Of a stretch of 64,000 bases of DNA, positions 1 through 64,000 are shown piece after piece. Source of the stretch: Candidatus Helarchaeota archaeon (GTDB lineage Archaea > Asgardarchaeota > Lokiarchaeia > Helarchaeales > RDOG01). How positions within the stretch are numbered: position 1 is the stretch's first letter; each line of letters opens with the position of its first letter. Position numbers and translations under genes: made by a program. Under the pieces are notes generated by a model, which was not told the DNA's origin, made no database searches, and worked only from the letters and a program-made list of their open reading frames with translations. The stretch lies in the NCBI GenBank assembly GCA_019058315.1, contig JAHPZH010000002.1, positions 768,001-832,000 of the forward strand, read 5' to 3'.

Positions 1-259
1 AGGATTAATTTATTAAGTATAATATTCTTTTAAATACTTTCTATTCCTTTATAAAGGAAATTCGACAAAAATTTGATTTATATAAATAGAGAATTTTAAC
101 AATATTTAAAAACATTATTAGAAATTTTATTTACTTCATTTTTATTGATATTATTCATTTTATATGATATTCTAGAAAAAAATAGGAATAAATGTTATTG
201 AGAAGAATGTAATTATAGTAAATAAGTTATTAAAATAAAGAAATTCAAGGGTTTTTAAT

Positions 260-1282
260 TTGAAAATCGGTGAATTAGGTGAAATAGGAATTATAAAAAT
301 ATTCCAAGAGGAATTTTCTTCGCTTCCACATATTATATTGGGGCTCAAGACTCCCACGGGAATTTATGAAGATACTGGTGTAATTGATCTTAAGGATGGT
401 AATGTATTAATTGTAACTACTGATTTAATAGGTAAAAAGACACATATGCCTCCAGAAATGACACCTAGACAAATGGGAAGAAAATCTGTGATTGTTAATA
501 TTAGTGATTTAGCTGCCATGGGAGCGAAACCCTTAGGTTTGGTTATGAGTATAGGACTTCCAAGTGATTTAGATGCTGAAGATCTTAAAGAAATTGCAAT
601 TGGAATGAACCAAGCCGCAGAAGAGTATGAAACTTGTGTATTTGGAGGGGATACTAACATGACTGATGATGTTATATTAGCTGGGACTGCAATTGGAATT
701 ATTAAAAAGGAAGATTTATTAACTAGACATTCAGCAAAGCCAGGTGATATTGTTGCTGTAACTGGGTATTTAGGTTCTTCGGCAGCAGGATTACAGATTT
801 TGATGCAAAACTTAGCCGTAAGTCCTGAAATTAAGAAAAAATTAACTAAATACACGTTAGAACCTAAGGCGCAATTAAAAATTGCAATGGAATTGAGTAA
901 AATCAAAGGAATAACGGCTTCTGGAGATATTACGGACGGGTTAGCTTGGGAACTCCACAAAGTTGCAGCAGCAAGTGGTTGTGGTATAAAAATTGAAGAA
1001 ATCAAACTCCCCACTCTCCAAGAAACTAAAAAAGTCTCAAAAGAGTTTGATCTGGATCTACTGGAACTTATTATGCATATTGGAGAAGATTTCGAGTTAA
1101 TATTAACAATTAACCCAAAAAAATGGGAAAAAGTTCAAGAAATTAGTAAAAAAAATAATATTAAAATAAGTCAAATAGGTCATGTCACAGATAAAAAAAA
1201 TGAAGTAACTATGTTAGATAAAAATGGAAATCTAATTAATCTCAAAAAGAAAGGATATGATCAATTTTTAACTCGGAGTTGA
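260..1282 (+). CDS. thiL: thiamine-monophosphate kinase
   Basis: N-terminal GE-x-x-x-I, NISDLAAMGA, GGDT and DITDGL motifs typical of ThiL. Confidence 0.92.
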   Translation: MKIGELGEIGIIKIFQEEFSSLPHIILGLKTPTGIYEDTGVIDLKDGNVLIVTTDLIGKKTHMPPEMTPRQMGRKSVIVNISDLAAMGAKPLGLVMSIGLPSDLDAEDLKEIAIGMNQAAEEYETCVFGGDTNMTDDVILAGTAIGIIKKEDLLTRHSAKPGDIVAVTGYLGSSAAGLQILMQNLAVSPEIKKKLTKYTLEPKAQLKIAMELSKIKGITASGDITDGLAWELHKVAAASGCGIKIEEIKLPTLQETKKVSKEFDLDLLELIMHIGEDFELILTINPKKWEKVQEISKKNNIKISQIGHVTDKKNEVTMLDKNGNLINLKKKGYDQFLTRS

Positions 1283-1288
1283 TATTCC

Positions 1289-2287
1289 ATTTCACTTCAA
1301 TCAAAAAATCGAAATATTATAGCAAAATTATACGCCCAAGCATATGATGCATTTGAAGCAAAGGATTATAAGAAAGCTATTGGTTTTTGGAAAAAAGCGA
1401 TTAAAAAATGTAAAAAAATTAGTGATAATGAACTATTAGCAAAACTGCATTTAGGATTAGGAATGGGATATACTCAAGATAGAGAGTTTGAAAATGCATT
1501 AATAAATTTTCAAAAAGCTCTAGAATTATATAAAAAGACTAAAAATTCGTTAAAACAAGCCCATAGTTTGTATTTTATTGGAAAGATGTATTTAAAATTA
1601 AAAAATTATGAAATTGCAAATCAAAATTATAATGAAGCTTTAGATATTGCTCAAAATTTGAAAAATCAAGAATTAAAAGCTGATATTTTATTTGATAAAG
1701 CTTCAGTGGCGAGTTCTCAAAAGAAATTCAATAAAAGCTTGAACATTTATAGGCAAACACTTAAAATTTATAAAAAAATTGATAATACTGTCGAACAAGG
1801 AGAAACATTATTCGAAATTGGTAAGATTTTAAGAGAAATGGATGAGGAACATTATCAAGAAGCGTTAAAGAATTTTAAAAATGCATTAAAAATTATGGTG
1901 AGAGAAAGAAAGCTTAAAAACGAGATAGATTGCAGAATTCAAATTGCAGATCTCCTTATACTTACAGATCAGCCAGAAGAGGCCTTAGATTATTATCAAA
2001 AAGCAATAAAGAAGAGCAAAGCAAGCAAAAATATATTAGGAGAGGTTGAAGCATACTTTGGCAAGGGAAAAGCTTTATTTGAACTAAAAAAATACAAAGA
2101 AGCTATTAGGCTCTTTCAATTGGCTTATGATTTTTATCAAAAAATTAAATATTTAAAGGGTGAGGTTGCTGCTCTTACGTATCTAAGTAACTCATATGAA
2201 AAATTAGGGGACGCCGAATTGACAAAAAAATTTAAAAAATTAGCCCAAGAACAATCAAAAAAATTAGAGAAAATAAATAAAAGTTAA
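1289..2287 (+). CDS. tetratricopeptide repeat protein (start extended from ATG 1463 to a probable ATT at 1289)
   Basis: Multiple TPR consensus repeats; frame is open and TPR-like (AYDAFEAKDYKKAIGFWKKA) upstream of 1463; SD-like GGAGTTGA at 1275-1282. Confidence 0.75.
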   Translation: MSLQSKNRNIIAKLYAQAYDAFEAKDYKKAIGFWKKAIKKCKKISDNELLAKLHLGLGMGYTQDREFENALINFQKALELYKKTKNSLKQAHSLYFIGKMYLKLKNYEIANQNYNEALDIAQNLKNQELKADILFDKASVASSQKKFNKSLNIYRQTLKIYKKIDNTVEQGETLFEIGKILREMDEEHYQEALKNFKNALKIMVRERKLKNEIDCRIQIADLLILTDQPEEALDYYQKAIKKSKASKNILGEVEAYFGKGKALFELKKYKEAIRLFQLAYDFYQKIKYLKGEVAALTYLSNSYEKLGDAELTKKFKKLAQEQSKKLEKINKS

Positions 2288-2447
2288 TTATTTTAGAATG
2301 AAATTTGAGAAAAATTATTTATAATAAACTAATTTTTGTATTATCGATGATTTTTTTAAGATCTAATAAAAAAAATAATTGTTAATAACTGAAAATTTTT
2401 ATATTAATGAGTAGTTAAATAAAATATTTACAAAAGAGGTAAATATC

Positions 2448-3167
2448 ATGTCACAAGACGTTGACGAAGTTATTTTGAGGACTTATCCAAAGATAATCTT
2501 TTTCTGGCCAACAGCCTTAGCAAGCGCAATTTTAGGTATGATTGGTCAACTTAGCCCAGCTTTCAACCCAGGAATATGGCAGACGCTATTTATCGATATG
2601 GGGTTTCAAATCGATTGGAGAATAATATTAGGTCTTATATGGTTTGCTAACTTCGCGGGAAATCTGTTCGTTGTTTCCTTTGAATATAATAGCGCAAAAG
2701 TTGTAGCAATAGTTCTTGCTGTAGTAGTTGGGGTGCTAGTGGTAATATTGGTGATGGCTTATGCACCAAATGCGAGTCAAAATCTTCCGACATTTTCAAT
2801 AAATGACTTTCCTCTAACCATGTCATGGGCTTTTTATTACTCTATCGCCGGATTACTTGGAATTACTTTTGCTTTTATTTGGATTGAAAAGCGTTGGGAT
2901 TATTATAAAATAACATCACAAGACATTGTCCACAAATCTGGTATATTCGGAGATTTAGAAAGATTCCCTGCCCCTAATATTCATATTCACAAGAGAATTT
3001 CGGATGTTTTTGAATATTTATTGTTAAAATCTGGTGAATTGACAATTATACCTGCACAACGGACTTCAGTAATTCATCTACCTAATGTGCTTAACATCAA
3101 TGAAATTGAAAAAAATATACACGAAGTACTTGGGACTCTAGAGGTAGAAATGGACGATAACACCTAA
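2448..3167 (+). CDS. membrane protein with C-terminal bacterial PH (bPH_2/YdbS-like) domain
   Basis: About 4 hydrophobic segments, then YKITSQDIVHKSGIFG...SGELTI pattern; close paralogue at 20225. Confidence 0.6.
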   Translation: MSQDVDEVILRTYPKIIFFWPTALASAILGMIGQLSPAFNPGIWQTLFIDMGFQIDWRIILGLIWFANFAGNLFVVSFEYNSAKVVAIVLAVVVGVLVVILVMAYAPNASQNLPTFSINDFPLTMSWAFYYSIAGLLGITFAFIWIEKRWDYYKITSQDIVHKSGIFGDLERFPAPNIHIHKRISDVFEYLLLKSGELTIIPAQRTSVIHLPNVLNINEIEKNIHEVLGTLEVEMDDNT

Positions 3168-3268
3168 TTTAATCTTTGGATAGTTAAAATTTCTATTATT
3201 TTTATTTTTTTTAAACTAAAGAAGTAACTTAATTTCAAACTTCTACTAAATTATTAAAGTATTTACTA

Positions 3269-3880
3269 TCATACCTCACTAGATAATGTTTCTAGTGCTA
3301 GTTCTAACCTATCATCATTGGTTCCATCTAATTCAGTTACCTCTAGATTCCATTCTTTAATAAGTTCTTTAATTATTTGATCAATTTCTTTTTGGAATTG
3401 TTTTGTGGTATCTCTAAATCCATCATCCTCTAATTTCTTCTTAGGTATTTTTGCATAGAATAAGAAATTATACGTTTTTGCCCAATGTTGGCTTTTTATT
3501 CGCAATATTTCTAGATCATCTTTTGAGATTTTGCCCATTTTGGAAGCTCTTAATGCATATGCATAATTATCAATAGTTGTCCTGTCTGTTACTATTACAT
3601 TATATCGCTCATGTTTTTCTATTTCATCGATTATCTGTTTATTAAGAATCCAATACTGTGATAGAAAATTCGTCATTTGATTAATTGGAAAAGGGCATTC
3701 TCTAACTGATTCTTCTACAAAACCTACAAAAAGATGCTTGCTTTTTAATTTGGAACAAAGTGAAAAAGCTAAAGTGGTTTTACCAGTATCATGTGTTCCT
3801 AAAACGCCTATCTTTAGTTTTTTATGAGCTGTTAGGTATTCTATGATTCTTTTTTGAATGGGTGCGATTTTACTGGGCAA
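3269..3880 (-). CDS. P-loop kinase/ATPase (AAA_28 / NadR-like, thymidylate-kinase-like)
   Basis: Walker A GTHDTGKTT, TDRT motif, DDGFR. Confidence 0.7.
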   Translation of the reverse strand: MPSKIAPIQKRIIEYLTAHKKLKIGVLGTHDTGKTTLAFSLCSKLKSKHLFVGFVEESVRECPFPINQMTNFLSQYWILNKQIIDEIEKHERYNVIVTDRTTIDNYAYALRASKMGKISKDDLEILRIKSQHWAKTYNFLFYAKIPKKKLEDDGFRDTTKQFQKEIDQIIKELIKEWNLEVTELDGTNDDRLELALETLSSEV

Positions 3881-4053
3881 TTATAAATCAGACCTACTAA
3901 AGCAAGTTTTTAATTTTACTTTATCTTATAATATTTTTTAATTAGGTCAATATAATTAAAGGGTATTTTGCCAATTAATAAAAATTAAATTAATAATATT
4001 TGATTATTTTTAGGATATAAAAATTACAAAACCACAATATTAATGGTGATTAA

Positions 4054-4971
4054 ATGGCACAATATGAAACTCCTCAAAAAATATTTGAAATAAATGGAAT
4101 AAAATTTGGGGGTAAAGTTGGTGAAACTCCAATCGTTTTGATAGGAAGTATTTTTTATAAAAATCATAACATTCTTGAAGATCCTAAAAAAGGTATTTTT
4201 GATAAAAAAAAGGCTGAATCTTTGATTAATGCACAAGAAGAAATCTCAGATAAGACAGGTCTTCCACATGTAATTGATATCGGAGCGGAATATTCTGAAG
4301 CTATAATTAAATACATTGATTTTGTTACAAGTATTACTGATGCTACATTTTGTCCTGATGGGCCAACCCCTGAAATTAATATTCCAGCTGTGAATCATAT
4401 TGGCGAGGTAGGTTTGTCAGATAGGGTGATATATAATTCAATTGATCCGCACACTAAAGAAGAAGAGCTAAATGCAATAAAAAATGCGAAAATAACATCA
4501 GCTATATTATTAACCTTTCATTCAAAGTATATTTTTCCAGCAAAAAAAGTAAAATTATTAGAAGGTGATGAAAACATTGAGGGGTTATTAGTAAAAGCTG
4601 AAAGAGCTGGAATAGATAAACCATTAATCGATACCGCAACTTTGGATGTTCCTTCAGTTGGTATATGTGCGAGAACTATTAAATTAATAAAAGAAGAACT
4701 TGGCTTACCCGCTGGTGCAGGAGCCCATAATGCACTACATACATGGACTAGGAAAAAGGAATTCGGAGATGCTGTTAAATCAATAAGTAATGTAATTATT
4801 AATACTATACCTCAAGCTGTGGGTGCAGATTTCTTATTAATTGGTCCTATTGACCGAGCTAAGGAAATTTTCCCAACAATTGCGCTTAATGATGTAGTAC
4901 TTAATTATATTGCAGCAAGAATTGATAGAATAAAAGTTGATAGAACAGGTCCAATCTCAAAAATATTTTAA
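4054..4971 (+). CDS. mtrH: tetrahydromethanopterin S-methyltransferase subunit H family protein
   Basis: QKIFEINGIKFGG..GE.P.VLIGSIFY N-terminus, YNSI, LIDTA, GLPAGAGAHNA, GADFLLIGPI. Confidence 0.85.
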   Translation: MAQYETPQKIFEINGIKFGGKVGETPIVLIGSIFYKNHNILEDPKKGIFDKKKAESLINAQEEISDKTGLPHVIDIGAEYSEAIIKYIDFVTSITDATFCPDGPTPEINIPAVNHIGEVGLSDRVIYNSIDPHTKEEELNAIKNAKITSAILLTFHSKYIFPAKKVKLLEGDENIEGLLVKAERAGIDKPLIDTATLDVPSVGICARTIKLIKEELGLPAGAGAHNALHTWTRKKEFGDAVKSISNVIINTIPQAVGADFLLIGPIDRAKEIFPTIALNDVVLNYIAARIDRIKVDRTGPISKIF

Positions 4972-4997
4972 TTATTTATTTTTTTGATGAATTTGGT

Positions 4998-6347
4998 TTG
5001 AAGAAATTTCTATTCGTACTTGGAAAAAATCAGATAGTATCTTTATGTGAGATTTCACATCTTCTACAATTTGAACCTTACAAAGGTAAAATTATTGATT
5101 ATTCAAAACAAATTGGAATTATAGAATTTGAGGAAATAAAAAAAACGGAATCGCTTCGTGAATTACAATATAGGTTAGGTGGTATCCAAAAAATTTGTGA
5201 AATTATTGGAGATTATCCTAAGAAGATCTTTATTGAAGGATTTCCTATTCAAAAGCAGCCAAAAAAATTTAAGAGAGCCAGAACTTCCATAGAAAACGAT
5301 TTAATCCCTAAAATATTACCCCACATTTTTCTCAATATACAAAATAAGAAAATAATGTTTGCAATAAGTGTTTATCCTTACCTTTTCTCAAAACCTGAAG
5401 TGAGTATTGGACATCTCATTCAATTCTTAAATCAATTTATAAAAAATCATCTAAAAAAAGATTTAAATAACGTTAAATATTTCAAATATCCCGATAACCT
5501 TTTAAAATCTAAAAATTTGAACCCTATTTGGCCTCATCATGTTTTGGTTTACTCATTGTTAGAATTTCCAAATGCTGAAATAATTTTAGGGTTTACTAAA
5601 AGCAAGTGCTATATAGCAAAAACAATTGCTGTTGATAACCCTAATTTGAGGAAAGCAATCGATGAACACCGTCCCAAGACTCGGTTCGAAATCTCTATTC
5701 CCCCAAAACTCGCCAAAGTTCTTATTAATCTTTTATATTTACCTAAAAATGGTCTTTTGTTAGATCCTTTTTGTGGAACTGGGACGATTTTAATGATGGC
5801 TGCATTACAGGGGATTAATTTTTATGGAACTGATATAAACAAAGACCGAATAGAAGCTTCTATAAATAATCTCAATTGGCTAAAGAGAGAATTTAATTTA
5901 AATTTTCAATTAGATGCGAAAAATGTTTTTAATCTAGATTCTACAAAATTAGATTCGCATTTTAAAGAAAATTCAGTAGATGGAATAGCAACTGAGCCAT
6001 TTTTAGGCCCACCATTAAAATCTCCTCTTTTAAAAACTGAATATCAAAAAATAATCGATGAAGAAATTAAACCACTTTATGAAAAATCTTTGCTTAGCAT
6101 GAAAAGAATCCTAAAGAATAATGGTAATATAGCAATAATTTCTCCTGTATATAGAGAAATTGATAATAAATTAGTGGATTTCAATCTCTCAAAAATTGCT
6201 AAAAATATGGGTTTAAAAATAATAAAACTCTTACCACTTTCAAGGTTTGGTATTCAAAAAGAAATTAAATATAATAAGAATGCAGTTTTAATAAGAAAAG
6301 ATCAATATGTAATGCGAAAAATAAATTTATTCAAAAAAATTGAATAA
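4998..6347 (+). CDS. Trm11/TrmG10-like tRNA (guanine-N2) methyltransferase
   Basis: SIPPKLAKVLINL, LLDPFCGTGT SAM-binding motif, IATEP. Confidence 0.7.
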   Translation: MKKFLFVLGKNQIVSLCEISHLLQFEPYKGKIIDYSKQIGIIEFEEIKKTESLRELQYRLGGIQKICEIIGDYPKKIFIEGFPIQKQPKKFKRARTSIENDLIPKILPHIFLNIQNKKIMFAISVYPYLFSKPEVSIGHLIQFLNQFIKNHLKKDLNNVKYFKYPDNLLKSKNLNPIWPHHVLVYSLLEFPNAEIILGFTKSKCYIAKTIAVDNPNLRKAIDEHRPKTRFEISIPPKLAKVLINLLYLPKNGLLLDPFCGTGTILMMAALQGINFYGTDINKDRIEASINNLNWLKREFNLNFQLDAKNVFNLDSTKLDSHFKENSVDGIATEPFLGPPLKSPLLKTEYQKIIDEEIKPLYEKSLLSMKRILKNNGNIAIISPVYREIDNKLVDFNLSKIAKNMGLKIIKLLPLSRFGIQKEIKYNKNAVLIRKDQYVMRKINLFKKIE

Positions 6348-6377
6348 GATTTAATTCAAAATTTATGTGAGAAAAAA

Positions 6378-6668
6378 ATGACAACTGTTAAAGAAGAAAA
6401 AAAACTAAATAAACTATCTATTGATATTTTTGTCCCTTTAGATACATGTTCATGCGTTTATGAAAGTTTTATTCAACGAGTTTTTACAATTTTGTTGGAT
6501 TATATGGATAAAATAACATTTCAAACTAAATCGTTACATTCTGAAGAGGCCCGTAAACTTGGATTATTAGAAAATTGTGTTGTATTAGATGGAAAAAAAA
6601 TCATTACTAATTCCTTTTTTCTTAAAAAGGAAATACCAAAATTATTGAAAGAAAAAAATTTGATATAA
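6378..6668 (+). CDS. small thioredoxin-like / ArsD-like protein with CxC motif
   Basis: IDIFVPLDTCSC after a beta strand; VVLDG near the C-terminus. Confidence 0.45.
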   Translation: MTTVKEEKKLNKLSIDIFVPLDTCSCVYESFIQRVFTILLDYMDKITFQTKSLHSEEARKLGLLENCVVLDGKKIITNSFFLKKEIPKLLKEKNLI

Positions 6669-6841
6669 TTTAAAATAAAGTTGATATATTGATTGATTTT
6701 TATATCCCTAAAACTTATTTTAATGGACAAATGGTCAGAAAAAAAATAAATATTAAATCGAAATCTCTCAAAATCTATTTTTAACCAGATAATTTCTATT
6801 CTATGTATTTTATGTTTGTTTAGCAAAAAATTAAGTAAAAT

Positions 6842-7924
6842 TTATTCAGATAGAAGTATTATTCTTTCTAATAATATTTCCTTGGATAAATTATAATCAA
6901 CAGCGGTACTTATTTGAATTAAATCTCTAAGTTGAAATTTTTTTAAGAGAATGAAGGTTAGAGGAGCACTTATACTAAAAGTTGATTCAATTTTTAATTT
7001 TTCAACTAATTGGAAAGACTTTTGATAAAAATTTCTTTCTAAATAATTTAAAATATCAAAATATGAGTTAGTTGAATCTGGAAAAGATAAGAACAAATTC
7101 GTTTCTCTGAAATTACTAGTCCTAATTAAATCCAAGAGACTTGATACAGTATCAACAGTAAGAAGTGTATTAAGAATCTTTAACATTTTAGAAGAAGTAG
7201 TGGGAATAAAAAATTCAGAAATTTCATCATTTGTTAAATTAAAGGATTTTCCTCTGAATAAAATCATATAATTAAAGTATTCTATCAAAATATTCAAGTA
7301 TTGTGAGGCAATTAGCTTATCAGATCTTGATAATTGACCTAAACCACGTTCCATTTTAACAATTTGTCCATAATCTAAAAATGTATTAATATATAAAAGG
7401 GAATTAGTTTCTCGATATTTTTTTTCTGCTTTTTTAATGAATTCTCCATATTCTGTCTTTTTTAATAAATTAAATATAATTTTGAAATCGTTTTCCTTTA
7501 TTATTCTATTAAAAATTTCTTTATTACCAGTATAATCTTCTATTTGCCAGTGAATTTTATCAGAAATTTCTGAAATACTTTTGTTTATCAGTTTTGATCT
7601 TAACACAGTTTTTAAATTTTCAATTTCAAACTCGATTAAAAAATTCATTAAAAAAGATCTGGCACTATAAGGTGAATTTTGAATTATTTTATTCACTTTT
7701 GCAATGAAATCTTCATGGAATATAAAATGCATTCTCTCGAGATCAATGGATGGGGCTATTTTTGACAATTTTGGGTAATAACTTACCAAATTTTTTCTCA
7801 ATTCAATTAGATTTCTTGAATTAGTTAGCTCGAGTAACTGTTCTTTTGATATTAAAAATTTATTTTCAATTGCTATGAGGGGTAGAACATAATCATAAAG
7901 AGTAATGATTTTTTCATTTATCAT
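6842..7924 (-). CDS. atpC: A/V-type ATPase subunit C (d-like)
   Basis: FEIENLKTVLRSK motif, ~360 aa, last gene of the ATPase operon. Confidence 0.8.
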   Translation of the reverse strand: MINEKIITLYDYVLPLIAIENKFLISKEQLLELTNSRNLIELRKNLVSYYPKLSKIAPSIDLERMHFIFHEDFIAKVNKIIQNSPYSARSFLMNFLIEFEIENLKTVLRSKLINKSISEISDKIHWQIEDYTGNKEIFNRIIKENDFKIIFNLLKKTEYGEFIKKAEKKYRETNSLLYINTFLDYGQIVKMERGLGQLSRSDKLIASQYLNILIEYFNYMILFRGKSFNLTNDEISEFFIPTTSSKMLKILNTLLTVDTVSSLLDLIRTSNFRETNLFLSFPDSTNSYFDILNYLERNFYQKSFQLVEKLKIESTFSISAPLTFILLKKFQLRDLIQISTAVDYNLSKEILLERIILLSE

Positions 7925-8228
7925 TAATAACCTCTCTAAAACCTGATTCTACTGCGGTATTGATATTTTTTTTAGCATCTTCAATCTCTGATTTAATATT
8001 TTTCATATTTTGCTCCAATTTATTGTTTTTATAATCTTCTAATTCTTTAAATGTTTTTTTAATTAAGTCATTTGCTTGTTTTTTAGCTTGACTTATTCTA
8101 TTGTTATATTGTATTAAAGAATCTTCTTTTGCTTTTTTGATTATTTCTTGTTTTTTATCTAATGTTTTCTGAATTTCTTGTTCATATTTATTATCACTTT
8201 CTTTGATAAATTTCCATATATCTTGCAT
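7914..8228 (-). CDS. atpH: A/V-type ATPase peripheral stalk subunit G/H
   Basis: 104-aa charged coiled coil inside the operon; AAGGTGA SD. Confidence 0.65.
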   Translation of the reverse strand: MQDIWKFIKESDNKYEQEIQKTLDKKQEIIKKAKEDSLIQYNNRISQAKKQANDLIKKTFKELEDYKNNKLEQNMKNIKSEIEDAKKNINTAVESGFREVINDK

Positions 8229-8237
8229 TATATCACC

Positions 8238-10007
8238 TTATTTTTTTATCATTTTCATATTTATATGAGAAATTTCCGGTAATTTAAACGGTCTAAATTC
8301 AATTCCATTTCCTTCATAAAATTTACTAAACCATTCATAAAAGTGAAGACGAAGAGCATGAGCTGCTACTATTACAACTTCCAATAATACTGTAAATGCA
8401 GTACCAATTCCAAGAATTATTCCATAAATTAAGATATTATCGAAAGTGGAACCAATTGCTTGAAATGCCTCATTAAGACCATAATGTATCATTATCAAAG
8501 CAAAAATTCGTGCATATGAAGGAAGATTAGTTAAAATACTTAAACCAACTTCCCATGTACGTAATGCAGATTCTCCAATTAATGTCGTTGTCTTTTTCTT
8601 TTTTCTTAAAATTGAATTTAATGGGGTCCCGATAAAAAGAAAAATTAAGGGGATTAAAATTAATAAGATGGGGGGTAAATTTAATAAATACCGGGATGGA
8701 GCGAAATAATTGCCAATATTAAATCCAAAAAAGAATAAACTAATAACAACACCAGTTAATATAAGAAATGAAGGGAATGAAATTAACCATGCTGCATATT
8801 TTTCTTCTCTATTATAATAATTTGCAAATTGAATAATAAAGCCTGAACTAATTTGAATATAACCAATTAAAATAGCTATTTTAAGCATAAAAGTAATATT
8901 ATCTATTACTCCTTCATAATGCCCAAGTCCTTCGGAAAAAATATCAATATAAAACCCCTGATGGGGAAATGGTAACAAAGGTTGAAAACCTGGCCATATA
9001 TCTGAAATATAAAAGCCAAAAAATTCACCATAAATAAACCCTGCTAAAATTGAACCTATTCCACAATAAAATAAAATTTTTGGAATAGTTCGTTTAGTTT
9101 TTAAAGCAATTATAGCACTTCCTATCATTAAGATAAATCCTTGACCAATATCTCCAAACATTAGGCCAAAAATTAGAGGAAATGTAATTGCAATTAGTTT
9201 TGTTGGATCAAATTCATAATAATTAGGAACTCCATAAAGCTTAACGAGCCGAACAAAAGGCTCTAAAACTCTGGAGTGCTTAAAAACTGTCGGAGGAAAT
9301 TCTCTTGTTTCAATTTTTTTTTTTCTTGTTGGTTTTTCTCTTAAAATGATACACTTTTTTGAAGTTATTTCTTGAATTCTACTTTCTAATTCGGAGACAT
9401 TTTTTGAGATGACCCAACAACTTATTATGGAAAATAATGTTGTATGCGTTATATTTTGGGTTGCATCCAAATAAGGAACCAAAAATGATAAATTTCTTTT
9501 ATATGTTAGAATCTCATTATGATATTTTTTAGCTAAGTCTTTTAAATCTAGTTCAAATTCAGTTTTTTCTTTCAATAATAATGAAATCTTTTTATTATCG
9601 TTATGATTCCTTGTTAATTTTTCATATTCTTTTTCTTTTTCAATAATTTCTGATAAATCACGTTCAATGGTCATTTCAATTTCTTCGATATCATAAATTT
9701 CTTTTTCTATAATATCAATCCGTGTTTTATATTCTTCTAGAATTATATCAAGATTTTTTAGATCAATATCTGTAATTTCAATTTTTGATGAGGTATTATT
9801 TTCTATCTTTAATTTTTTAATTATTTTAGATACACGTTCATTAAGAGATTTAAATTCAGAAAAATAATCTTTGACTTTTTCTTTATTAGACTGTTTTTCT
9901 TTACTATCAATTATTTGACAATAACCTAATTGTCCAATTTTCACTAAAACTTCTTTAAAATATTGTTTAGGAAATACCAATACCACTTTTTCTAATTTTT
10001 GCGTTAT
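8238..10007 (-). CDS. atpI: A/V-type ATPase subunit I (a); probable ATA start at 10007
   Basis: YGVPNYYEFDPT, FGLMFGDIGQG, SYARIFAL (essential Arg), LRLHFYEWFSKFY; GGAGG 6 nt upstream of ATA. Confidence 0.92.
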   Translation of the reverse strand: MTQKLEKVVLVFPKQYFKEVLVKIGQLGYCQIIDSKEKQSNKEKVKDYFSEFKSLNERVSKIIKKLKIENNTSSKIEITDIDLKNLDIILEEYKTRIDIIEKEIYDIEEIEMTIERDLSEIIEKEKEYEKLTRNHNDNKKISLLLKEKTEFELDLKDLAKKYHNEILTYKRNLSFLVPYLDATQNITHTTLFSIISCWVISKNVSELESRIQEITSKKCIILREKPTRKKKIETREFPPTVFKHSRVLEPFVRLVKLYGVPNYYEFDPTKLIAITFPLIFGLMFGDIGQGFILMIGSAIIALKTKRTIPKILFYCGIGSILAGFIYGEFFGFYISDIWPGFQPLLPFPHQGFYIDIFSEGLGHYEGVIDNITFMLKIAILIGYIQISSGFIIQFANYYNREEKYAAWLISFPSFLILTGVVISLFFFGFNIGNYFAPSRYLLNLPPILLILIPLIFLFIGTPLNSILRKKKKTTTLIGESALRTWEVGLSILTNLPSYARIFALIMIHYGLNEAFQAIGSTFDNILIYGIILGIGTAFTVLLEVVIVAAHALRLHFYEWFSKFYEGNGIEFRPFKLPEISHINMKMIKK

Positions 10008-10052
10008 TTTAAACCTCCAAAAAAAAGGAAATTTATAATTGATTTTATCTTT

Positions 10053-10463
10053 CTATATTTTCGTCCATAGTAGAATACCCATTATAAGCCCATAAATTGC
10101 CAAAGCTTCTGCTAAAGAGACAATTAAAAAAGCTTTTCCAAAGTTCTCTTCTTTTTCAGTAATGGCACTTATTGCTGAGGTTCCAACATGAGCTATAGCA
10201 TATCCTGCTCCAATAGTGCTACCTGCAACTGCAATGGCTGCAGACAAAGCATAATTACCCTTATTCGCTTCTCCAACTATAGGTATTAGAAAAGGAATAT
10301 AGTCGGTTGGTGCTTGCATCGTCGAGACTCCAGATGAACTAGAGTCAAAAACTGGAACTAGAACAAAGAGACTTACTGATACAGCATTTATTATCAATAT
10401 TGCAAATAATAGAACACAATATAATACAAATACACTAGCTATTTTTTTCATGATATTCACCAT
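10053..10463 (-). CDS. atpK: A/V-type ATPase proteolipid subunit K (c)
   Basis: GAGYAIA...LAEALAIYG with ion-binding Glu; true start may be ATG 10451. Confidence 0.9.
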   Translation of the reverse strand: MVNIMKKIASVFVLYCVLLFAILIINAVSVSLFVLVPVFDSSSSGVSTMQAPTDYIPFLIPIVGEANKGNYALSAAIAVAGSTIGAGYAIAHVGTSAISAITEKEENFGKAFLIVSLAEALAIYGLIMGILLWTKI

Positions 10464-10472
10464 CCTTTATTC

Positions 10473-10919
10473 TTACTTCACAATTAATATTGGACAATCT
10501 GTTAATTCAATCATTCTGACAGTTCTTCCACCTATTGCAACGAACCTTGATTTTTTCTTAATTTGATGTCCAATAACTAACAAATCTGCATTTACTTTTT
10601 TTACATAATTAGTTATTTTTTCACTTGGGTAACCCTCATCCAATTGAACTTCTGCTTCTATTCCTGATTTTTTAGCTAAATTTTTAATGAATTGTAAAAT
10701 ACTATTCCCCGTGTGAGAGTATTCTTCCCTAACTTCTTCTGCTGTTTTCTTTGACATACTTAAAATTTTTTCAACAACTTTATCGTCAATAACATAGATG
10801 ATATATAATTCTGAAAGATACTTTTGTGCGATGTTTATTGCTATATTCGCAGCTTTAATAGATTCTTTGCTCCCATCAGTTGCGATACAAATTTTGGGAA
10901 AAATCTGGTTTTCTGACAT
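10473..10919 (-). CDS. universal stress protein (UspA family)
   Basis: KICIATDGSKES, G-x-P, ADLLVIG, CPILIVK. Confidence 0.92.
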   Translation of the reverse strand: MSENQIFPKICIATDGSKESIKAANIAINIAQKYLSELYIIYVIDDKVVEKILSMSKKTAEEVREEYSHTGNSILQFIKNLAKKSGIEAEVQLDEGYPSEKITNYVKKVNADLLVIGHQIKKKSRFVAIGGRTVRMIELTDCPILIVK

Positions 10920-10925
10920 TTATTA

Positions 10926-11564
10926 TCACCTATTATTTTCTTCTAAATATTCTTTAACAATTTTTATTGTAATAATTTCATCCCTTTCAAGCTCTTCCAA
11001 TTGTTCCTCTAAAAAATTGATAGTTTCTTTATGATCAGGGATCAAAACATTCTCTAACGCATTAATTCGCCTTTGTGTCTTTTTAATTTCATTTGCGATT
11101 CTATATATTGCACTTTCAATACTTGCTAAATCAACAATATCTTTAAAAATTTTTGAAAATTCTCTTATTACTTCATCAATATAATGACTGACTAAAAATA
11201 ATCCATAATCTGGAAAGAAATCTTTTTCTTCTATAATAGAAATTATAGGGATAATTACATTCATAATAGTCTGTTCTTTTAATTCAAATTTTATCAATTC
11301 TTCAGAAGTTAAAGCAATTTCTTCCATATCATCAATTCCCATATCCATATTTGCTTGAGCTAATAGTCTAAAAGCTCTTTCGAGATTTTTATTAATATTT
11401 TTTCTTATTTTCTCAGCATCAAAAATTTCTTCCCTTAATCTTATCATGAGATAATCTCTTTTTTCATTCATGAGCTCATAGGCTTGTTTTAAGAACCCAA
11501 TATTTTTTTTAAGCTCTAATAATTCACGTTCATTAATTGGAACTTTCATTCTCATAATTATCAT
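10926..11564 (-). CDS. atpD: A/V-type ATPase subunit D
   Basis: EIKKTQRRINALENVLIP motif. Confidence 0.93.
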   Translation of the reverse strand: MIIMRMKVPINERELLELKKNIGFLKQAYELMNEKRDYLMIRLREEIFDAEKIRKNINKNLERAFRLLAQANMDMGIDDMEEIALTSEELIKFELKEQTIMNVIIPIISIIEEKDFFPDYGLFLVSHYIDEVIREFSKIFKDIVDLASIESAIYRIANEIKKTQRRINALENVLIPDHKETINFLEEQLEELERDEIITIKIVKEYLEENNR

Positions 11565-11565
11565 T

Positions 11566-12936
11566 TCATTTATTATTCAGATATTTTTGAATAAATTTCT
11601 CTTTTATTCTAGTTAATTCTAGTTCCGGAAGAATTTTCAGAGTTTGCCAAGCTAAATTTAAAGTCTCTTCAAAAGTTCTATTTTCTTTAAAATCTTGATT
11701 AATAAATTTCGTTTCAAAAGATCTTTTAAATTGTAAATATTGCCTATCGATATTTGTAAGTCCATCTTCACCCACTATTTTTGATAGTGATTCGACTTCA
11801 AGAGCTTTGGTATAAGATGTGTATAATTGATTTGCGACATCTGCATGATCTTCTCTTGTTAATCCTTCGCCAACTCCGGACTTCATTAAGCGTGATAATG
11901 ATGGTAATATGTTTATTGGAGGATATATGTTACTCTGAAATAATGATCTATCTAATATAATTTGGCCTTCAGTAATATATCCTGTTAGATCTGGGACCGG
12001 GTGACTTAAATCATCATTTGGCATTGTTAAAATCGGTATTTGCGTAATTGATCCCTTTTTATTTTTAATCCTTCCCGCTCTTTCATAAATAGTGGCCAAA
12101 TCTGTATAAAGATATCCTGGATATCCTTTTCTGCTAGGGATTTCTCCTTTTGAAGAAGAAATTTCACGTAATGCCTCAGCATAGGCAGTCATATCTGTTA
12201 GAATGACTAATACATGCATATCTAAATCAAAGGCGAGATATTCAGCAATGGTTAATGAAATTCTAGGAACAATTAATCTTTCAGTTGGAGGATCCTCAGC
12301 TAAATTTAATACCATTACAACATTATCAAAAGCTCCTAATGTTTCGAAACTTTTCGTATAAAAATCAGAAGTGCTATGTTTCAGTCCCATTGCTCCAAAA
12401 ACAATGGCAAAGTCTTCCTTAGTTTTAATACTTGCTTGATTTGCAATTTGGATTGCTAATTTTGAGTGTGGTAAACCAGATCCAGAAAAAATTGGTAATT
12501 TTTGACCACGAATTAAAGTATTTAAACCATCAATTGCAGATACACCTGTCTGAATTGATTCTCTTGGGAATTCTCTAACTGTAGGATTCATGGGTGCACT
12601 ATTAATGTCTCTCAAAACACCAGAAAATAACTCTGGTCCTCCGTCAATTGGTTCGCATGTACCGTTAAATACTCTGCCAAGCATATCTTTTGAAACATAG
12701 ATTTCAAAAGGTTTTCCTTTAAACCGAATCTTTGTATCTATTAGAGATACTCCATGTGTTCCCCGAAATACTTCTATAACAGTAAAATCCCTAGCAATTT
12801 CGAGAACTTTGCCCTTTTGAACCTTTCCATTGCTTTCGATCTCAACAACTTCGTCAAATCCAACACCTGGGATTGACTTTATAAAGATTAAAGATCCAAC
12901 TATCCTTATTGACTGCTTGAATGTCATTGCTTCCAT
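11566..12936 (-). CDS. atpB: A/V-type ATPase subunit B
   Basis: [46 protein letters not shown]. Confidence 0.97.
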
Positions 12937-14724
12937 TTAAACCGCCCCCATTTCCTTTATTTCTTTTAAATCTCTAACCATTTCATTTTCTAATTTATCA
13001 AATTCGATTAATGCGTCATTAGGAATCTTTGACTTCATTCTATTTAATTTAGGTATTAATGGAAGATTATCTAAAAGATAAATTGGAATTCTCTCTTGAA
13101 TTATGTCTGAACTTAATTCAAAAAAATCTATAATTAATTTAAGCATTTTAAATTGCTTTTCAGGCGTGGTAAATGTATCGATTTTGTCAAATGCATTTTG
13201 ATTCAAAAATCCTTCTTTAATTAAGTCTACAACTCGTAAAATTAATTTTTGATTATCTGATAGAGCATCAGTTCCGATTAATTTAACCATTCTTCGTAAT
13301 TCATCATCCTTTTGGAGTAAATCCATAGCTTTATTACGATATTGCTCCCATTTTATATCAACATTAGTTATCCACCAATTTTTTACAGCTTCCACATATT
13401 CAGAATAACTTTGCATCCAATTTATTGCAGGAAAATGCCTCTGGAATGCAAGATCCTTGTCCAGAGCCCAAAAGACATCTACTATTCGTTTTGCGTTTTG
13501 GACAACCGGATCTGAAAAATCCGCAGCAGGAGGTGATACTGCTCCCATCACACTTACAGATCCTACGTTTGATTCTCCATCTTTCATTCTTAGAACCTTA
13601 ACCCTTCCTGCCCGTTCGAAAAATTCAGCAATTCTTGAAGGAAGATAAGAGGGATAACCTCTCTCAGCTGGTATCTCATTTAGCCTACCTGATATTTCTC
13701 TTAAAGCTTCCGCCCACCTGCTTATTGAATCTGCCATAAGTGCTACATTATATCCCATATCTCTAATATATTCTGCTATTGTTAATCCTGTATAGATACT
13801 TGCTTCTCTTGCTGAAACTGTCATATTCGAAGTATTTACAATTAAAATTGTCCTTTGCATTAATGGTTTTTGAGAATAAGGATCTATTAAATTTGGAAAG
13901 TCTTTGAGGACTTCTGCCATCTCATTACCACGTTCTCCACAACCAATATAAATAATAAGATCAACATATGACCATTTAGCAATTTGTTGCAAAGTAATTG
14001 TTTTACCCGTTCCAAAACCACCTGGTATTATAGCTGTTCCTCCTAATGTTAATGGAAAGAAAGTATCAATAATTCTCTGACCCGTAATAAAAAGCTCTTC
14101 TGAAAAGAGTCTTTTTAAATATGGACGAGGACGTCTAACTGGCCAATATTGTACCATGGACAATTTAATCGAATTATTATTTGGTGATAAAAGAGTTGTT
14201 ATCTCCTCATTTATTGTATAATTACCTTCCGAATAAATTTCCTGAACTTTACCTTCGATATCAGGGGGAACAAGGATTTTATGTTTAAAAATTTCGGTTT
14301 CATCAACAGTCCCAATAATATCTCCCCCTTTTACATAATCTCCTATATTAACATTTGGATTGAAATGCCATTTTTTTTGACGATTTAATATATCTAAATG
14401 TGCTCCCTTACTAATGTATATACCATAATTCTCAGCTATAAGTTCTAGAGGTCTTTGAACTCCATCAAAAATGTTTCCTATTAGACCTGGACCTAATTCA
14501 ACTTGTAATGGACTTCCTGTTCCAATTACTGGTTCTCCTATCTTCATCCCACTTGTATCTTCATAAACCTGAATGTGTTTTAATTCTTTCTCTAATTCTA
14601 TAACTTCACCAATAAGCTTTTCATTTCCGACTAGAACCATCTCATGCATTTGAACATTTTTTAAACCGTTGGCAAAAATTACAGGTCCATTTATTCTTGT
14701 AATTGCCCCTTGATTTTCGATCAT
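12937..14724 (-). CDS. atpA: A/V-type ATPase catalytic subunit A
   Basis: GGFGTGKT P-loop, [23 protein letters not shown]; no intein. Confidence 0.97.
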   Translation of the reverse strand: MIENQGAITRINGPVIFANGLKNVQMHEMVLVGNEKLIGEVIELEKELKHIQVYEDTSGMKIGEPVIGTGSPLQVELGPGLIGNIFDGVQRPLELIAENYGIYISKGAHLDILNRQKKWHFNPNVNIGDYVKGGDIIGTVDETEIFKHKILVPPDIEGKVQEIYSEGNYTINEEITTLLSPNNNSIKLSMVQYWPVRRPRPYLKRLFSEELFITGQRIIDTFFPLTLGGTAIIPGGFGTGKTITLQQIAKWSYVDLIIYIGCGERGNEMAEVLKDFPNLIDPYSQKPLMQRTILIVNTSNMTVSAREASIYTGLTIAEYIRDMGYNVALMADSISRWAEALREISGRLNEIPAERGYPSYLPSRIAEFFERAGRVKVLRMKDGESNVGSVSVMGAVSPPAADFSDPVVQNAKRIVDVFWALDKDLAFQRHFPAINWMQSYSEYVEAVKNWWITNVDIKWEQYRNKAMDLLQKDDELRRMVKLIGTDALSDNQKLILRVVDLIKEGFLNQNAFDKIDTFTTPEKQFKMLKLIIDFFELSSDIIQERIPIYLLDNLPLIPKLNRMKSKIPNDALIEFDKLENEMVRDLKEIKEMGAV

Positions 14725-14726
14725 AT

Positions 14727-15377
14727 TTAACCCTCCTCAGGAAAGAGTATTGAGGCTATCTTTATCCTAATTTTTTGTTTTCTTCGTGATAATCGTCCTT
14801 CAAATGTGTTATCATATGAAATAGAATAATCATCAGTACTAATTAAGACTCCACCAAGTGATTGAATTGGAGGAGATAATTTTAATTTTATTTTAAATTT
14901 ATTTTCAAGGTTTTTTAACCAATTATCAGATAATCTATCTTGATCCTCTTGATTAAGCCCAATTAATAGGGAGAATTCTCGATTATCTTCTTGCCTTTTG
15001 ATCAAACTAAATATTTCTTCAATAGCTTTTATTATAAAATTATTTAATAAACTTAAATACTGTTCTGTTTTTACAAAGCTTTTTAATTTATCCTCAATTT
15101 TCTCAAAAACTTGATTTATTAATTTGTCTTTTAATACATATGTATTGCGTCGAGTTTCTAATCTAATTAATGAATTTATTCGATCTTCCTCTTGCGTAAT
15201 TATTTTTTTAGTTTCTTTATTTAATTTTTCTATTTCTAATTCTGCTTTTTTATTGGCTTCTTCTAGAATCTGTGCTTTTATAGTTTCAGCTTCTCTTAAT
15301 ATATTTTCCGTTTCGTTCTGAATCGTTTCTTCAATTTCTTCTGAAATAATAGATATACCCTTTTTTATATTAGACAT
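14727..15377 (-). CDS. atpE: A/V-type ATPase subunit E
   Basis: N-terminal coiled coil, LGGV...YDNTFEGRL. Confidence 0.88.
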   Translation of the reverse strand: MSNIKKGISIISEEIEETIQNETENILREAETIKAQILEEANKKAELEIEKLNKETKKIITQEEDRINSLIRLETRRNTYVLKDKLINQVFEKIEDKLKSFVKTEQYLSLLNNFIIKAIEEIFSLIKRQEDNREFSLLIGLNQEDQDRLSDNWLKNLENKFKIKLKLSPPIQSLGGVLISTDDYSISYDNTFEGRLSRRKQKIRIKIASILFPEEG

Positions 15378-15387
15378 TCTCAGCCCT

Positions 15388-15726
15388 TCAAATCTTCATT
15401 CCTATTACCTTTTTCATGATGTAATCTAGGTTCAAAGGAGGTTTTATAGAACCAGTTCTATCAGGAATTTCAATAATGAGAACATTTTCATGATTTATTC
15501 TAATTTTTAAAATAAACTCTTCTAGCTGTTCTGCTATTTTTTCATTTATTATTATAATACCGTGATCTTGTTTTTTCTGAAATTCTCTAATTATGTCTTT
15601 AACCTGATTGATGGAATTTTCAGAAGTAATGTCTTCAATTATTGTTCCATTTATCCCTAGAAGCCTAAATCCAATTACGGTGTCTCGAAATCCTATGACA
15701 TGAATCCATAAATTTTTAATCGTTAT
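15388..15726 (-). CDS. atpF: A/V-type ATPase subunit F (absent from the ORF track; ATA or ACG start)
   Basis: Manual translation: ITIKNLWIHVIGFRDTVIGFRLLGING...GIIIINEKIAEQL...IIEIPDRTGS...IMKKVIGMKI*; classic IG..DTV.GFRL.G motif. Confidence 0.9.
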   Translation of the reverse strand: MTIKNLWIHVIGFRDTVIGFRLLGINGTIIEDITSENSINQVKDIIREFQKKQDHGIIIINEKIAEQLEEFILKIRINHENVLIIEIPDRTGSIKPPLNLDYIMKKVIGMKI

Positions 15727-15831
15727 GTAGTACCTTCTTTTTTTTTTAACATTTGAGAAGTTCTTAAAATTTTATTAAAATATTTATTTAAAAGACTTTT
15801 TTTAAATCTTACACTTAATTTATTAATATAG

Positions 15832-15879
15832 TACGAAAAAATATGTATTGTATTAAATTTTATTTACTAAGTTTAAGTA
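15832..15879 (+). promoter_or_regulatory. conserved operator/promoter copy A (TACG-N8-TGTA ... TTTACTAA)
   Basis: Aligns with copies at 20091 and 37292 and with the reverse copy at 16842. Confidence 0.7.
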
Positions 15880-15891
15880 TAAGGTCTAATT

Positions 15892-16701
15892 ATGAACGAA
15901 GAATATTTAGATGAATTATTTGGCATCTTACATTCATCAATAAGATTACATATTATTAATTTATTAATAAATGAAAAATCAGAACTCAGATTTAATGAAA
16001 TATCTAAGTTATTAAATATAAATCCATCAACTTTAGAAAACCATTTGAAAAAATTATTATCTCTCGGATTAATAACTCATGAAAATGAAAAATATTATAA
16101 AGCAAACTTAAATTCGGAAATTATATGGTTTCTAATTAATAAATTTCAACAAATAAAAAATAATTCTTATTTTAGCAATCATAGAATTGCCGAATTAAAT
16201 TCGGAGTTATTAAATACTTTCTTGGATCTCAAATTTGAAATATTAAATAATGGTATTTCAATTGCTTCTCAATTCATTGATGATTTTAAGAAATCTAGTG
16301 AAATTCTAAAAATAGGGGGGGCAATTGATTTAGAGTTTGAAGAGAATTTCATGAAAATTATTAATCTTAATTTTAAAAATACCAAAATTGAGATTATTCT
16401 TTCCGAAAAAAATGCTAGTAATTTTTTAAGATTAAAAAATGAAAATTTAATCTTTAGAGATGTTCCTAATTCAAAAATTTCTGTATATATTACTACTAAT
16501 CCTAATTTGTATTTAATGATTCTAGCAAATTCAGGATTCCTATTTTTTCCTGATTTAAATTTCAAATTAGATTATGAAAATTGCCTATATATGAAAACAA
16601 ACAATGGAGTTAATTGGCTACTTAAACTTTTTAATTATTTAAAGCAAAAATCGAAATTAATCTCACTGGATATACAACAAGATATCAAGAATAAGATTTG
16701 A
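15892..16701 (+). CDS. winged-helix (ArsR-like) transcriptional regulator with C-terminal effector domain (COG4742/DUF1724-like)
   Basis: IRLHIINLL...RFNEISKLLNINPSTLENHLKKL..LGLI HTH; C-terminal LFFPDLNFKLDY...W..KLFNY. Confidence 0.8.
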   Translation: MNEEYLDELFGILHSSIRLHIINLLINEKSELRFNEISKLLNINPSTLENHLKKLLSLGLITHENEKYYKANLNSEIIWFLINKFQQIKNNSYFSNHRIAELNSELLNTFLDLKFEILNNGISIASQFIDDFKKSSEILKIGGAIDLEFEENFMKIINLNFKNTKIEIILSEKNASNFLRLKNENLIFRDVPNSKISVYITTNPNLYLMILANSGFLFFPDLNFKLDYENCLYMKTNNGVNWLLKLFNYLKQKSKLISLDIQQDIKNKI

Positions 16702-16793
16702 AAGCACTCAATAAATTGTGTTTATCTTTGGTCCATATCCACGAAAAAATCTTCAAATCTTAGTATTTTAAGATAGAAGTAAATTAGCAAATA

Positions 16794-16843
16794 TTTCTTA
16801 ACCTTTAAACAATATTTTCAATAAAATACTAATTTTTTCGTAC
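16794..16843 (-). promoter_or_regulatory. conserved operator copy D, inverted (TACG-AAAAAATT-AGTA-TTTTATT)
   Basis: Reverse complement of 16827-16842 plus flank matches the shared motif. Confidence 0.6.
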
Positions 16844-16969
16844 AGCATGAATTAAATAAAAATATACTCTGATTTTAAAAATTAAATTTAAATTTGATAA
16901 TTTTGTATGTTTTTAACAATTAAAAAGGGAAGTAATCTTCCCAAATGGGAAAAACAGAGTTAGAAAAAA

Positions 16970-18280
16970 ATGTTTGAGGAAATTAATTTCTTGATTGTAG
17001 GAATAATAATTGTTGGGATTATTGTATCCTTTCTATTCATAATTTTCATGGTATCTCGATATAGGAAATTCAAAACAAATGAGTATGTAATTCATCTTAG
17101 AAATGGAAAAGTCAAGAGTGCTGGTCTAGGTGGAAATATATGGTTATTACCTTTAATTGATGATTACATTATTATACCAACGACAAGCATCCAAACAAAT
17201 TTAGAAGCACATGAACAAGTACTTTCAAAAGAATATCAAAGTATTAGTATAACAGGTATGCTAATTTGGAAAGTCATAAATGCCGAAAAAGCATTCTCAG
17301 CTGTTTCTTGGGACCCTAGAAATGAACATTACGTAGAAAAGATTCTTAAAAATGCAGCAGAGGCGATTATCAGGACTACATGCGCCAATATGGAAATAGA
17401 AAAGATTATTCGAGAGCGTTCAGATATTATAAAGAATATTAGCAAAGAATTACACGAAATTACTTCGGATTGGGGAGTTATAATCGAATCTATCGAAATT
17501 ATAGAAGTAAATATTTTAAACCCAGAATTAAAGAAAAACATGGAAGCAATAAAGCAAGCAGAACAATCAAGAAGTGCAAGAATCGCCACTGCCAATTCTG
17601 AAATGGAATCTCGTTTAAGAGAACTTGAGATGAAAAATGAAGTTGGTATTCGGGATCAACTTGTGGAAAAAGAAATTGAATTAAAGAAAAAAGATAAAGA
17701 GATAGCAATCGCACAAAAAGAACTAGAGAGAAAAACAATTGAAGCTGATGGAGAAAGAAAGAAGATAGTTATTGAAGCTGAGGCTCAAGCTGAACAAATA
17801 AAAAAGAAGTTAATTGCTAAAGCAGAAGGTGAGGCTGAAGGTATAAGAAGACAAATGCTTGCTCAAGCTGAGGGAATTAAAAAACAAGTGGAAGCAGTAA
17901 GTAGTTCAGATGAAAGGTTTGCAATAGCTCAATTAATAGACAGATTACCTAAAATATTTGAAAATATTAAACCTGAGAAGATGTTTATCATGGGAAATGG
18001 TGATGAATCGTTTAATGCAATATCTAGATCAATTTTACCTTTCTTAATATTACTTCCAGAATATAGAAGAATTTTTGAGAATGGACAATTGCATACAGTT
18101 GATAAACATGCCGAGACTTTGCCAATAACTCCCGAAGAACTAAAAAATAAACTTGCTGAAACTCTACCAATAATTTCTGAGGAATTAAAAAATAAACATG
18201 CCGAATCTTTCCCAATAACTCCCGAGGAACTAAAAAATAAACATACTCAAAATTCCAAATACATCCTGAGGAATAAATAA
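16970..18280 (+). CDS. flotillin-like SPFH/Band 7 protein
   Basis: N-terminal TM, SPFH domain, EAEA/AEGEAEG coiled-coil tail, C-terminal 15-aa repeats. Confidence 0.9.
   Translation: MFEEINFLIVGIIIVGIIVSFLFIIFMVSRYRKFKTNEYVIHLRNGKVKSAGLGGNIWLLPLIDDYIIIPTTSIQTNLEAHEQVLSKEYQSISITGMLIWKVINAEKAFSAVSWDPRNEHYVEKILKNAAEAIIRTTCANMEIEKIIRERSDIIKNISKELHEITSDWGVIIESIEIIEVNILNPELKKNMEAIKQAEQSRSARIATANSEMESRLRELEMKNEVGIRDQLVEKEIELKKKDKEIAIAQKELERKTIEADGERKKIVIEAEAQAEQIKKKLIAKAEGEAEGIRRQMLAQAEGIKKQVEAVSSSDERFAIAQLIDRLPKIFENIKPEKMFIMGNGDESFNAISRSILPFLILLPEYRRIFENGQLHTVDKHAETLPITPEELKNKLAETLPIISEELKNKHAESFPITPEELKNKHTQNSKYILRNK
18102..18245 (+). repeat. 45-bp coding tandem repeat, 3 copies plus a partial one (KHAETLPITPEELKN)
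   Basis: Units start at 18102, 18147 and 18192. Confidence 0.9.
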
Positions 18281-18383
18281 TCTGATATTTATCAGTAAGG
18301 ATTAATCACTAAACTTTCCCAATAAAAAGAATATTTTAATTTAAATAAAAAATGGAATAAAAAATATTAAAGGGTATTGATAA

Positions 18384-19241
18384 ATGGACTTATATAATAT
18401 TTTCTTTAATATTTGCCTAGGTTTATTTATTGGTGGGGTAATAATGTCGATTATTTCGATAATTCTTGCAGGGACAACAATTCAACATCAAAGTTTGGGA
18501 CATATTGATCATACAGCTTATATTGACCATATTGACCACATCGACCATCTTGACCACACCCTTGCTCATATAGAACATGTCGACCATGCTGACCATACCC
18601 CTACTCATATAGAACATGTCGACCATGCTGATTTTATCAATCAAACAGAGCATATAGGACATTTGGGCAAGGAACATTTACATAAAATTAATCATTTCAA
18701 AGATTCAGGGAATATTAATGGCCATAAAGATATAACGCCCGCTCCTTTTATGCTTTTATTTTCGGAATTTTTATTGGTATTTGGAATTTCTGGCATTTTA
18801 TATTATTTTATTATAATTGAATGGCCGAAATGGATAATATTTTTCATCACACCATTAACCAGTTTTCTGTTTGTAGAGCTCGTTTCAATGTTGTGGAAAA
18901 GAATTGCAATAAATAGACATTATGAAACCATTTCTAGTAAAAATATAATTGGAACGATTGGAGAAGTAGTTTTAGATGTGGATAGTAAAGGTGGTATTAT
19001 CAAGATTAACTCTAACACGCCAATGGAATTTGAAAAAATACATTCGAAACCATTACACCCAGAGAAGCAGTTTTCTAAAGGTCAGCACGTATTTATTTAT
19101 GCAAAAAAGGATGGATATTTTCTAATAGACAATAAAATACCCCTAGAGGAAGAGATAGAATCTTGTCCTAATTGTGGAGCAATAATAGTGGAGGAGAATG
19201 AGTGTTATTGCGTATATTGTGGAGCAAAATTATTACAATAA
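18384..19241 (+). CDS. NfeD/YqiJ-like membrane partner of flotillin with His-rich loop and C-terminal zinc ribbon
   Basis: 3 TM, (HID/HIE/HVD)n repeats, IIGTIGEVV..GGIIKI OB-fold pattern, CPNCG...CVYCG. Confidence 0.75.
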   Translation: MDLYNIFFNICLGLFIGGVIMSIISIILAGTTIQHQSLGHIDHTAYIDHIDHIDHLDHTLAHIEHVDHADHTPTHIEHVDHADFINQTEHIGHLGKEHLHKINHFKDSGNINGHKDITPAPFMLLFSEFLLVFGISGILYYFIIIEWPKWIIFFITPLTSFLFVELVSMLWKRIAINRHYETISSKNIIGTIGEVVLDVDSKGGIIKINSNTPMEFEKIHSKPLHPEKQFSKGQHVFIYAKKDGYFLIDNKIPLEEEIESCPNCGAIIVEENECYCVYCGAKLLQ

Positions 19242-19285
19242 AAAAAATCGGTCAAAAAGAGTAAGACTAAATATACTCTATTTTT

Positions 19286-19960
19286 TTAATTATTCTGTAT
19301 AACCCTTTTTTTACGTCCAATTCCAGGTAAGAATTGCCCGGTACTTGCAGCGTACTCGTCATATAAAGAACCGAAGATATTAAACATCAAATTTTCCTCA
19401 GCAATTGCTTGAAACGGTAAGGCAATCAGAAAGATTACAGCGTAGAAAACTATTAACCAAATTCCTGTGGCGAGGAAAAAAAAGAGAAATTCGAATGCTG
19501 CTTCTATGTAGCCTGGGTGACGTACATAATGATAAGGACCCCCCGTTGCTAGAATATATTTACCCGAAAGCGGTTTATAGAGTCTTGTAAAATTTACATT
19601 ATAAAAAAAGACACTTATGGACCAACCTAAGCATAGAAAAAGTCCAATGATACCAGTCCAATTGACCCAATTGGGCAAGTCAATAGCAAAAATAGAATTT
19701 ATTAAATCCCAAAAGTCAAATATACATGAGATGATCACGATAATCTCCAATATTGCATTGATAATTGGCGGTATTGCGACCCCTAATTGTGTCCATCGAT
19801 TTCCTGGACTTTGTTCAGCATTTTTTAATCCAACTCTATCAATGAGGACTGAGCCGTTAGGTAGTTTATTACTTCGGGTTAGTCTTATGATTCCTAAAAC
19901 AATGAGAAAAGCAATTCCACTACCAAGAAAACAGATTAATATAGTTAATTTATCAAGCAT
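19286..19960 (-). CDS. isoprenylcysteine carboxyl methyltransferase (ICMT/PEMT) family membrane protein
   Basis: GGPYHYVRHPGY, AEE..M...FG..Y..Y. Confidence 0.85.
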   Translation of the reverse strand: MLDKLTILICFLGSGIAFLIVLGIIRLTRSNKLPNGSVLIDRVGLKNAEQSPGNRWTQLGVAIPPIINAILEIIVIISCIFDFWDLINSIFAIDLPNWVNWTGIIGLFLCLGWSISVFFYNVNFTRLYKPLSGKYILATGGPYHYVRHPGYIEAAFEFLFFFLATGIWLIVFYAVIFLIALPFQAIAEENLMFNIFGSLYDEYAASTGQFLPGIGRKKRVIQNN

Positions 19961-20090
19961 GATATCGTTTTATTATTTTATGTATCTCATATTAAACTGG
20001 ATATATAATTAATTTATTGGATTTTAATATAAGAATTTATTAGTTTATTGGATAATTATTTTGCTAATCTTATCTATCTAATAAGTATTG

Positions 20091-20139
20091 TACGAAAATA
20101 AGCGTATTTTATTAAAATTTATTCACTAATTTTTATAAA
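20091..20139 (+). promoter_or_regulatory. conserved operator/promoter copy B (perfect TACG-N8-CGTA, TATA box TTTATAAA at 20132)
   Basis: TACGAAAATAAGCGTATTTTATTAAAATTTATTCACTAATTTTTATAAA. Confidence 0.75.
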
Positions 20140-20224
20140 TTAATTTTCTTCACTAGAAATCAAATAAAATTTTGAGAAATTAAATTTTAATCTAAAAATA
20201 TTTTTAAAATTTGGTGGAATAATT

Positions 20225-20947
20225 ATGTCACAAGATTTCGACGAGGTTATTCTCCGGTCATATCCAAAAATCATATTCTTCTGGCCTACGGCAATAGTTT
20301 CGGCAATACTCGGATTATTTGCTCAATTTATACCCATTATGAATGTATCTCCCTTAGACTTTTTATACCAAACTTCACTTAGTAATGGGTGGACAATAGA
20401 TTGGAGAGTCATATTAGGTTTAATTTGGTTCGGTAGCTTTACGGCTAATCTCTTTGTCATTTCATTTGATTACAGTAGTTCAAAAGTTATTGCTTTAATC
20501 TTATGTGTTATAGTTGGTGTTCTTGTAATAATATTATTATTAATATATTTTCCAAATCTCGGTCAAAAATTACCACGATTTTCGATAAATGAATTAGGTC
20601 TCACGATGTCTTTTGAGTTTTACTATACAATAGCTGGACTTTTCGGATTTACATTTTTAATTATTTGGATAGGAAAACATTGGGACTACTATAAAATTAC
20701 TTCCCAAGATATTATTCATAAGAACGGAATTCTTGGAGATGAGGAAAGGTTTCCTGCTCCCAATATTCATATCCATAAAAGAATCACTGATGTTTTTGAA
20801 TTTCTGTTACTTAAATCCGGAGAACTTACTATTATACCCGCTCAAAGAACTACAATAATTCACTTACCTAATGTATTAAATATTAATAAAAAAGAGAAAG
20901 AGATTCAAGAAGTCTTAAAAACGCTTGAAGTCGAAGTAGAGAAATGA
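20225..20947 (+). CDS. membrane protein with bPH_2-like domain (paralogue of 2448-3167)
   Basis: Near-identical N- and C-termini to the 2448 protein. Confidence 0.6.
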   Translation: MSQDFDEVILRSYPKIIFFWPTAIVSAILGLFAQFIPIMNVSPLDFLYQTSLSNGWTIDWRVILGLIWFGSFTANLFVISFDYSSSKVIALILCVIVGVLVIILLLIYFPNLGQKLPRFSINELGLTMSFEFYYTIAGLFGFTFLIIWIGKHWDYYKITSQDIIHKNGILGDEERFPAPNIHIHKRITDVFEFLLLKSGELTIIPAQRTTIIHLPNVLNINKKEKEIQEVLKTLEVEVEK

Positions 20948-21033
20948 TAATGGTTTATTTGGAGTGAATGACTGTCTCAATTATAAAATTGATTAATTTG
21001 GTGAATCTATATAATATTTAATCTGGTGTTTAA

Positions 21034-21393
21034 ATGAAAACTGACCTATTTTCAAATGTGATGGAGTTCCTAAAAAACGAAAAAATCAAGATTATAAAAA
21101 GGAAGATCTCCGAATCAGAATTTCTGTTTGAAAACCCAGACTCATTGATTACTGTTAAATTTGTAATGAACAATATAAACCACGAGATTTTGTATGATAT
21201 CTACTCAACTAAATATTATATACATTTAAAAGAGGAGACAATAAAGGACGTGGAAAAATTGGAGTCTATCGCAGAAGATTATGGTAATTGGAATTTTGCG
21301 AAAGCTGTAGAGGATATATGGCTAATTATTGACGAAATCAAGTATTGGGCTTATAATAATGATTTTGGAGTTAAAGAAAAGGAATTAATTTAG
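21034..21393 (+). CDS. hypothetical protein
   Basis: 119-aa ORF, GGTG SD, co-oriented with its neighbours. Confidence 0.65.
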   Translation: MKTDLFSNVMEFLKNEKIKIIKRKISESEFLFENPDSLITVKFVMNNINHEILYDIYSTKYYIHLKEETIKDVEKLESIAEDYGNWNFAKAVEDIWLIIDEIKYWAYNNDFGVKEKELI

Positions 21394-21452
21394 CTTTTAA
21401 ATTTTCTATTTCTTATAAAATATTTCCGAACAAACAGGAATGATCTTATTAA

Positions 21453-22271
21453 ATGTATGAAACTGGAATCGTTTTAGGAATTATAATTAGCATATTATAT
21501 CCTCTATCTATTGCTTTAGTATTAAAAAAATTCAAATTCGACGATAAACGTTGGAAATATCTATTAATTGCCTTTATAATAGGTGCTCTTTTCTTTTTTA
21601 TTGGGTTAATTCGTAAAATCTATGTTTACTTTATTCCTTTGCCCACACTCCTATGGATAGATTTAGTTGTTACTGGATTTATTGAGGAGTTAATGAAATT
21701 ACTCGTTATATTAATAATCATTAAAAAATTACCTGCAGATCTTAAAGAAGCTCCTTATTATGGTTTACTTATTGGTCTAGGATTTGGTGCAGGAGAAATG
21801 TTATATATTCTATTACCTCTCCCCACTTTAGCACCGGCTTACGAGAACGCGATAATAGCAAATTTAATATTTGCAACATTAACAACATCTCCACTCTCTG
21901 ATTTGTTTTGGTACTACGTTATTGTTTACACAAATTATTGGCTCCAAATTACTTCTGTGGTAAATATATTTGGTATACCTCTCATTAATTTGTACGAGAG
22001 ATTAATTATAGTTCCATTTCATGCTACTACTGCAATATTAATTGGTCAAGGATTTAAAGCAGAAAGTCCCAGATTTAAGCTATTTGGAATAGAGTTTACA
22101 CCTAAAATCAATTATTTCTTAATAGCCATTGGATTGCATATTGTAATCGATCTTTTTGCAGTATTAAATTATTTATTAGTAATAACAACTGAAATTATGG
22201 AAATAATCATTACTCCAATAGCGTTATCAACTTTCATTGTTGTTATATGGCTATTTATTCTAAAGGATTAA
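21453..22271 (+). CDS. PrsW/YhfC family glutamic-type intramembrane protease
   Basis: GFIEELMK, GLGFGAGE, ER...FHA, LHIVID motifs. Confidence 0.8.
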   Translation: MYETGIVLGIIISILYPLSIALVLKKFKFDDKRWKYLLIAFIIGALFFFIGLIRKIYVYFIPLPTLLWIDLVVTGFIEELMKLLVILIIIKKLPADLKEAPYYGLLIGLGFGAGEMLYILLPLPTLAPAYENAIIANLIFATLTTSPLSDLFWYYVIVYTNYWLQITSVVNIFGIPLINLYERLIIVPFHATTAILIGQGFKAESPRFKLFGIEFTPKINYFLIAIGLHIVIDLFAVLNYLLVITTEIMEIIITPIALSTFIVVIWLFILKD

Positions 22272-22281
22272 AAATATAAAG

Positions 22282-22932
22282 TCATTGCATAGAATTTTTA
22301 AGTTTTTCAATAATTTTGAACTGTTTAACATCTTCAATATCTCGACCAATCACAAAAGAACCGACTATCATTATATAGCATCCAAATAGAATATCAGAGA
22401 AAGCTACTCCATGAATGACGAATATAAAACCAGGAACTATAAAACAAATACCAAAGAAACCTTCATGAAAATGATAACCTAAAACGTCGATCTCTATAAT
22501 CTGTTTGCCCAATCTATCAGTAATATGTGGTAAAACTAATAAAATCCAAAGAACGAACGCAACTGATAGAACATCTGCTACAAATAATATAATTGGGGGA
22601 ACTATTTCGACATGATAAAACCCAATAAAAGTAAAGATTGGAATTATAATTAAAAAAAGGAGAAAGGTAAATGCTTTTTTATGTCCTTTTAACTGATGTT
22701 CGGGTTCTTTATTTTTTGAGAAAATTCCACTAATACCAACGAAAAAAATTCCAATTAGAATAATGAAAATACAAAGTGTTCGAGTTAATGGAAGGGAATT
22801 TCTTAGTTCTGTTACGTAAAGATAGTTTAATATTAAAATTGCGGCATGAATAAATCCCAAAATTAATCCAATGCTTATTGTGAAAATGCCTAATTTTATA
22901 ATTCTCCTCATTTTCAAATCATTTAAGAACAT
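22282..22932 (-). CDS. multi-pass membrane protein with HFHE motif
   Basis: About 6 hydrophobic helices; GYHFHEG. Confidence 0.6.
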   Translation of the reverse strand: MFLNDLKMRRIIKLGIFTISIGLILGFIHAAILILNYLYVTELRNSLPLTRTLCIFIILIGIFFVGISGIFSKNKEPEHQLKGHKKAFTFLLFLIIIPIFTFIGFYHVEIVPPIILFVADVLSVAFVLWILLVLPHITDRLGKQIIEIDVLGYHFHEGFFGICFIVPGFIFVIHGVAFSDILFGCYIMIVGSFVIGRDIEDVKQFKIIEKLKNSMQ

Positions 22933-22985
22933 TAACTGAAATCATGGTGGAAATTAAGATAAAATTAAAAAAAATCTAAAAAAAG

Positions 22986-25439
22986 TTAAGATTTTTCTTT
23001 TCTTCTTTTTATTAATTTGTATAGACCGACTTTTAAAAGGTCTGTTAAGACAAAAAGTACCAGAGCATATATCCAGACAAACAAAGCAAGAATCCAACCA
23101 ATTGGTGAAACAATAAAACCATATACTGTGATGAAGGTTGCTATTGTTTGGGTAATTACAACTGCAAAGAATAGAATTTTACTTGGTTTAATAGACCAAA
23201 AAGGACCTCGTGTACGTGCTACAAATAGAGTCAAATGTCCAGCAACGGAAAGTTTTAAATATATAAAGGATTGAATCGTCTCCTTGGGAAGGTGTAATAT
23301 GACCTGAGCAATATAGAAAATACCAAAAGAAGATCCAACACCTATTATTCCTAGAAAGGTTGATACCATCAGAACCATCCTCATATTCCATCTTTCTGGT
23401 TCATTTGAATAAGTAACATTATCATAGGCAATAGTCATTATTGGTGCATCATTAAGAAGTGCTAAGAGAACTATCATAATGGCTGTTACGGGATAAAAAT
23501 TAAACACTATTATTGAAACAGTCATAAAGAGTAAAACCCGAATAGTTTCAGCGATTCGATAAAGTGAATAATTATTCATGCGTTGAAATATTTTACGGCT
23601 TTCTTTAATGGAATCAATAATAACTGATAGCCCCGGTCTTGTGAGAACAATATCTGCTGCTGATTTAGCAGCATCAGTAGCATTTGCAACTGCTATTCCT
23701 GCGTCAGCTTTCTTCAAAGCTGGGGCATCATTAACTCCATCCCCAGTCATGCCAACAATATGTCCTGCATTTTGGAGTAAATCGACAATATGAAATTTAT
23801 GTTCAGGAAAAACTTGAGCAAAACCATTAGCTGTTTCAACAATTCGTTGAGCTTCATTGTCTGGTTTATCTATGAATGAAGAAATTGGAACCATATTGGT
23901 CTCTAAATCTACTTGGAGAGCAACCTCCTTGGCGATAGCTATATGATCACCAGTAACCATTTTGACATCAACACCCATTGATTTTGCTGTATCGATAGTT
24001 TCCTTTGAATCTTCACGAGGAGGATCATATAGTGGAATAAGTCCGATATATTCCCAATTTCCTTGTGAATCAGTTTTAGCCAAACCTAATGTTCGATATC
24101 CTTTATGTGCATAAGTGTTAATTATTTCATTAATCTTAGTACTAATTGCTTCATCGTTAGCCAGAAGTGACAGAATAACTTGAGGTGCTCCCTTGGAAAC
24201 GTTGAAAATTTTTCCAGTGTTATCCTCTATTTTAGCTTCTGTACGTTTTGCGACTGGATCAAAGGGTTTAAATGCAGTGACTTTATAAGGTTTGAGAAGT
24301 TTTTCAGAGGATTGTAGTGTTTTAAATTTTGTAATAATTGCATTATCAATAGGGTCTTGATCTTCTTCTCTGGATGCCAAAGTGGCAAGTAATAAAACAT
24401 CTTCATCTGTATAACTGTCAAAATGAGTCAGTTCTGCCACGCTTAACTCGTTTTTTGTTATTGTGCCTGTTTTATCTGAGCATAAAACATCCATTCCTGC
24501 CATTTCTTCAATAGCAACAAGCCTGCTGACAATGGCTTCCTTTTTAGCTAAAGATGTCGCACCGATCGCCATAGTTACAGATAGAACTGCCGGTAGAGCA
24601 ACTGGAATAGCTGCGACAATCAGAACCAGTGCAAATTGAAGAGTTTCTGCTATACTTTCCTGACGAAACATTGCTACAAAAAATATAAGAATAACCAAAA
24701 AAACAGCAACAATGATTAAAAAATTTCCAATTTTCATGACTGCTTTTTGGAAATGACTTCTCTTTTCAGCTTCTTCTATCATTTTAGTAGTTTTACCGAA
24801 ATATGTATTCATTCCTGTTGTAACAACAATAGCATCTACCTCACCTTGCCGAATAATAGAACTGGAATAGGATATATCCTCAACATGTTTTTCTACAGGT
24901 AAGGATTCACCTGTCAATGCAGATTCATCTGTAAGCAAATAATCTCCACATATTATTTTAGAATCCGCAGGGACAATGTCTCCAAGGCGTAATCGTAGCA
25001 TATCACCTGGAACAAGATCTCTGGCCTCTATATCTTGCCATTCACCATCACGTAAGACTCTAGCCCTCAGTGCCAATTTCTCTTTTAATAATTCAATTGC
25101 ATTATCCGCTTTATGTTCCTCCCAGAAACGAACTACTGCATTTAAAAGCAGTAAAATAATTATTATAATGAAATCATCCCAATGATCAATAATTGCTGAT
25201 AAGATGGCTGCAATTTCAATCATCCAAGGAATGGGTCCCCAAAAATTTTTCAAAAATTTGATAAAGGGATTTTTTTTCTTTTCAGAGATTTCATTAGGAC
25301 CGTATTTTTGAAGACGATTACTCGCTTCTAAATTAGATATTCCTTTATCTGTTGTAGAAAGTTTATTTAACAATTCATCAATCTGAATATTTTTGGCTTG
25401 TTCAGTAGTTATTATATTTTCTTGCATAACTAAATTCAT
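22986..25439 (-). CDS. plasma-membrane proton-efflux P-type ATPase (type IIIA)
   Basis: WGPIPWMIE, TGES, IPVALPAV, CSDKTGT, GMTGDGVNDAPALKKAD. Confidence 0.95.
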   Translation of the reverse strand: MNLVMQENIITTEQAKNIQIDELLNKLSTTDKGISNLEASNRLQKYGPNEISEKKKNPFIKFLKNFWGPIPWMIEIAAILSAIIDHWDDFIIIIILLLLNAVVRFWEEHKADNAIELLKEKLALRARVLRDGEWQDIEARDLVPGDMLRLRLGDIVPADSKIICGDYLLTDESALTGESLPVEKHVEDISYSSSIIRQGEVDAIVVTTGMNTYFGKTTKMIEEAEKRSHFQKAVMKIGNFLIIVAVFLVILIFFVAMFRQESIAETLQFALVLIVAAIPVALPAVLSVTMAIGATSLAKKEAIVSRLVAIEEMAGMDVLCSDKTGTITKNELSVAELTHFDSYTDEDVLLLATLASREEDQDPIDNAIITKFKTLQSSEKLLKPYKVTAFKPFDPVAKRTEAKIEDNTGKIFNVSKGAPQVILSLLANDEAISTKINEIINTYAHKGYRTLGLAKTDSQGNWEYIGLIPLYDPPREDSKETIDTAKSMGVDVKMVTGDHIAIAKEVALQVDLETNMVPISSFIDKPDNEAQRIVETANGFAQVFPEHKFHIVDLLQNAGHIVGMTGDGVNDAPALKKADAGIAVANATDAAKSAADIVLTRPGLSVIIDSIKESRKIFQRMNNYSLYRIAETIRVLLFMTVSIIVFNFYPVTAIMIVLLALLNDAPIMTIAYDNVTYSNEPERWNMRMVLMVSTFLGIIGVGSSFGIFYIAQVILHLPKETIQSFIYLKLSVAGHLTLFVARTRGPFWSIKPSKILFFAVVITQTIATFITVYGFIVSPIGWILALFVWIYALVLFVLTDLLKVGLYKLIKRRKEKS

Positions 25440-25705
25440 CCCTCTAAAATTTTTATTTATTACAATATAAAAATCTCTAAATGTTCAAAAATTAATTGAT
25501 TTAATTTTAAAAATTAATTTAATAACAATTCAAGAGAAAATATTCTTTTAAACCTTATTATTTTAGAAAATTCTGAGAGAATAATATAACCATGTAATAA
25601 ATTTTGTATAATAGTGTATTTTTAAACACAAATGGGATTTGAAATAACAAATTTTTCAAAAAATTAAATAGTTTACTAATGAAATAATAATTTGGAAATG
25701 ATATA

Positions 25706-27172
25706 ATGAAAATAAAACGAAAAAGAATAACTAGATCTAAAATTGTATGCACGATTGGACCTGCAACTAAATCAGAAGATATATTAAAGAAACTAATTGA
25801 AGCAGGTATGAATGTTGCAAGATTAAATTTATCCCATGGAACTCATAAAGAACATGCTGAATTATTTGAAAGAATTAGGGCTTTATCCGATAAAATAGCA
25901 ATAATGTTTGATATACAAGGCCCTAAAATACGTTTAGGAAAAATGAAAGATGATCTAAAATATAGCTTAAAAATGGGAGACCTATTTACATTAACATCAA
26001 GAAATATCGAAGGAAATGGAGATATTTCATCGATTACATATAAGAAATTACCTTCTGATGTGAAAATAGGCGATTTATTATATGTCAATGACGGGATAAT
26101 ATGCTTAAAAGTTTTGGAAATAAATAATAATACTGATATTAAATGCAAAGTTCTTACAGGAGGAGAAATTTCAAGTCATAAAGGAATTAATGCACCAAAT
26201 GTGACAATTACCGAGACTGTACCGACTGAACAAGACATCGAAAATTTGAAATTTATCGCTAAATTAAATTCTGATTATGTAGCTGCTTCTTTCGTTACAA
26301 ATGCAGATAATGTGATTAGAATAAAGCAAATACTTGAAAATTCAAATGCAGATATCCCTATAATTAGTAAAATTGAACGTCCTGGTGCTATTAAAAATTT
26401 TGATGCTATATTAAAGGTTTCGAATGGAATAATGGTAGCAAGAGGAGATCTTGGTGTGGAAATGCAGAGCGAAAATGTTCCTATTCTACAAAAGGAAATA
26501 ATTAGAAAATGTAATAAAATTGGGAAACCAGTCATTTGCGCAACCCAAATGCTTGATAGTATGCAATATAAACCAACTCCTACTAGAGCAGAAGCTAGTG
26601 ATGTCTTCAATGCGATATTAGATGGAGCAGATTCTGTTATGCTTTCCGGCGAAACTGCCATAGGAAAATATCCATTGGAAGCAGTTAAAATGATGGAAAA
26701 GATAATAATAAATGCCGAAAATTCCATGCCTCCTGTTGATTTATATAAATATGATTCAATAAATCCATCTAATGCAGAAATACTTAGTCATGCTGGAATG
26801 GTGATTTTAAGAGAAATTGATCGTCATAGACGGGCACAATTGGATGCGATTATAGTAATTACACGTTCTGGATATACGGCTCGGATGATTTCTAAGTATA
26901 GACCTAATGCACCGATTTTTGCGGTAACATATGATAAAAATACGTATAGACGTTTATTTCTCTTATGGGGAGTTGAAGCAATATATTTACCCCAAACCCC
27001 TAGCTTGCATACTATTACACGAGAAGCTATAAAAAAAGTGTATGAAGAAGGTTATATAGAACTTGATGATACAATATTAATTTCATCTGGTTCTGATTTG
27101 GTACCTCTAATTAAAACAACTTCTATTAGCCTTTTTAATGTGAACGACATTCTGACTAATGAAAATTCTTAA
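25706..27172 (+). CDS. pyk: pyruvate kinase
   Basis: KIVCTIGPA, GMNVARLN.SHG, IMVARGDLGVE, PTRAE.SDV.NA. Confidence 0.97.
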   Translation: MKIKRKRITRSKIVCTIGPATKSEDILKKLIEAGMNVARLNLSHGTHKEHAELFERIRALSDKIAIMFDIQGPKIRLGKMKDDLKYSLKMGDLFTLTSRNIEGNGDISSITYKKLPSDVKIGDLLYVNDGIICLKVLEINNNTDIKCKVLTGGEISSHKGINAPNVTITETVPTEQDIENLKFIAKLNSDYVAASFVTNADNVIRIKQILENSNADIPIISKIERPGAIKNFDAILKVSNGIMVARGDLGVEMQSENVPILQKEIIRKCNKIGKPVICATQMLDSMQYKPTPTRAEASDVFNAILDGADSVMLSGETAIGKYPLEAVKMMEKIIINAENSMPPVDLYKYDSINPSNAEILSHAGMVILREIDRHRRAQLDAIIVITRSGYTARMISKYRPNAPIFAVTYDKNTYRRLFLLWGVEAIYLPQTPSLHTITREAIKKVYEEGYIELDDTILISSGSDLVPLIKTTSISLFNVNDILTNENS

Positions 27173-27239
27173 TTTTTTACAAACTTTTAAAATAATAATT
27201 AAAGAAATTTATAAGTTCTCTTAAAAGTGTCTAAATTAA

Positions 27240-28412
27240 CTAAGAAAATCTTAGAATAAATGCAAGTTCTTCTTCACCAATATATCCTATTATGTTATTT
27301 TCTCGACCCCTAACAATAACTATCTTTGGATGTGTCGTTATTTGATTGATTTTTTTCCAAACTTCAAGACCGCTTTTATTATAATCTATTGATGGAAATT
27401 CGTCTATATCTCTCATTATACTTTTCGCGTTCTTCAAATGAGATTCTTCTACATTAACGTTCTTGATGTCTGTAAAATGAATAATTCCTATAATCTTTCC
27501 ATCTATTCCAACAGGGAAATATCCCTTTTTGTATTTTATAAAATAATTATTAATCAAATTTTCGAGAGACATATCTTGGGGAATTATTAATTCAAATTCA
27601 TGTAAAAGTTCACCAGCAGTAATTTTCGATAGCTTTACCTGAAGAATTGTCTGTAAATAAGCTGATTGGGCGGATGATCTTAAAAAGGATCCGATAATAA
27701 TTAACCAAATACCATTTATTAGACCAAAAAAGAAAATTTCTAAAAATCCGAATCCTATAAATAAAAAACCAAAAACTTGACCAACTTTTGAAGCAGTTTC
27801 TGTTGCTGATATATGATCTTTTCTAATTTTCCATATTAATGCTCTTAATAATCGGCCTCCATCCATTGGAAAAGCTGGCAAAAGATTAAATGCACCAAGT
27901 ATCAGATTTGACCAAGCAGAATAAAAAATAGTAGCATCTAAAATTAATCGAGCAGGGTTAAAGAGTCCTTTATTAAAATTGATAAACGTAGAATAGAAAT
28001 TAGGATATAAAAATTCATTAAAAGTGTCGCCCATGATAAACATCAATAGGAAGAAAAACCCACCTAGTAATAAACTTGAAAGGGGTCCTACAAAAGTAAT
28101 AAGAGCTTCCTCCTTAGGACTTTTAGGTTCTTCTTCAATTTTAGAGACTCCCCCAAACAAATATAACTCAATTTCAGATATAGGTAACCCAAATTTTAAT
28201 GCTGTCAAGGAATGTATTAGTTCATGAATAATTATTGAAAATAGAATTATTAATCCATTTATTATTCCAATTATAATCAATTGCCAAAGAGGTGCCATTC
28301 CTAAGGTTAATTGATAATAAAATGATGAGACTATATATCCTACCATTAAAACAATTAATAATGTTGAAAAATGTATAATAATCTGTATGCCTTTAATTTT
28401 AGCTAATTTCAA
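27240..28412 (-). CDS. site-2 protease (M50) with CBS domains
   Basis: HELIH zinc motif, FNLLPAFPMDGGR, C-terminal CBS pair. Confidence 0.92.
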   Translation of the reverse strand: MKLAKIKGIQIIIHFSTLLIVLMVGYIVSSFYYQLTLGMAPLWQLIIIGIINGLIILFSIIIHELIHSLTALKFGLPISEIELYLFGGVSKIEEEPKSPKEEALITFVGPLSSLLLGGFFFLLMFIMGDTFNEFLYPNFYSTFINFNKGLFNPARLILDATIFYSAWSNLILGAFNLLPAFPMDGGRLLRALIWKIRKDHISATETASKVGQVFGFLFIGFGFLEIFFFGLINGIWLIIIGSFLRSSAQSAYLQTILQVKLSKITAGELLHEFELIIPQDMSLENLINNYFIKYKKGYFPVGIDGKIIGIIHFTDIKNVNVEESHLKNAKSIMRDIDEFPSIDYNKSGLEVWKKINQITTHPKIVIVRGRENNIIGYIGEEELAFILRFS

Positions 28413-28479
28413 AAAAATCTCTCCTCAAATTTTATAAATATTTATATATTCTGAATCTCATTAAATTAATTCTCATAGG

Positions 28480-28656
28480 CTAATCATATAACCAGAATAT
28501 GTACAAAATTGTTGCTATATCATATATATCAGTTTGTGCTTTATTATAGAAGTATATTCCTATTATTCCTACAATAACAGCGATTATAATAATTATAGAT
28601 CCTAAAATTAATGGTCTTTTCCAGTTATCCACAATCCTCTGATCTTGATCACTCAT
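28480..28656 (-). CDS. small single-pass membrane protein, 58 aa (absent from the ORF track)
   Basis: MSDQDQRIVDNWKRPLILGSIIIIIAVIVGIIGIYFYNKAQTDIYDIATILYIFWLYD*; GGAATGA SD-like sequence. Confidence 0.55.
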   Translation of the reverse strand: MSDQDQRIVDNWKRPLILGSIIIIIAVIVGIIGIYFYNKAQTDIYDIATILYIFWLYD

Positions 28657-28910
28657 TTTATCATTCCAACACAGTATTTTGTAAAAATAAAATGAAAAAA
28701 ATTAATGAAAACAAAATATAAAAAAAATTTAGTATAATTATACTTACGAAAATTCTTATAAAAAGAATAATGTAATTTGAATAATCTAAAAGTTGAATTA
28801 TGTTTTATTAGGTCATACGGATTTCTATACAAATATTAGAGGTTTTTTATAATTTATATTTATCAAATAGTATGAAAAATCCATTCAAAATTAATTTTTA
28901 GTGAAATAAC

Positions 28911-29828
28911 TTGGAAAACAATGAAGGAGAAAAATTAGAAATAAATGTATATTTACAAAAAATGAGAATAAAACCCCAAGTAAATGGAACAGGTCAATAT
29001 TTTAAAACTAAATCTGGCGATGATCTTTATTATTATAGCTGGAGCTGTGGAAAGGAGCTAAAAAAAATCGTTTTAGGTATTCATGGTATGGCATCACATG
29101 GGATATTCTATATTCAAGTTGCAGATCAATTAATTCCAGATAATATCACCGTATACGCTTTGGATTTAAAACACCATGGAAAATCTAGTGGTAAGAAAGG
29201 AGATATAGATAATTTTGAAGAAATTATTGATCAAGTTGGTGAATTTATTCTATTCCTCAAACAGAAGCACGAAGATATCCCAATCTTCCTTATGGGAATG
29301 AGCCTGGGTTGTACTGTAGCAATTAATTATTCTGTATTATTCCCTAATATAATTAATGGGTTAATTTTAATGGCACCCCCCGTAAAAACAATCCTACATC
29401 TCACATTTAGAGATTTTATAGAATCTCCATATTATTTACTTACATATTTATTTTTTAGAGGAAAACCCGTAATTGATTTAACAAAGAGACATAGTTTATG
29501 TTCTAGAAATCCATGGAGGATTAAATACGATGAAATTGATAAATTACATCTAAAAAAAATATCTTTAAGATACTTGCTCCAAGGTAATGAATGGGATAAA
29601 AAAGCTCACGATAATGCAAATAAAATTTCCTGTCCAGTATTAATTCTACAAGGAACTGCTGATCATACTGTATCATATGAGGGAGTAGAGGAATTCTATA
29701 ATAAAATTTTATATGATGATAAAAAATTAGTTGAATTAAAAGGTGCATATCACTGTTTATTTTCAGATCCAGCAATGGTGGAACAAGGAGGTTGGGAAGA
29801 ACTTAAAAATTGGCTTTTATCTCATTAA
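28911..29828 (+). CDS. alpha/beta hydrolase (lysophospholipase / monoacylglycerol lipase-like)
   Basis: IHG, DLKHHGKS, GMSLG nucleophile elbow, QGTADH, AYH. Confidence 0.9.
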   Translation: MENNEGEKLEINVYLQKMRIKPQVNGTGQYFKTKSGDDLYYYSWSCGKELKKIVLGIHGMASHGIFYIQVADQLIPDNITVYALDLKHHGKSSGKKGDIDNFEEIIDQVGEFILFLKQKHEDIPIFLMGMSLGCTVAINYSVLFPNIINGLILMAPPVKTILHLTFRDFIESPYYLLTYLFFRGKPVIDLTKRHSLCSRNPWRIKYDEIDKLHLKKISLRYLLQGNEWDKKAHDNANKISCPVLILQGTADHTVSYEGVEEFYNKILYDDKKLVELKGAYHCLFSDPAMVEQGGWEELKNWLLSH

Positions 29829-29897
29829 TAGAGTGTTATTAGTAAAATTAATTGTTCATTTTCCTATTTATATGAAAAAATTTTCCTAGAAAAAATA

Positions 29898-30404
29898 CTA
29901 AATTATCTTTTTTCTTAATCTATTCAGTTCTTTAATAAAAATATCCATTTCTTCTTCTGTTAGGGGCTTAGGATCAAAATGTTCTCCTTTATTAGGAATA
30001 TATGGGGGGTTTCCCCAGTCGGAATCACTTTTATAACGGGGATATACATTCCAATGAATATGATGGTCCCAATTATCATAATATGCTAAATTAAATAGAT
30101 CTGGTTTAATTGCCTTATCTAATGCTCTCATTATTTTTATAGTATCATTCATGAATGAGTCAACAGTTTTTTCATGTAATTTTAAAAGATCTTCCTCATG
30201 AGTTTTTATCATTATAACTAAATGACCTTTATGGTGAAGTCTGCCAAATACAACTACAATATGATCATCCTCAAACAAAATTTCTTTCTCTTTCATAATT
30301 ATTTGACAAAAATTACATTCTGGATGGTTAGCTGGATTATTATTTTCATGTTTTAAATATTTGAATCGTTTAATTTCTATTTTTTTCCCTTTTCTGTTTA
30401 CCAA
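29898..30404 (-). CDS. HIT family protein
   Basis: CNFC and HHIHWNVYPRY. Confidence 0.85.
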   Translation of the reverse strand: MVNRKGKKIEIKRFKYLKHENNNPANHPECNFCQIIMKEKEILFEDDHIVVVFGRLHHKGHLVIMIKTHEEDLLKLHEKTVDSFMNDTIKIMRALDKAIKPDLFNLAYYDNWDHHIHWNVYPRYKSDSDWGNPPYIPNKGEHFDPKPLTEEEMDIFIKELNRLRKKII

Positions 30405-30426
30405 AAAAACACCCTAAATAATCATT

Positions 30427-30462
30427 CTTATTTTAAAGCAACTTATGCTTATTTTAAAGCAA
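30427..30462. repeat. 15-bp direct repeat CTTATTTTAAAGCAA x2, 21-bp period
   Basis: Exact copies at 30427-30441 and 30448-30462, upstream of the HIT gene. Confidence 0.8.
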
Positions 30463-30792
30463 TTTCTGTATATAAATTATATTAATGAAAAATCTATTTT
30501 ATCTTTAGAATAAGTTTAGTTTTTTAAAAGCCAAAAATCGAGTTTTCAAAGAAAATTAAAATAATTAATTTAATTAGCTTTTAAAATCGGTTTATTAAGT
30601 AAAAATTTCATAGAATTATATAATAATACATTATGAATTTCATCATATTTTTTCAACAACAGTTTTTTTCTTCTCATCTAATTTGGTAAAGAATTTCAAT
30701 TTGATAAAATTATTTTTATCAGAATTTCTTTGGGAATAAAAAAATATGTTAAAATATTACTTAATTCATAAGGAAAATAATGAGGTATATGT

Positions 30793-32373
30793 ATGAATGA
30801 AGATCCCTATGATATTGTGGTAATTGGAGCAGGTCCTGGTGGATACCCTGCTGCAATTCGCTCGGCACAATATAATGCAAAAGTTGCTTTAATTGAAAAA
30901 GACAAAGTGGGGGGTACGTGTTTAAATAGAGGGTGTATCCCAAGTAAAGTCCTTTATAGTGCTGCAAAACTAATAGACGATATTGAAGAGAAGACAAATA
31001 TCTTTGGAATCGAAATTACTGGAGAAATTAAACCAAATTTTGAAAAAGCTATTGAGAGAAAAAATCTAGTTGTAAAACAGCTAATAGAAGGTATTGAAGT
31101 TTTAATTCAACAAAGAAAAATTGATTTATTTTATGGTTATGGTAGTATTATTGGTGGGAATGTAAAGCAAGGATTTGATGTTAAAATAGAAGGTAAGGAT
31201 TCAAAACAAATAAAAGCAAGACGCATTATTTTAGCTACTGGCTCATCTCCTGGACTATTCCCTACCTTTAATATAGATCATGAACGAATTTTAACAAGTG
31301 ACGATATTTTAGAGCCAAATTTTAAAACTGTTCCAAAAACTATCTTAATAATTGGCGGTGGTGTCATCGGTTGTGAATTTGCATTCGTTTTTAGGAAATT
31401 CGGTTCAAAAGTAATTATGTTGGAAGCGCTACCAACTATTCTTTCTAAAGAAGAACCTTTGATTGTTCGGGAACTTAAGAAGAAATTCAAAACAATGGGT
31501 ATTGAAATTTATGAAAATCAAAAGGTTTTAAAAATTGAAAATACAGGTTTAGGAGTAAGAGCAACTACAATCAAAGGTAATGTTCCTATTGATCAAATTG
31601 ATTCAATAGAAAAAAGTATTTTTAAAGCCGATCTTTGTCTGATTTCAATTGGAAGGGCTTATGCTTCTAAGGGTCTTGGATTGGAAAATACAAAGGCCGA
31701 AATCAACCATGGGAAAATAATAGTAAATCCAAAAACATTAGAAACTTCAGAAAAAGGAATTTATGCTATTGGTGATGTTACTGGTGGCATAATGTTAGCC
31801 CATGTAGCAAGTTATGAAGGAGATGTTGCTGTTTTTAATGCTCTTACTAGTATAGGAGGGTTTGATACTTATGCTGTGGAGGCAGATTACTCGGTTGTCC
31901 CAGCTTCTATTTTCACGGCTTACGAAATCGGCTCTGTAGGATTTAAAACACAATATTTCAAAGATAGAAATATTAAAATTAGGACTGGTCGATTTGGTTA
32001 CGCAGCACTTGGGAAAGCTAAATGTATGAGTGAAGAAGAGGGATTCTTAATGATAAATACAGATGAACAAACAGAGGAGATACTAGGAGCATCTTGTATT
32101 GGTGTTTCAGCGCCCGAATTAATTTCAGAAATAGCACTTGCGATGAAAAATGGATTAACAATACTTGATATAACAAATACAATCCATAGTCATCCAACAG
32201 TATCAGAAATGGTAAAGGAAGCAGCGGCGGATGTTTATGGACTAGCAATACATCGAATAAAACCCCGTATTAAACAAAAAATTGACTTGAAAGAGGATAT
32301 GATCCAAAAATTCGCTAAGAGTGAAAAATTGAAAAAACATGGTCTTATTACATTGGAAATACCTGTTATATAA
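30793..32373 (+). CDS. lpdA: dihydrolipoyl dehydrogenase
   Basis: GAGPGGY, GGTCLNRGCIPSK, HSHPTVSE. Confidence 0.93.
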   Translation: MNEDPYDIVVIGAGPGGYPAAIRSAQYNAKVALIEKDKVGGTCLNRGCIPSKVLYSAAKLIDDIEEKTNIFGIEITGEIKPNFEKAIERKNLVVKQLIEGIEVLIQQRKIDLFYGYGSIIGGNVKQGFDVKIEGKDSKQIKARRIILATGSSPGLFPTFNIDHERILTSDDILEPNFKTVPKTILIIGGGVIGCEFAFVFRKFGSKVIMLEALPTILSKEEPLIVRELKKKFKTMGIEIYENQKVLKIENTGLGVRATTIKGNVPIDQIDSIEKSIFKADLCLISIGRAYASKGLGLENTKAEINHGKIIVNPKTLETSEKGIYAIGDVTGGIMLAHVASYEGDVAVFNALTSIGGFDTYAVEADYSVVPASIFTAYEIGSVGFKTQYFKDRNIKIRTGRFGYAALGKAKCMSEEEGFLMINTDEQTEEILGASCIGVSAPELISEIALAMKNGLTILDITNTIHSHPTVSEMVKEAAADVYGLAIHRIKPRIKQKIDLKEDMIQKFAKSEKLKKHGLITLEIPVI

Positions 32374-32407
32374 TGAATATTTCTATAATTACCAAGGACT
32401 GCCATAA

Positions 32408-33031
32408 TTATCTTAATTTTGGATATAACATTGGCACGTTTTTTTTATACTCCTCATAATCTTTACCAAATTCTTTAATTAATTCTCTCTCCTCCTTCCA
32501 AGCTGTTAAATAATTATATAAAATGATTAGAGGAGTAGAGAGTAAAGAAAACAATGATGATAATAAAATAGAAATGCCCAGATGGGATAAGATAGCACCA
32601 AAATACTGAGGATGTCTTATAAATGAATATATACCTGTCGTAACTACCTTTTCTGCCTTATGGGTTTCTGATACCTCTAAGGTGGTTTCTTTAACACCAA
32701 CTATTCCAAACCAAGCACCCAATAAGATTATTGGAATTGAAATAATAAGATGAACTAAAGGAATAGAATAATTTATGAATGGTATTATTATTATCAAATC
32801 TTGAAAAATAGGAACAGTAAATTTTGGTTGGGGTGAAATCCAAATACCAAATAAAAAAATAAAAAAACCCCATCCCGAAGCCATGCCAAGAATTTTAGTA
32901 ATTTTATCTCCCTTCTCTAAACCATATTTTTTTTGAAATTTTAAATGCTCAACTGATAAAAAGTGAATTGGTAATATTAAGAATATTCCAATAAGAAAAA
33001 TAAAAAACCAAATCCATTCCAATACTTTCAC
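32408..33031 (-). CDS. ICMT/PEMT family membrane methyltransferase
   Basis: VTTGIYSFIRHPQY, EERELIKEFG..Y..Y. Confidence 0.85.
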   Translation of the reverse strand: MKVLEWIWFFIFLIGIFLILPIHFLSVEHLKFQKKYGLEKGDKITKILGMASGWGFFIFLFGIWISPQPKFTVPIFQDLIIIIPFINYSIPLVHLIISIPIILLGAWFGIVGVKETTLEVSETHKAEKVVTTGIYSFIRHPQYFGAILSHLGISILLSSLFSLLSTPLIILYNYLTAWKEERELIKEFGKDYEEYKKNVPMLYPKLR

Positions 33032-33185
33032 CCACTAAAAACACAATTAATGAAGGAAAATTTATCTTTATTGGTTTAATTCTTCAAAAAATTATGCTTC
33101 TTTTATAGTTACATATTCAGTTGTTTTTTTTTTGTTTGAAATTGTTTAATATGTTAAATATTAATACGGTGCATTTATTACAGAA

Positions 33186-33347
33186 TTATGATATTTTTTG
33201 GAATCTATCCTTACCTACACCACATACCGGACATAACCAGTCATTGGGAAGATCCTCAAAGGGTGTTCCAAGGGCTATACCTTGAGTATCATCGCCAATC
33301 TCTGGATCATAAATATAACCACATTCTATACATTCATACTTATCCAT
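33186..33347 (-). CDS. rub: rubredoxin, 53 aa (absent from the ORF track)
   Basis: [19 protein letters not shown]...[20 protein letters not shown]; GGTGA SD. Confidence 0.95.
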
Positions 33348-33465
33348 AATTATTCACCAATTTTTTCAAATCGATGATCTATAAATATGAATATTCGATT
33401 AAAGTAATATCGATCGTTTTTTTTTAATTTTTACTTAAAATATAGAGCTTAAAGAGGAGCTTACT

Positions 33466-35127
33466 ATGATTAAAGATATTTTTACGTTTATAGTCGGAGG
33501 TAAAGCTGGTGAAGGAATCAGAAAAGCTGGTGCGGTTGCAGGAAAGATTTTTTCAAAGAAAAGACGTTATATTTTTATTATGGATGATTATCCGAGTCTT
33601 ATCAGAGGAGGTCACAATTTCTCCGTTGTCAGTACCTCTGTTAGGAAAGTTTCAAGCCATTATATGAAAGCTGACTTAATAGTTGCTCTAGATAAAAGAA
33701 GCTATGATAATCATATTAAAAATCTTTCAGACCAAGGTATTATTGTATATAATTCTGATGATGAATTAAAAGATGTTAAAGGCGTTGGTGTACCGTTAAA
33801 ATCCAACGCAAAAAAATATCCATTCAAAGATTTGATTCTAGGTGTCGGTGCAGTTGCAATCCTTGCAGCTGCGATAGGTATTGATAAAAATGAATTAGGA
33901 AAAATAATTAAAGATCAATATCCCACTGGTATTGAGGATAATATAGAATATGCTATTACAATATATGATATAGTTCATCCTGAAATTGGAGGGAAATATC
34001 AACTCGAAGAAGGAAATCAAGAATTACCATTTTTTACTGGAAATGAGTTGATTGCCCTTGGTGCGGCAGCAGCAGGATTAGATGTTTATTTTGCTTACCC
34101 TATGACTCCTTCAACATCCATTCTTCATTATTTAGCTTCAAACGATAGGGATCTTGGTATAACTGTTGTACAACCCGAAAATGAAATAGCAGTTATTAAC
34201 ATGGCAATAGGCTCTACTTTTACTGGAGCAAGAACAATGATTGCGAGTAGTGGTGGTGGTTTTGCTCTTATGCAAGAAGCTTTATCTCTTGCAGGCATGG
34301 TTGAATCACCGATTTTATGCATTATTTCATCTAGACCTGGACCATCAACAGGTGTTCCTACTTATACTGAACAAGCTGATCTATTTTTTGCTCTTAATCA
34401 AGGTCATGGAGAATTTCCAAAAATAGTTGCATCACCAGGTTCTGTTGAAGAAACATTTTATCTTACTGCTGAATTACTATATTTGGCTTGGCAGTTTCAA
34501 ACACCGGCATTATTACTTACTGAAAAACACATGTCCGAAAGTAGAATGTCTGTAAAAATCGATCCGGAAAAAGTCAAGTGGGCTGAACCCTTAATGCATA
34601 AAGAAGGAGAATATAAAAGATATATTGACACTAATTCAGGAGTTTCACCTTTATTATTCCCACTGACGAAGAATATAAATAAATGGAATAGTTATGAACA
34701 TGATGAACTTGGGTTTACAACAGAAAATGCTGCCATGATTTCTAAAATGCATATAAAACGAAGAAAAAAGTTGGATAGTATTAAAAAGTTTATGGAAAAA
34801 ATTCATACAGTTAATATATTTGGTGAAAAAGGCCCTGTTATCTTTACTTACGGATCTACTACAATGAGTGTATTAGAAGCTTGTAAAGTGGGTGATATTG
34901 AAGCTCAAGTGGTTCAACCAATCTATTTAAGACCATTTCCAATATGGGAACTTGAAAAATTTAAAAATGAACGTACAATATGTGTAGAACTTAATTCATT
35001 TGGGCAACTGGCTACTATTCTTAAAAATGAGATTGGTATTAAACCCATTGAAGTAATTAAGAAATTCGATGGAAGACCTTTTGATCCGATTGAGTTATCA
35101 AAAAGAATAAAGGAGGTAGTCAGATAA
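33466..35127 (+). CDS. korA: 2-oxoacid:ferredoxin oxidoreductase alpha subunit (gamma-alpha fusion)
   Basis: GGKAGEGI, IRGGH, AYPMTPST, RPGPSTGVPT. Confidence 0.92.
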   Translation: MIKDIFTFIVGGKAGEGIRKAGAVAGKIFSKKRRYIFIMDDYPSLIRGGHNFSVVSTSVRKVSSHYMKADLIVALDKRSYDNHIKNLSDQGIIVYNSDDELKDVKGVGVPLKSNAKKYPFKDLILGVGAVAILAAAIGIDKNELGKIIKDQYPTGIEDNIEYAITIYDIVHPEIGGKYQLEEGNQELPFFTGNELIALGAAAAGLDVYFAYPMTPSTSILHYLASNDRDLGITVVQPENEIAVINMAIGSTFTGARTMIASSGGGFALMQEALSLAGMVESPILCIISSRPGPSTGVPTYTEQADLFFALNQGHGEFPKIVASPGSVEETFYLTAELLYLAWQFQTPALLLTEKHMSESRMSVKIDPEKVKWAEPLMHKEGEYKRYIDTNSGVSPLLFPLTKNINKWNSYEHDELGFTTENAAMISKMHIKRRKKLDSIKKFMEKIHTVNIFGEKGPVIFTYGSTTMSVLEACKVGDIEAQVVQPIYLRPFPIWELEKFKNERTICVELNSFGQLATILKNEIGIKPIEVIKKFDGRPFDPIELSKRIKEVVR

Positions 35128-35963
35128 TGGAAAGTTTAGGAACTTATGTGGAAAATACTTGGTGTCCAGGTTGTGGAAACTTTGGGATTCTTAATGCTTT
35201 TAAAAAAGCAGTTATAGCTCTAGAAAACAAGGGAATATCAAAAGAAAAGATCATAATTTCAGCCGGAATTGGATGTCACGCTAAAATATTTGATTATTTA
35301 AATTTAAGTGGACTATATTCTATTCATGGTCGGTCTATGGCGACAATTCAGGGAATAAAACTTGCGAATCCGGATCTTAAAGTTGTTGCTTTTGCTGGTG
35401 ATGGAGATGCTTTTGGTGAAGGTATAGCACATATGATATTTGCAGCAAAAAGAAATGCTGATATAACTGTTATTGTTCACGATAATGGGCGTTATAGCTT
35501 AACAACAGGACAATATACCCCATTAACTGAAAAAGGGTATAAAGGACCTTCAACACCTAGAGGTACAGTAGAGGATCCTCTTAACCCTTTATCGCTCCTC
35601 ATAGAAGCTGGTGCGACTTTTGTGGCCAGAGGATATTCGGGAAAAATACAACATCTTACTGATTTAATAACTCAAGCAATAGAGCATGAAGGATTTTCGT
35701 TTATTAATGTACTTCAACCATGTATTACGTACAATAATACGTATAAGAAATATAATAAACTAGTTGAGATATTAGATGAAACTCCTGCCACTATAGAGGA
35801 AGCTATTGCAATTTCTAAAAGAAAAGATACATTACCAATTGGAATTATATACAAAACTAAAAAGACATCATTTCATAAAAGATTATACGGGGATTATAAT
35901 CCTGTTTTAAATCGTATGTCCCGAGAGGTTAAGTTAAAAACAATACTAAAGTTACTAAAATAA
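35127..35963 (+). CDS. korB: 2-oxoacid:ferredoxin oxidoreductase beta subunit
   Basis: WCPGCG, GIGC, GDGD TPP-binding motif, LQPC. Confidence 0.92.
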   Translation: MESLGTYVENTWCPGCGNFGILNAFKKAVIALENKGISKEKIIISAGIGCHAKIFDYLNLSGLYSIHGRSMATIQGIKLANPDLKVVAFAGDGDAFGEGIAHMIFAAKRNADITVIVHDNGRYSLTTGQYTPLTEKGYKGPSTPRGTVEDPLNPLSLLIEAGATFVARGYSGKIQHLTDLITQAIEHEGFSFINVLQPCITYNNTYKKYNKLVEILDETPATIEEAIAISKRKDTLPIGIIYKTKKTSFHKRLYGDYNPVLNRMSREVKLKTILKLLK

Positions 35964-36029
35964 GTATTTTCAAATCAAAATTTATTATTTTTTTATTATT
36001 TTGTTCTATAAAAATTACTCTTTTATAAT

Positions 36030-37094
36030 CTAGAGCCATTTCTTCTTTTTAAAATATATAAGCATTGAAATTGCTATAATTAATAACAGAATCAATATCA
36101 TGGGATAGCCTAAATCCCAGTTAAGTTCCGGCATATTAATAAAATTCATCCCATAAAGGCTTGTTATAAAAGTTAAAGGGATAAATATCGTTGCTATAAT
36201 AGTTAAAACCTTCATAATCTCGTTCATTCTGTTGCTTACACTAGAAAGATAAATATCAAGCATATTTGATAGCATATCTCGATAAATCTCTATTGTATCT
36301 ACAATTTGAATAATATGGTCATAAATATCTCTGTAATAGATTTCTGTATGTTCATGAATTAAAGGTGATTCTCTCCTTAATAAACGATTTATAATTTCTC
36401 TTAATGGCCAAATTGATTTTCTTAAGGTAATAAAATTATTCTTCAAATTATAGATTTCATTTAATGTTTTAGTAGTTGGCTTTTCTATCAACTCAACTTC
36501 TAAAATTTCTATTCTTTCTCCGAGTTTTTCCAATTTTTCAAAATAATCATCTATTATTATATCTAATAAAGAGTAGACAAGATAATCAGATTTCATCTTT
36601 CTAATTTGGCCCATTGCAGCTTGAATCCTCTCTGCAATAGGTATGAAAATTTCACTTTCTTTTTCTTTAAATGAAATTACTAAATTCGATCCAAAAATTA
36701 TACTAATTTGCTCTGTACTAAGTTCATTGGTGTTTTTCTCAAATTCTATCAGTTTTAAAATTATACAGATATAATTATCGAATAACTCAATTTTAGGTCG
36801 TTGGTTTACATTTAATATATCTTCTAGAACTAGTGGATGGATTTTATAAAATGAGCCGATTTTAGCAATTATTCCTAATTGTTGAAAGCCATCGATATTA
36901 ATCCAAGAAATTGATTTTTCATCTATAATAGTTGAATAGTCTTCTGGTGATTTTATTTCTTCTTCTAGAATTTTTTGTTCATTATATTTGATAAGATTGA
37001 TTTTTGTTGGTACTTCTATTCTTTCACCCGTATATTCCAAAGTACCTGGAAGAGAACTTGATTTTTTTTTTCTTCTTTTAAAAATATGGGACAT
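36030..37094 (-). CDS. corA: magnesium/cobalt transporter CorA
   Basis: YGMNF..MPEL signature, QRPKIE. Confidence 0.95.
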   Translation of the reverse strand: MSHIFKRRKKKSSSLPGTLEYTGERIEVPTKINLIKYNEQKILEEEIKSPEDYSTIIDEKSISWINIDGFQQLGIIAKIGSFYKIHPLVLEDILNVNQRPKIELFDNYICIILKLIEFEKNTNELSTEQISIIFGSNLVISFKEKESEIFIPIAERIQAAMGQIRKMKSDYLVYSLLDIIIDDYFEKLEKLGERIEILEVELIEKPTTKTLNEIYNLKNNFITLRKSIWPLREIINRLLRRESPLIHEHTEIYYRDIYDHIIQIVDTIEIYRDMLSNMLDIYLSSVSNRMNEIMKVLTIIATIFIPLTFITSLYGMNFINMPELNWDLGYPMILILLLIIAISMLIYFKKKKWL

Positions 37095-37291
37095 AGTTTA
37101 ACAGCCCTCATTATTTTATAATTTAAAGTTATAACATTATTTATTTTTTAAAATAAAATTATTAAATTTGTATAAAGTAGTTATCAGAAGTTTTTAATCT
37201 GTTCTAAGTATGGATAGCTACCTAATGTTTATTCTTTTAATGGCTAATATTAATTCCCTTCTTTAATATTTTTATCATTTAATCAGTATTA

Positions 37292-37340
37292 TACGAAAAA
37301 AAAGGTATTTTATCAAAATATATTCACTAATTCTTATAAA
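37292..37340 (+). promoter_or_regulatory. conserved operator/promoter copy C (TACG-N8-GGTA, TATA box CTTATAAA at 37333)
   Basis: TACGAAAAAAAAGGTATTTTATCAAAATATATTCACTAATTCTTATAAA. Confidence 0.75.
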
Positions 37341-37384
37341 TTTCTTTTCATTTTAAAAAATACAACCTTTGGAGATGAATATTA

Positions 37385-38203
37385 TTGGCTGATATATTAA
37401 TAACAATTCTTGTCATTTGTATTATAGTTGGTTCCTTTTTTTTAATTTGGATTCTTTTAGGGTTTAGAGTCGTCAAAGAATGGGAAAAAGCCCCATTATT
37501 GAAATTTGGTCGATATAAAGGACTTAAAGGTCCAGGATTGATTTGGTATCTTAGAGGAATATTTTCAATACCTATGATTATTTCTACTAGAATTTTAACT
37601 TATACATTTAGAAGTGAGCAGACATTGACAAAGGACAATGTTAGTGTGAGTGTGGATGCAATAATGTATTTCAAGGTAATAGATCCTGAAAGTGTCATAT
37701 TGAAAGTTGAAAATTATATAACAGCAACCCAATGGGCCGCACAAACGACATTGAGAGAAGTTATGGGAAAAGTTGAATTAAACGAGCTCCTAAGTGAAAG
37801 AGATCAAATAAGTAAACATTTACAAGAGATTATCGATGAAAAAACAGAGGCATGGGGCATTAAAGTAACCAGTGTAGAAGTTAGAGACGTGAATTTATCT
37901 CAAAGCTTAATTGATGCAATGGCTAGACAAGCAGAAGCTGAGAGAGAACGTAAAGCAAGGGTTACTTTAGCAACAGCAGAGGCAGAAGCATCATTTAAAA
38001 TGATCGAGGCAGGTAAAAGATATAAGAGTGATCCTATTGCAATGGAGTTAAGATGGATGAACCTTTTATATGAAGCTGCCTCTCAAGGCAAAAGTACAAT
38101 TATCGTAATTCCTGCAAATGTTCCTACTGCAGGAATATCTGCCGTTTTAGGACCTTATGGAATCCAAAAAATAGTTGAAGAACAGCAAAAAAAGAAAGAT
38201 TAA
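37385..38203 (+). CDS. stomatin/slipin-like SPFH protein
   Basis: TKDNV, AQTTLR, WGIKVTSVE, AMARQAEAERERKA. Confidence 0.92.
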   Translation: MADILITILVICIIVGSFFLIWILLGFRVVKEWEKAPLLKFGRYKGLKGPGLIWYLRGIFSIPMIISTRILTYTFRSEQTLTKDNVSVSVDAIMYFKVIDPESVILKVENYITATQWAAQTTLREVMGKVELNELLSERDQISKHLQEIIDEKTEAWGIKVTSVEVRDVNLSQSLIDAMARQAEAERERKARVTLATAEAEASFKMIEAGKRYKSDPIAMELRWMNLLYEAASQGKSTIIVIPANVPTAGISAVLGPYGIQKIVEEQQKKKD

Positions 38204-38226
38204 GAATTTGAAGAATAATAAAAAAA

Positions 38227-38997
38227 ATGGAATTAAGAATTATGAGAAAATGGTTAATTTTTTTTGGAATTGTACATTGGGCAGTATTCGGATTCTTAAT
38301 TTATTACTTTTTATTTGTTCTGGAGATAAGCTGGGTATGGGTCCTAATCGGAATCTTGATTTATGTTCTATTTTTCATCTTTGTATTAGTAAGGATAATT
38401 AGACATTATTATCATTTTCCAATTCCATCTTTTATGACAAGGATTATTGACAACCCACTTCGCAGAAAATTCGTACAAAAACCAGATCTAATTGCGGAAC
38501 GAATGGGGCTTAAAGATGGAATGACTGTTGTCGAAATTGGACCAGGTAAGGGGTCCTATACAAAAGCTGTAGCAAAAAGAATTCTTCCTAATGGAAAAGT
38601 ATATGCAGTCGATATTTCTGAAAAGGTAATTGAAAATTTGAAAAAAAGAATTGAAAAGGAAGATATTACGAATATAATTCCCAAAATTGATGATGCATAC
38701 AATTTTACCTTTGCTGATGAAAGTGTAGATCGAGTATTTGCAATTGCTTGTTTGCCTGAAATCCCTGAACCAGTTAAAGTTCTTCGTGAATGCCGCCGAA
38801 TTTTAAAACCTGATGGTTTAGTATGTCTCTCTGAATTATTTATAGATCCAGATTATCCTCGTCGTAAAACAGAAAAACGATGGGCAAGTGAAGCCCAATT
38901 GGAGTTAAAACAGGAATTTGGAAATTGGGTTAGTTATCAACTCAATTTTGGAAAAAAATCAAAATCGAATAATGAAAAAATAATCTTAAATGACTGA
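38227..38997 (+). CDS. membrane-anchored class I SAM-dependent methyltransferase
   Basis: 2 N-terminal TM, VEIGPGKG, LKPDG. Confidence 0.85.
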   Translation: MELRIMRKWLIFFGIVHWAVFGFLIYYFLFVLEISWVWVLIGILIYVLFFIFVLVRIIRHYYHFPIPSFMTRIIDNPLRRKFVQKPDLIAERMGLKDGMTVVEIGPGKGSYTKAVAKRILPNGKVYAVDISEKVIENLKKRIEKEDITNIIPKIDDAYNFTFADESVDRVFAIACLPEIPEPVKVLRECRRILKPDGLVCLSELFIDPDYPRRKTEKRWASEAQLELKQEFGNWVSYQLNFGKKSKSNNEKIILND

Positions 38998-39054
38998 ATA
39001 TTAGGTATTTTAATATTTATTATTTAAAAAAAAGAAGATAATGGAATTTAGGTA

Positions 39055-39579
39055 ATGAAAATGGTAAAAAATTCAATTAGTTTTGATTTTGTGGAAAAAC
39101 AAATTCGAAAGAAGACTTTTGGAATTCTTACCACAATTAGTCCAAAAGGCAGAGCACAATCAACAGGGATTCTATATGGAGTTTCACCACCCAATTCTAA
39201 ATTCTCTCTATATTTGCTTACATCTAAGGATTATAAGAAGGTTGAAAATATCCAAAACAATCCTTATATTTCATTTTTTATTCCATTTCCACATTATTTC
39301 TTGCGTTTTGTCCCTGCATCATATGTTTCTTTTCAGGGAAAGGCTGAAATCATCCCACATGACGATCCTGAAGGATTAAAAGCTTTTAGTCAAAAAAGAA
39401 TTCTTAAGATGAATTTAGAACAAGTCAAGCAACCAGATATGAAAGGAAAACTGGTAATCATTAAACTCAAACCAAATAGAAAACTAATTTGTTATGGTCT
39501 TGGTTTAAGTCTAATGAAAATGCGTAAAGAACCCGAAATTGGTAGTTATACGGTCAATGTTCCCCCAGAAAGACTTTAA
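39055..39579 (+). CDS. pyridoxamine 5'-phosphate oxidase-like (FMN/F420-binding split barrel) protein
   Basis: GILTTI...G, KVENIQNNPYIS, FQGKAEI. Confidence 0.75.
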   Translation: MKMVKNSISFDFVEKQIRKKTFGILTTISPKGRAQSTGILYGVSPPNSKFSLYLLTSKDYKKVENIQNNPYISFFIPFPHYFLRFVPASYVSFQGKAEIIPHDDPEGLKAFSQKRILKMNLEQVKQPDMKGKLVIIKLKPNRKLICYGLGLSLMKMRKEPEIGSYTVNVPPERL

Positions 39580-39606
39580 TCACTCTAAATAGCGGAGGAA
39601 TTTAAT

Positions 39607-40767
39607 ATGTTAACAGAAATATTATTTCTTATCGCCGTTGGCGTAATGACTTTTTCAGTTTACTTTTTTGCTAAAGCCGCACTAAAAACCAGAAAATCAT
39701 TACCTTTAATTTATAAATTTATGATTGGCTTTTTAGTTATTAATGCTTTTACAATCGATTATGCATTTGCATATTTTTTTCTTTATTTAAATTATTTTAC
39801 ACCAGAAATATTCGTAACTTATCGATTCTTTTTTGAAATATTAATGGGTGTCGTTGGTTTCTATATTTTCTTCGACTCTAGGTTCAGAAAAATTAAATAT
39901 AACTATTTAAGTAAATTTCTCATTATTTTATTTGCTGTTGTCATTGGTGAAGCTTATTTAATCTATTTTTCCCAAACCCCCTTTCTTTTTAATGATATCG
40001 ACTTTTTTAAATTATTATTTGACTTTTATAACAATCATCCTATGTTATTCATAATTTTCGGATTACAAAAACTATATTCATTTATAGGTATTGTGATATT
40101 TTCTCTAAATATTTGTTTTATTGTATTAAAAAATAAAATTTATTCATTGAAGGCAAAAATACTTCTCACAATTGGGATTTTAACATTTATAGATATCCTT
40201 TTTACTATTCCAGTATGGGAAGCGTTCACTGGTGAAATCAATTTGGTATATATTCTTTGGATTTTTTGCTATTTCTTCATAATTTTCGCCAGATTAACAA
40301 AAATCAACTTTAAAGCAATTTCAGGAATACATGAAATTTTGATAACCTACAATGATGGAAGATTACTATATAATACAGGAAATGAACAGCTGGATCCTTT
40401 TTTAATAACTGGAGCATTATCTGCAATAATTTGTTTTTTGAAAGAAACTTTGCATAGCAAAAAGAAGGTGCGTTCAATTGATCATCAAGATAAAAAGATT
40501 CTATTCTCATATGGTGAATTCATTATTACAAGTGTAATTACCGATGAAGATACACATATTGTATATAATAAAGTGGAACAACTCACACATGACTTTGAAA
40601 AACAATTTTATGGTGTTTTAAAACATTGGAATGGGGAATTAACCACATTTTCTTCAGCTTGGTTCATTATTGATAATATTTTTCCAGTCAGTGGGTGGAT
40701 GCACAAAAAATCAGTTGAAGAATTCAAGGATAGCATTTTAAATAAAATTAAACAAATTGAAAAATAG
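39607..40767 (+). CDS. multi-pass membrane protein with C-terminal longin-like domain
   Basis: About 7 TM, then ILITYNDGRLLY / LITGALSAI / IDHQDKKILFSYG / WNGE pattern. Confidence 0.65.
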   Translation: MLTEILFLIAVGVMTFSVYFFAKAALKTRKSLPLIYKFMIGFLVINAFTIDYAFAYFFLYLNYFTPEIFVTYRFFFEILMGVVGFYIFFDSRFRKIKYNYLSKFLIILFAVVIGEAYLIYFSQTPFLFNDIDFFKLLFDFYNNHPMLFIIFGLQKLYSFIGIVIFSLNICFIVLKNKIYSLKAKILLTIGILTFIDILFTIPVWEAFTGEINLVYILWIFCYFFIIFARLTKINFKAISGIHEILITYNDGRLLYNTGNEQLDPFLITGALSAIICFLKETLHSKKKVRSIDHQDKKILFSYGEFIITSVITDEDTHIVYNKVEQLTHDFEKQFYGVLKHWNGELTTFSSAWFIIDNIFPVSGWMHKKSVEEFKDSILNKIKQIEK

Positions 40768-40775
40768 TTGGAGAG

Positions 40776-41474
40776 TTGAGATATTTTATGAAGCAGGGAA
40801 TTCTGAATTTTTTTAAAAAAATTCTTAATTACATTGAACCAGAAGGAATACCATTTCCCGGATCGATAATATATAATAAAATTATGCAAAATTTTGATTT
40901 GTATGATTTATTATTGCATAAAATTGCCAAATCTGATTTGATATCTAATATTAAAGGGACAATTCTTGATGTTGGAACTGGTCCGGCATATCTTCCGATT
41001 TATATTACGCAAAATAATCCTGCTTGCAAAGTCATAGGACTTGATGTATCTTCTGGTATGATTCGTTTAGCTTCACAAAATATACAAAAAGCAAACCTTC
41101 TTAATGCTATATATTTAAAGAAAGGAAATGTAAGCAAACTCCCCTTTCCAGACCAATTTTTTGATTTTATTATTAGTACAGGCTCATTCCATCATTGGAA
41201 ATTGCCAATTAATGCTTTTAATGAAATTTATAGAGTTCTTAAGTATAATAGTGAAGCTTGGATTTTTGATGCTATAAACCCACTTCCAAGAGAAGAATTT
41301 TTAGAACTTTGTCAAAGGTTTGGGAAATTAAAAATTATCCTATTTTATCTCCATACATTTTCAGAACCTTTTTATGAACCCCAAAAGATATATCGAATTA
41401 TTCAAAAAAGTAAATTTGAAAAAGGTGAGCTTGAACTTTTTAGTATTCTTTATCGTATTAATTTGTCAAAATAA
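40776..41474 (+). CDS. class I SAM-dependent methyltransferase
   Basis: LDVGTGP, LPFPDQFFD, SFHHW. Confidence 0.85.
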   Translation: MRYFMKQGILNFFKKILNYIEPEGIPFPGSIIYNKIMQNFDLYDLLLHKIAKSDLISNIKGTILDVGTGPAYLPIYITQNNPACKVIGLDVSSGMIRLASQNIQKANLLNAIYLKKGNVSKLPFPDQFFDFIISTGSFHHWKLPINAFNEIYRVLKYNSEAWIFDAINPLPREEFLELCQRFGKLKIILFYLHTFSEPFYEPQKIYRIIQKSKFEKGELELFSILYRINLSK

Positions 41475-41532
41475 TGAGGCTAATCTGATGTTTATCCTAT
41501 TAATTTGTTTAAATAATGAGGCTAATCTGATG
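41449..41532. repeat. 42-bp tandem duplication spanning a gene junction
   Basis: 41449-41490 vs 41491-41532, 3 mismatches. Confidence 0.9.
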
Positions 41533-42273
41533 TTTTGGTATATTTTTTTCAGCATTATCGGACTTATTATCATTTTGATCTTGATTTTTGGTTATCCTCG
41601 AAAGAAAAATGAAAGAATTCCTTGTATAGAAGGGTTAGATGATCCAGGAGTTACAAAAGCATTTGAAAAAATGACAAAATTTTTACCATTTAAAATGTTA
41701 TATCGAAAAATATTATCTAAATTAAAGAAATTTCAACCAAATGGGCTATTAGTTGATATAGGTTGCGGTTCAGGAAATTTAATAGTAAGAATTGCAGAGA
41801 AATTTCAAAATCTGGAACTATTTGGTGTTGATATATCCGAGGATATTATTCAACTTGCAAAACAGCGGGCACTAGATAAAAGCGTAGATGAAAAAATTGA
41901 ATTTAAAATTGGAACTGCAGAAAGTTTGCCATTTTCAGATCATTCAGTTGACTTTATCATTAGTACACTTTCACTTCATCATTGGTCAGATCCCCTAAAA
42001 GTCATTGAAGAACTTCATCGGGTTCTTAAAAATAATGGCACATTATTAATTTTTGATTTCCGTCGAGATGCACGAAAATTTTTCTATGGTTTATTTACAT
42101 TTGCTACAAAAATCGTAGTTCCTAAAGCGTTAAAAAAAATTAATGAGCCTTTGGGTTCAATTTCAGCGAGTTATACTCCTGATGAAGTAAATGAAATTTT
42201 TTCTCAAACAACATTTCAAAATATTGAGATTCATCCTTACCTTGCTTGGATGTTTATAAACGGAAAAAAATAA
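41530..42273 (+). CDS. class I SAM-dependent methyltransferase (start revised from 41374 to ATG 41530)
   Basis: N-terminal TM, VDIGCGSG, LPFSDHSVD, SLHHW; GAGG SD before ATG. Confidence 0.85.
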   Translation: MFWYIFFSIIGLIIILILIFGYPRKKNERIPCIEGLDDPGVTKAFEKMTKFLPFKMLYRKILSKLKKFQPNGLLVDIGCGSGNLIVRIAEKFQNLELFGVDISEDIIQLAKQRALDKSVDEKIEFKIGTAESLPFSDHSVDFIISTLSLHHWSDPLKVIEELHRVLKNNGTLLIFDFRRDARKFFYGLFTFATKIVVPKALKKINEPLGSISASYTPDEVNEIFSQTTFQNIEIHPYLAWMFINGKK

Positions 42274-42354
42274 GTGCACATACTTTTTTAAAATATATTT
42301 TAGCATAAAATAACAATAAATGTGCTGGTAAGGATTATTTAATAAAGTGATATT

Positions 42355-43032
42355 TTGATTGATTTACATATTCATACTAATTATTCAGATGGACAAGCTA
42401 CCATTCGTGAAGTATTAGAAATTGCAAGTAGAAAGAAATTAGAATATATTGCTATTTCTGATCATTATACCACCACCTCTAAACAGAACATAATACCGAC
42501 CCTTTCTCTTGAAATAATTGATAAATATATTAAAGAAATAAGAGCAACAACTGCTTCATTTTCTACGAAATGTTTTGTAGGAATTGAAATTGATTGTGAA
42601 TCTAAGTTTAAAGATATTGAAAAATTACCGCTTGAAGAATTCGAACTAATCCAATTTGAAGATGTTTTTTCGATAAATATTTTGAAAGAAGTATGTGAAT
42701 TAATTGATAAAAGGCAACTTCAAGGAATTTTTTGTTTAGCTCATCCCGCTATTCATTTTTACAATGATTCTTATCCTGTAGATCTTGATTTTATAAGAAA
42801 ACAGCTTGCCCCATTACTTGTTGAATATAATATTGCATTTGAACTGAATTCACGTTACACTCATCGTTGGGCAAATCTTGTTCCGAGAATTAAGGCTTTA
42901 TTAGATATGGGAATCTCATTTTCAATTGGAAGTGATGCTCATTTCAAATCTGATATAGGCGGAGTCTTAGAGCAATATGAATTCTTAAAAAAAATGGGTG
43001 GATTAAAGAATATTATAAAACTAAGTATTTGA
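42355..43032 (+). CDS. PHP domain phosphoesterase
   Basis: DLHIHTNYSDG, ISDH, AHP, GSDAH. Confidence 0.88.
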   Translation: MIDLHIHTNYSDGQATIREVLEIASRKKLEYIAISDHYTTTSKQNIIPTLSLEIIDKYIKEIRATTASFSTKCFVGIEIDCESKFKDIEKLPLEEFELIQFEDVFSINILKEVCELIDKRQLQGIFCLAHPAIHFYNDSYPVDLDFIRKQLAPLLVEYNIAFELNSRYTHRWANLVPRIKALLDMGISFSIGSDAHFKSDIGGVLEQYEFLKKMGGLKNIIKLSI

Positions 43033-43159
43033 TAATTTCATCAGCATTCTTAAGATTTTTAAATTATTGTTTGTACTTAGATAAAATTAGAATGGATATT
43101 GTTAAAATCGGAACAAAAACTAAATTTTGGATATTAAATCAACAAATTAAGGAGATTTA

Positions 43160-43543
43160 TTGAAAAATAATCAAAAAGGAGGTTTAAAAATTACAAAAAC
43201 TAAAAAAATTTTATTTAAAGGAACCATACAAGGAACAGTGAGTTCTTTTTTTCCTCATGTAGGATATTTTTTAGGTAATTGGGCTTATAACAATTATATT
43301 AGCTTTATGATTAAGTTAGATAAAGTTATTGAAGGAAATCCAATAAAAATCCCCGAAGAATTTCCAGTATTAGGACAAAAATATGTAGACAGAGAGTATC
43401 TCCTCAATACTCATGTGAGAAATAAAGATATTATCTATGTTACTGGAAAAATAATTTAAAATACATTAAAGCATTGGAAAAAGGATGTCATTTGGATGAA
43501 AGCTGACCATATCTATAACGAAACTCTAAATTTTGGATACTAA
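43160..43543 (+). pseudogene. hypothetical gene interrupted by an in-frame TAA at 43457
   Basis: Frame continues past the stop for 27 codons (NTLKHWKKDVIWMKADHIYNETLNFGY*) and ends against the next gene. Confidence 0.5.
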
Positions 43544-45940
43544 CTAACAAGATATTGTTATTTCCAATTTATTTTTAAAATTAACTTCCAATTTATAAAT
43601 ATTTTTCGACTTTTTGATTAAATTAATGTGTTTTATATTATCAATCTGCCATTGATTTTCTTCTGGATTAAAGAAAGTAAGATTTCCAACATTCTTTCCA
43701 GGGAATTCTATTTTTAATTTTATTTTTTTGGAATCGTTATCATAAACACAATTTTTAATTTCTACAGCCCCTTGCATAAAATGAAGAGTTGATGAAAGAA
43801 GTTGTGGTCTAGATTCTACTTCTTTAATTGTAATTAATTCACATGAATGTCTTCTAATGTTTCTAAAGGTAAATTTTTGCTTAAAAGTTCCGAAATATTT
43901 CTGCTTCCAGAATTCATATATGTGATATTCCTTATCTTTTCTTAATCCTAAATCCTCAAACTTTAATTCAATATTTTTTGATTTATTACTCCAATTAAAA
44001 ATTCCTACAATATGCCAATCTCCAAATTCTCTTTTTATTGGAAGGTCTAGAATTTCAGGCATTTCACTTTCGAAGAGATCGATGGGTATAGCTGTATTAC
44101 CATCAAATGGAAAAAACTTTTTAATCAAACTAATTTGTTTATCATTCACAAAAGAGAAGTTATCGCTTAAGAAGTAATAACCATTTAATAATGCTATGCA
44201 TGTAATCTCTGTTTTTACTTCCTCTTCCGTAAGATTTGTGTTTTCTAACCTGACCATTAAACAATCAGGATCATTAATCCAAAACTTCTTATGCATGAAA
44301 AAGGCTCTTATATTATTTCTCATTGCATTTACAACGCAAGGAACTCCATGTAAATGTATACGTTTTCTTAATAATTTTGCATACCAAGGATCCCAACTAG
44401 TGTGTGTATCTGGGGAAACTCTCATCGCGTTGACAAGCCCGATTGACGGTCCGATAGGTGCTCCGCACCCGAGTAATAATACATCCGGTCCAATTGCTTT
44501 TCGAATGATATCAAGCCCTTTTCTATAGACCTGGGCCCTAGTCATTTTTTTATTATAATAATTTGTAGTTGCAACAGCTCCAAAAATAAAATCAATTTTA
44601 ATGCATTTAAAGCCCCAATCATTAGTAATTTTAGTAAATAATGAATGCAACCACTCTTGGACTTCCGGATGAGAACAGTCTAAAGCATATATTGTATTTC
44701 TATAACCCCAAGCCGGATTTTTAGTTACAACAACTGGTTTTCCCTTATTATTTCGAAGTACCCAATTTGGGTGTTTTTTATAAAGCATAGATTTTTTTCC
44801 AACAAAAAATGGGGCTAACCATAACCCCGCTTTGAATCCTTTTTTTTCAATTTTATCCACAAATTTTTTCATTCCATCTGGAAACTTTTCATTAGCCTCC
44901 CAATCTCCGATTGTCTTTTGATACCCATCATCAAGCTGGAAAAAAGTTATAGGAATTTGATCTCGTCTTTCAGCTAGAAAATCTAAATTCTTTGAACATT
45001 CTTCTTCATTAATTTTATGAAAATAAATATACCAAGTGCAATATCCTGTCGGAACAGTATCCCATTGGATTGTTTTGTTTATTTTTTTAATTAAATCAGC
45101 GTAAAGGGTTAAATTTTCTATTGGCGGAGTTACAAAATTAACCACTAGTAATTCTGAAAATAATTCTTCATTTGGTTCTAGAATAATATTATCTGCTTGA
45201 GATCTTGTTCTTAATTTCTTTAAAGCTCTTTTCTTTTTGTTAAACTGAAAAATTATTTGAGATAATTGATTTTCAAAGGTTAAAAATCCAAATAGAATAC
45301 TGGATTGTGTTTTTAAATTCTTGATTACTATATAATTATCCCCCACTTGCTCATATTTTTCCCTCTGTTCATCTGGATTTGATAGAAATACTACACGTCC
45401 AGGTGCAATAAAATCTGGGACTTTTGGCCTAAAATCTTTTTCAAAAGGATCTATCAATTTAATAGGAGCCCATGATTGATATTGTCCAGCTAAAATTTTC
45501 CAGTCATTAATTGAAGTACCTAAATCTATGCTGCTTAGACTAGTTTCCCGTAATTCAATGGGATTAAATGATTTTATCCTTATATTTTTCCCTAGATTAT
45601 TAATAATTGAATTTTGTAGAAAAATAAAAGGTTTATTTTCAAATAATTTAATCATTAATTTCAAATGTGGTTTGTCAATTTTCGATAGAAAATTCAAAGT
45701 TAATGACTTTCCTTTACCGCCCTCATCTTCAAAATCGTTTATCTCCCATTTAATTTCTGCTTCATCTAGACTATCAACATCTCTGGAATCATATAAAATA
45801 GAGGAAAAACCATTCGAAATAATAGTATTTTGCTTCTTTTTATCCATGAAATTCATGAAACCTGAATTAGTATCAAATTGGAAATTAATAAACTCATTTT
45901 CAACTGTTAGAATCCCATCATTTTCGTTAAAACTTATCAT
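43544..45940 (-). CDS. glycoside hydrolase family 36 (alpha-galactosidase-like)
   Basis: CTWY, QLDDGYQ, GLWLAPF, KIDF nucleophile, RVSPD, NDPD. Confidence 0.88.
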   Translation of the reverse strand: MISFNENDGILTVENEFINFQFDTNSGFMNFMDKKKQNTIISNGFSSILYDSRDVDSLDEAEIKWEINDFEDEGGKGKSLTLNFLSKIDKPHLKLMIKLFENKPFIFLQNSIINNLGKNIRIKSFNPIELRETSLSSIDLGTSINDWKILAGQYQSWAPIKLIDPFEKDFRPKVPDFIAPGRVVFLSNPDEQREKYEQVGDNYIVIKNLKTQSSILFGFLTFENQLSQIIFQFNKKKRALKKLRTRSQADNIILEPNEELFSELLVVNFVTPPIENLTLYADLIKKINKTIQWDTVPTGYCTWYIYFHKINEEECSKNLDFLAERRDQIPITFFQLDDGYQKTIGDWEANEKFPDGMKKFVDKIEKKGFKAGLWLAPFFVGKKSMLYKKHPNWVLRNNKGKPVVVTKNPAWGYRNTIYALDCSHPEVQEWLHSLFTKITNDWGFKCIKIDFIFGAVATTNYYNKKMTRAQVYRKGLDIIRKAIGPDVLLLGCGAPIGPSIGLVNAMRVSPDTHTSWDPWYAKLLRKRIHLHGVPCVVNAMRNNIRAFFMHKKFWINDPDCLMVRLENTNLTEEEVKTEITCIALLNGYYFLSDNFSFVNDKQISLIKKFFPFDGNTAIPIDLFESEMPEILDLPIKREFGDWHIVGIFNWSNKSKNIELKFEDLGLRKDKEYHIYEFWKQKYFGTFKQKFTFRNIRRHSCELITIKEVESRPQLLSSTLHFMQGAVEIKNCVYDNDSKKIKLKIEFPGKNVGNLTFFNPEENQWQIDNIKHINLIKKSKNIYKLEVNFKNKLEITISC

Positions 45941-45964
45941 AATTACACCAAATATTTCTTTTTA

Positions 45965-46528
45965 TTATCCACCCAATCTTTCAATAAATGTAATATCAGA
46001 ATAAAATGGTTTAACATTTCTAATCTCAGAACCAACAACAACTACTTCTTTTTCAATTTTAAAACCAAATGATTTAATAAAATTAACTGCTGAAAGATTT
46101 TCGGAATATACCTCACAAATCCATTTTTTAATTCCTTTATCCTTCAAGTATAATCCCCCATGAACCGCTAAAGCCGTTGCTACACCTGATTTTCTAAAGC
46201 TTGGATGAACTCCAATTTGGGAAATTAACCCAATTCTTTCTCCCTCCCGTTCTTCTATATTCACAATTATAAAACCAACTAATTTTCCTTCCTTATTTTC
46301 AGCTACAAAGATATCTTCAGCTGGAACTTCATCAAGTTCTCCAAGCGTTAAGGGGATAAAAGGATTTTTAGAATAGGTGAATGATCTGTTAAAAAGATCA
46401 ATAAAAATATCTTTTTCTCGAGTTTTATCTATGTTTCTTATCTTCATTTTTGAAGATATTTCAGGAATCTTCAAAGATTCTAAATCTAGAGTCATTATGT
46501 AATAAAGATATGTTACTCGAGATTGCAT
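45965..46528 (-). CDS. GNAT family acetyltransferase
   Basis: IGVHPSFRKSGVAT, N..A..F..SFGF. Confidence 0.88.
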   Translation of the reverse strand: MQSRVTYLYYIMTLDLESLKIPEISSKMKIRNIDKTREKDIFIDLFNRSFTYSKNPFIPLTLGELDEVPAEDIFVAENKEGKLVGFIIVNIEEREGERIGLISQIGVHPSFRKSGVATALAVHGGLYLKDKGIKKWICEVYSENLSAVNFIKSFGFKIEKEVVVVGSEIRNVKPFYSDITFIERLGG

Positions 46529-46619
46529 AATTAAGAATAAATAAAATTATATTAAAAAAATTGAATGTTCATACAAATTCTTAAAAACTACGATAATCAA
46601 TCTAAAGCTTATTTATTAT

Positions 46620-48128
46620 GTGTTGGAAATGGAAGATTCTTTATTTAATCCAAGAGGCGTTGCAGTAGTAGGAGCATCTCCACATTTCGTTTCTGGAGGA
46701 ACTTTCTTCTTAAGAGCACTATTAGCTGCGGAATTTCCTAAAGAAAGGTTATTTCCTATAAATCCAAAACATAAGGAAATGTATGGTCTTAAAGTTTATC
46801 CAAATCTTCAATCAGTTCCACATCCAGTGGATTATGTTATTGTTATTGTTCCTAAAAATGCCACGTTTGACGTAATGAAGGATTGTGTTGAAAAAAAAGT
46901 CAAATTAGTAAGTTGTTTCACTTCTGGATTTTCTGAAATTGGTAATAAAGAAGATGAGAAACGACTAGTGTCTATTGCTAAAAAAGGTGGTGTCCGATTA
47001 TTAGGTCCTAACTGTATGGGGTTATGTGTGCCTAAACTCCGGTTAGTGTTTGATACAGGAATCGAAGCTGGAGAGGAATGGGCAGGTAATATTTCAATTA
47101 TCTCTCAATCTGGTGGAAATGCTGATGTTATGATTATAATAGGAAATGGAATCGGTTTAAAATTTAATAAAGCGGTATCTTATGGAAATGGGTCTGATAT
47201 AAATGCAGATGAACTTTTAAAATATTTTAAAAATGACCCTGAAACTCATATAATCTTACAATATTTGGAAGGATTTAAAACAATTGAACAAGGGAGAAAT
47301 TATTTGAAAACCCTTCGTGAAACGACTCTAAAAAAACCTGTACTTATCTTTCAAGGAGGGACTACAGCTATAGGAAAACGATCTATATTCAGCCATACGG
47401 GTTCCATCTCTGGAGACAATCGTGTGATAGAAGGAGCCTTTAAGCAAGCTGGAGCTATTATGGTTAAGCAAGGAATTAGACATGTTCTATATACTGCCTT
47501 ATTAATTTCATGCTTTCAAAAATCTAATAAATTATTTAAAGTTGGACCAAATCTCGGGACAATTCTAGGGGGAGGAGGTAATAATGTATATGTTGCTGAT
47601 ATTTGTTCTAAAATGGGATTTAATTTTCCTGCATTCGACGAAGATATGAAAGAATGGCTTAAAAAAAATGTTGGGGAAGTTGGAACTGTATTGGGAAATC
47701 CAATTGACATGAATGCCGGCATGAGTGGCTATAAAACTGCTATTAAAATAATGAAATTGATGGATAAAATAGATCAAATTGACGTTATTACCTATGAAAC
47801 CGATTTTGATTGGTGGTTAGTATCTGCTAAAATTAGACAAAAATTGGATTTATACAAAGAATTTGATTTTAAAGTATTAATGGAATCAATAATGGATACG
47901 AATGTTAAAACCTTGATTCGTAACATAAGAAAGCTCCAAAAACCAGTTATCCTTGTCTCTTCACAGACATTTTATGATGCAGATATCGTTTCAAAACGAA
48001 ATGAATTAGAAGATACTTTTCGCAAGGCTGATATACCCATTATAAATGATATGGCTACCATGGCAACGGCTTTAAAATACCTAATTGAATATAAAGAGTA
48101 TATTTTAAATGTAAAAAAAACATTATAA
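46620..48128 (+). CDS. acyl-CoA synthetase (ADP-forming) alpha-type / CoA-binding protein
   Basis: VAVVGAS, GPNCMG, SQSGG, SHTGS phospho-His. Confidence 0.88.
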   Translation: MLEMEDSLFNPRGVAVVGASPHFVSGGTFFLRALLAAEFPKERLFPINPKHKEMYGLKVYPNLQSVPHPVDYVIVIVPKNATFDVMKDCVEKKVKLVSCFTSGFSEIGNKEDEKRLVSIAKKGGVRLLGPNCMGLCVPKLRLVFDTGIEAGEEWAGNISIISQSGGNADVMIIIGNGIGLKFNKAVSYGNGSDINADELLKYFKNDPETHIILQYLEGFKTIEQGRNYLKTLRETTLKKPVLIFQGGTTAIGKRSIFSHTGSISGDNRVIEGAFKQAGAIMVKQGIRHVLYTALLISCFQKSNKLFKVGPNLGTILGGGGNNVYVADICSKMGFNFPAFDEDMKEWLKKNVGEVGTVLGNPIDMNAGMSGYKTAIKIMKLMDKIDQIDVITYETDFDWWLVSAKIRQKLDLYKEFDFKVLMESIMDTNVKTLIRNIRKLQKPVILVSSQTFYDADIVSKRNELEDTFRKADIPIINDMATMATALKYLIEYKEYILNVKKTL

Positions 48129-48146
48129 AAATCGGAAGGATTAATA

Positions 48147-48965
48147 ATGGAAGAAGAATCAGTTGTTAATAAGTATCCCATAGTATTTTTTTATATCACT
48201 GTATTAGCGATTGGATTTATTGCTTTAATACCTGTAATATTTTTTGGAATTGGTATATTCACATTAATTTCTGCTACTAGTGCGAGTTTAGGTGCTATAA
48301 TTTTTGTTGGTATAACAAGAAAAAAGGAAGGTCTTAAGGATCTATTTAGCACCTTTAAGAATTGGCGTTGTAACCCAGTTTGGTATATTATATCTATTTT
48401 TTTAATGCCTGGTCTTACACTTCTTGCAATGGGAATTTCTATTATGCTTGGTCTTCCTCTAAGATCAAGCTATCTAACCCCTCCACCTTTACGAAATTTA
48501 GAATTATTCATTTTTCAGTTCATATTTATATTTTTTCAGGCAGGTTTAGGTGAGGAAATCGGTTGGCGCATCTACGCTACTCCAAAGCTTGCAGAAAAAT
48601 ATTCAAAATTAAAAGCAGCCCTAATAGTTGGTGTTCTTTGGGCTTTCTGGCATACTCCTTTATTTTTATTTCCGGGAACGTTACAACATGAAATGTCAGT
48701 CCAAGCCGGATTTTTATTTGCTTATTCGGGATATATGTTGTACGTAGCTCTTTCTGCTATTTTATTTGCATGGGTATATTTTCAATCAGGTGGAAATGCA
48801 TGGCTACCTGTATTGCTTCACACAACCCTGAACGCGGCTAACTGGCTCTTACTGCCGGAAGCTCCCTTCATAGTGAAGATGGTTTTTACTGTTTTAGTAT
48901 GGATCCTTTCTATATTAGTTGCAGCGGTTTATGGTTCTGATCTTTCTCGAAAAATTAAGGATTAA
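48147..48965 (+). CDS. CPBP family (CAAX protease type II / Abi) intramembrane protease
   Basis: GEEIGWR, WAFWH, LLH...N. Confidence 0.88.
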   Translation: MEEESVVNKYPIVFFYITVLAIGFIALIPVIFFGIGIFTLISATSASLGAIIFVGITRKKEGLKDLFSTFKNWRCNPVWYIISIFLMPGLTLLAMGISIMLGLPLRSSYLTPPPLRNLELFIFQFIFIFFQAGLGEEIGWRIYATPKLAEKYSKLKAALIVGVLWAFWHTPLFLFPGTLQHEMSVQAGFLFAYSGYMLYVALSAILFAWVYFQSGGNAWLPVLLHTTLNAANWLLLPEAPFIVKMVFTVLVWILSILVAAVYGSDLSRKIKD

Positions 48966-48983
48966 CATCAGTTTATAAATTTT

Positions 48984-49547
48984 TTATCGTCTATGATTGA
49001 TTAATTCTCCAATGATGTAATTAAATGCCTCCTTAACATTCATATTCTGTTTTGCTGAAGTTTCCATATACTTAAAACCAATTTTATCAGCATATTCTTG
49101 ACCTTGTGTTGGTGATATTTTTCGTGGAGAAATATCAATTTTATTGCCGATTAGAATCCTTGGGACTTCATTATCAATATATTTTTCAATTTGCTTTTTC
49201 CAAAATGATAGATTTTTAAAAGTTTTCGAATTTGTAACATCAAAAACTAATATGATACCATTTACTCTATCATAAAATTGTCTAAAAGATTCCGCCCTAT
49301 AAAATTTAAGATCTCCTAATATTTGCCAAAAATTAACCTTAACTTCCTCATTAAGACTTGGCTTATTTATTTTCAAAGTCTCAATATCCCATCCCAATAC
49401 ATTATGTTTTCCAAGTTTTCTAAAATCAAGGGGAAGATAACGATATAATAAAGAAGTCTTACCAGATCCATTATCACCAATAATAATAACTTTATAACTT
49501 GGCAAATTTTTTTCCCATTTCTTCAATATTATAGTAAATATAATCAC
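48984..49547 (-). CDS. Rab-like small GTPase (start possibly TTG 49505)
   Basis: G1 GDNGSGKTS, G4 GNKID, G5 ETSAK; G3 is divergent (WQILG). Confidence 0.85.
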   Translation of the reverse strand: MIIFTIILKKWEKNLPSYKVIIIGDNGSGKTSLLYRYLPLDFRKLGKHNVLGWDIETLKINKPSLNEEVKVNFWQILGDLKFYRAESFRQFYDRVNGIILVFDVTNSKTFKNLSFWKKQIEKYIDNEVPRILIGNKIDISPRKISPTQGQEYADKIGFKYMETSAKQNMNVKEAFNYIIGELINHRR

Positions 49548-49599
49548 TTAAAATTGTAAAGAATATTAAAAATTATTTCATTTGATATTATTAAAATGA

Positions 49600-50919
49600 A
49601 AACCTAATGGATTTTTTCTTTTCTCAGTTTTATATGAGTCTTTTCCCTTTTTATTAACAAAAATGAATAGTTAAATTGCAGATGAAACATGAGATTGACA
49701 GAGCACATTCAACTAAAGAAGAGTAAGGAATTATCAAATCTTTGCCATTTATCTAAAAACCTATACAATGAAGCTAACTATATCATAAGACAAAGATTTT
49801 TTAAAGATAGACATTGGACTCGTTATACTGAGCTAAATAAGATTTTAAAAACCTCTACAAATTATAAATCATTACCGATTCAATCTTCTCAACAAATCAT
49901 GAGATTATTGGATAAGAATTGGAAATCGTTTTTCAAAGCAATAAAAGATTGGAAAATATATCCTGAAAAATATTTTGGCAGCCCAAAATTACCGAGATAT
50001 AAAAAGAAGAATGGGGAATATCTGGTCATCTTTACTAACCAACAATGCCGAATTAAAGATGGATTTCTAAAATTTCCTAAAAAATCAAACCTAACACCAA
50101 TTAAAACAAGAATAGACAACAACCTACACCAAGTTAGAATCATACCAAGAGGAGAGAGATACATTTTAGAAATCATTTATGAACAAGATGTAATTAATTT
50201 AGAATTGGATAAAAGCAGAATTATAGGGATTGATTTGGGACTAAACAATCTCGTAACTGTCGTGAATAATGTTGGCTTACAACCATTCGTTATTAAAGGC
50301 GGGATAGTTAAATCTATCAATCAATACTATAATAAGCAATTAGCAAAGTTTAAGTCGATAAAAGACAAGCAAAAATACAAATTTGAAACAAAACGATTAC
50401 AACGCTTAACGTTAAAGAGGAATAATAAGATAAAGAACATATTTCATAAAGTTTCACGAATGATAATTTCTTTTTGTATCGAAAATAATTTTGGAAAGAT
50501 AATTTTCGGATATAATATCGGTTGGAAGCAAAATATAACAATTGGTAAGACAAATAATCAAAACTTTGTGCACGCTCCGTTTTCAAAATTGCTTCAAATG
50601 GTAAAATATAAAGCCGAATTGATTGGAATTGATGTAAAGCTAATTGAAGAAAGCCATACTTCTAAATGTAGTTTTTTAGATGGTGAGTCGATTGAACACC
50701 ACAACCATTACTTAGGAATGAGAGTTAAAAGAGGATTATTCAAGACAAAGAATGGAAAAATAATTAATGCTGATGTAAACGGGGCTTATAATATTATTAA
50801 AAAAGCAGTCCCAAATGCCTTCTCGGTTGATGGGATAGAGGCACTTGGGTTAGTGCCACAATCTATTTTGATATAATAGATTGAAATAAATCTTATCATA
50901 TTTGATAGATTTTTGTAAC
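49600..50919 (+). mobile_element. solo tnpB insertion sequence (IS1341-like, no tnpA); left end uncertain
   Basis: tnpB with a hairpin-rich 3' end finishing in TAAC at 50919; no transposase adjacent. Confidence 0.55.
49689..50876 (+). CDS. tnpB: RNA-guided endonuclease TnpB
   Basis: SKNLYN, GIDLGLNN (RuvC-I), NNQNFV, EESHTSK, RGLF, NADVNGAYNI (RuvC-III). Confidence 0.92.
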   Translation: MRLTEHIQLKKSKELSNLCHLSKNLYNEANYIIRQRFFKDRHWTRYTELNKILKTSTNYKSLPIQSSQQIMRLLDKNWKSFFKAIKDWKIYPEKYFGSPKLPRYKKKNGEYLVIFTNQQCRIKDGFLKFPKKSNLTPIKTRIDNNLHQVRIIPRGERYILEIIYEQDVINLELDKSRIIGIDLGLNNLVTVVNNVGLQPFVIKGGIVKSINQYYNKQLAKFKSIKDKQKYKFETKRLQRLTLKRNNKIKNIFHKVSRMIISFCIENNFGKIIFGYNIGWKQNITIGKTNNQNFVHAPFSKLLQMVKYKAELIGIDVKLIEESHTSKCSFLDGESIEHHNHYLGMRVKRGLFKTKNGKIINADVNGAYNIIKKAVPNAFSVDGIEALGLVPQSILI

Positions 50920-50939
50920 CTAGCAAATTCAAATTATAA
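50800..50939 (+). ncRNA. putative TnpB omega-RNA (scaffold + guide)
   Basis: Stems TCCCA/TGGGA (50809/50831), GGCACT/AGTGCC (50840-50857), CAATCTATT/AATAGATTG (50859-50883), AAATC-TATCA/TGATA-GATTT (50888-50912). Confidence 0.55.
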
Positions 50940-51036
50940 ATTTATAGATTTTAATTAGAATTAAATAAATGGAATTTAAAAATAATTATTTTAATAATTT
51001 ATTGTGATTTTAAGAAATATCTAAATCGAGATTACA

Positions 51037-51270
51037 ATGCCTTTTAAAGAAGTTGATATTCCATCACATATAAGAAGTTATCAAGGGTATCCTCAGTTAA
51101 TTGAAAATGAAGGCTGCCCTAGATGCAAAAGTCTGATGTTAACTGTTGATATTAAAAGCTTTAAGATAGGTAATTTAACATTCGGTGCAACTTGCTCGAA
51201 CTGTGGGCTGTTTTTTTATGTAAAAGAGGATGATAAGAACCAAAAATTATTATTTGAATATGAAAAATAA
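51037..51270 (+). CDS. small zinc-ribbon protein
   Basis: CPRC...CSNC. Confidence 0.7.
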   Translation: MPFKEVDIPSHIRSYQGYPQLIENEGCPRCKSLMLTVDIKSFKIGNLTFGATCSNCGLFFYVKEDDKNQKLLFEYEK

Positions 51271-51284
51271 TTGTTCTTTAAACA

Positions 51285-52043
51285 TTGGTGAATTTAGTGA
51301 CACTTTCTGTTGGGGGAATTAAGGATATTAGCACTATTGATTATCCTGGAGAAGTAGTTTCCGTAATTTTTTTATGTGGTTGCCCCTTTAAATGTCCATT
51401 TTGCCAAAATTGGTCATTGCTTGATTATAAGAATTGTAATGATACAGAAATTTCTGATATTATATTAAAATTAAAGGATTATTCGGATTTTGTTAATGGT
51501 GTTTGTATTACAGGTGGTGAACCTACTTTACAAGAGAAAGGATTAATTGAATTTCTTAATCAAGGAAAGGATCTAGGTTTATTAAAATTGGATACAAATG
51601 GATTCTATCCCAGAATTATTGAAGAAATTTTGAAAATGAAGGTTATTTCATATATTGCACTTGATATTAAAACAAGATTTAACCCTATTGAATATGGGAC
51701 TGCATGTGGTCTCCCCGAATCTGGAGAAAAAATTATAAAACAAGTCAAAAGGTCAATCGAATTAATATTAAAGGAACCTTCAATCATTTTTGAAGCTCGT
51801 ACTACTATTGTTCCTAATTTAATTGATAAAGAAGAACAGATTGAAGAGATTGTATCTAGCTTATCTGGAGTTAAAAGATACGTTTTACAACAATTTAGAT
51901 CTGATGGAGGAACATTGGATCCGAATTTTAAAAATTTAGAAATGCCCTCCTATTCAAAAATGGTAAAATTGGCAGAAATTGCAAAAAAATATATAGACGA
52001 TGTCCGAATTAGGACCCTACTTAATGGAGAAGAAATAATTTAA
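51285..52043 (+). CDS. nrdG: anaerobic ribonucleoside-triphosphate reductase activating protein (radical SAM)
   Basis: STIDYPG, CPFKCPFCQN, ITGGEPTLQ, KLDTNG. Confidence 0.85.
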   Translation: MVNLVTLSVGGIKDISTIDYPGEVVSVIFLCGCPFKCPFCQNWSLLDYKNCNDTEISDIILKLKDYSDFVNGVCITGGEPTLQEKGLIEFLNQGKDLGLLKLDTNGFYPRIIEEILKMKVISYIALDIKTRFNPIEYGTACGLPESGEKIIKQVKRSIELILKEPSIIFEARTTIVPNLIDKEEQIEEIVSSLSGVKRYVLQQFRSDGGTLDPNFKNLEMPSYSKMVKLAEIAKKYIDDVRIRTLLNGEEII

Positions 52044-52069
52044 TAAAATATTATTAACTTACTAAAAGA

Positions 52070-52789
52070 TTGATTATGCCACGAGAAAAGGTCGCAGCTC
52101 ATTATATAATCCGCGAAATTAAATACAATACTCAAATTTGGGAAATATTTCGACAAAAACGCAAAATTGCACTTGAATTAATGAAGGCATTCAAAAGGTT
52201 TAACCCATTTATTCATGGTTCAATTGCACGTGGTGATATTAAACCTACTAGTGATATAGATATCATTATTCCTCATATAATAGATGAATTCGAGTTAATT
52301 CAACCACTTGATTCCATTAAATATGAGATTATAGAAAGATGGTTAGTTCAAGCTACCCCATTATCTGGAATTAAAGCAAATTTAGTATTGACACCTGAAA
52401 TTACAGTTACTATACCTCTGATCCCTTTCTACCCACGAGAGTTGCAATTTTATGATTTTGGTGGAAAAGTTGGTCTAGATGCAGTTCAATTAGGAACTAG
52501 AGTTCCTGGAATTAATAAGCAACTTTTATTGATAGATCCTACTGATTCTGGACATATTGAATCCCGTGTTACTAAACAAAATGCTGGTCAGGTCTCAAAA
52601 TTACTTGGAATATCTATTTCAACAATCCTTGAACGTATTCGTGTCCTTGAGAGAAGAGATAAAGTTGGTCGAACTGGGATGTATTTAAAAAGATTAGTCC
52701 CTCCATCAAAGTCTTTCGGACAAGTCCTTAAAGAAATTAGTAGCCGATTTCCCGCAACTAGAAGAAGAATTAGAAGGAAAAAAATATAA
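52070..52789 (+). CDS. archaeal nucleotidyltransferase (pol-beta fold, COG2413-like)
   Basis: HGSIARGDI..SDIDI, VQATP, FYDFGG, RRDKVGRTG. Confidence 0.8.
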   Translation: MIMPREKVAAHYIIREIKYNTQIWEIFRQKRKIALELMKAFKRFNPFIHGSIARGDIKPTSDIDIIIPHIIDEFELIQPLDSIKYEIIERWLVQATPLSGIKANLVLTPEITVTIPLIPFYPRELQFYDFGGKVGLDAVQLGTRVPGINKQLLLIDPTDSGHIESRVTKQNAGQVSKLLGISISTILERIRVLERRDKVGRTGMYLKRLVPPSKSFGQVLKEISSRFPATRRRIRRKKI

Positions 52790-52801
52790 AAGGTAAAATA
52801 A

Positions 52802-53410
52802 ATGAGCTTTATATTTACAATCGATCCCCATATACATTCTAAAAATTCACCCGATTGCAAAATGACTCGAAAGCAAATTATTTTAAAAGCTCTTGAGTTG
52901 GAATTAGATGCTATATGCATCACTGACCACGATATTATTACTAAAATGCTTCCTGATGCAAATATTCTAATTTTATCAGGTTGTGAGATAACGACAAATC
53001 ATGGCCATATTTTAGCCTATGGTATTTCGGAACCTATTCCTATATCACTTTCAGCAGAAGATACTATAGATAGGATCCATAATCAAGGAGGTGTTGCAAT
53101 TGCTGCCCATCCCTATCGTAAATTTGGTCAAGAAAATGCAGATATTATTGGGCTAGGAAACAGCGATAAAATCTTTTCTTGCCCTATCGATGGTGTTGAA
53201 GTTATCAATTCCCTTACTAATAAAAAAGAAAATTCAAAAGCCCGTGAAACTGCAAAATTACTTAAACTCCCTATGTTGGGTGGAAGTGATGCACACCGGA
53301 TAGAAACCATCGGAAAAGCTGTAACTAGATTATCAACAAGTATCGAAAATATTGATGATTTTATTAATTGTATAAAAAATGGAAAATTATTGCCCTCTAT
53401 AGGCTATTAA
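52802..53410 (+). CDS. PHP domain protein
   Basis: DPHIHS..SPD, ITDHD, AHPY, GGSDAH. Confidence 0.88.
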   Translation: MSFIFTIDPHIHSKNSPDCKMTRKQIILKALELELDAICITDHDIITKMLPDANILILSGCEITTNHGHILAYGISEPIPISLSAEDTIDRIHNQGGVAIAAHPYRKFGQENADIIGLGNSDKIFSCPIDGVEVINSLTNKKENSKARETAKLLKLPMLGGSDAHRIETIGKAVTRLSTSIENIDDFINCIKNGKLLPSIGY

Positions 53411-53418
53411 ATCTATAA

Positions 53419-53991
53419 TTATTGCTTTACTCTTCCTGCTCCTTTAAATTCAATAGTAATGAGTTCATCCTCTAGTTGCATAGCTTCTAATGAGTTTGTA
53501 AATATTTTATATTCCTTACCTATCAATAAGCTAAAATATTTTGAAATCGATTTTATAGCATTTGTAAAAAGGAAAATAGCAGCTTCTTTTTCGGTCTTGT
53601 TATTTAAATTATTCATAAAGAGACTATTTTTTATCGCTTTTGTTTCATCTTCATGAAAATAATATGTTATTGATAATTGTGAGTCCACAGCAGAATGCTT
53701 GTCACTCTCTATTATTAAAAACTTTTTCTTAAACGGGAAAACTTCAGATAACCACGTTTTAAATAATTTGGGTCCATCTTTTTTAAAAAAATCCGCTATT
53801 GATAAAAAAGAACCTGCCCGTTTACTCCAATCTTCATATAAAGCTTTAGCTTTTTCTTGAAATTCAAATAATTTTTCACCAAGCCCTGCGACAATATAAT
53901 CTTCAAAATACTTGTTAGCTATTCCTGCTGTTACTTCTAGGTTGGATTTCATAATAATATCATTAGTGAATTCAATAAATTCCTTTGACAC
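53419..53991 (-). CDS. hypothetical protein, paralogue of 54099
   Basis: Shared WLSE.FPF.K, HSAVDSQL, AIKSIS.YF..LIG..YKI, EF.GAGR blocks. Confidence 0.75.
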   Translation of the reverse strand: MSKEFIEFTNDIIMKSNLEVTAGIANKYFEDYIVAGLGEKLFEFQEKAKALYEDWSKRAGSFLSIADFFKKDGPKLFKTWLSEVFPFKKKFLIIESDKHSAVDSQLSITYYFHEDETKAIKNSLFMNNLNNKTEKEAAIFLFTNAIKSISKYFSLLIGKEYKIFTNSLEAMQLEDELITIEFKGAGRVKQ

Positions 53992-54098
53992 GGCATGTTT
54001 CGCCTTCTATTCTTTTTTAAATCTTTAAAAAGAATAATTTTCCATAATTTTTAAAGGTTTTAATAAAAAAAATTTTAATACAAAATATTTTCAAAGCT

Positions 54099-54680
54099 TT
54101 ATTGAGGACGCCCAGCACCTTGAAATTCTACAAAAATAGATCCATTAACATCAATTTCATATAAATTAATATTTTCAGTGTAAATTTTATATCTAGTTCC
54201 AATTAAATTTTCAAAATAATCCGAGATTGATTTTATCGCATCGACAAATAATATTCTTGCGACGTCATTTATTTTCTCTTTCCATTCGTGAAATTCTAAC
54301 TTCTCAAGAACAAATTGAATATAGTCTAATTCAGCTTTATCGTAAACATAACTAATAATCAATTGAGAATCCACTGCCGAGTGCCCTTCGGGACAATCAA
54401 TTATTAAACTCTCTTTTTGAAATGGAAAAATTTCTGATAACCAATATTGAAACAAATCTCTACCATTCGTGCTAATAAAACCAGATATACCTTCAATAGA
54501 ACCTCCCTGTGTTTTATACTGCTGGAAATGATTGTTAACATATTGTTGAAATAGTATAAGCGCTTCTGGGGAGGCATTTTTCAAATAATGTCTAAATATT
54601 GATTGTAATTTTCCTCCCTCTATTCTTAACTGGGAGAGATTTATAATATTATAAACCAATATTCTAAAACGTTCGCTCGT
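54099..54680 (-). CDS. hypothetical protein, paralogue of 53419 (probable ACG start at 54680)
   Basis: Same conserved blocks; the upstream extension SERF aligns with SKEF of the paralogue. Confidence 0.75.
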   Translation of the reverse strand, partial: TSERFRILVYNIINLSQLRIEGGKLQSIFRHYLKNASPEALILFQQYVNNHFQQYKTQGGSIEGISGFISTNGRDLFQYWLSEIFPFQKESLIIDCPEGHSAVDSQLIISYVYDKAELDYIQFVLEKLEFHEWKEKINDVARILFVDAIKSISDYFENLIGTRYKIYTENINLYEIDVNGSIFVEFQGAGRPQ

Positions 54681-54783
54681 TTTTTAGCACTCCATTTTTT
54701 ACTCTTATTCAAATAAAATCCATCGCTAATATTAAAAATTTATTATATAGGTCTTGTCAATTCTTGCTTTATAAATTGAATGT

Positions 54784-55824
54784 TTAAAGTTTAATAAAAC
54801 GTATGTCTAAATCTTTAGCTTCCATGTGCTCATACTTTCCAGTTATACCAAGTTTGCCCTCATGATCTACTTGTCGTGCCATATGTCCATAAGGTGTCCC
54901 ATTTTTTATTCCTTCAGTAATAAAAGTGTGACGTAGTGAATGAAAAGTGCGTCCTTCTTTCTTTATACCTGTTTGGTTTAATACTTTGTATAAAATTCGA
55001 TTCATTGATGGTATAGAAAGCTCTCCGGATTTTCTAGAGGGAAAAACTATGTCAGAAATATGAGTTTTATGATGAATATAATTATATAATTCTTTACAAA
55101 ATTGCTTTTCAATACGAACTCGGATTTTACCACGTTCTTCTTGATTTTCCTCGGTCTTTCCTTTCCTTAGAAGTCTCACAGTTGGGATGCAGTTTTCACA
55201 ATTTTTAGAACAATAGTTACAATCTAAATCCTGTTTCTTTAACTTCCTTACAGCTGTATTACGTGCACCAGTTCCCACAGCGCTAAATTTTAATAATAGA
55301 TAATTTCTAAGACTTAAAGTTGAATATCTATTATTTTCTAACTCTTTAGAAGCTTCTAAAATCTGTTTAAGTTCATTAATCCTAAATGGCAATTTTTCTT
55401 TTTTTATTGCTTTTACTCTTTCAAAATTTGAGATATCCTCATATTCTTCAATTAAGTTTCTAAGTTTTTCAATTTGTGGACCAAAATCCTTACCGGAACG
55501 CTTTTTTCTCCTTAAAAGTCTTCTCTTAATTCCTATCATATATTTGACAAACGACTTTATTGCTGAAATCCTTCTATTAATTGTTGAACCTGAGCATTTT
55601 CTGCTTCTCATAGTTTCTATATAATCTTCAAGGTCCTCTATTAAGATATTTTCAACATTCTGAATCCCCGTATTTTGACAAAAATCTAGAATATCATAAC
55701 GATAATTACGAATAAGTGATTTTGATTTTCCTTCTTTCTTCTTTTTATCTAAAAATTCTTCAATAATAGTTAAGGATCCACTTAATTCAATTTTTTTATC
55801 CCTAGATTCAATTTCAATTACCAT
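54784..55824 (-). CDS. tyrosine recombinase/integrase (XerA-like) with a Cys-rich insertion
   Basis: STINRRISAIKSF core-binding domain; catalytic R (GAR), K (KGK), HSLRH, H (DH), Y (GKY). Confidence 0.88.
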   Translation of the reverse strand: MVIEIESRDKKIELSGSLTIIEEFLDKKKKEGKSKSLIRNYRYDILDFCQNTGIQNVENILIEDLEDYIETMRSRKCSGSTINRRISAIKSFVKYMIGIKRRLLRRKKRSGKDFGPQIEKLRNLIEEYEDISNFERVKAIKKEKLPFRINELKQILEASKELENNRYSTLSLRNYLLLKFSAVGTGARNTAVRKLKKQDLDCNYCSKNCENCIPTVRLLRKGKTEENQEERGKIRVRIEKQFCKELYNYIHHKTHISDIVFPSRKSGELSIPSMNRILYKVLNQTGIKKEGRTFHSLRHTFITEGIKNGTPYGHMARQVDHEGKLGITGKYEHMEAKDLDIRFIKL

Positions 55825-55843
55825 TTTGAGGATCCTCTTTTAA

Positions 55844-55886
55844 TTTGTGAATGAAATATAACCAGATCTGTTATTTCATTCATAAA
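55844..55886. repeat. inverted repeat TGAATGAAATA-N13-TATTTCATTCA upstream of the recombinase
   Basis: Perfect 11-bp arms at 55848-55858 and 55872-55882, extending to 15 bp with 1 mismatch; central CAGATCTG palindrome. Confidence 0.8.
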
Positions 55887-56006
55887 GCCTCAAAATTATT
55901 AAAAAGAAAGTATCATTTAGAGAATATTCGGGATATATTTAGAGCAATAAATAAGCCTATTAACTATTAATAAAAATAAATGAAAAAGAAAATAATTTTA
56001 GGTGAG

Positions 56007-57629
56007 TTAAATCGAAAAATAGTTTCTAATCATTGTATTAATTGGATTAAAAACCTCAATATTTCCGTCCCAGCTAGCTATTGTTTCCCAAAAAACGTTT
56101 TGAATTTCCTCAGTCAAATTTTTCAATTTTGTTCGAAGAATCTTTAGGTCTTTTGAAGCCAATAAAGCTACAGAAAATTGTTTTCCATATTCAAACAACA
56201 GTTTCTTATCTTCATGATCGATAATTTTCAATCTTTGATCACTATGTGTCATTTCTTGTAATATTGCTTGGACTCCAGAAATTCCACCAACAAATAAATC
56301 TGCATCTACTTGTTCAGACTTCTGAAATGAGTAATCTATCAATACTATGCCCCCTTCATTAATTACATAGAGATGAATGAGTTCTTTATCCCATTCCATT
56401 TCTTCAGCAGGAGGAAGGGATTCTTTCATAAAAACAAATGGGATTAATGAGAATTCGCTTATTAAAAAGATGGTTACCAGAATCATTGTATCTATGAATT
56501 GATTTAATGCAGGTAAAGTCATAATATTAGCTATAATAAACCCAAGTCCTCCTCCAATCGCAACTGAGCTCCATCCATATCCATTAAATCGTGCCATATT
56601 ATTTTTTGGAGAAAAATCAGACCAAACAGTACAGATAATTATTACATAACTTGCTGTTATCGTTGAATAGAAAACTACACTGATAATCATGAAAGCAAAA
56701 ATCTCCCAGAATACTAAAAATACCAATACAGTTGGTATAAGCATGTTTGAGATGAAAAAAATATGTTTTCGTCCATATTTGTCCATTAATTTTCCAAATG
56801 CAGGGCTCAATACTAGGTTCATTCCCCCTATTACTAAGAAATCAAGATTTATAAGCCCCAGACCAAATGTATCTGCAAATTGAACATAATATCCTAAGTT
56901 TTTGAGATAAAAACTCATCGGCATATTTGCTTCAAAAAACCTGGTATTTGCTCCTAATAGAAATACAATTATTCCTAAAAACATACCAAAAACCAAAGTA
57001 CTTGTCCAATAAACAAGCCCTGCTCTTTTTACATCAAAATCTCTTGGAATAGTAATTAATGGTTGATATAACAATTCTAATTTTTTTGTTCTAATTAGAT
57101 AAAAACTAACCACTCCAACGATTATATTGATAATTCCTAAAATAAAAATGTTTAAAAAGATATTAAAAGCCGAAATTAGCGCCGTTACTGATACAAAACC
57201 CCATCCTATTCCAAGATAAAGTCCAGCATTTAACCCTCGTTTATTTATTTGAATATTAGATCCTATATAGCTTGTTCCGATTATGACATTAGGACCTGTA
57301 AAAATACCTAACAATAGAACGAGGAATAATGATATTTGTACATTTCCATAAAAAAAAATTAAAAGAAGAGCAAGAGTTCCCCATATAATGAATGAGAGGA
57401 AAAAATAATTTTTATTCTTAATTTTATCAATAATAATTCCACATAAAAGGCTTGAGAATCCAAATGACATCCAAAAAGTTTCCATCCACATTACATCTAT
57501 ACCATAATGAAATACTAGATTAAGAAAAGGCACAAAACCAAAGGTCATTGTGGTCATTACTCCCACAGAGACCAGTAAAAAATGTGAAAAATTTTGAATA
57601 TCGAATTTTGTCATTTTATTATCCACCAT
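56007..57629 (-). CDS. MFS transporter fused to a C-terminal longin-like domain
   Basis: About 12 TM with motif A twice (GIIIDKIKNK, GKLMDKYGRK); C-terminal HLYVINEGG / LFVGGISGV / IDHEDKKLLFEYG / WDGN. Confidence 0.75.
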   Translation of the reverse strand: MVDNKMTKFDIQNFSHFLLVSVGVMTTMTFGFVPFLNLVFHYGIDVMWMETFWMSFGFSSLLCGIIIDKIKNKNYFFLSFIIWGTLALLLIFFYGNVQISLFLVLLLGIFTGPNVIIGTSYIGSNIQINKRGLNAGLYLGIGWGFVSVTALISAFNIFLNIFILGIINIIVGVVSFYLIRTKKLELLYQPLITIPRDFDVKRAGLVYWTSTLVFGMFLGIIVFLLGANTRFFEANMPMSFYLKNLGYYVQFADTFGLGLINLDFLVIGGMNLVLSPAFGKLMDKYGRKHIFFISNMLIPTVLVFLVFWEIFAFMIISVVFYSTITASYVIIICTVWSDFSPKNNMARFNGYGWSSVAIGGGLGFIIANIMTLPALNQFIDTMILVTIFLISEFSLIPFVFMKESLPPAEEMEWDKELIHLYVINEGGIVLIDYSFQKSEQVDADLFVGGISGVQAILQEMTHSDQRLKIIDHEDKKLLFEYGKQFSVALLASKDLKILRTKLKNLTEEIQNVFWETIASWDGNIEVFNPINTMIRNYFSI

Positions 57630-57696
57630 TATTAAAGATAAAGTGTATAATCATGGGTACAATAAAAATTATTCTTATAGAAAAAAATGTTCTACC

Positions 57697-59079
57697 TTAT
57701 TTACCCTTAAAAATCCTTAATATGGTGTCTGCATCATCGATATCTTCTTTAGATAATGATAATATTATCTCTTTTTCTTGTCTTGTGAACTCAAGTTCCT
57801 TAATATCTGGTTCAAGAATGATTTTTTCAATATTTGACCATTGATCTGATAAAAAGGTAAGTGTAAGGTCCTCTTTACGACTATTAAAATTGATTATGTG
57901 AATTAAATTATCGTCACCATAGATAGTACCAATAATTCCAAAATCTTTCTTATTTAATGTAATTCCTGGGACTTTTTTCCCTTTATAATTCATAGGAACA
58001 GCTTCTGTAAATAATAAACGCCTTGGTTTATACCATTTTCCAAGTTGTTCTAATTGTTGAGCTGTTTCTGGGTATAATTCACCATTCATTTGTGCAGCCA
58101 TTCCAAAACCAAATTTGCCCCCATTAGCCATTACTATTGCTGCCATTCGAAATATTTCGTAAGGATCAGATCTAGGTAATGGAGCATCCCAAGCCTTTCC
58201 TGCTGGACCTACTAATTCCCATGGTTTTTTTAGTTTTCTGTATCTCTTCCCTTGTTGCCATGCTGTTTTGGAATCATGAGCTTCACCTGATAGATAATGG
58301 GCATATTTTAGTTTATAATCAATACTTTGATTAAATGTAAGAATAATTTCAGGATATTTCTTTTCCATAAAATACATAACTATATGAGAGGACCTCTCTC
58401 TCATATTTGGAAAATGATACCAATCCATCCATAAACCTGCTGTTTTATAATTTTCGATTAGTTCTACAAGCTGCTTTAACATATAAATTTCATATTTTAA
58501 TGGATTGTATGTAAATTCGTTAAAATAGACATCATCGAAAAATTCTTGTGTATATTGGATGTAATTTCTTTTAATACTAATATCAAACATAGTTTTAACA
58601 AATTTTGCTGTTTCGTAAGATTGTTTTGATATATATTCTTTATTTTTATGATGCATCGCAATGAAAGACGGTGTACAAGATCTTAGTGGTTGAATATCAT
58701 CAAATTGGGAGTTATGATCAAAAATGCTTGAATAATAAAACATTAGTGGAATCCTTGCTTTTTCGCTTTCTTCAGAAAGCAATTTAACGTAATCTACTGG
58801 AGTCTTCCAATTAGTATATTTTGTATCCCAATAACAAATGCCATCATGCCATTTAGCTTCAAAGATGTGATAATCAACCCCAACTTTTTTTGAAAATTCG
58901 ACCCATTTTTTCATTTTACAAAAAGGACCATTAAATTTAAAGTTTCCATCCTTATCTCTCATAGATGCGTTAAATTTATCGTAATTTCGATTCCATATCC
59001 AACCAGGTCTCGCTTCTATCTGATACATTATGGCAAGACCGGGTTTCTCCCACCAATCTTTATTATTTTTATTTGACAT
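57697..59079 (-). CDS. glycoside hydrolase family 29 (alpha-L-fucosidase-like)
   Basis: AKWHDGICYWDT, LWMD nucleophile motif, LGKW. Confidence 0.75.
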   Translation of the reverse strand: MSNKNNKDWWEKPGLAIMYQIEARPGWIWNRNYDKFNASMRDKDGNFKFNGPFCKMKKWVEFSKKVGVDYHIFEAKWHDGICYWDTKYTNWKTPVDYVKLLSEESEKARIPLMFYYSSIFDHNSQFDDIQPLRSCTPSFIAMHHKNKEYISKQSYETAKFVKTMFDISIKRNYIQYTQEFFDDVYFNEFTYNPLKYEIYMLKQLVELIENYKTAGLWMDWYHFPNMRERSSHIVMYFMEKKYPEIILTFNQSIDYKLKYAHYLSGEAHDSKTAWQQGKRYRKLKKPWELVGPAGKAWDAPLPRSDPYEIFRMAAIVMANGGKFGFGMAAQMNGELYPETAQQLEQLGKWYKPRRLLFTEAVPMNYKGKKVPGITLNKKDFGIIGTIYGDDNLIHIINFNSRKEDLTLTFLSDQWSNIEKIILEPDIKELEFTRQEKEIILSLSKEDIDDADTILRIFKGK

Positions 59080-59193
59080 TTTTATTCGAATTTAATTTGT
59101 ACAAATATTAAGATTAAGTTAGCTATTTTTTATTATTGATAAGAAGGATTGATTCACTAATCTTTAATAGATTATAGTAATCTATATTTAGAT

Positions 59194-60021
59194 ATGAAAA
59201 ATCAAAAAGGCTTTGATCGTGAAGCATATCCCGAGCTAAAAGAGTATTGGGAAAAATTTGAATCCACCGTTAAACCATATATCGAAATAAAAACTAAAAT
59301 TAATGAAAATATGAGTTATTGGCAAAGTAAATTTGGGGGATATCCATACTGGCCTAAGAAAATCGAATTTCCAAAGGATTCAAAAGGAAATTACTTATAC
59401 TTAGTCGCTCAATTGAATTTTGAAGAAATCCCTCAACTTAAGGGATTTCCCCAGAAAGGAATACTACAATGGTATGTATCACCAGATTTAGGTTTATACG
59501 GATTGGATGGTTATAAATTTAAAGATACTATTACTCAAAACAATTGGCGAGTAGTTTATTTCCCAGATATCGAAAAAAAGGAAGAAAATCTAATTACTAA
59601 TTTCTCATTCCTACCCAATCCTAAAGATTATACCACTTGGCCGCCGGTTTTAAAACCATGCTCTTTAAGTTTTAAAAAAGATTATGCTCCAATTGCATTA
59701 TATGATTATCAATTTATTGAACTATTTGGTGATCCATTCGATTTCTTTGGACAACTTGGTGAGGTTGGTGAAGAAGCTATGGATGCTTACAGTGTTGACT
59801 ATTCTGCTAAAGGACATAAGATAGGAGGATATGCAGATTTTGCTCAAGTAGATCAAAGGGTTCCTGAGTGGGGATATAATACTTTACTCTTACAAATAGA
59901 TAGTGAACCATCAAGAGACATCGATTTTGGCTCAGCTGGGGTTGGACACCTTTTTATAAAAAAAGATGATTTGAAAAAGCTAGATTTCTCAAATGTTATG
60001 TATACTTGGGATTGTGGTTAA
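59194..60021 (+). CDS. YwqG/DUF1963 family protein
   Basis: SKFGGYPY, AQLNF, HKIGGY..F.Q, LLLQIDS, TWDC. Confidence 0.85.
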   Translation: MKNQKGFDREAYPELKEYWEKFESTVKPYIEIKTKINENMSYWQSKFGGYPYWPKKIEFPKDSKGNYLYLVAQLNFEEIPQLKGFPQKGILQWYVSPDLGLYGLDGYKFKDTITQNNWRVVYFPDIEKKEENLITNFSFLPNPKDYTTWPPVLKPCSLSFKKDYAPIALYDYQFIELFGDPFDFFGQLGEVGEEAMDAYSVDYSAKGHKIGGYADFAQVDQRVPEWGYNTLLLQIDSEPSRDIDFGSAGVGHLFIKKDDLKKLDFSNVMYTWDCG

Positions 60022-60114
60022 AGAATAAATTTTTAAAAAAGGAAAAATTTTAATAATTACAATAAAATTTTTAGTGAAATAATTAGTGATTAAAAACTGG
60101 GACTTGGATTATAA

Positions 60115-60531
60115 ATGGCAACACCCGAGCAAATTTTATCTGTTGTTTTAATTAGTTTAGTAATTTCGTTTTTCGTTCTAATATTTTTAATATTTTTTAA
60201 TCTTAAACAGGTTAGAAAATTATATTCCTTACGAGCCGAAGATAAGATATGGGATCCATGGGGTTCGCTTTCTTTTGGGCTCAGCATCTTTTTAATTGGA
60301 TTTTCAGGTTTATTATTAGGAATGTTTTTCTATTTAAGCTCCACTCATCCTGAAATTCTAGGTCTCGGATTTTCACCTTTAACTTATTTTCAAAATCCAA
60401 TTCCCAGTTTAATGCTTTTGATCTATATAATAATTGGGATGGGAGTTTCCATTTTTGGAGTCTCTTTAAGTATTTACGGAATGGACCGATTTATTAATAA
60501 TGTTGAAAAGATAAGAGGAGAAAAAAAATAA
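60115..60531 (+). CDS. 3-TM membrane protein
   Basis: Three hydrophobic helices, WDPW motif. Confidence 0.65.
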   Translation: MATPEQILSVVLISLVISFFVLIFLIFFNLKQVRKLYSLRAEDKIWDPWGSLSFGLSIFLIGFSGLLLGMFFYLSSTHPEILGLGFSPLTYFQNPIPSLMLLIYIIIGMGVSIFGVSLSIYGMDRFINNVEKIRGEKK

Positions 60532-60917
60532 TGGTAGCACTTCCAATTTTAATGTATATAGCAATTATATTAATCTTTCCAACCTTTGTAGGAGCATCCT
60601 TTTTTATTTTTTATCAATATGAATTATATAAACTTACACATTATTCTGATACTTGGTATCCTTGGAAATTTTGTACATTCGGTATTTTCGGATTTGAAAT
60701 AGGTATAGGTATATTAGGTGTTAGTTTATTCGGAGGTTTTTTCTTTTTATATCCTGATATTCTTAATGTTGAAGCTGCATACATTCCTCTCTTTTTGCTT
60801 ATATATGGATTTTTAATTTGCTCTGCTGCAGGAGTTTCTTGGGCAGCTTTTAGCCTAAGAAAATATTGGATAAATGTAAAAGAATTAGCAATTAAAAGCA
60901 AAGGTGGCAGTCTATAA
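60531..60917 (+). CDS. 3-TM membrane protein, probable paralogue of 60115
   Basis: WYPW motif, INVK C-terminus, TAATG stop/start overlap. Confidence 0.65.
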   Translation: MVALPILMYIAIILIFPTFVGASFFIFYQYELYKLTHYSDTWYPWKFCTFGIFGFEIGIGILGVSLFGGFFFLYPDILNVEAAYIPLFLLIYGFLICSAAGVSWAAFSLRKYWINVKELAIKSKGGSL

Positions 60918-61023
60918 TAAACCAAATTTTTTAAATGTAATTTCTTTTCTTTTTTCGATTAATTTTCTAATTAAAAAATATACATATAAATCCATAAATG
61001 GAATTAGTTAATGTGTTGTTTTT

Positions 61024-61845
61024 ATGTCATCTAGTTCAAATAAAGGTATTTTAAAAATAATAAATAATATTAAAAGCAAAACCTTACCCCAAGATAAATT
61101 AATCGAAAGTATTAAAGAAATTGGCAAAATAGGAAATAAATTTTTAGCGGATGATCTAATTCCATTACTAGATGAATTTGATGATGAGGATATTTTATTT
61201 CAAATTAGAGAAACATTAGCGAAATTAAGAATAACTCCCGGTTTCTTGAATGATACAGGTCTTGAGAAGGAGGATGAGGGAAATATTGCCGAAGCTATTA
61301 GAAAATATGAGTTATGTATAAAATTAGATCCCAATTATTATTATGCTTGGTATAATATGGCTCGAATGTATGGGGACAAAAAGAAGAATTTTCAAAGAGC
61401 AATAGAGTTATATAAAAAAACTCTTTCAATAAATACAACTTATGGACCAGGATGGAATGGTCTGGGAAATGTTTATTTTGATCTAAAGCAATACAGCCTT
61501 GCAAGACAAGCATATGAAAGAGCAATTCAATGTGTAGATTATAAAGGTAAGAATTATCCTTATTATAACTCAGGACTTGTCTATGAAAAGTTGGGTAACT
61601 TGAGGAAAGCCTTAGAGTATTATTTAAAGTCGGTAGAATTTAAACAAGATTATTCTCGTGCTAGTTATAACGCAGGAAGACTTTATAGAGATTTAGGAGA
61701 AAGCCAAAAAGCCTATGAATATTTTGGAACTGCTTTGAAATACGATCAATCATATGAGAAGACGATAAGAGAATTAGGCGTTATTGTAGAGGAAGTTATG
61801 ACAATATATCTATTGAAAAAATTAGATGAATTTGAATTGGAGTAA
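61024..61845 (+). CDS. TPR protein with N-terminal HEAT-like helix pair
   Basis: AWYNMA, GWNGLG, PYYNSG repeats. Confidence 0.85.
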   Translation: MSSSSNKGILKIINNIKSKTLPQDKLIESIKEIGKIGNKFLADDLIPLLDEFDDEDILFQIRETLAKLRITPGFLNDTGLEKEDEGNIAEAIRKYELCIKLDPNYYYAWYNMARMYGDKKKNFQRAIELYKKTLSINTTYGPGWNGLGNVYFDLKQYSLARQAYERAIQCVDYKGKNYPYYNSGLVYEKLGNLRKALEYYLKSVEFKQDYSRASYNAGRLYRDLGESQKAYEYFGTALKYDQSYEKTIRELGVIVEEVMTIYLLKKLDEFELE

Positions 61846-61896
61846 AATTGGTAGTTTTATCAGGATTAGAACTAATTATTTTTATATGATGATATT

Positions 61897-62790
61897 ATGT
61901 CTCAAGCTACAAAAAAAAGGATTTCAAAACTCATCGAAGATATTAAAAGTAAAACCCTAACGCACGAGAAATTAATGGAAGCTATTTTAGAGATTGGGGA
62001 AAAAGGAAATAAGTCTTTTGCAGACGATTTAATTCCATTATTAGACGAGATTGAAGAAAAAGATATAAAATTCCAACTTAAAAATTCAATTTTAAAATTA
62101 GGTATAACCGCACAGTATATGAACCAGGAGGGTATTAGAAAAGAAGATGAAAATGATTTAGATGGTGCAATTCGAAAATATGAATTATGCGTGAAACTCG
62201 ACCCAAAACACAAATGGGCATGGTATAACCTGGCGAGAATGTATGATAAACACAAAAATAATTTGGAAAAAGCAATTGAATTTTATAAAGAAGCAGTTGC
62301 AGTTGATAAGAATTATGGGGATGGATGGAATAATATGGGCAATATATATTTAGATCTAAATCAACTTAGCCTTGCAAAACAAGCATATGAAAAGGCAATT
62401 CAAAGTAAAGGTTATGATTTTAAATATTATCCCTATTATAATATAGGTTTAGTATATAATCGGGTTAATAATCCGAAAAAAGCATTAGAATATTTTTTAA
62501 AAGCGATAGAAATAAAATCAGATTATGCCAGAGCTCTATATCATACTGGAAAAACATATAGAATGTTAGAGGAACACGAAAAAGCATCCGAATACTTCGC
62601 ACGTGCACTAGAACATGATAAAAAACTTGAAAAGAGTATGAGAGAGCTTGGAGTAGTTATGGAAGAGGTCATAACGAAACAAATTTTAAGAAAGTTAAAT
62701 AAATTCGAACCTGATCAGGATAAGAAAAGTATAGAAATAAAAGAAAAACCAGTTGAAACCCATGATACTAGAAAGCATGGGGTAAGATAA
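61897..62790 (+). CDS. TPR protein, tandem paralogue of 61024
   Basis: Colinear similarity (IKSKTL, ADDLIPLLDE, AIRKYELC.KLDP). Confidence 0.85.
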   Translation: MSQATKKRISKLIEDIKSKTLTHEKLMEAILEIGEKGNKSFADDLIPLLDEIEEKDIKFQLKNSILKLGITAQYMNQEGIRKEDENDLDGAIRKYELCVKLDPKHKWAWYNLARMYDKHKNNLEKAIEFYKEAVAVDKNYGDGWNNMGNIYLDLNQLSLAKQAYEKAIQSKGYDFKYYPYYNIGLVYNRVNNPKKALEYFLKAIEIKSDYARALYHTGKTYRMLEEHEKASEYFARALEHDKKLEKSMRELGVVMEEVITKQILRKLNKFEPDQDKKSIEIKEKPVETHDTRKHGVR

Positions 62791-62811
62791 AAATTCTAAA
62801 AATAAAAAAAA

Positions 62812-64000
62812 TTATGAATATGGGGATAAATCATCTTTAATAGCTTTGGAAGGTAATTGCTGAATACCAATTATTTTTACTTGCCGACTAAATTCTTCTA
62901 AATATTTTTGAGATAGTGAAGGTTTAATATTTTTTATATGATTTATTAAATCTTCATTTTGAATTAATATTTTAGGATCTTTCGCTAATTTCCTTTGCAT
63001 TGCATCTTGAGCTGCTCCTCTAAATACTTTCATGATATCAGCACCCACAAAGAATTTCGACATTTTACTTAATTGATCATAATCTAATTTCTTTTCTATG
63101 GGAAAGTTGGAGGCTAATTTTTGAAAAATTTCGACTCGTTCTTCATGAGTTGGTGGGGGTACGGGTATAATGTATTCAAATGATGAAAGAAGAATATCTC
63201 CTATTTTAGAAAGATCTGAAGTTTCGCATATTAAGATAACCGCAGCTTCTTTTTTGATTTTTTCAAATTCATTAGTAATAAATACGGCAACTTCTCTTGG
63301 AATAAGCTCAAGATTTTGAATTACAATTATACTTGGAGCTACTCTTTCTGCATCGTGTAATAATTCATGAAAATTCTTCCTACTGTCTCTACTGGAAAAC
63401 CAATTTGTTAATTCAATTGCGCTAAAAATGAAATAGTTTGCATTAGATTCTTTCAATAAAGCTTTGTAGAGTAAACTTTTTCCAGTTCCAGGAGGTCCAA
63501 ATAAGATTATACCTTTTTTTGCAGGCAATCCATATTCATGTACTTCTTTAGGATGAACTAATGACATTAACAAAGTATTTTTAAAGAATTCTTTAATAGC
63601 TCCTAAACCCCCGATATCATCAAACGAAATTTTTTCAATTCTTTTAATCTGTGTGACGACTCCCCGTCGTTCAAATCGTTCCCTCATTTCTTGAAATGAT
63701 TTAATATCATCTTCGGTTAAATCAGGTTTAATATTTTCTAAATGAGTCAAAATATCTTTCATACTTATTTTTGTAAATTTATTTGTCTTCATAGCTTCTA
63801 TAGCGACTGCTCTTTGTGCTGATTCACAGATATATTCTATTTCAGCACCTGTATAACCTTTTGTTTTTCTCGCCAACTCTTCATAATCAATATCCTTTGT
63901 GATAGGCAAATCTTTTAAATGAACAGCAAATATTTCTTTTCTAGCATGTTCATCAGGAGGAGGTATTGCTATTCTTTCATCAAGTCTTCCCGGTCTTAAG
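62812..64000 (-). CDS. CDC48/VCP-like double AAA+ ATPase, 5'-truncated by the window edge
   Basis: Frame is open to the edge (LRPGRLD..IPPPD..AR.EIF); second AAA domain has DIGGL and GPPGTGKS but a degenerate Walker B. Confidence 0.85.
   Translation of the reverse strand, partial: LRPGRLDERIAIPPPDEHARKEIFAVHLKDLPITKDIDYEELARKTKGYTGAEIEYICESAQRAVAIEAMKTNKFTKISMKDILTHLENIKPDLTEDDIKSFQEMRERFERRGVVTQIKRIEKISFDDIGGLGAIKEFFKNTLLMSLVHPKEVHEYGLPAKKGIILFGPPGTGKSLLYKALLKESNANYFIFSAIELTNWFSSRDSRKNFHELLHDAERVAPSIIVIQNLELIPREVAVFITNEFEKIKKEAAVILICETSDLSKIGDILLSSFEYIIPVPPPTHEERVEIFQKLASNFPIEKKLDYDQLSKMSKFFVGADIMKVFRGAAQDAMQRKLAKDPKILIQNEDLINHIKNIKPSLSQKYLEEFSRQVKIIGIQQLPSKAIKDDLSPYS

Follow-up and report, generated by a model that had tools for sequence, protein, structure and literature searches.

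An operator-like element in four intergenic copies near a winged-helix regulator gene of a Helarchaeota genome

The locus analysed here raises the question of whether a short element that recurs in four intergenic regions is the operator of a neighbouring winged-helix regulator, as had been proposed from the sequence alone. The window, by which we mean the whole stretch of 64,000 nucleotides analysed from Candidatus Helarchaeota archaeon (GCA_019058315.1 JAHPZH010000002.1:768001-832000), contained four copies of the core TACGAAAA-N5-GTATT-N-TAT, at 15832 (+), 16842 (-), 20091 (+) and 37292 (+), hereafter sites A, D, B and C, all of them located between genes and within 21.5 kb of the regulator gene. 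Each sequence listed in the original prediction was found in its place and on the strand assigned to it, so that the four-copy element is real. The 16-bp core of site A (TACG-N8-TGTA; 15832..15847, plus strand), whose conserved extension reaches to about 15872, lies 60 nt 5' of the regulator ATG and approximately 106-121 nt from the divergent atpF start. Site D (16827..16842, minus strand) is an inverted core with its TACG end directed towards a flotillin-like gene, the ATG of which is 128 nt off. Site B (TACG-N8-CGTA; 20091..20106, plus strand), the sole fully palindromic copy in the genome, is placed between a PEMT/ICMT-like gene on the minus strand, 131 nt distant, and the gene starting at 20225. 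Site C (TACG-N8-GGTA; 37292..37307, plus strand) precedes a stomatin-like operon. As had been described, B and C are preceded by AGTATTR, which reads AGTATTG in B and AGTATTA in C. The left arm TACGAAAA was perfectly kept in all four copies and the right arm was shrunk to GTAT followed by TTTAT; A, C and D retain GTA(T) alone on that side, which is odd for a symmetric dimer and counts against the operator reading preferred below.

A scan of the entire 5,794,606-base genome with the exact core produced just these four matches. When the window was searched with TACGAAAANNNNNGTATTNTAT, permitting up to two mismatches, A-D alone were recovered, each with no mismatch, while shuffled sequences gave an expected 0.28 matches and never reached four in 100 shuffles. 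With a 41-nt position weight matrix, the genome-wide scan proposed in the original prediction placed A-D (38-49 bits) far above all else (runner-up, 18 bits), a gap that is inflated because the matrix was made from the same four sites. The relaxed core TACGAAA-N6-GTA matched 18 times in the genome; 14 of these matches fell within ORFs of at least 100 aa and were devoid of the extension, and the intergenic ones were A-D only. The likeness of the four copies could also stem from a recent duplication of a BRE/TATA promoter segment, without any dedicated regulator, with CGAAAA as a BRE-like element and the A/T-rich stretch as its TATA box. Other archaea do have BRE elements of the CGAAA type ahead of A/T-rich boxes, A, B and C are similar over about 45-75 nt, beyond the needs of a 16-bp operator, and all the copies are confined to 21.5 kb. 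A general promoter form should recur, yet only four occurrences were found in 5.8 Mb, and D is inverted relative to the gene that it precedes; with the comparative data given below, we consider such a duplication quite unlikely.

The protein encoded next to site A (15892..16701, plus strand; 269 aa) consists of an ArsR-type winged helix-turn-helix, a long helix and a C-terminal PLD-like domain that is weakly similar to DUF1724 (FilR1_middle). HTH_5 (PF01022) matched residues 16-62 with 39.8 bits against a cut-off of 22, and all 10 regulator homologues matched this profile too. At 269 aa, of which about 150 form an additional C-terminal domain, the protein departs from the single-domain ArsR/SmtB length of about 100-125 aa, and ArsR/SmtB chains in the PDB matched it weakly and over residues 4-70 only. 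Pfam TrmB (PF01978) remained below threshold (17.4 bits vs a cut-off of 25.6, E 0.004), as did FilR1_middle (PF08350; 17.3 bits vs a cut-off of 27, E 0.005), the latter spanning profile positions 6-127 of 128 and matching 5 of the 10 homologues at E <0.01, at best 8.4e-5. In the AlphaFold2 model (pLDDT 83), a TrmB-like overall architecture was present, with a winged helix-turn-helix, a long dimerisation helix and a PLD-like C-terminal domain. The best Foldseek matches were TrmBL2 (5bpi/5bpd, E 4e-10) and TrmB (3qph, E 3e-6); for the C-terminal part, PLD-fold proteins came next. A different arrangement of the domains keeps the TM-scores low (0.36-0.38). A homodimer was predicted with an ipSAE of 0.66 compared to 0.00 for the best control, a partner pLDDT of at least 84 and contacts that agreed by at least 89% between runs; in the calibration of this mark, it was reached by 20 of 30 solved homo-pairs and by 1 of 23 single chains, and the model may pass in part through its resemblance to solved TrmB/ArsR dimers. 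The presumed recognition-helix region (P45, S46, L48, E49, H51, K53 and L55) was invariant in the 10 homologues.

Conservation of the motif upstream of regulator homologues was analysed in other genomes of the class Lokiarchaeia, at 13 homologue loci from three families of the class whose regulators share 29-36% identity with that of the window. The same dyad, in the form of a near-perfect palindrome rTACGAAA-N2-TTTCGTAy with at most three and mostly zero to one mismatches, was found in the intergenic region 5' of the regulator homologue at 11 of the 13 loci. The full palindrome was not found at loci L003/L078 and L090, the last of which retains one TTCGTAT half-site only. In three genomes (G021, G063 and G081) the perfect palindrome was the sole such site, while G028 and G046 each contained one additional exact match to the 16-mer, that of G028 inside an ORF. 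A control scan of five relatives with the spacing one base off yielded no palindromic site, not even 5' of the G021 regulator. Scanning the same number of relatives with one mismatch allowed gave many matches, fewer than those of the reversed-pattern control, and was uninformative for extending the regulon; a scan of metagenome contigs for relatives of the regulator found none. Both arms of the dyad, TACGAAA and TTTCGTA, are kept in these relatives, although a directional BRE/TATA element would need no such symmetry, which is a further point against a duplicated promoter segment.

In all 13 loci of the relatives a PEMT/ICMT-like gene stands head-to-head with the regulator homologue, and the pair with its palindrome is also present in G046, a closed 6.0-Mb genome of the class. 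The TATA box on the PEMT side was located exactly 44 nt past the site in 10 of the 11 loci (nine by scan, plus L075, CTTAAATA, read by eye), and this spacing was constant although the intervening sequence varies between subgroups. On the other side, the right arm extends as CGTATAAA(A/T) in 8 of the 11 loci; since it thereby enters the TATA-like box of the regulator, negative autoregulation by occlusion of TBP/TFB is implied for the relatives.

The footprint alone cannot name the binder, because the regulator and the PEMT gene are always adjacent in the distant relatives. A true operator might thus be bound by a different transcription factor, the adjacent regulator being merely one of its targets: the site of the distant relatives always lies between the two genes, a co-occurrence that assigns no binder, and the genome codes for many further winged-helix proteins, with 52-60 candidates at first look in G000. 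Against this, the site stays with the regulator at a near-identical offset (60 and 61 nt) where the PEMT gene is apart, namely at A and at its counterpart A' in the relative L080; conservation within the protein is highest in the presumed recognition helix, as would fit the conserved half-site; and no palindromic copy was present in the searched genomes devoid of the regulator, for example G001, which belongs to the same family and is 94% complete. A different binder therefore seems unlikely to us.

The relative L080 carries a regulator homologue that is 72% identical, with the TACG of site A' located 61 nt before the ATG (60 in the window). The window (A) and L080 (A') are the cases where the regulator has its own site and no adjoining PEMT gene. 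A second site in L080, C', has a TATA box at +41 and heads an operon syntenic with that of site C; the two operons share the PNPOx-like protein (65% identity) and a membrane protein of 386/394 aa (70% identity). At C', the core and the +41 TATA are retained in spite of divergence in the flanks and in the stretch that separates core from TATA, a point against a mere duplicated segment. The segment of about 16.7-37.3 kb is missing between the corresponding L080 genes. This absence of some 21 kb between the regulator and the C operon, together with the inverted arrangement of A (+) and D (-) around the regulator gene, about 1 kb apart, would also fit copies that are ends or remnants of a mobile or recombining cassette. 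We judge that reading very improbable, as there is no transposase or integrase between A and D, neither target-site duplications nor more copies were found in the genome, and the presence of the site at orthologous promoter positions across families fits a regulatory site and not the end of an element.

Turning to promoter geometry, candidate TATA boxes were identified for B (TTTATAAA, 20132..20139, plus strand) and C (CTTATAAA, 37333..37340, plus strand), both exactly 41 nt after TACG, as originally predicted; in B, C and C', the TATA-like box is thus 25 nt beyond the end of the site. The TATA-like word TTTAAATT (16887..16894, plus strand) lies exactly 44 nt past site D and is a candidate promoter of the flotillin-like operon, so the inverted site reproduces the PEMT-side geometry of the relatives; a second TATA-like word is found 31 nt beyond D. 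Between site B and the TATA-like word on its PEMT side the distance is 57 nt, not 44. Site A has no usable TATA at +41 because of the conserved ATG at +60; overlap with the regulator's own promoter is the likeliest arrangement and hints at autorepression. The activator-like geometry that had been attributed to the element is plausible for B and C, the +41 TATA being kept also at C'. All these promoter assignments are weakened by the fact that TATA-like words are common in DNA of about 30% GC; the words found 5' of 850 Shine-Dalgarno-led genes of this genome showed no sharp position peak. Shine-Dalgarno leaders are common in this genome, with a G peak at -12 to -8. For the promoter model, 26 tRNAs only were detected, many of them in arrays. 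Sigma-70 promoter matches, which are irrelevant to an archaeon, were no more numerous than in shuffles, and that reading was discarded.

We also considered that the element acts as RNA, either as a 5' leader structure or as a small RNA. With a transcription start lying further upstream, B and C could be part of long 5' leaders; nevertheless, no Rfam family matched in 15000-38500, folding z-scores (-0.7 to +0.6) were no better than those of shuffles, D is on the strand opposite to the gene it precedes, and the conserved feature of the relatives is a DNA dyad between divergent genes. On the basis of the Rfam scan and the z-scores the RNA reading was rejected as extremely improbable.

Under the operator reading, the candidate targets include two SPFH proteins, in agreement with the original prediction. 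The flotillin-like SPFH/Band 7 protein (16970..18280, plus strand; 436 aa) is the candidate target of D and is followed by a 285-aa membrane protein (18384..19241, plus strand) with His-rich repeats, a C-terminal OB-like segment and a zinc ribbon. Its earlier description as NfeD-like is a lead and not a finding, because the sole match was a weak one to YqiJ_N (E 0.024). The PEMT/ICMT-like membrane methyltransferase (19286..19960, minus strand) is divergent from site B; with the PEMT proteins of the relatives it shares only about 30% identity, along some 75 aa, which makes it a protein of the same kind and at most a putative orthologue. Three co-oriented genes follow B (20225..22271, plus strand), coding for a 240-aa membrane protein, a 119-aa protein that matches no recognised family and a 272-aa PrsW-like protease. 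B does lie upstream of the 20225 gene, as had been stated, but it also faces the conserved partner of the regulator family, the PEMT/ICMT-like gene, which had been missed. The PH domain proposed for the 240-aa protein is a weak lead as well, with no Pfam match and a bPH_2 lead at a feature score of 0.81 only. The probable operon 3' of C (37385..40767, plus strand) encodes a stomatin-like SPFH protein, a SAM methyltransferase, the PNPOx-like protein and the 386-aa membrane protein. The operator was not found in about 500 nt 5' of the stomatin-like orthologues of G021, G046, G063 and G081; as judged from the sequences, the SPFH genes were brought under the operator in this lineage only.

What is observed in these genomes is that the sites exist, are unique, are conserved and keep their spacing; that a homodimer of the adjacent regulator (15892-16701) uses A-D as operators is probable, the binding being predicted. 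The footprint at 11 of the 13 homologue loci and the position kept in the 72%-identical relative support the central proposal of an operator of the adjacent regulator, autoregulation and a small local regulon, at the level of sequence. The site would be a dyad TAC-N10-GTA read by a winged-helix regulator of TrmB-like architecture. The ancestral unit would have been regulator and PEMT/ICMT-like methyltransferase head-to-head with a single operator between them, fixed 44 nt 5' of the methyltransferase TATA, an upstream geometry that is tied to activation in TrmB-family regulators. In this genome four promoters inside a 21.5-kb stretch would each have received a copy of the operator. A would control the regulator gene itself and, with just 60 nt left before the ATG, would adjoin or overlap its core promoter; D would serve the flotillin-like operon with the 44-nt geometry; and B and C would serve the 20225 operon and the stomatin-methyltransferase-PNPOx operon, respectively, with the TATA 25 nt beyond each site. 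B may serve the divergent PEMT-like gene too, and A the divergent A-type ATPase operon. We infer that the 15892 protein binds the sites, in which direction each promoter is regulated, and that the C-terminal domain senses a signal. The gene content of the regulon suggests a membrane- or lipid-related signal. Much more tentatively, and with considerable doubt, the regulator might be an Asgard sensor of membrane or lipid state, its PLD-like domain taking up a ligand derived from lipids or related to methylation; it would switch on the PEMT/ICMT-like enzyme and here also the SPFH scaffolds and the PrsW-like protease, with the A-type ATPase operon as a further, less certain target.

As a functional analogy only, the gene content of this candidate regulon resembles that of the sigma-W membrane-stress regulon of Bacillus subtilis: SPFH proteins of the flotillin and stomatin types occur together with a protease resembling PrsW, a partner that may be NfeD-like and a membrane protein that may be PH-like, several of these being weakly identified. 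Whereas sigma-W is an alternative sigma factor, the control proposed here would fall to a winged-helix protein acting on archaeal promoters of the TATA type. As judged from the model, the closest predicted fold is that of TrmBL2 and TrmB in the TrmB family (TrmB of P. furiosus/T. litoralis, TrmBL1/Tgr, TrmBL2 and H. salinarum TrmB VNG1451C). TrmB-family sites take the forms TACT-N3-AGTA and TACT-N7-8-GAGTA, and activation from upstream of BRE/TATA, repression from downstream and autoregulation have been reported for the family (PMC4158304); the site form is common to both systems, with TACG-N8-CGTA here. Unlike TrmB, the regulator is below the Pfam TrmB threshold and matched no TrmB C-terminal family, a second C-terminal, sugar-binding subdomain would not fit into its 269 aa or its model, and its candidate targets are membrane proteins and methyltransferases instead of sugar metabolism. 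With its ArsR-type winged helix and a following domain of weak similarity to FilR1_middle/DUF1724, the protein also recalls the HTH + DUF1724 regulators, namely FilR1 of Methanosaeta harundinacea, which binds its own promoter and up-regulates targets (PMC3991700), and Msr of Methanosarcina acetivorans, of which MsrC and MsrX combine HTH and DUF1724 domains (PMC11784639). The window regulator, unlike FilR1, has no receiver domain.

This is an ordinary kind of gene switch, in which A-D are, from the sequence comparisons, most likely the binding site of the adjacent regulator, and it would be a well-documented one in a lineage where almost none is known; in a limited literature search, which is not proof of absence, we found no Asgard transcription factor with a defined operator and target set. 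What the case offers is a 16-bp site that is conserved, a candidate factor whose fold is predicted to be TrmB-like, and three promoter arrangements, two with a set distance to TATA (25 and 44 nt) and one with the site overlapping the promoter. If the G046 organism is cultivable, experiments would be feasible on its regulator-PEMT pair. With these features, the locus may be a compact test bed for how bacterial-type regulators act on a basal machinery of eukaryotic character, in the lineage nearest to the eukaryotes. If the membrane-state reading is true, this would be an archaeal membrane-homeostasis or envelope-stress regulon in which a TrmB-like factor takes the place of a sigma factor. One candidate switch here ties PEMT/ICMT-like methyltransferases to the membrane-microdomain proteins of the SPFH family, and both families bear on membrane organisation in the origins of eukaryotes.

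The sequences of the four copies (A-D) of a candidate operator element described in the original prediction were found in the window, each with the core TACGAAAA-N5-GTATT-N-TAT and no mismatch: site A at 15832 (+), site D at 16842 (-), site B at 20091 (+) and site C at 37292 (+). With up to 2 mismatches allowed, A-D were the sole matches to this core in the window (0.28 expected from shuffles), and the core had no other occurrence in the whole assembly (5.79 Mb, 12 contigs, ~30% GC), of which the window is C5:768001-832000. A weight-matrix scan of the genome, also proposed originally, was run with a 41-nt matrix and gave 38-49 bits for A-D and 18 bits for the runner-up position, a gap inflated by the derivation of the matrix from A-D themselves. 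The short core TACGAAA-N6-GTA had 18 matches in the genome, 14 of them within long ORFs and without the extension; the four intergenic ones were A-D, which upheld the claim that all copies are intergenic. It is scarcely credible that the copies are instead an RNA element, since an RNA family search returned no known family and no folding signal was found.

Site A lies between the gene of a 269-aa regulator (15892-16701), an ArsR-type winged-helix protein (Pfam HTH_5, 39.8 bits), and a divergent A-type ATPase operon whose atpF alignment starts at 15711. The minus-strand atpF (15700-15730) has no ATG, GTG or TTG at its conserved N-terminus: the alignment to its orthologue (62% identity) in L080, a contig piece of a closer relative, starts at a TTA where L080 has ATG, and an ATA preceded by GAAGGT is found five codons upstream of the TTA.

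Downstream of site D is a flotillin-like SPFH gene (16970-18280), and then a gene (18384-19241) whose product is a His-rich, zinc-ribbon membrane protein; the flotillin half of the flotillin-NfeD pair predicted here was recovered, and the NfeD identity of the second protein depends on a weak YqiJ_N match. This 285-aa protein carries a long His-Asp-rich repeat run after its first membrane helix (HIDHIDHIDHLDH... HIEHVDHADH twice), which suggests metal binding, and has a CxxC...CxxC zinc ribbon at its C-terminal end. The region presumed to be the 5' leader of the flotillin-like gene contains a perfect 6-bp hairpin (GGGAAG-TAAT-CTTCCC, 16927-16942), which on the minus strand has a T run behind it and was flagged as terminator-like. 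Site B is flanked by a PEMT/ICMT-like membrane methyltransferase gene (19286-19960, minus strand) and by three co-oriented genes encoding a 240-aa membrane protein with no Pfam match, a 119-aa protein and a PrsW-like protease. Downstream of site C come a stomatin-like SPFH gene (37385-38203) and then, after short gaps, genes encoding a SAM methyltransferase, a PNPOx-like protein and a 386-aa membrane protein. The stomatin-like protein shares 75% identity with a counterpart in L119 (G021:C134), whose genome belongs to another family, but the two genomes' regulators share only 31%, a contrast which suggests unusually strong stomatin conservation or gene transfer.

A large protein collection yielded one regulator relative at 72% identity, labelled Helarchaeota at its source, on L080. 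There the element lies 61 nt ahead of the regulator ATG (60 nt in the window), a second copy (C') precedes a methyltransferase-...-PNPOx-ICMT/PEMT-394-aa gene string and has TTTATATA at +41 (counted from TACG), and a third core match lies 152 nt upstream of atpF. The PNPOx and 394-aa proteins are 65% and 70% identical to those encoded downstream of C, so C and C' stand at the head of syntenic operons; that A-D are cassette ends seems highly improbable. The core-to-TATA interval has diverged between C and C', and we regard a duplicated core-promoter module as a very unlikely explanation of A-D. In L080 the interval between the regulator and PNPOx/386-aa genes (10787-11218) lacks an equivalent of about 21 kb of the window (~16702-37291), a segment containing the flotillin-like operon, the PEMT-like and PrsW-like genes, 2-oxoacid:ferredoxin oxidoreductase subunits, CorA and others; the cause is either insertion or rearrangement in the window genome or deletion in L080. 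Operators are located at or near both ends of this segment, D ~125 nt inside the left end and C at the right. A short ORF of L080 (10800-11090), between the regulator gene and C', has two CxxC...CxxC zinc-ribbon motifs and resembles the zinc-ribbon tail of the window 18384 protein.

Regulator homologues at E <=1e-15 were present in 12 of 161 class genomes, including the window genome, its genus's sole member among those compared, and named 'Promethearchaeota' MAGs were added by scanning genome contigs; the only other family member among the genomes compared lacked the regulator. The 13 distinct loci with homologues of 29-36% identity all pair the regulator head-to-head with a PEMT/ICMT-like gene, and at 11 of them the upstream intergenic region contains a near-perfect palindrome, which in most cases is ATACGAAAAATTTCGTAT and reads GTACGAAAAAAATCGTAC in a closed 6.0-Mb genome. 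The full palindrome was absent at the other two, one of which (L090) retains a TTCGTAT half-site. The expected conservation upstream of orthologues was thus seen for the regulator, but not for the stomatin-like orthologues of four other genomes, in which ~500 nt upstream were searched, so that recruitment of SPFH genes appears lineage-specific. The perfect palindrome is genome-unique in G021, G063 and G081; G028 and G046 have one additional exact 16-mer match each, that of G028 inside an ORF. A control scan with the spacing off by one base returned no palindromic site and also missed that of the G021 regulator itself. The G028 homologue (L005, G028:C186, 1489-1950) is shortened to 153 aa by an in-frame TAA, perhaps through recent pseudogenization or an assembly error; ATACGAAAAAATTCGTAT, the palindrome upstream of it, and the divergent PEMT-like gene are both intact. 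On the PEMT side of the palindrome, four loci (L002, L074, L076, L084) share a conserved TTTTCGAAT or TTTTTGAA word ~5-11 nt to its left; the word includes another CGAA/TTCG half-site-like element and is a possible third contact or second site.

All spacings were anchored on the 16-mer. At 10 of the relatives' 11 loci the PEMT side has a TATA box (TTTATAAW, TTTAAATA or CTTAAATA) beginning exactly 44 nt past the site (nine by scan; L075, CTTAAATA, by eye), and the spacing itself is constrained, because the intervening 44 nt vary among subgroups. On the regulator side, the right arm continues directly into CGTATAAA(A/T) at 8 of 11 loci, and therefore a TATA-like box overlaps the operator. Site D is oriented opposite to the others, with its TACG end toward the flotillin-like gene, whose ATG is 128 nt away (87-134 nt for the PEMT ATG in relatives), and TTTAAATT (16887-16894) lies exactly 44 nt beyond it; this geometry is of the PEMT type and not anomalous. 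A TATA-like box at one fixed position has an estimated chance of ~2-3%, from 1-2 scan matches per 85 nt in this A/T-rich DNA. The TATA boxes predicted 41 nt after TACG begin at exactly that distance in B (TTTATAAA, 20132) and C (CTTATAAA, 37333), and a box 25 nt beyond the site is a second geometry common to B, C and C'. A box at +41 is not possible at site A, where the start codon, confirmed by a conserved MNE N-terminus, is already at +60, with a Shine-Dalgarno-like AAGGT at ~+50 (GAGGT in L080). Since Shine-Dalgarno leaders are in common use in the window genome, transcription from site A probably starts before ~+45, with TATA at or adjoining the right arm as in relatives. On the atpF side, the two genomes have TATA-like boxes 39 and 41 nt past the site.

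The AlphaFold2 model of the regulator (pLDDT 83) best matched TrmBL2 (E 4e-10) and TrmB (E 3e-6), these full-length matches having TM-scores of only 0.36-0.38, as expected if relative domain orientation differs; its C-terminal domain matched PLD-fold proteins. A two-copy model passed (ipSAE 0.66 versus 0.00 for the best control, contact agreement between runs of at least 89%, partner pLDDT of at least 84), with a symmetric interface formed by residues 1-29 and 58-112. In calibration, the mark was reached by 20 of 30 solved homo-pairs and by 1 of 23 single chains, counts that are approximate here since our own alignment was used, and the pass may mirror likeness rather than provide independent evidence, because TrmB and ArsR dimers are already solved. 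The presumed recognition-helix region (P45, S46, L48, E49, H51, K53, L55) is invariant in ten homologues, consistent with a conserved half-site. We consider it quite probable that a dimer of the 15892 protein occupies the TAC-N10-GTA dyad, and unlikely that another protein does so.

This dimer would repress its own promoter, where the operator adjoins or overlaps BRE/TATA, and would occupy an activation-type position at the others, 25 or 44 nt upstream of TATA; a site upstream of TATA goes with activation, both for the TrmB-family regulators that have been characterised and for other archaeal factors (PMC4158304). In operation, the system would resemble divergent regulator-target pairs of the TrmB-family or LysR style. 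At the sequence level, the regulator combines an ArsR-type winged helix with a borderline FilR1_middle/DUF1724 match (Pfam, 17.3 bits, nearly the full profile length, under the cut-off); its predicted fold is TrmB-like, but we do not class it as TrmB because it misses the Pfam TrmB threshold and has no sugar-binding subdomain. Among named HTH+DUF1724 proteins, the nearest are the Msr regulators (PMC11784639) and FilR1, which binds the promoter of its own gene and up-regulates its targets (PMC3991700). The ancestral regulon would comprise the regulator and the PEMT/ICMT-like enzyme, from which the site would have spread, in the window lineage, to two SPFH operons and the 20225 operon; the ATPase operon may be an additional client. 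Judging from gene content and the PLD-like domain, the signal may be membrane- or lipid-related. Collectively, these sequence comparisons point to a well-supported set of regulator, operator and regulon for Asgard archaea, and its conserved spacings are directly testable.

Follow-up and report, generated by a model that had tools for sequence, protein, structure and literature searches.

An Asgard MFS carrier with a conserved C-terminal longin domain, a candidate protein-docking module at the membrane

Eukaryotes use the longin fold to dock small GTPases; the locus analyzed here raises the question of whether an archaeal membrane carrier could communicate with such proteins by means of a domain built into its own chain. 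Within a window of 64,000 nt from a Candidatus Helarchaeota archaeon (the whole stretch analyzed; GCA_019058315.1, contig JAHPZH010000002.1, positions 768,001 to 832,000), the initial annotation had described an MFS carrier that continues in frame into a longin-like domain, close to an alpha-fucosidase-like gene, and had proposed a single-chain device coupling carbohydrate transport to GTPase signalling. Our analysis supports this interpretation in part: the fusion and its conservation hold, and the ties to sugars and to GTPases are mostly unsupported. The relevant features are collected in Table 1.

Table 1. Features of the window that bear on the carrier-longin fusion, with their positions, strands and bases of assignment.
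Feature	Position	Strand	Basis or detail
Second longin fusion, 386 aa, ~7 membrane helices	39607..40767	(+)	Tail-family HMM E 3.6e-28, domain 247-365
Melibiase/GH36-like glycosidase, 798 aa	43544..45940	(-)	Pfam Melibiase 5.6e-19, Melibiase_C 2.4e-5
Ras-family small GTPase, 187 aa	48984..49547	(-)	Pfam Ras 1.2e-36
TnpB gene	49689-50876		OrfB_IS605 1.3e-20
Tyrosine recombinase (integrase), directly downstream of carrier gene	54784..55824	(-)	Phage_integrase 6.9e-14, SAM-like N-domains
MFS-longin carrier gene	56007-57629	(-)	Single 540-codon frame, 540 aa
Longin domain, residues 417-540	56010..56381	(-)	AlphaFold2, structural alignment
Juxtamembrane linker, residues 401-416	56382..56429	(-)	Sequence: MKESLPPAEEMEWDKE
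MFS carrier part, residues 1-400	56430..57629	(-)	MFS_1 profile, AlphaFold2, 27 orthologues
GH29-carrier spacer, 67 nt, AT-rich	57630..57696	(-)	Read directly
GH29-like (alpha-L-fucosidase family) gene, 460 aa	57697..59079	(-)	Pfam PF01120 Alpha_L_fucos

The coordinates and shared orientation of the fucosidase-like and carrier frames, and the gap between them, were as first described, and structure prediction with AlphaFold2 confirmed both parts of the fused product, which is a 12-helix MFS carrier joined through a 16-residue conserved linker to a C-terminal domain of the longin fold. Pfam MFS_1 (PF07690) matches residues 19-363 with 66.1 bits (cut-off 33.4; 3.5e-18). Given 27 orthologues as input, AlphaFold2 built the carrier part from 12 long helices with a pLDDT of mostly 85-96, six of them in residues 11-180 and six in residues 200-399, and placed a short extra helix within the TM7-TM8 loop. 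Foldseek searches with this part returned MFS carriers exclusively, its structural neighbors being generic members of the superfamily (SV2A, OxlT, DgoT and GLUT5); a phmmer comparison with PDB sequences gave no useful solved relative. A canonical motif A in the TM8-TM9 loop (G279-x3-D283-x2-G286-R287-K288) is invariant among the 27 orthologues, and the TM2-TM3 copy is degenerate, with G64 and D68 alone kept. Since the orthologues begin at the position of Met6, the likely true start of the carrier is 57614, in which case the gap to the GH29 gene would be 82 nt.

The identity of the tail could not be read from existing sequence models. Residues 403-540 gave no family match in Pfam or NCBIfam, a search of Pfam at E<=1 yielding a chance-level Vac14 match alone; the tail matches none of Pfam Longin, Sybindin, Fuz_longin_1 and the like, and it therefore constitutes a separate, unmodelled sequence family. 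AlphaFold2, supplied with a 73-sequence alignment, modelled it with a pLDDT of 91 and a pTM of 0.85, and DSSP assigned the topology b1-b2-a1-b3-b4-b5-a2-a3, that is, a five-stranded sheet and two C-terminal helices, with no N-terminal helix. Two sequence motifs are conserved, GGISG at the start of a1 and IDHEDKK in the b3-b4 hairpin. When the model was compared with solved structures using Foldseek and VIA-align, the best whole-domain matches were longins belonging to GTPase platforms, SNAREs and coats, with Z scores of 10.5-12.3 over model residues 14-138, the entire domain (Fuzzy 7q3d_C, 12.3; Bet5 3cue_C, 11.7; Sec22 3egd_C, 11.6; VAMP7 4afi_B, 11.6); the Lokiarchaeota longin 8yqg_B scored 9.9. 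Roadblock/MglB proteins reached Z 8.4-10.4 in a partial alignment restricted to residues 10-117. A search of PDB sequences with the tail profile gave non-significant matches to TRAPPC1, Trs23 and roadblock proteins (E 0.03-0.4 for TRAPPC1 and Trs23). As modelled, the tail is a true longin fold.

Sharing a fold is not sharing a function; longin domains also serve as SNARE regulators and coat subunits. Within the 73-sequence alignment, the positions that are near-invariant family-wide are structural residues only (W, G, F and L, including a nearly invariant W11 of the domain), which is in keeping with paralogues that differ in their partners and share no catalytic site. Longin-type GTPase-activating proteins (FLCN, NPRL2 and SMCR8) carry a conserved GP motif and an arginine finger (PMC12290439); judged by column conservation over the whole alignment, neither an Arg nor a GP is near-invariant in the tail family. 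R499 is conserved within the carrier's orthogroup only, and GAP-type longins rank low in the structural comparison (Lst4, Z 8.5).

As to conservation, which the initial annotation had proposed to survey across Asgard genomes, the fusion is kept in about 27 full-length orthologues (46-69% identical, coverage 95-100%) drawn from independent Helarchaeota and Lokiarchaeota assemblies. Misassembly or a frameshift was considered as its source and rejected: the same continuous frame occurs in 27 proteins from independent assemblies, and the fusion is therefore no assembly artefact. Conservation along the protein is highest in the linker, with a mean pairwise identity of 70% compared with 59% for the longin tail and 50-53% for the carrier halves; S404, L405, P407, E410 and W413 are invariant among the 27 orthologues. 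Carrier relatives lacking the tail were found neither among the 297-945-aa proteins of a large database nor in this genome, and a phmmer search of all its ORFs with the carrier part matched the protein itself alone. Judged from these sequences, the carrier is obligately paired with its tail, in a narrow orthogroup of Helarchaeota-type and a few Lokiarchaeia genomes. Among the other transporter-longin representatives, P0037 and P0045 alone are related in their carrier part (~1e-45), so the remaining MFS-longin lineages must carry unrelated or very distant carriers. In a tree of 175 tail domains the orthogroup, P0037 and P0045 form one clade (SH-aLRT 99); the deeper nodes lack resolution, so that a single origin and several origins of MFS-longin fusions are indistinguishable.

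An obligate pairing across a short conserved linker is also what would be seen if the tail were an intrinsic regulatory or oligomerisation domain without signalling output, pairing with a second tail or folding onto the cytoplasmic gate, much like the STAS domain of SLC26/SulP carriers or the CBS pair of ClC channels. Longin and roadblock proteins are usually dimeric, and a Lokiarchaeota longin has been solved as a dimer (title of PDB 8yqg). Two copies of the tail predicted as a complex reached 0.29, the mark being 0.42, a result that speaks neither for nor against self-pairing; the full-length model gives the tail low confidence, so no tail-carrier contact could be judged from it. Against such a domain stands the presence of the same tail family on many non-carriers and also in soluble proteins, and we consider this explanation unlikely.

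If the tail does have an output, the fucosidase-like gene might name the input. That gene, which lies 67 nt upstream in the same orientation, is indeed of the GH29 family: PF01120 matches its product with 69 bits (cut-off 25.2; 6.3e-19), and phmmer aligns it with the solved fucosidase 6gn6_A at 2.8e-6, LWMD216-219 aligning with LWFD. The Asp of this motif is the nucleophile. The product has no N-terminal hydrophobic signal and is therefore probably cytoplasmic. The sugar transceptor proposed at the outset, an analogue of SLC38A9-Ragulator-Rag in which a fucose-type sugar linked to the GH29 enzyme would be taken up and the longin tail would signal the transport state to a GTPase, could draw on this adjacency, on a rigid conserved linker that joins TM12 to the tail and could pass on a conformational change, and on the 96-109 Ras-family GTPases of the genome, which have few known regulators. 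A faint carbohydrate theme near some orthologues would also suit it: in L005 the gene directly upstream encodes a UxaA-type sugar-acid dehydratase, and L004 and L006 have sugar epimerases. The genomic comparison argues otherwise. GH29 adjoins the carrier in this genome only; none of six orthologous loci has it, and in all three relatives that possess both genes (G003, G005 and G029) these lie on separate contigs. Furthermore, the spacer has a T7 run 10 nt past the GH29 stop, which may end the GH29 transcript, and TATA-like words ~12-25 nt ahead of the ATG, so that co-transcription is not assured; words of this sort turn up by chance at 30% G+C. Nor did the carrier match Sugar_tr or other sugar-porter models; its NCBIfam matches are weak and mixed (PgtP, aromatic acid, multidrug), all far below cut-off, and its structural neighbors, GLUT5 included, are generic. 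The GH29 adjacency is a local accident that says little about the substrate. The carbohydrate link was thus not borne out, and the sugar story should be dropped for this window.

The proposed tie to a GTPase fared similarly. The GH36 enzyme and the Rab-like (Ras-family) GTPase that had been noted are both present, at 10 kb and 6.46 kb from the carrier gene, and neither is part of its unit; the GTPase, whose gene is the Ras-family gene nearest to the carrier, ends without a CAAX. The integrase and TnpB genes stand between carrier and GTPase and suggest local rearrangement. With this many Ras-family genes in 5.8 Mb, a GTPase as near as the one observed is expected about one time in five, which is chance level. 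Moreover, an all-against-all comparison of seven loci revealed no conserved neighbor genes and no GTPase conserved nearby; the 169-aa neighbors in L001 and L002 are mutually unrelated and are not longins. Genomic context therefore lends the GTPase link no support.

What the tail does have is a large family. At E<=1e-3 it counts 966 representatives in the library searched, for which there is no Pfam model; they are almost always found directly behind a membrane helix, and some occur as soluble proteins. In this genome the family comprises 132 ORFs, 72 of them membrane-tethered with the domain directly behind membrane helices. Some 44 of the tethered hosts are 7TM-like and some 21 are giant single-pass surface proteins, and the MFS carrier is the only 12-TM member. 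The Pro/Glu/Trp pattern of its linker recurs throughout the membrane-tethered family. The second longin fusion reported in the window, which is 7TM-like, belongs here as well: its tail (SIDHQDKKILFSYG) is of the same family as the carrier tail, the 386-aa protein has no Pfam match, and its gene lies 15 kb from the carrier, unlinked. A GTPase gene occurs within 3 kb of 17 of the 72 membrane-tethered longin genes, compared with 9.0 +/- 2.8 for random placement, an excess of under twofold. Tandem arrays, whose genes are not independent cases, inflate this excess, and it was not counted as support for the carrier gene itself. The same tail sits on more than 70 non-transporter membrane proteins of this genome, and it is therefore no transporter-specific sensing device. 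Together with the findings on GH29, the carrier's relatives and the GTPase neighbors, this leaves the sugar transceptor highly improbable.

A module shared by such unrelated classes of protein (7TM-like, single-pass giants, an MFS carrier) could alternatively be a sorting or localisation tag, read by coat-like or adaptor machinery that places its bearers in a given part of the membrane, for instance in protrusions or vesicles. The longin domains of Sec22 and VAMP7 are read by COPII and AP-3, and against the tail Sec22, VAMP7 and the sigma and mu subunits of adaptors score as high as GEF-type longins. A single common reader should nevertheless keep a common surface, and the conserved residues are structural only; in addition, neither internal compartments nor coats have been established in Lokiarchaeia cells (PMC10933270; PMC4917890). 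On these grounds we doubt that the tail is a sorting tag.

Building on the observed architecture, fold, conservation and family context, we favor, with some reserve, the view that the carrier has a protein-docking module built into it. The last helix of the predicted MFS secondary carrier leads through the short conserved linker into a longin domain that, as we infer from MFS topology and the K/R-rich inner loops, lies in the cytoplasm. There the tail would keep a soluble protein bound next to the carrier, a role suggested by analogy with longin domains in solved complexes. The docked partner could be another longin, a roadblock protein or one of the ~100 small GTPases, and would either regulate the carrier or report its state. 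The MFS-longin protein may conceivably also act as a transceptor. In the full form of this idea, a single-chain transceptor in which the rocker-switch motion of TM12 would act through a rigid linker to make the tail dock or release a specific GTPase or longin/roadblock partner, we regard it as a long shot. If it were true, the supply of solute at the membrane would act directly on the Asgard GTPase network, and the protein would foreshadow, in an archaeon, the carrier-Ragulator-Rag logic of the eukaryotic lysosome.

A docking module of this kind would matter beyond this one gene. Asgard genomes encode ~100 Ras-like GTPases without lipid anchors, and the juxtamembrane longin family, on carriers, 7TM-like and giant surface proteins, is a concrete, testable candidate for what ties these GTPases to the membrane and supplies them with signals. 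Because transport is measurable, no member of the family lends itself to assay more readily than the carrier fusion. Should the tail bind a GTPase in a substrate-dependent manner, carrier-coupled nutrient sensing would predate eukaryotes; should it not, the family still marks an abundant, unannotated cytoplasmic module of Asgard membrane proteins.

Among known systems, the closest in structure are the longins of eukaryotic GTPase platforms, namely Fuzzy (CPLANE, 7q3d), TRAPP Bet5/TRAPPC1 and Trs23/TRAPPC4 (3cue, 2j3t, 7b6d) and Mon1-Ccz1 (5ldd). These share with the modelled tail the fold and the order of its elements over all 125 residues (Z 10.8-12.3, rmsd 2.7-3.4 A); however, identity is just 10-15%, the tail has no Pfam longin match, and the platform longins are themselves soluble, as subunits within hetero-oligomers, whereas the present domain forms the C terminus of an integral membrane carrier. 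In SLC26/SulP-STAS and ClC-CBS proteins, a small alpha/beta domain likewise follows the last membrane helix of the carrier or channel, on the cytoplasmic side as predicted here; STAS and CBS domains have other folds and are specific to their own carrier families, in contrast to a longin tail shared with receptor-like non-carriers. SLC38A9 is an APC-fold amino-acid carrier that binds Rag-Ragulator via a disordered N-terminal tail and not via a longin of its own. Like SLC38A9-Ragulator-Rag, and like PQLC2, which is tied to C9orf72/SMCR8/WDR41 (PMC12290439), the present protein ties a solute carrier to a longin/roadblock-type module. In the eukaryotic systems, however, carriers and longin/roadblock proteins are separate chains; here an MFS carrier holds the longin within its own, and since SLC38A9 binds through a disordered tail, the analogy with it differs in kind. 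A literature search, which did not cover subscription journals, found no paper on an MFS-longin fusion or on a juxtamembrane longin family. Lokiarchaeum has been described as having 41 longin-like domains, a number of which are joined to Arf-like GTPases; other Asgard longins on record are NPRL2-like ones that carry two-component domains and a Roadblock-Longin protein, PDB 8yqg (PMC4917890; bioRxiv 10.1101/2020.10.19.343400; PMC10933270). The carrier fusion shares with them a background in which longin domains have multiplied and been shuffled specifically in Asgard archaea; the described fusions join these domains to GTPases, TRAPPC3, DENN and two-component domains, whereas here the partner is an MFS carrier.

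The 540-aa product of the MFS-longin gene is a bona fide MFS carrier followed by a conserved linker and a longin-fold domain. The twelve membrane helices of the initial annotation were recovered: residues 19-363 match MFS_1 at 66 bits (cut-off 33.4), and an AlphaFold2 model built on a 27-sequence alignment contains two sets of six long helices, at residues 11-180 and 200-399 (pLDDT 85-96), with one short extra helix in the TM7-TM8 loop. Past residue ~400, neither Pfam nor NCBIfam gave a known match. The canonical motif A lies in the TM8-TM9 loop, where G279, D283, G286, R287 and K288 are invariant in the orthologue alignment; the TM2-TM3 copy is degenerate. Motif-A loops of MFS carriers face the cytoplasm and those of this carrier are K/R-rich; the longin tail is therefore predicted, from established MFS topology, to be cytoplasmic. 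The carrier has no Sugar_tr match in Pfam, its NCBIfam matches are weak and mixed, and its Foldseek neighbours are generic MFS proteins of many specificities (SV2A, OxlT, DgoT, GLUT5; TM ~0.5-0.6). No paralogue of the carrier part was found by phmmer in the 5.8-Mb genome. Since the N-termini of the orthologues line up with Met6 of this frame (57614-57629), the real start codon is probably at 57614 and the product 535 aa.

A search with residues 403-540 against 1.84 billion representatives returned 966 proteins with E<=1e-3, of which 339 had E<=1e-10. An alignment of 73 of these sequences was used to fold the tail; the resulting model (pLDDT 91, pTM 0.85) has the element order b1-b2-a1-b3-b4-b5-a2-a3 and was compared exhaustively with 48,161 PDB representatives. 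The top longin matches span model residues ~14-138 and include Fuzzy longin 1 (7q3d_C; Z 12.3, 121 residues aligned, rmsd 2.7 Å), TRAPP Bet5 (3cue_C, Z 11.7), Sec22 (3egd_C, Z 11.6), VAMP7 (4afi_B, Z 11.6), AP sigma/mu subunits (Z 10.8-11.4), Mon1-Ccz1 (Z 10.8-11.0), SRX (Z 10.2-10.7) and the solved Lokiarchaeota longin domain (8yqg_B, Z 9.9). Foldseek likewise favored longin over roadblock. On the predicted structure the tail is a longin domain, as first annotated. A roadblock identity is ruled out: roadblock/MglB proteins scored lower (Z 8.4-10.4) and aligned only to residue ~117, and thus lack the last helix. At the sequence level the tail forms a separate family: no Pfam model matches it and its profile gave only non-significant matches to TRAPPC1, Trs23 and roadblock chains. 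In the structural comparison, longins of SNAREs and adaptors match it as closely as those of GEFs do, as would be expected of a sorting tag read by coat-like machinery, a role we consider unlikely.

The carrier-longin fusion is maintained by purifying selection. In a large protein database, ~27 full-length relatives (46-69% identity, 95-100% coverage) come from independent assemblies, Helarchaeota, Lokiarchaeota or Promethearchaeota where named; all keep a single continuous frame, and no tail-less relative was found there among proteins of 297-945 aa. Across these relatives the fusion is conserved and obligate. The tail end is under the strongest constraint, since mean pairwise identity is 70% in the 16-residue linker (KESLPPAEEMEW) and 59% in the longin domain versus 50-53% in the carrier halves. 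The orthogroup has a narrow distribution: among species-representative genomes it occurs in 6 of 41 close relatives, mainly in the order of the window genome and in one genus of another family, and in 4 of 301 sampled across the phylum.

The tail also belongs to a large membrane-tethered family. Among the 150 best representatives it nearly always comes immediately after a membrane helix: ~60 are proteins of 340-400 aa with 5-9 helices, about 31-34 have 500-630 aa and at least 10 helices (most of those tested being MFS_1), others have short anchors, and several are giants (750-2640 aa) in which a signal-like N-terminus and a single helix precede the tail. A family HMM found 132 ORFs in the window genome, ~60 of them soluble and 72 behind membrane helices (44 with 5-9 helices, ~21 large single-pass); the MFS-longin gene is the only one with at least 10 helices. 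The second longin fusion annotated in the window is a 7TM-like member. About 12 paralogous ORFs of ~1110-1150 aa carry the domain at the extreme C-terminus and have no hydrophobic segment; their representative, P0100, gave only weak TPR/MIT matches. Only W, G, F and L residues are near-invariant across the 73-sequence alignment, which fits a common scaffold with diverged surfaces. A tree built from 175 tail domains groups the MFS-longin orthogroup in one clade (SH-aLRT 99) with two representatives, P0037 and P0045, whose carriers are homologous to ours (~1e-45). The remaining MFS-longin lineages fall elsewhere, with carriers that phmmer cannot relate; as the deep nodes lack resolution, single origin and repeated fusion are not distinguishable.

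Coordinates of the genes discussed (window positions unless a contig or locus is named; C, contigs of the window genome; L, loci of MFS-longin orthologues)
Feature	Position	Strand	Remark
7TM-like longin fusion	39607-40767	+	
Rce1-like (CAAX/CPBP) membrane protease	48147-48965	+	convergent with GTPase gene
Ras-family GTPase	48984-49547	-	C-terminus ...LINHRR, no CAAX box
TnpB/IS605 OrfB	49689-50876	+	
~190-aa ORF	53419-53991	-	no Pfam match
~190-aa ORF	54099-54659	-	no Pfam match
Tyrosine recombinase (integrase)	54784-55824	-	346 aa; directly downstream of carrier gene
MFS-longin	56007-57629	-	540 aa; Pfam MFS_1
GH29-like	57697-59079	-	460 aa; Pfam Alpha_L_fucos
DUF1963 protein	59194-60021	+	E 4.6e-54; divergent from GH29 gene
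TPR paralogue	61024-61845	+	weak MIT-domain match
TPR paralogue	61897-62790	+	weak MIT-domain match
AAA ATPase	62812-63999	-	AAA_lid_3, weak Vps4_C match
~1110-1150-aa longin paralogues (examples)	C2 190304-193639; C3 1294723-1307811; C5 978363-981764; C11 691675-695088		
Seven tandem 7TM-like longins	C5 1284347-1291641	+	outside the window
Ras-family GTPase	C5 1291717-1292205	-	
Ras-family GTPase	C5 1292471-1292944	-	
Soluble longin	L005 8415-8804	-	129 aa; tail family, E 2.4e-14
Rce1-like	L006 9530-10276		~2 kb from orthologue

The initial annotation had read the gene, from its neighbours, as a candidate sugar transceptor signalling to small GTPases in the manner of SLC38A9-Ragulator-Rag. 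The co-oriented GH29-like gene does lie 67 nt upstream; its product matches Alpha_L_fucos (GH29) at 69 bits (cut-off 25.2), with solved alpha-L-fucosidases as distant phmmer matches, and LWMD216-219, the family's nucleophile motif, aligns with LWFD of 6gn6_A. The enzyme lacks a hydrophobic N-terminus and is thus probably cytoplasmic. Because the spacer holds a T7 run just past the GH29 stop codon and, ahead of the carrier ATG, TATA-like words, an operon is not assured, though at 30% G+C neither means much. The fusion is conserved, but its GH29 linkage is not: with 6-8 kb of flank, none of six orthologous loci has a GH29 gene, nor is any neighbour shared between them, and the three related genomes that possess both genes (G003, G005 and G029) carry them on different contigs. 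A UxaA-type dehydratase directly upstream of the L005 orthologue and epimerases in L004 and L006 form a faint carbohydrate theme, too weak to name a substrate. The annotated GH36 and Rab-like GTPase genes are present, but 10 kb and 6.46 kb from the carrier gene, both beyond the integrase and TnpB genes. With 96 (Pfam-Ras matches) or 109 (iterated search) Ras-family genes in the genome, a GTPase gene within 7 kb is expected at ~21% of random positions. The claim of a GH29-linked sugar transceptor thus fails on its neighbours, and we regard it as very unlikely.

Around the 72 membrane-tethered longin genes, a GTPase gene lies within 3 kb of 17 (9.0 +/- 2.8 under random placement) and within 7 kb of 27 (15.4 +/- 3.4), an excess that is less than twofold and inflated by tandem arrays. 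The clearest such cluster in the genome is on contig C5 (1284347-1292944), where two GTPase genes directly follow a longin array. A soluble longin gene lies ~760 nt downstream of the orthologue P0014, at L005 alone. In the window, the recombinase, the two co-oriented ORFs past it and the TnpB gene look like mobile-element traffic beside the carrier gene. The AAA ATPase gene adjoins the tandem TPR paralogues, whose N-termini are near-identical.

The observation behind the initial annotation is therefore confirmed and its interpretation partly supported. We lean towards a tail that docks a soluble partner and thereby regulates or reports on the carrier. The cytoplasmic longin would offer a docking surface, as in solved longin domains, to another longin or roadblock protein or to a small GTPase, and the docked partner could regulate the carrier or read it out. 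It is improbable that the tail is instead a regulatory or dimerising domain intrinsic to the carrier, comparable to STAS or CBS. Asgard longin expansions, shuffled into many architectures, have already been published: Lokiarchaeum has 41 longin-like domains, some of them in fusions with Arf-like GTPases (PMC4917890); a further study gives 130 roadblock/longin asCOGs and describes two-component domains fused to NPRL2-like longins (bioRxiv 10.1101/2020.10.19.343400); and there are Asgard roadblock and Rab structures (PMC10933270) and Asgard longins that bear GAP-type motifs (PMC12290439). Since the searchable literature makes no mention of a longin on an MFS carrier or of a juxtamembrane longin family, we class MFS-longin as a conserved, undescribed pairing of domains that are each known: an architecture that is real, unannotated and amenable to experiment.
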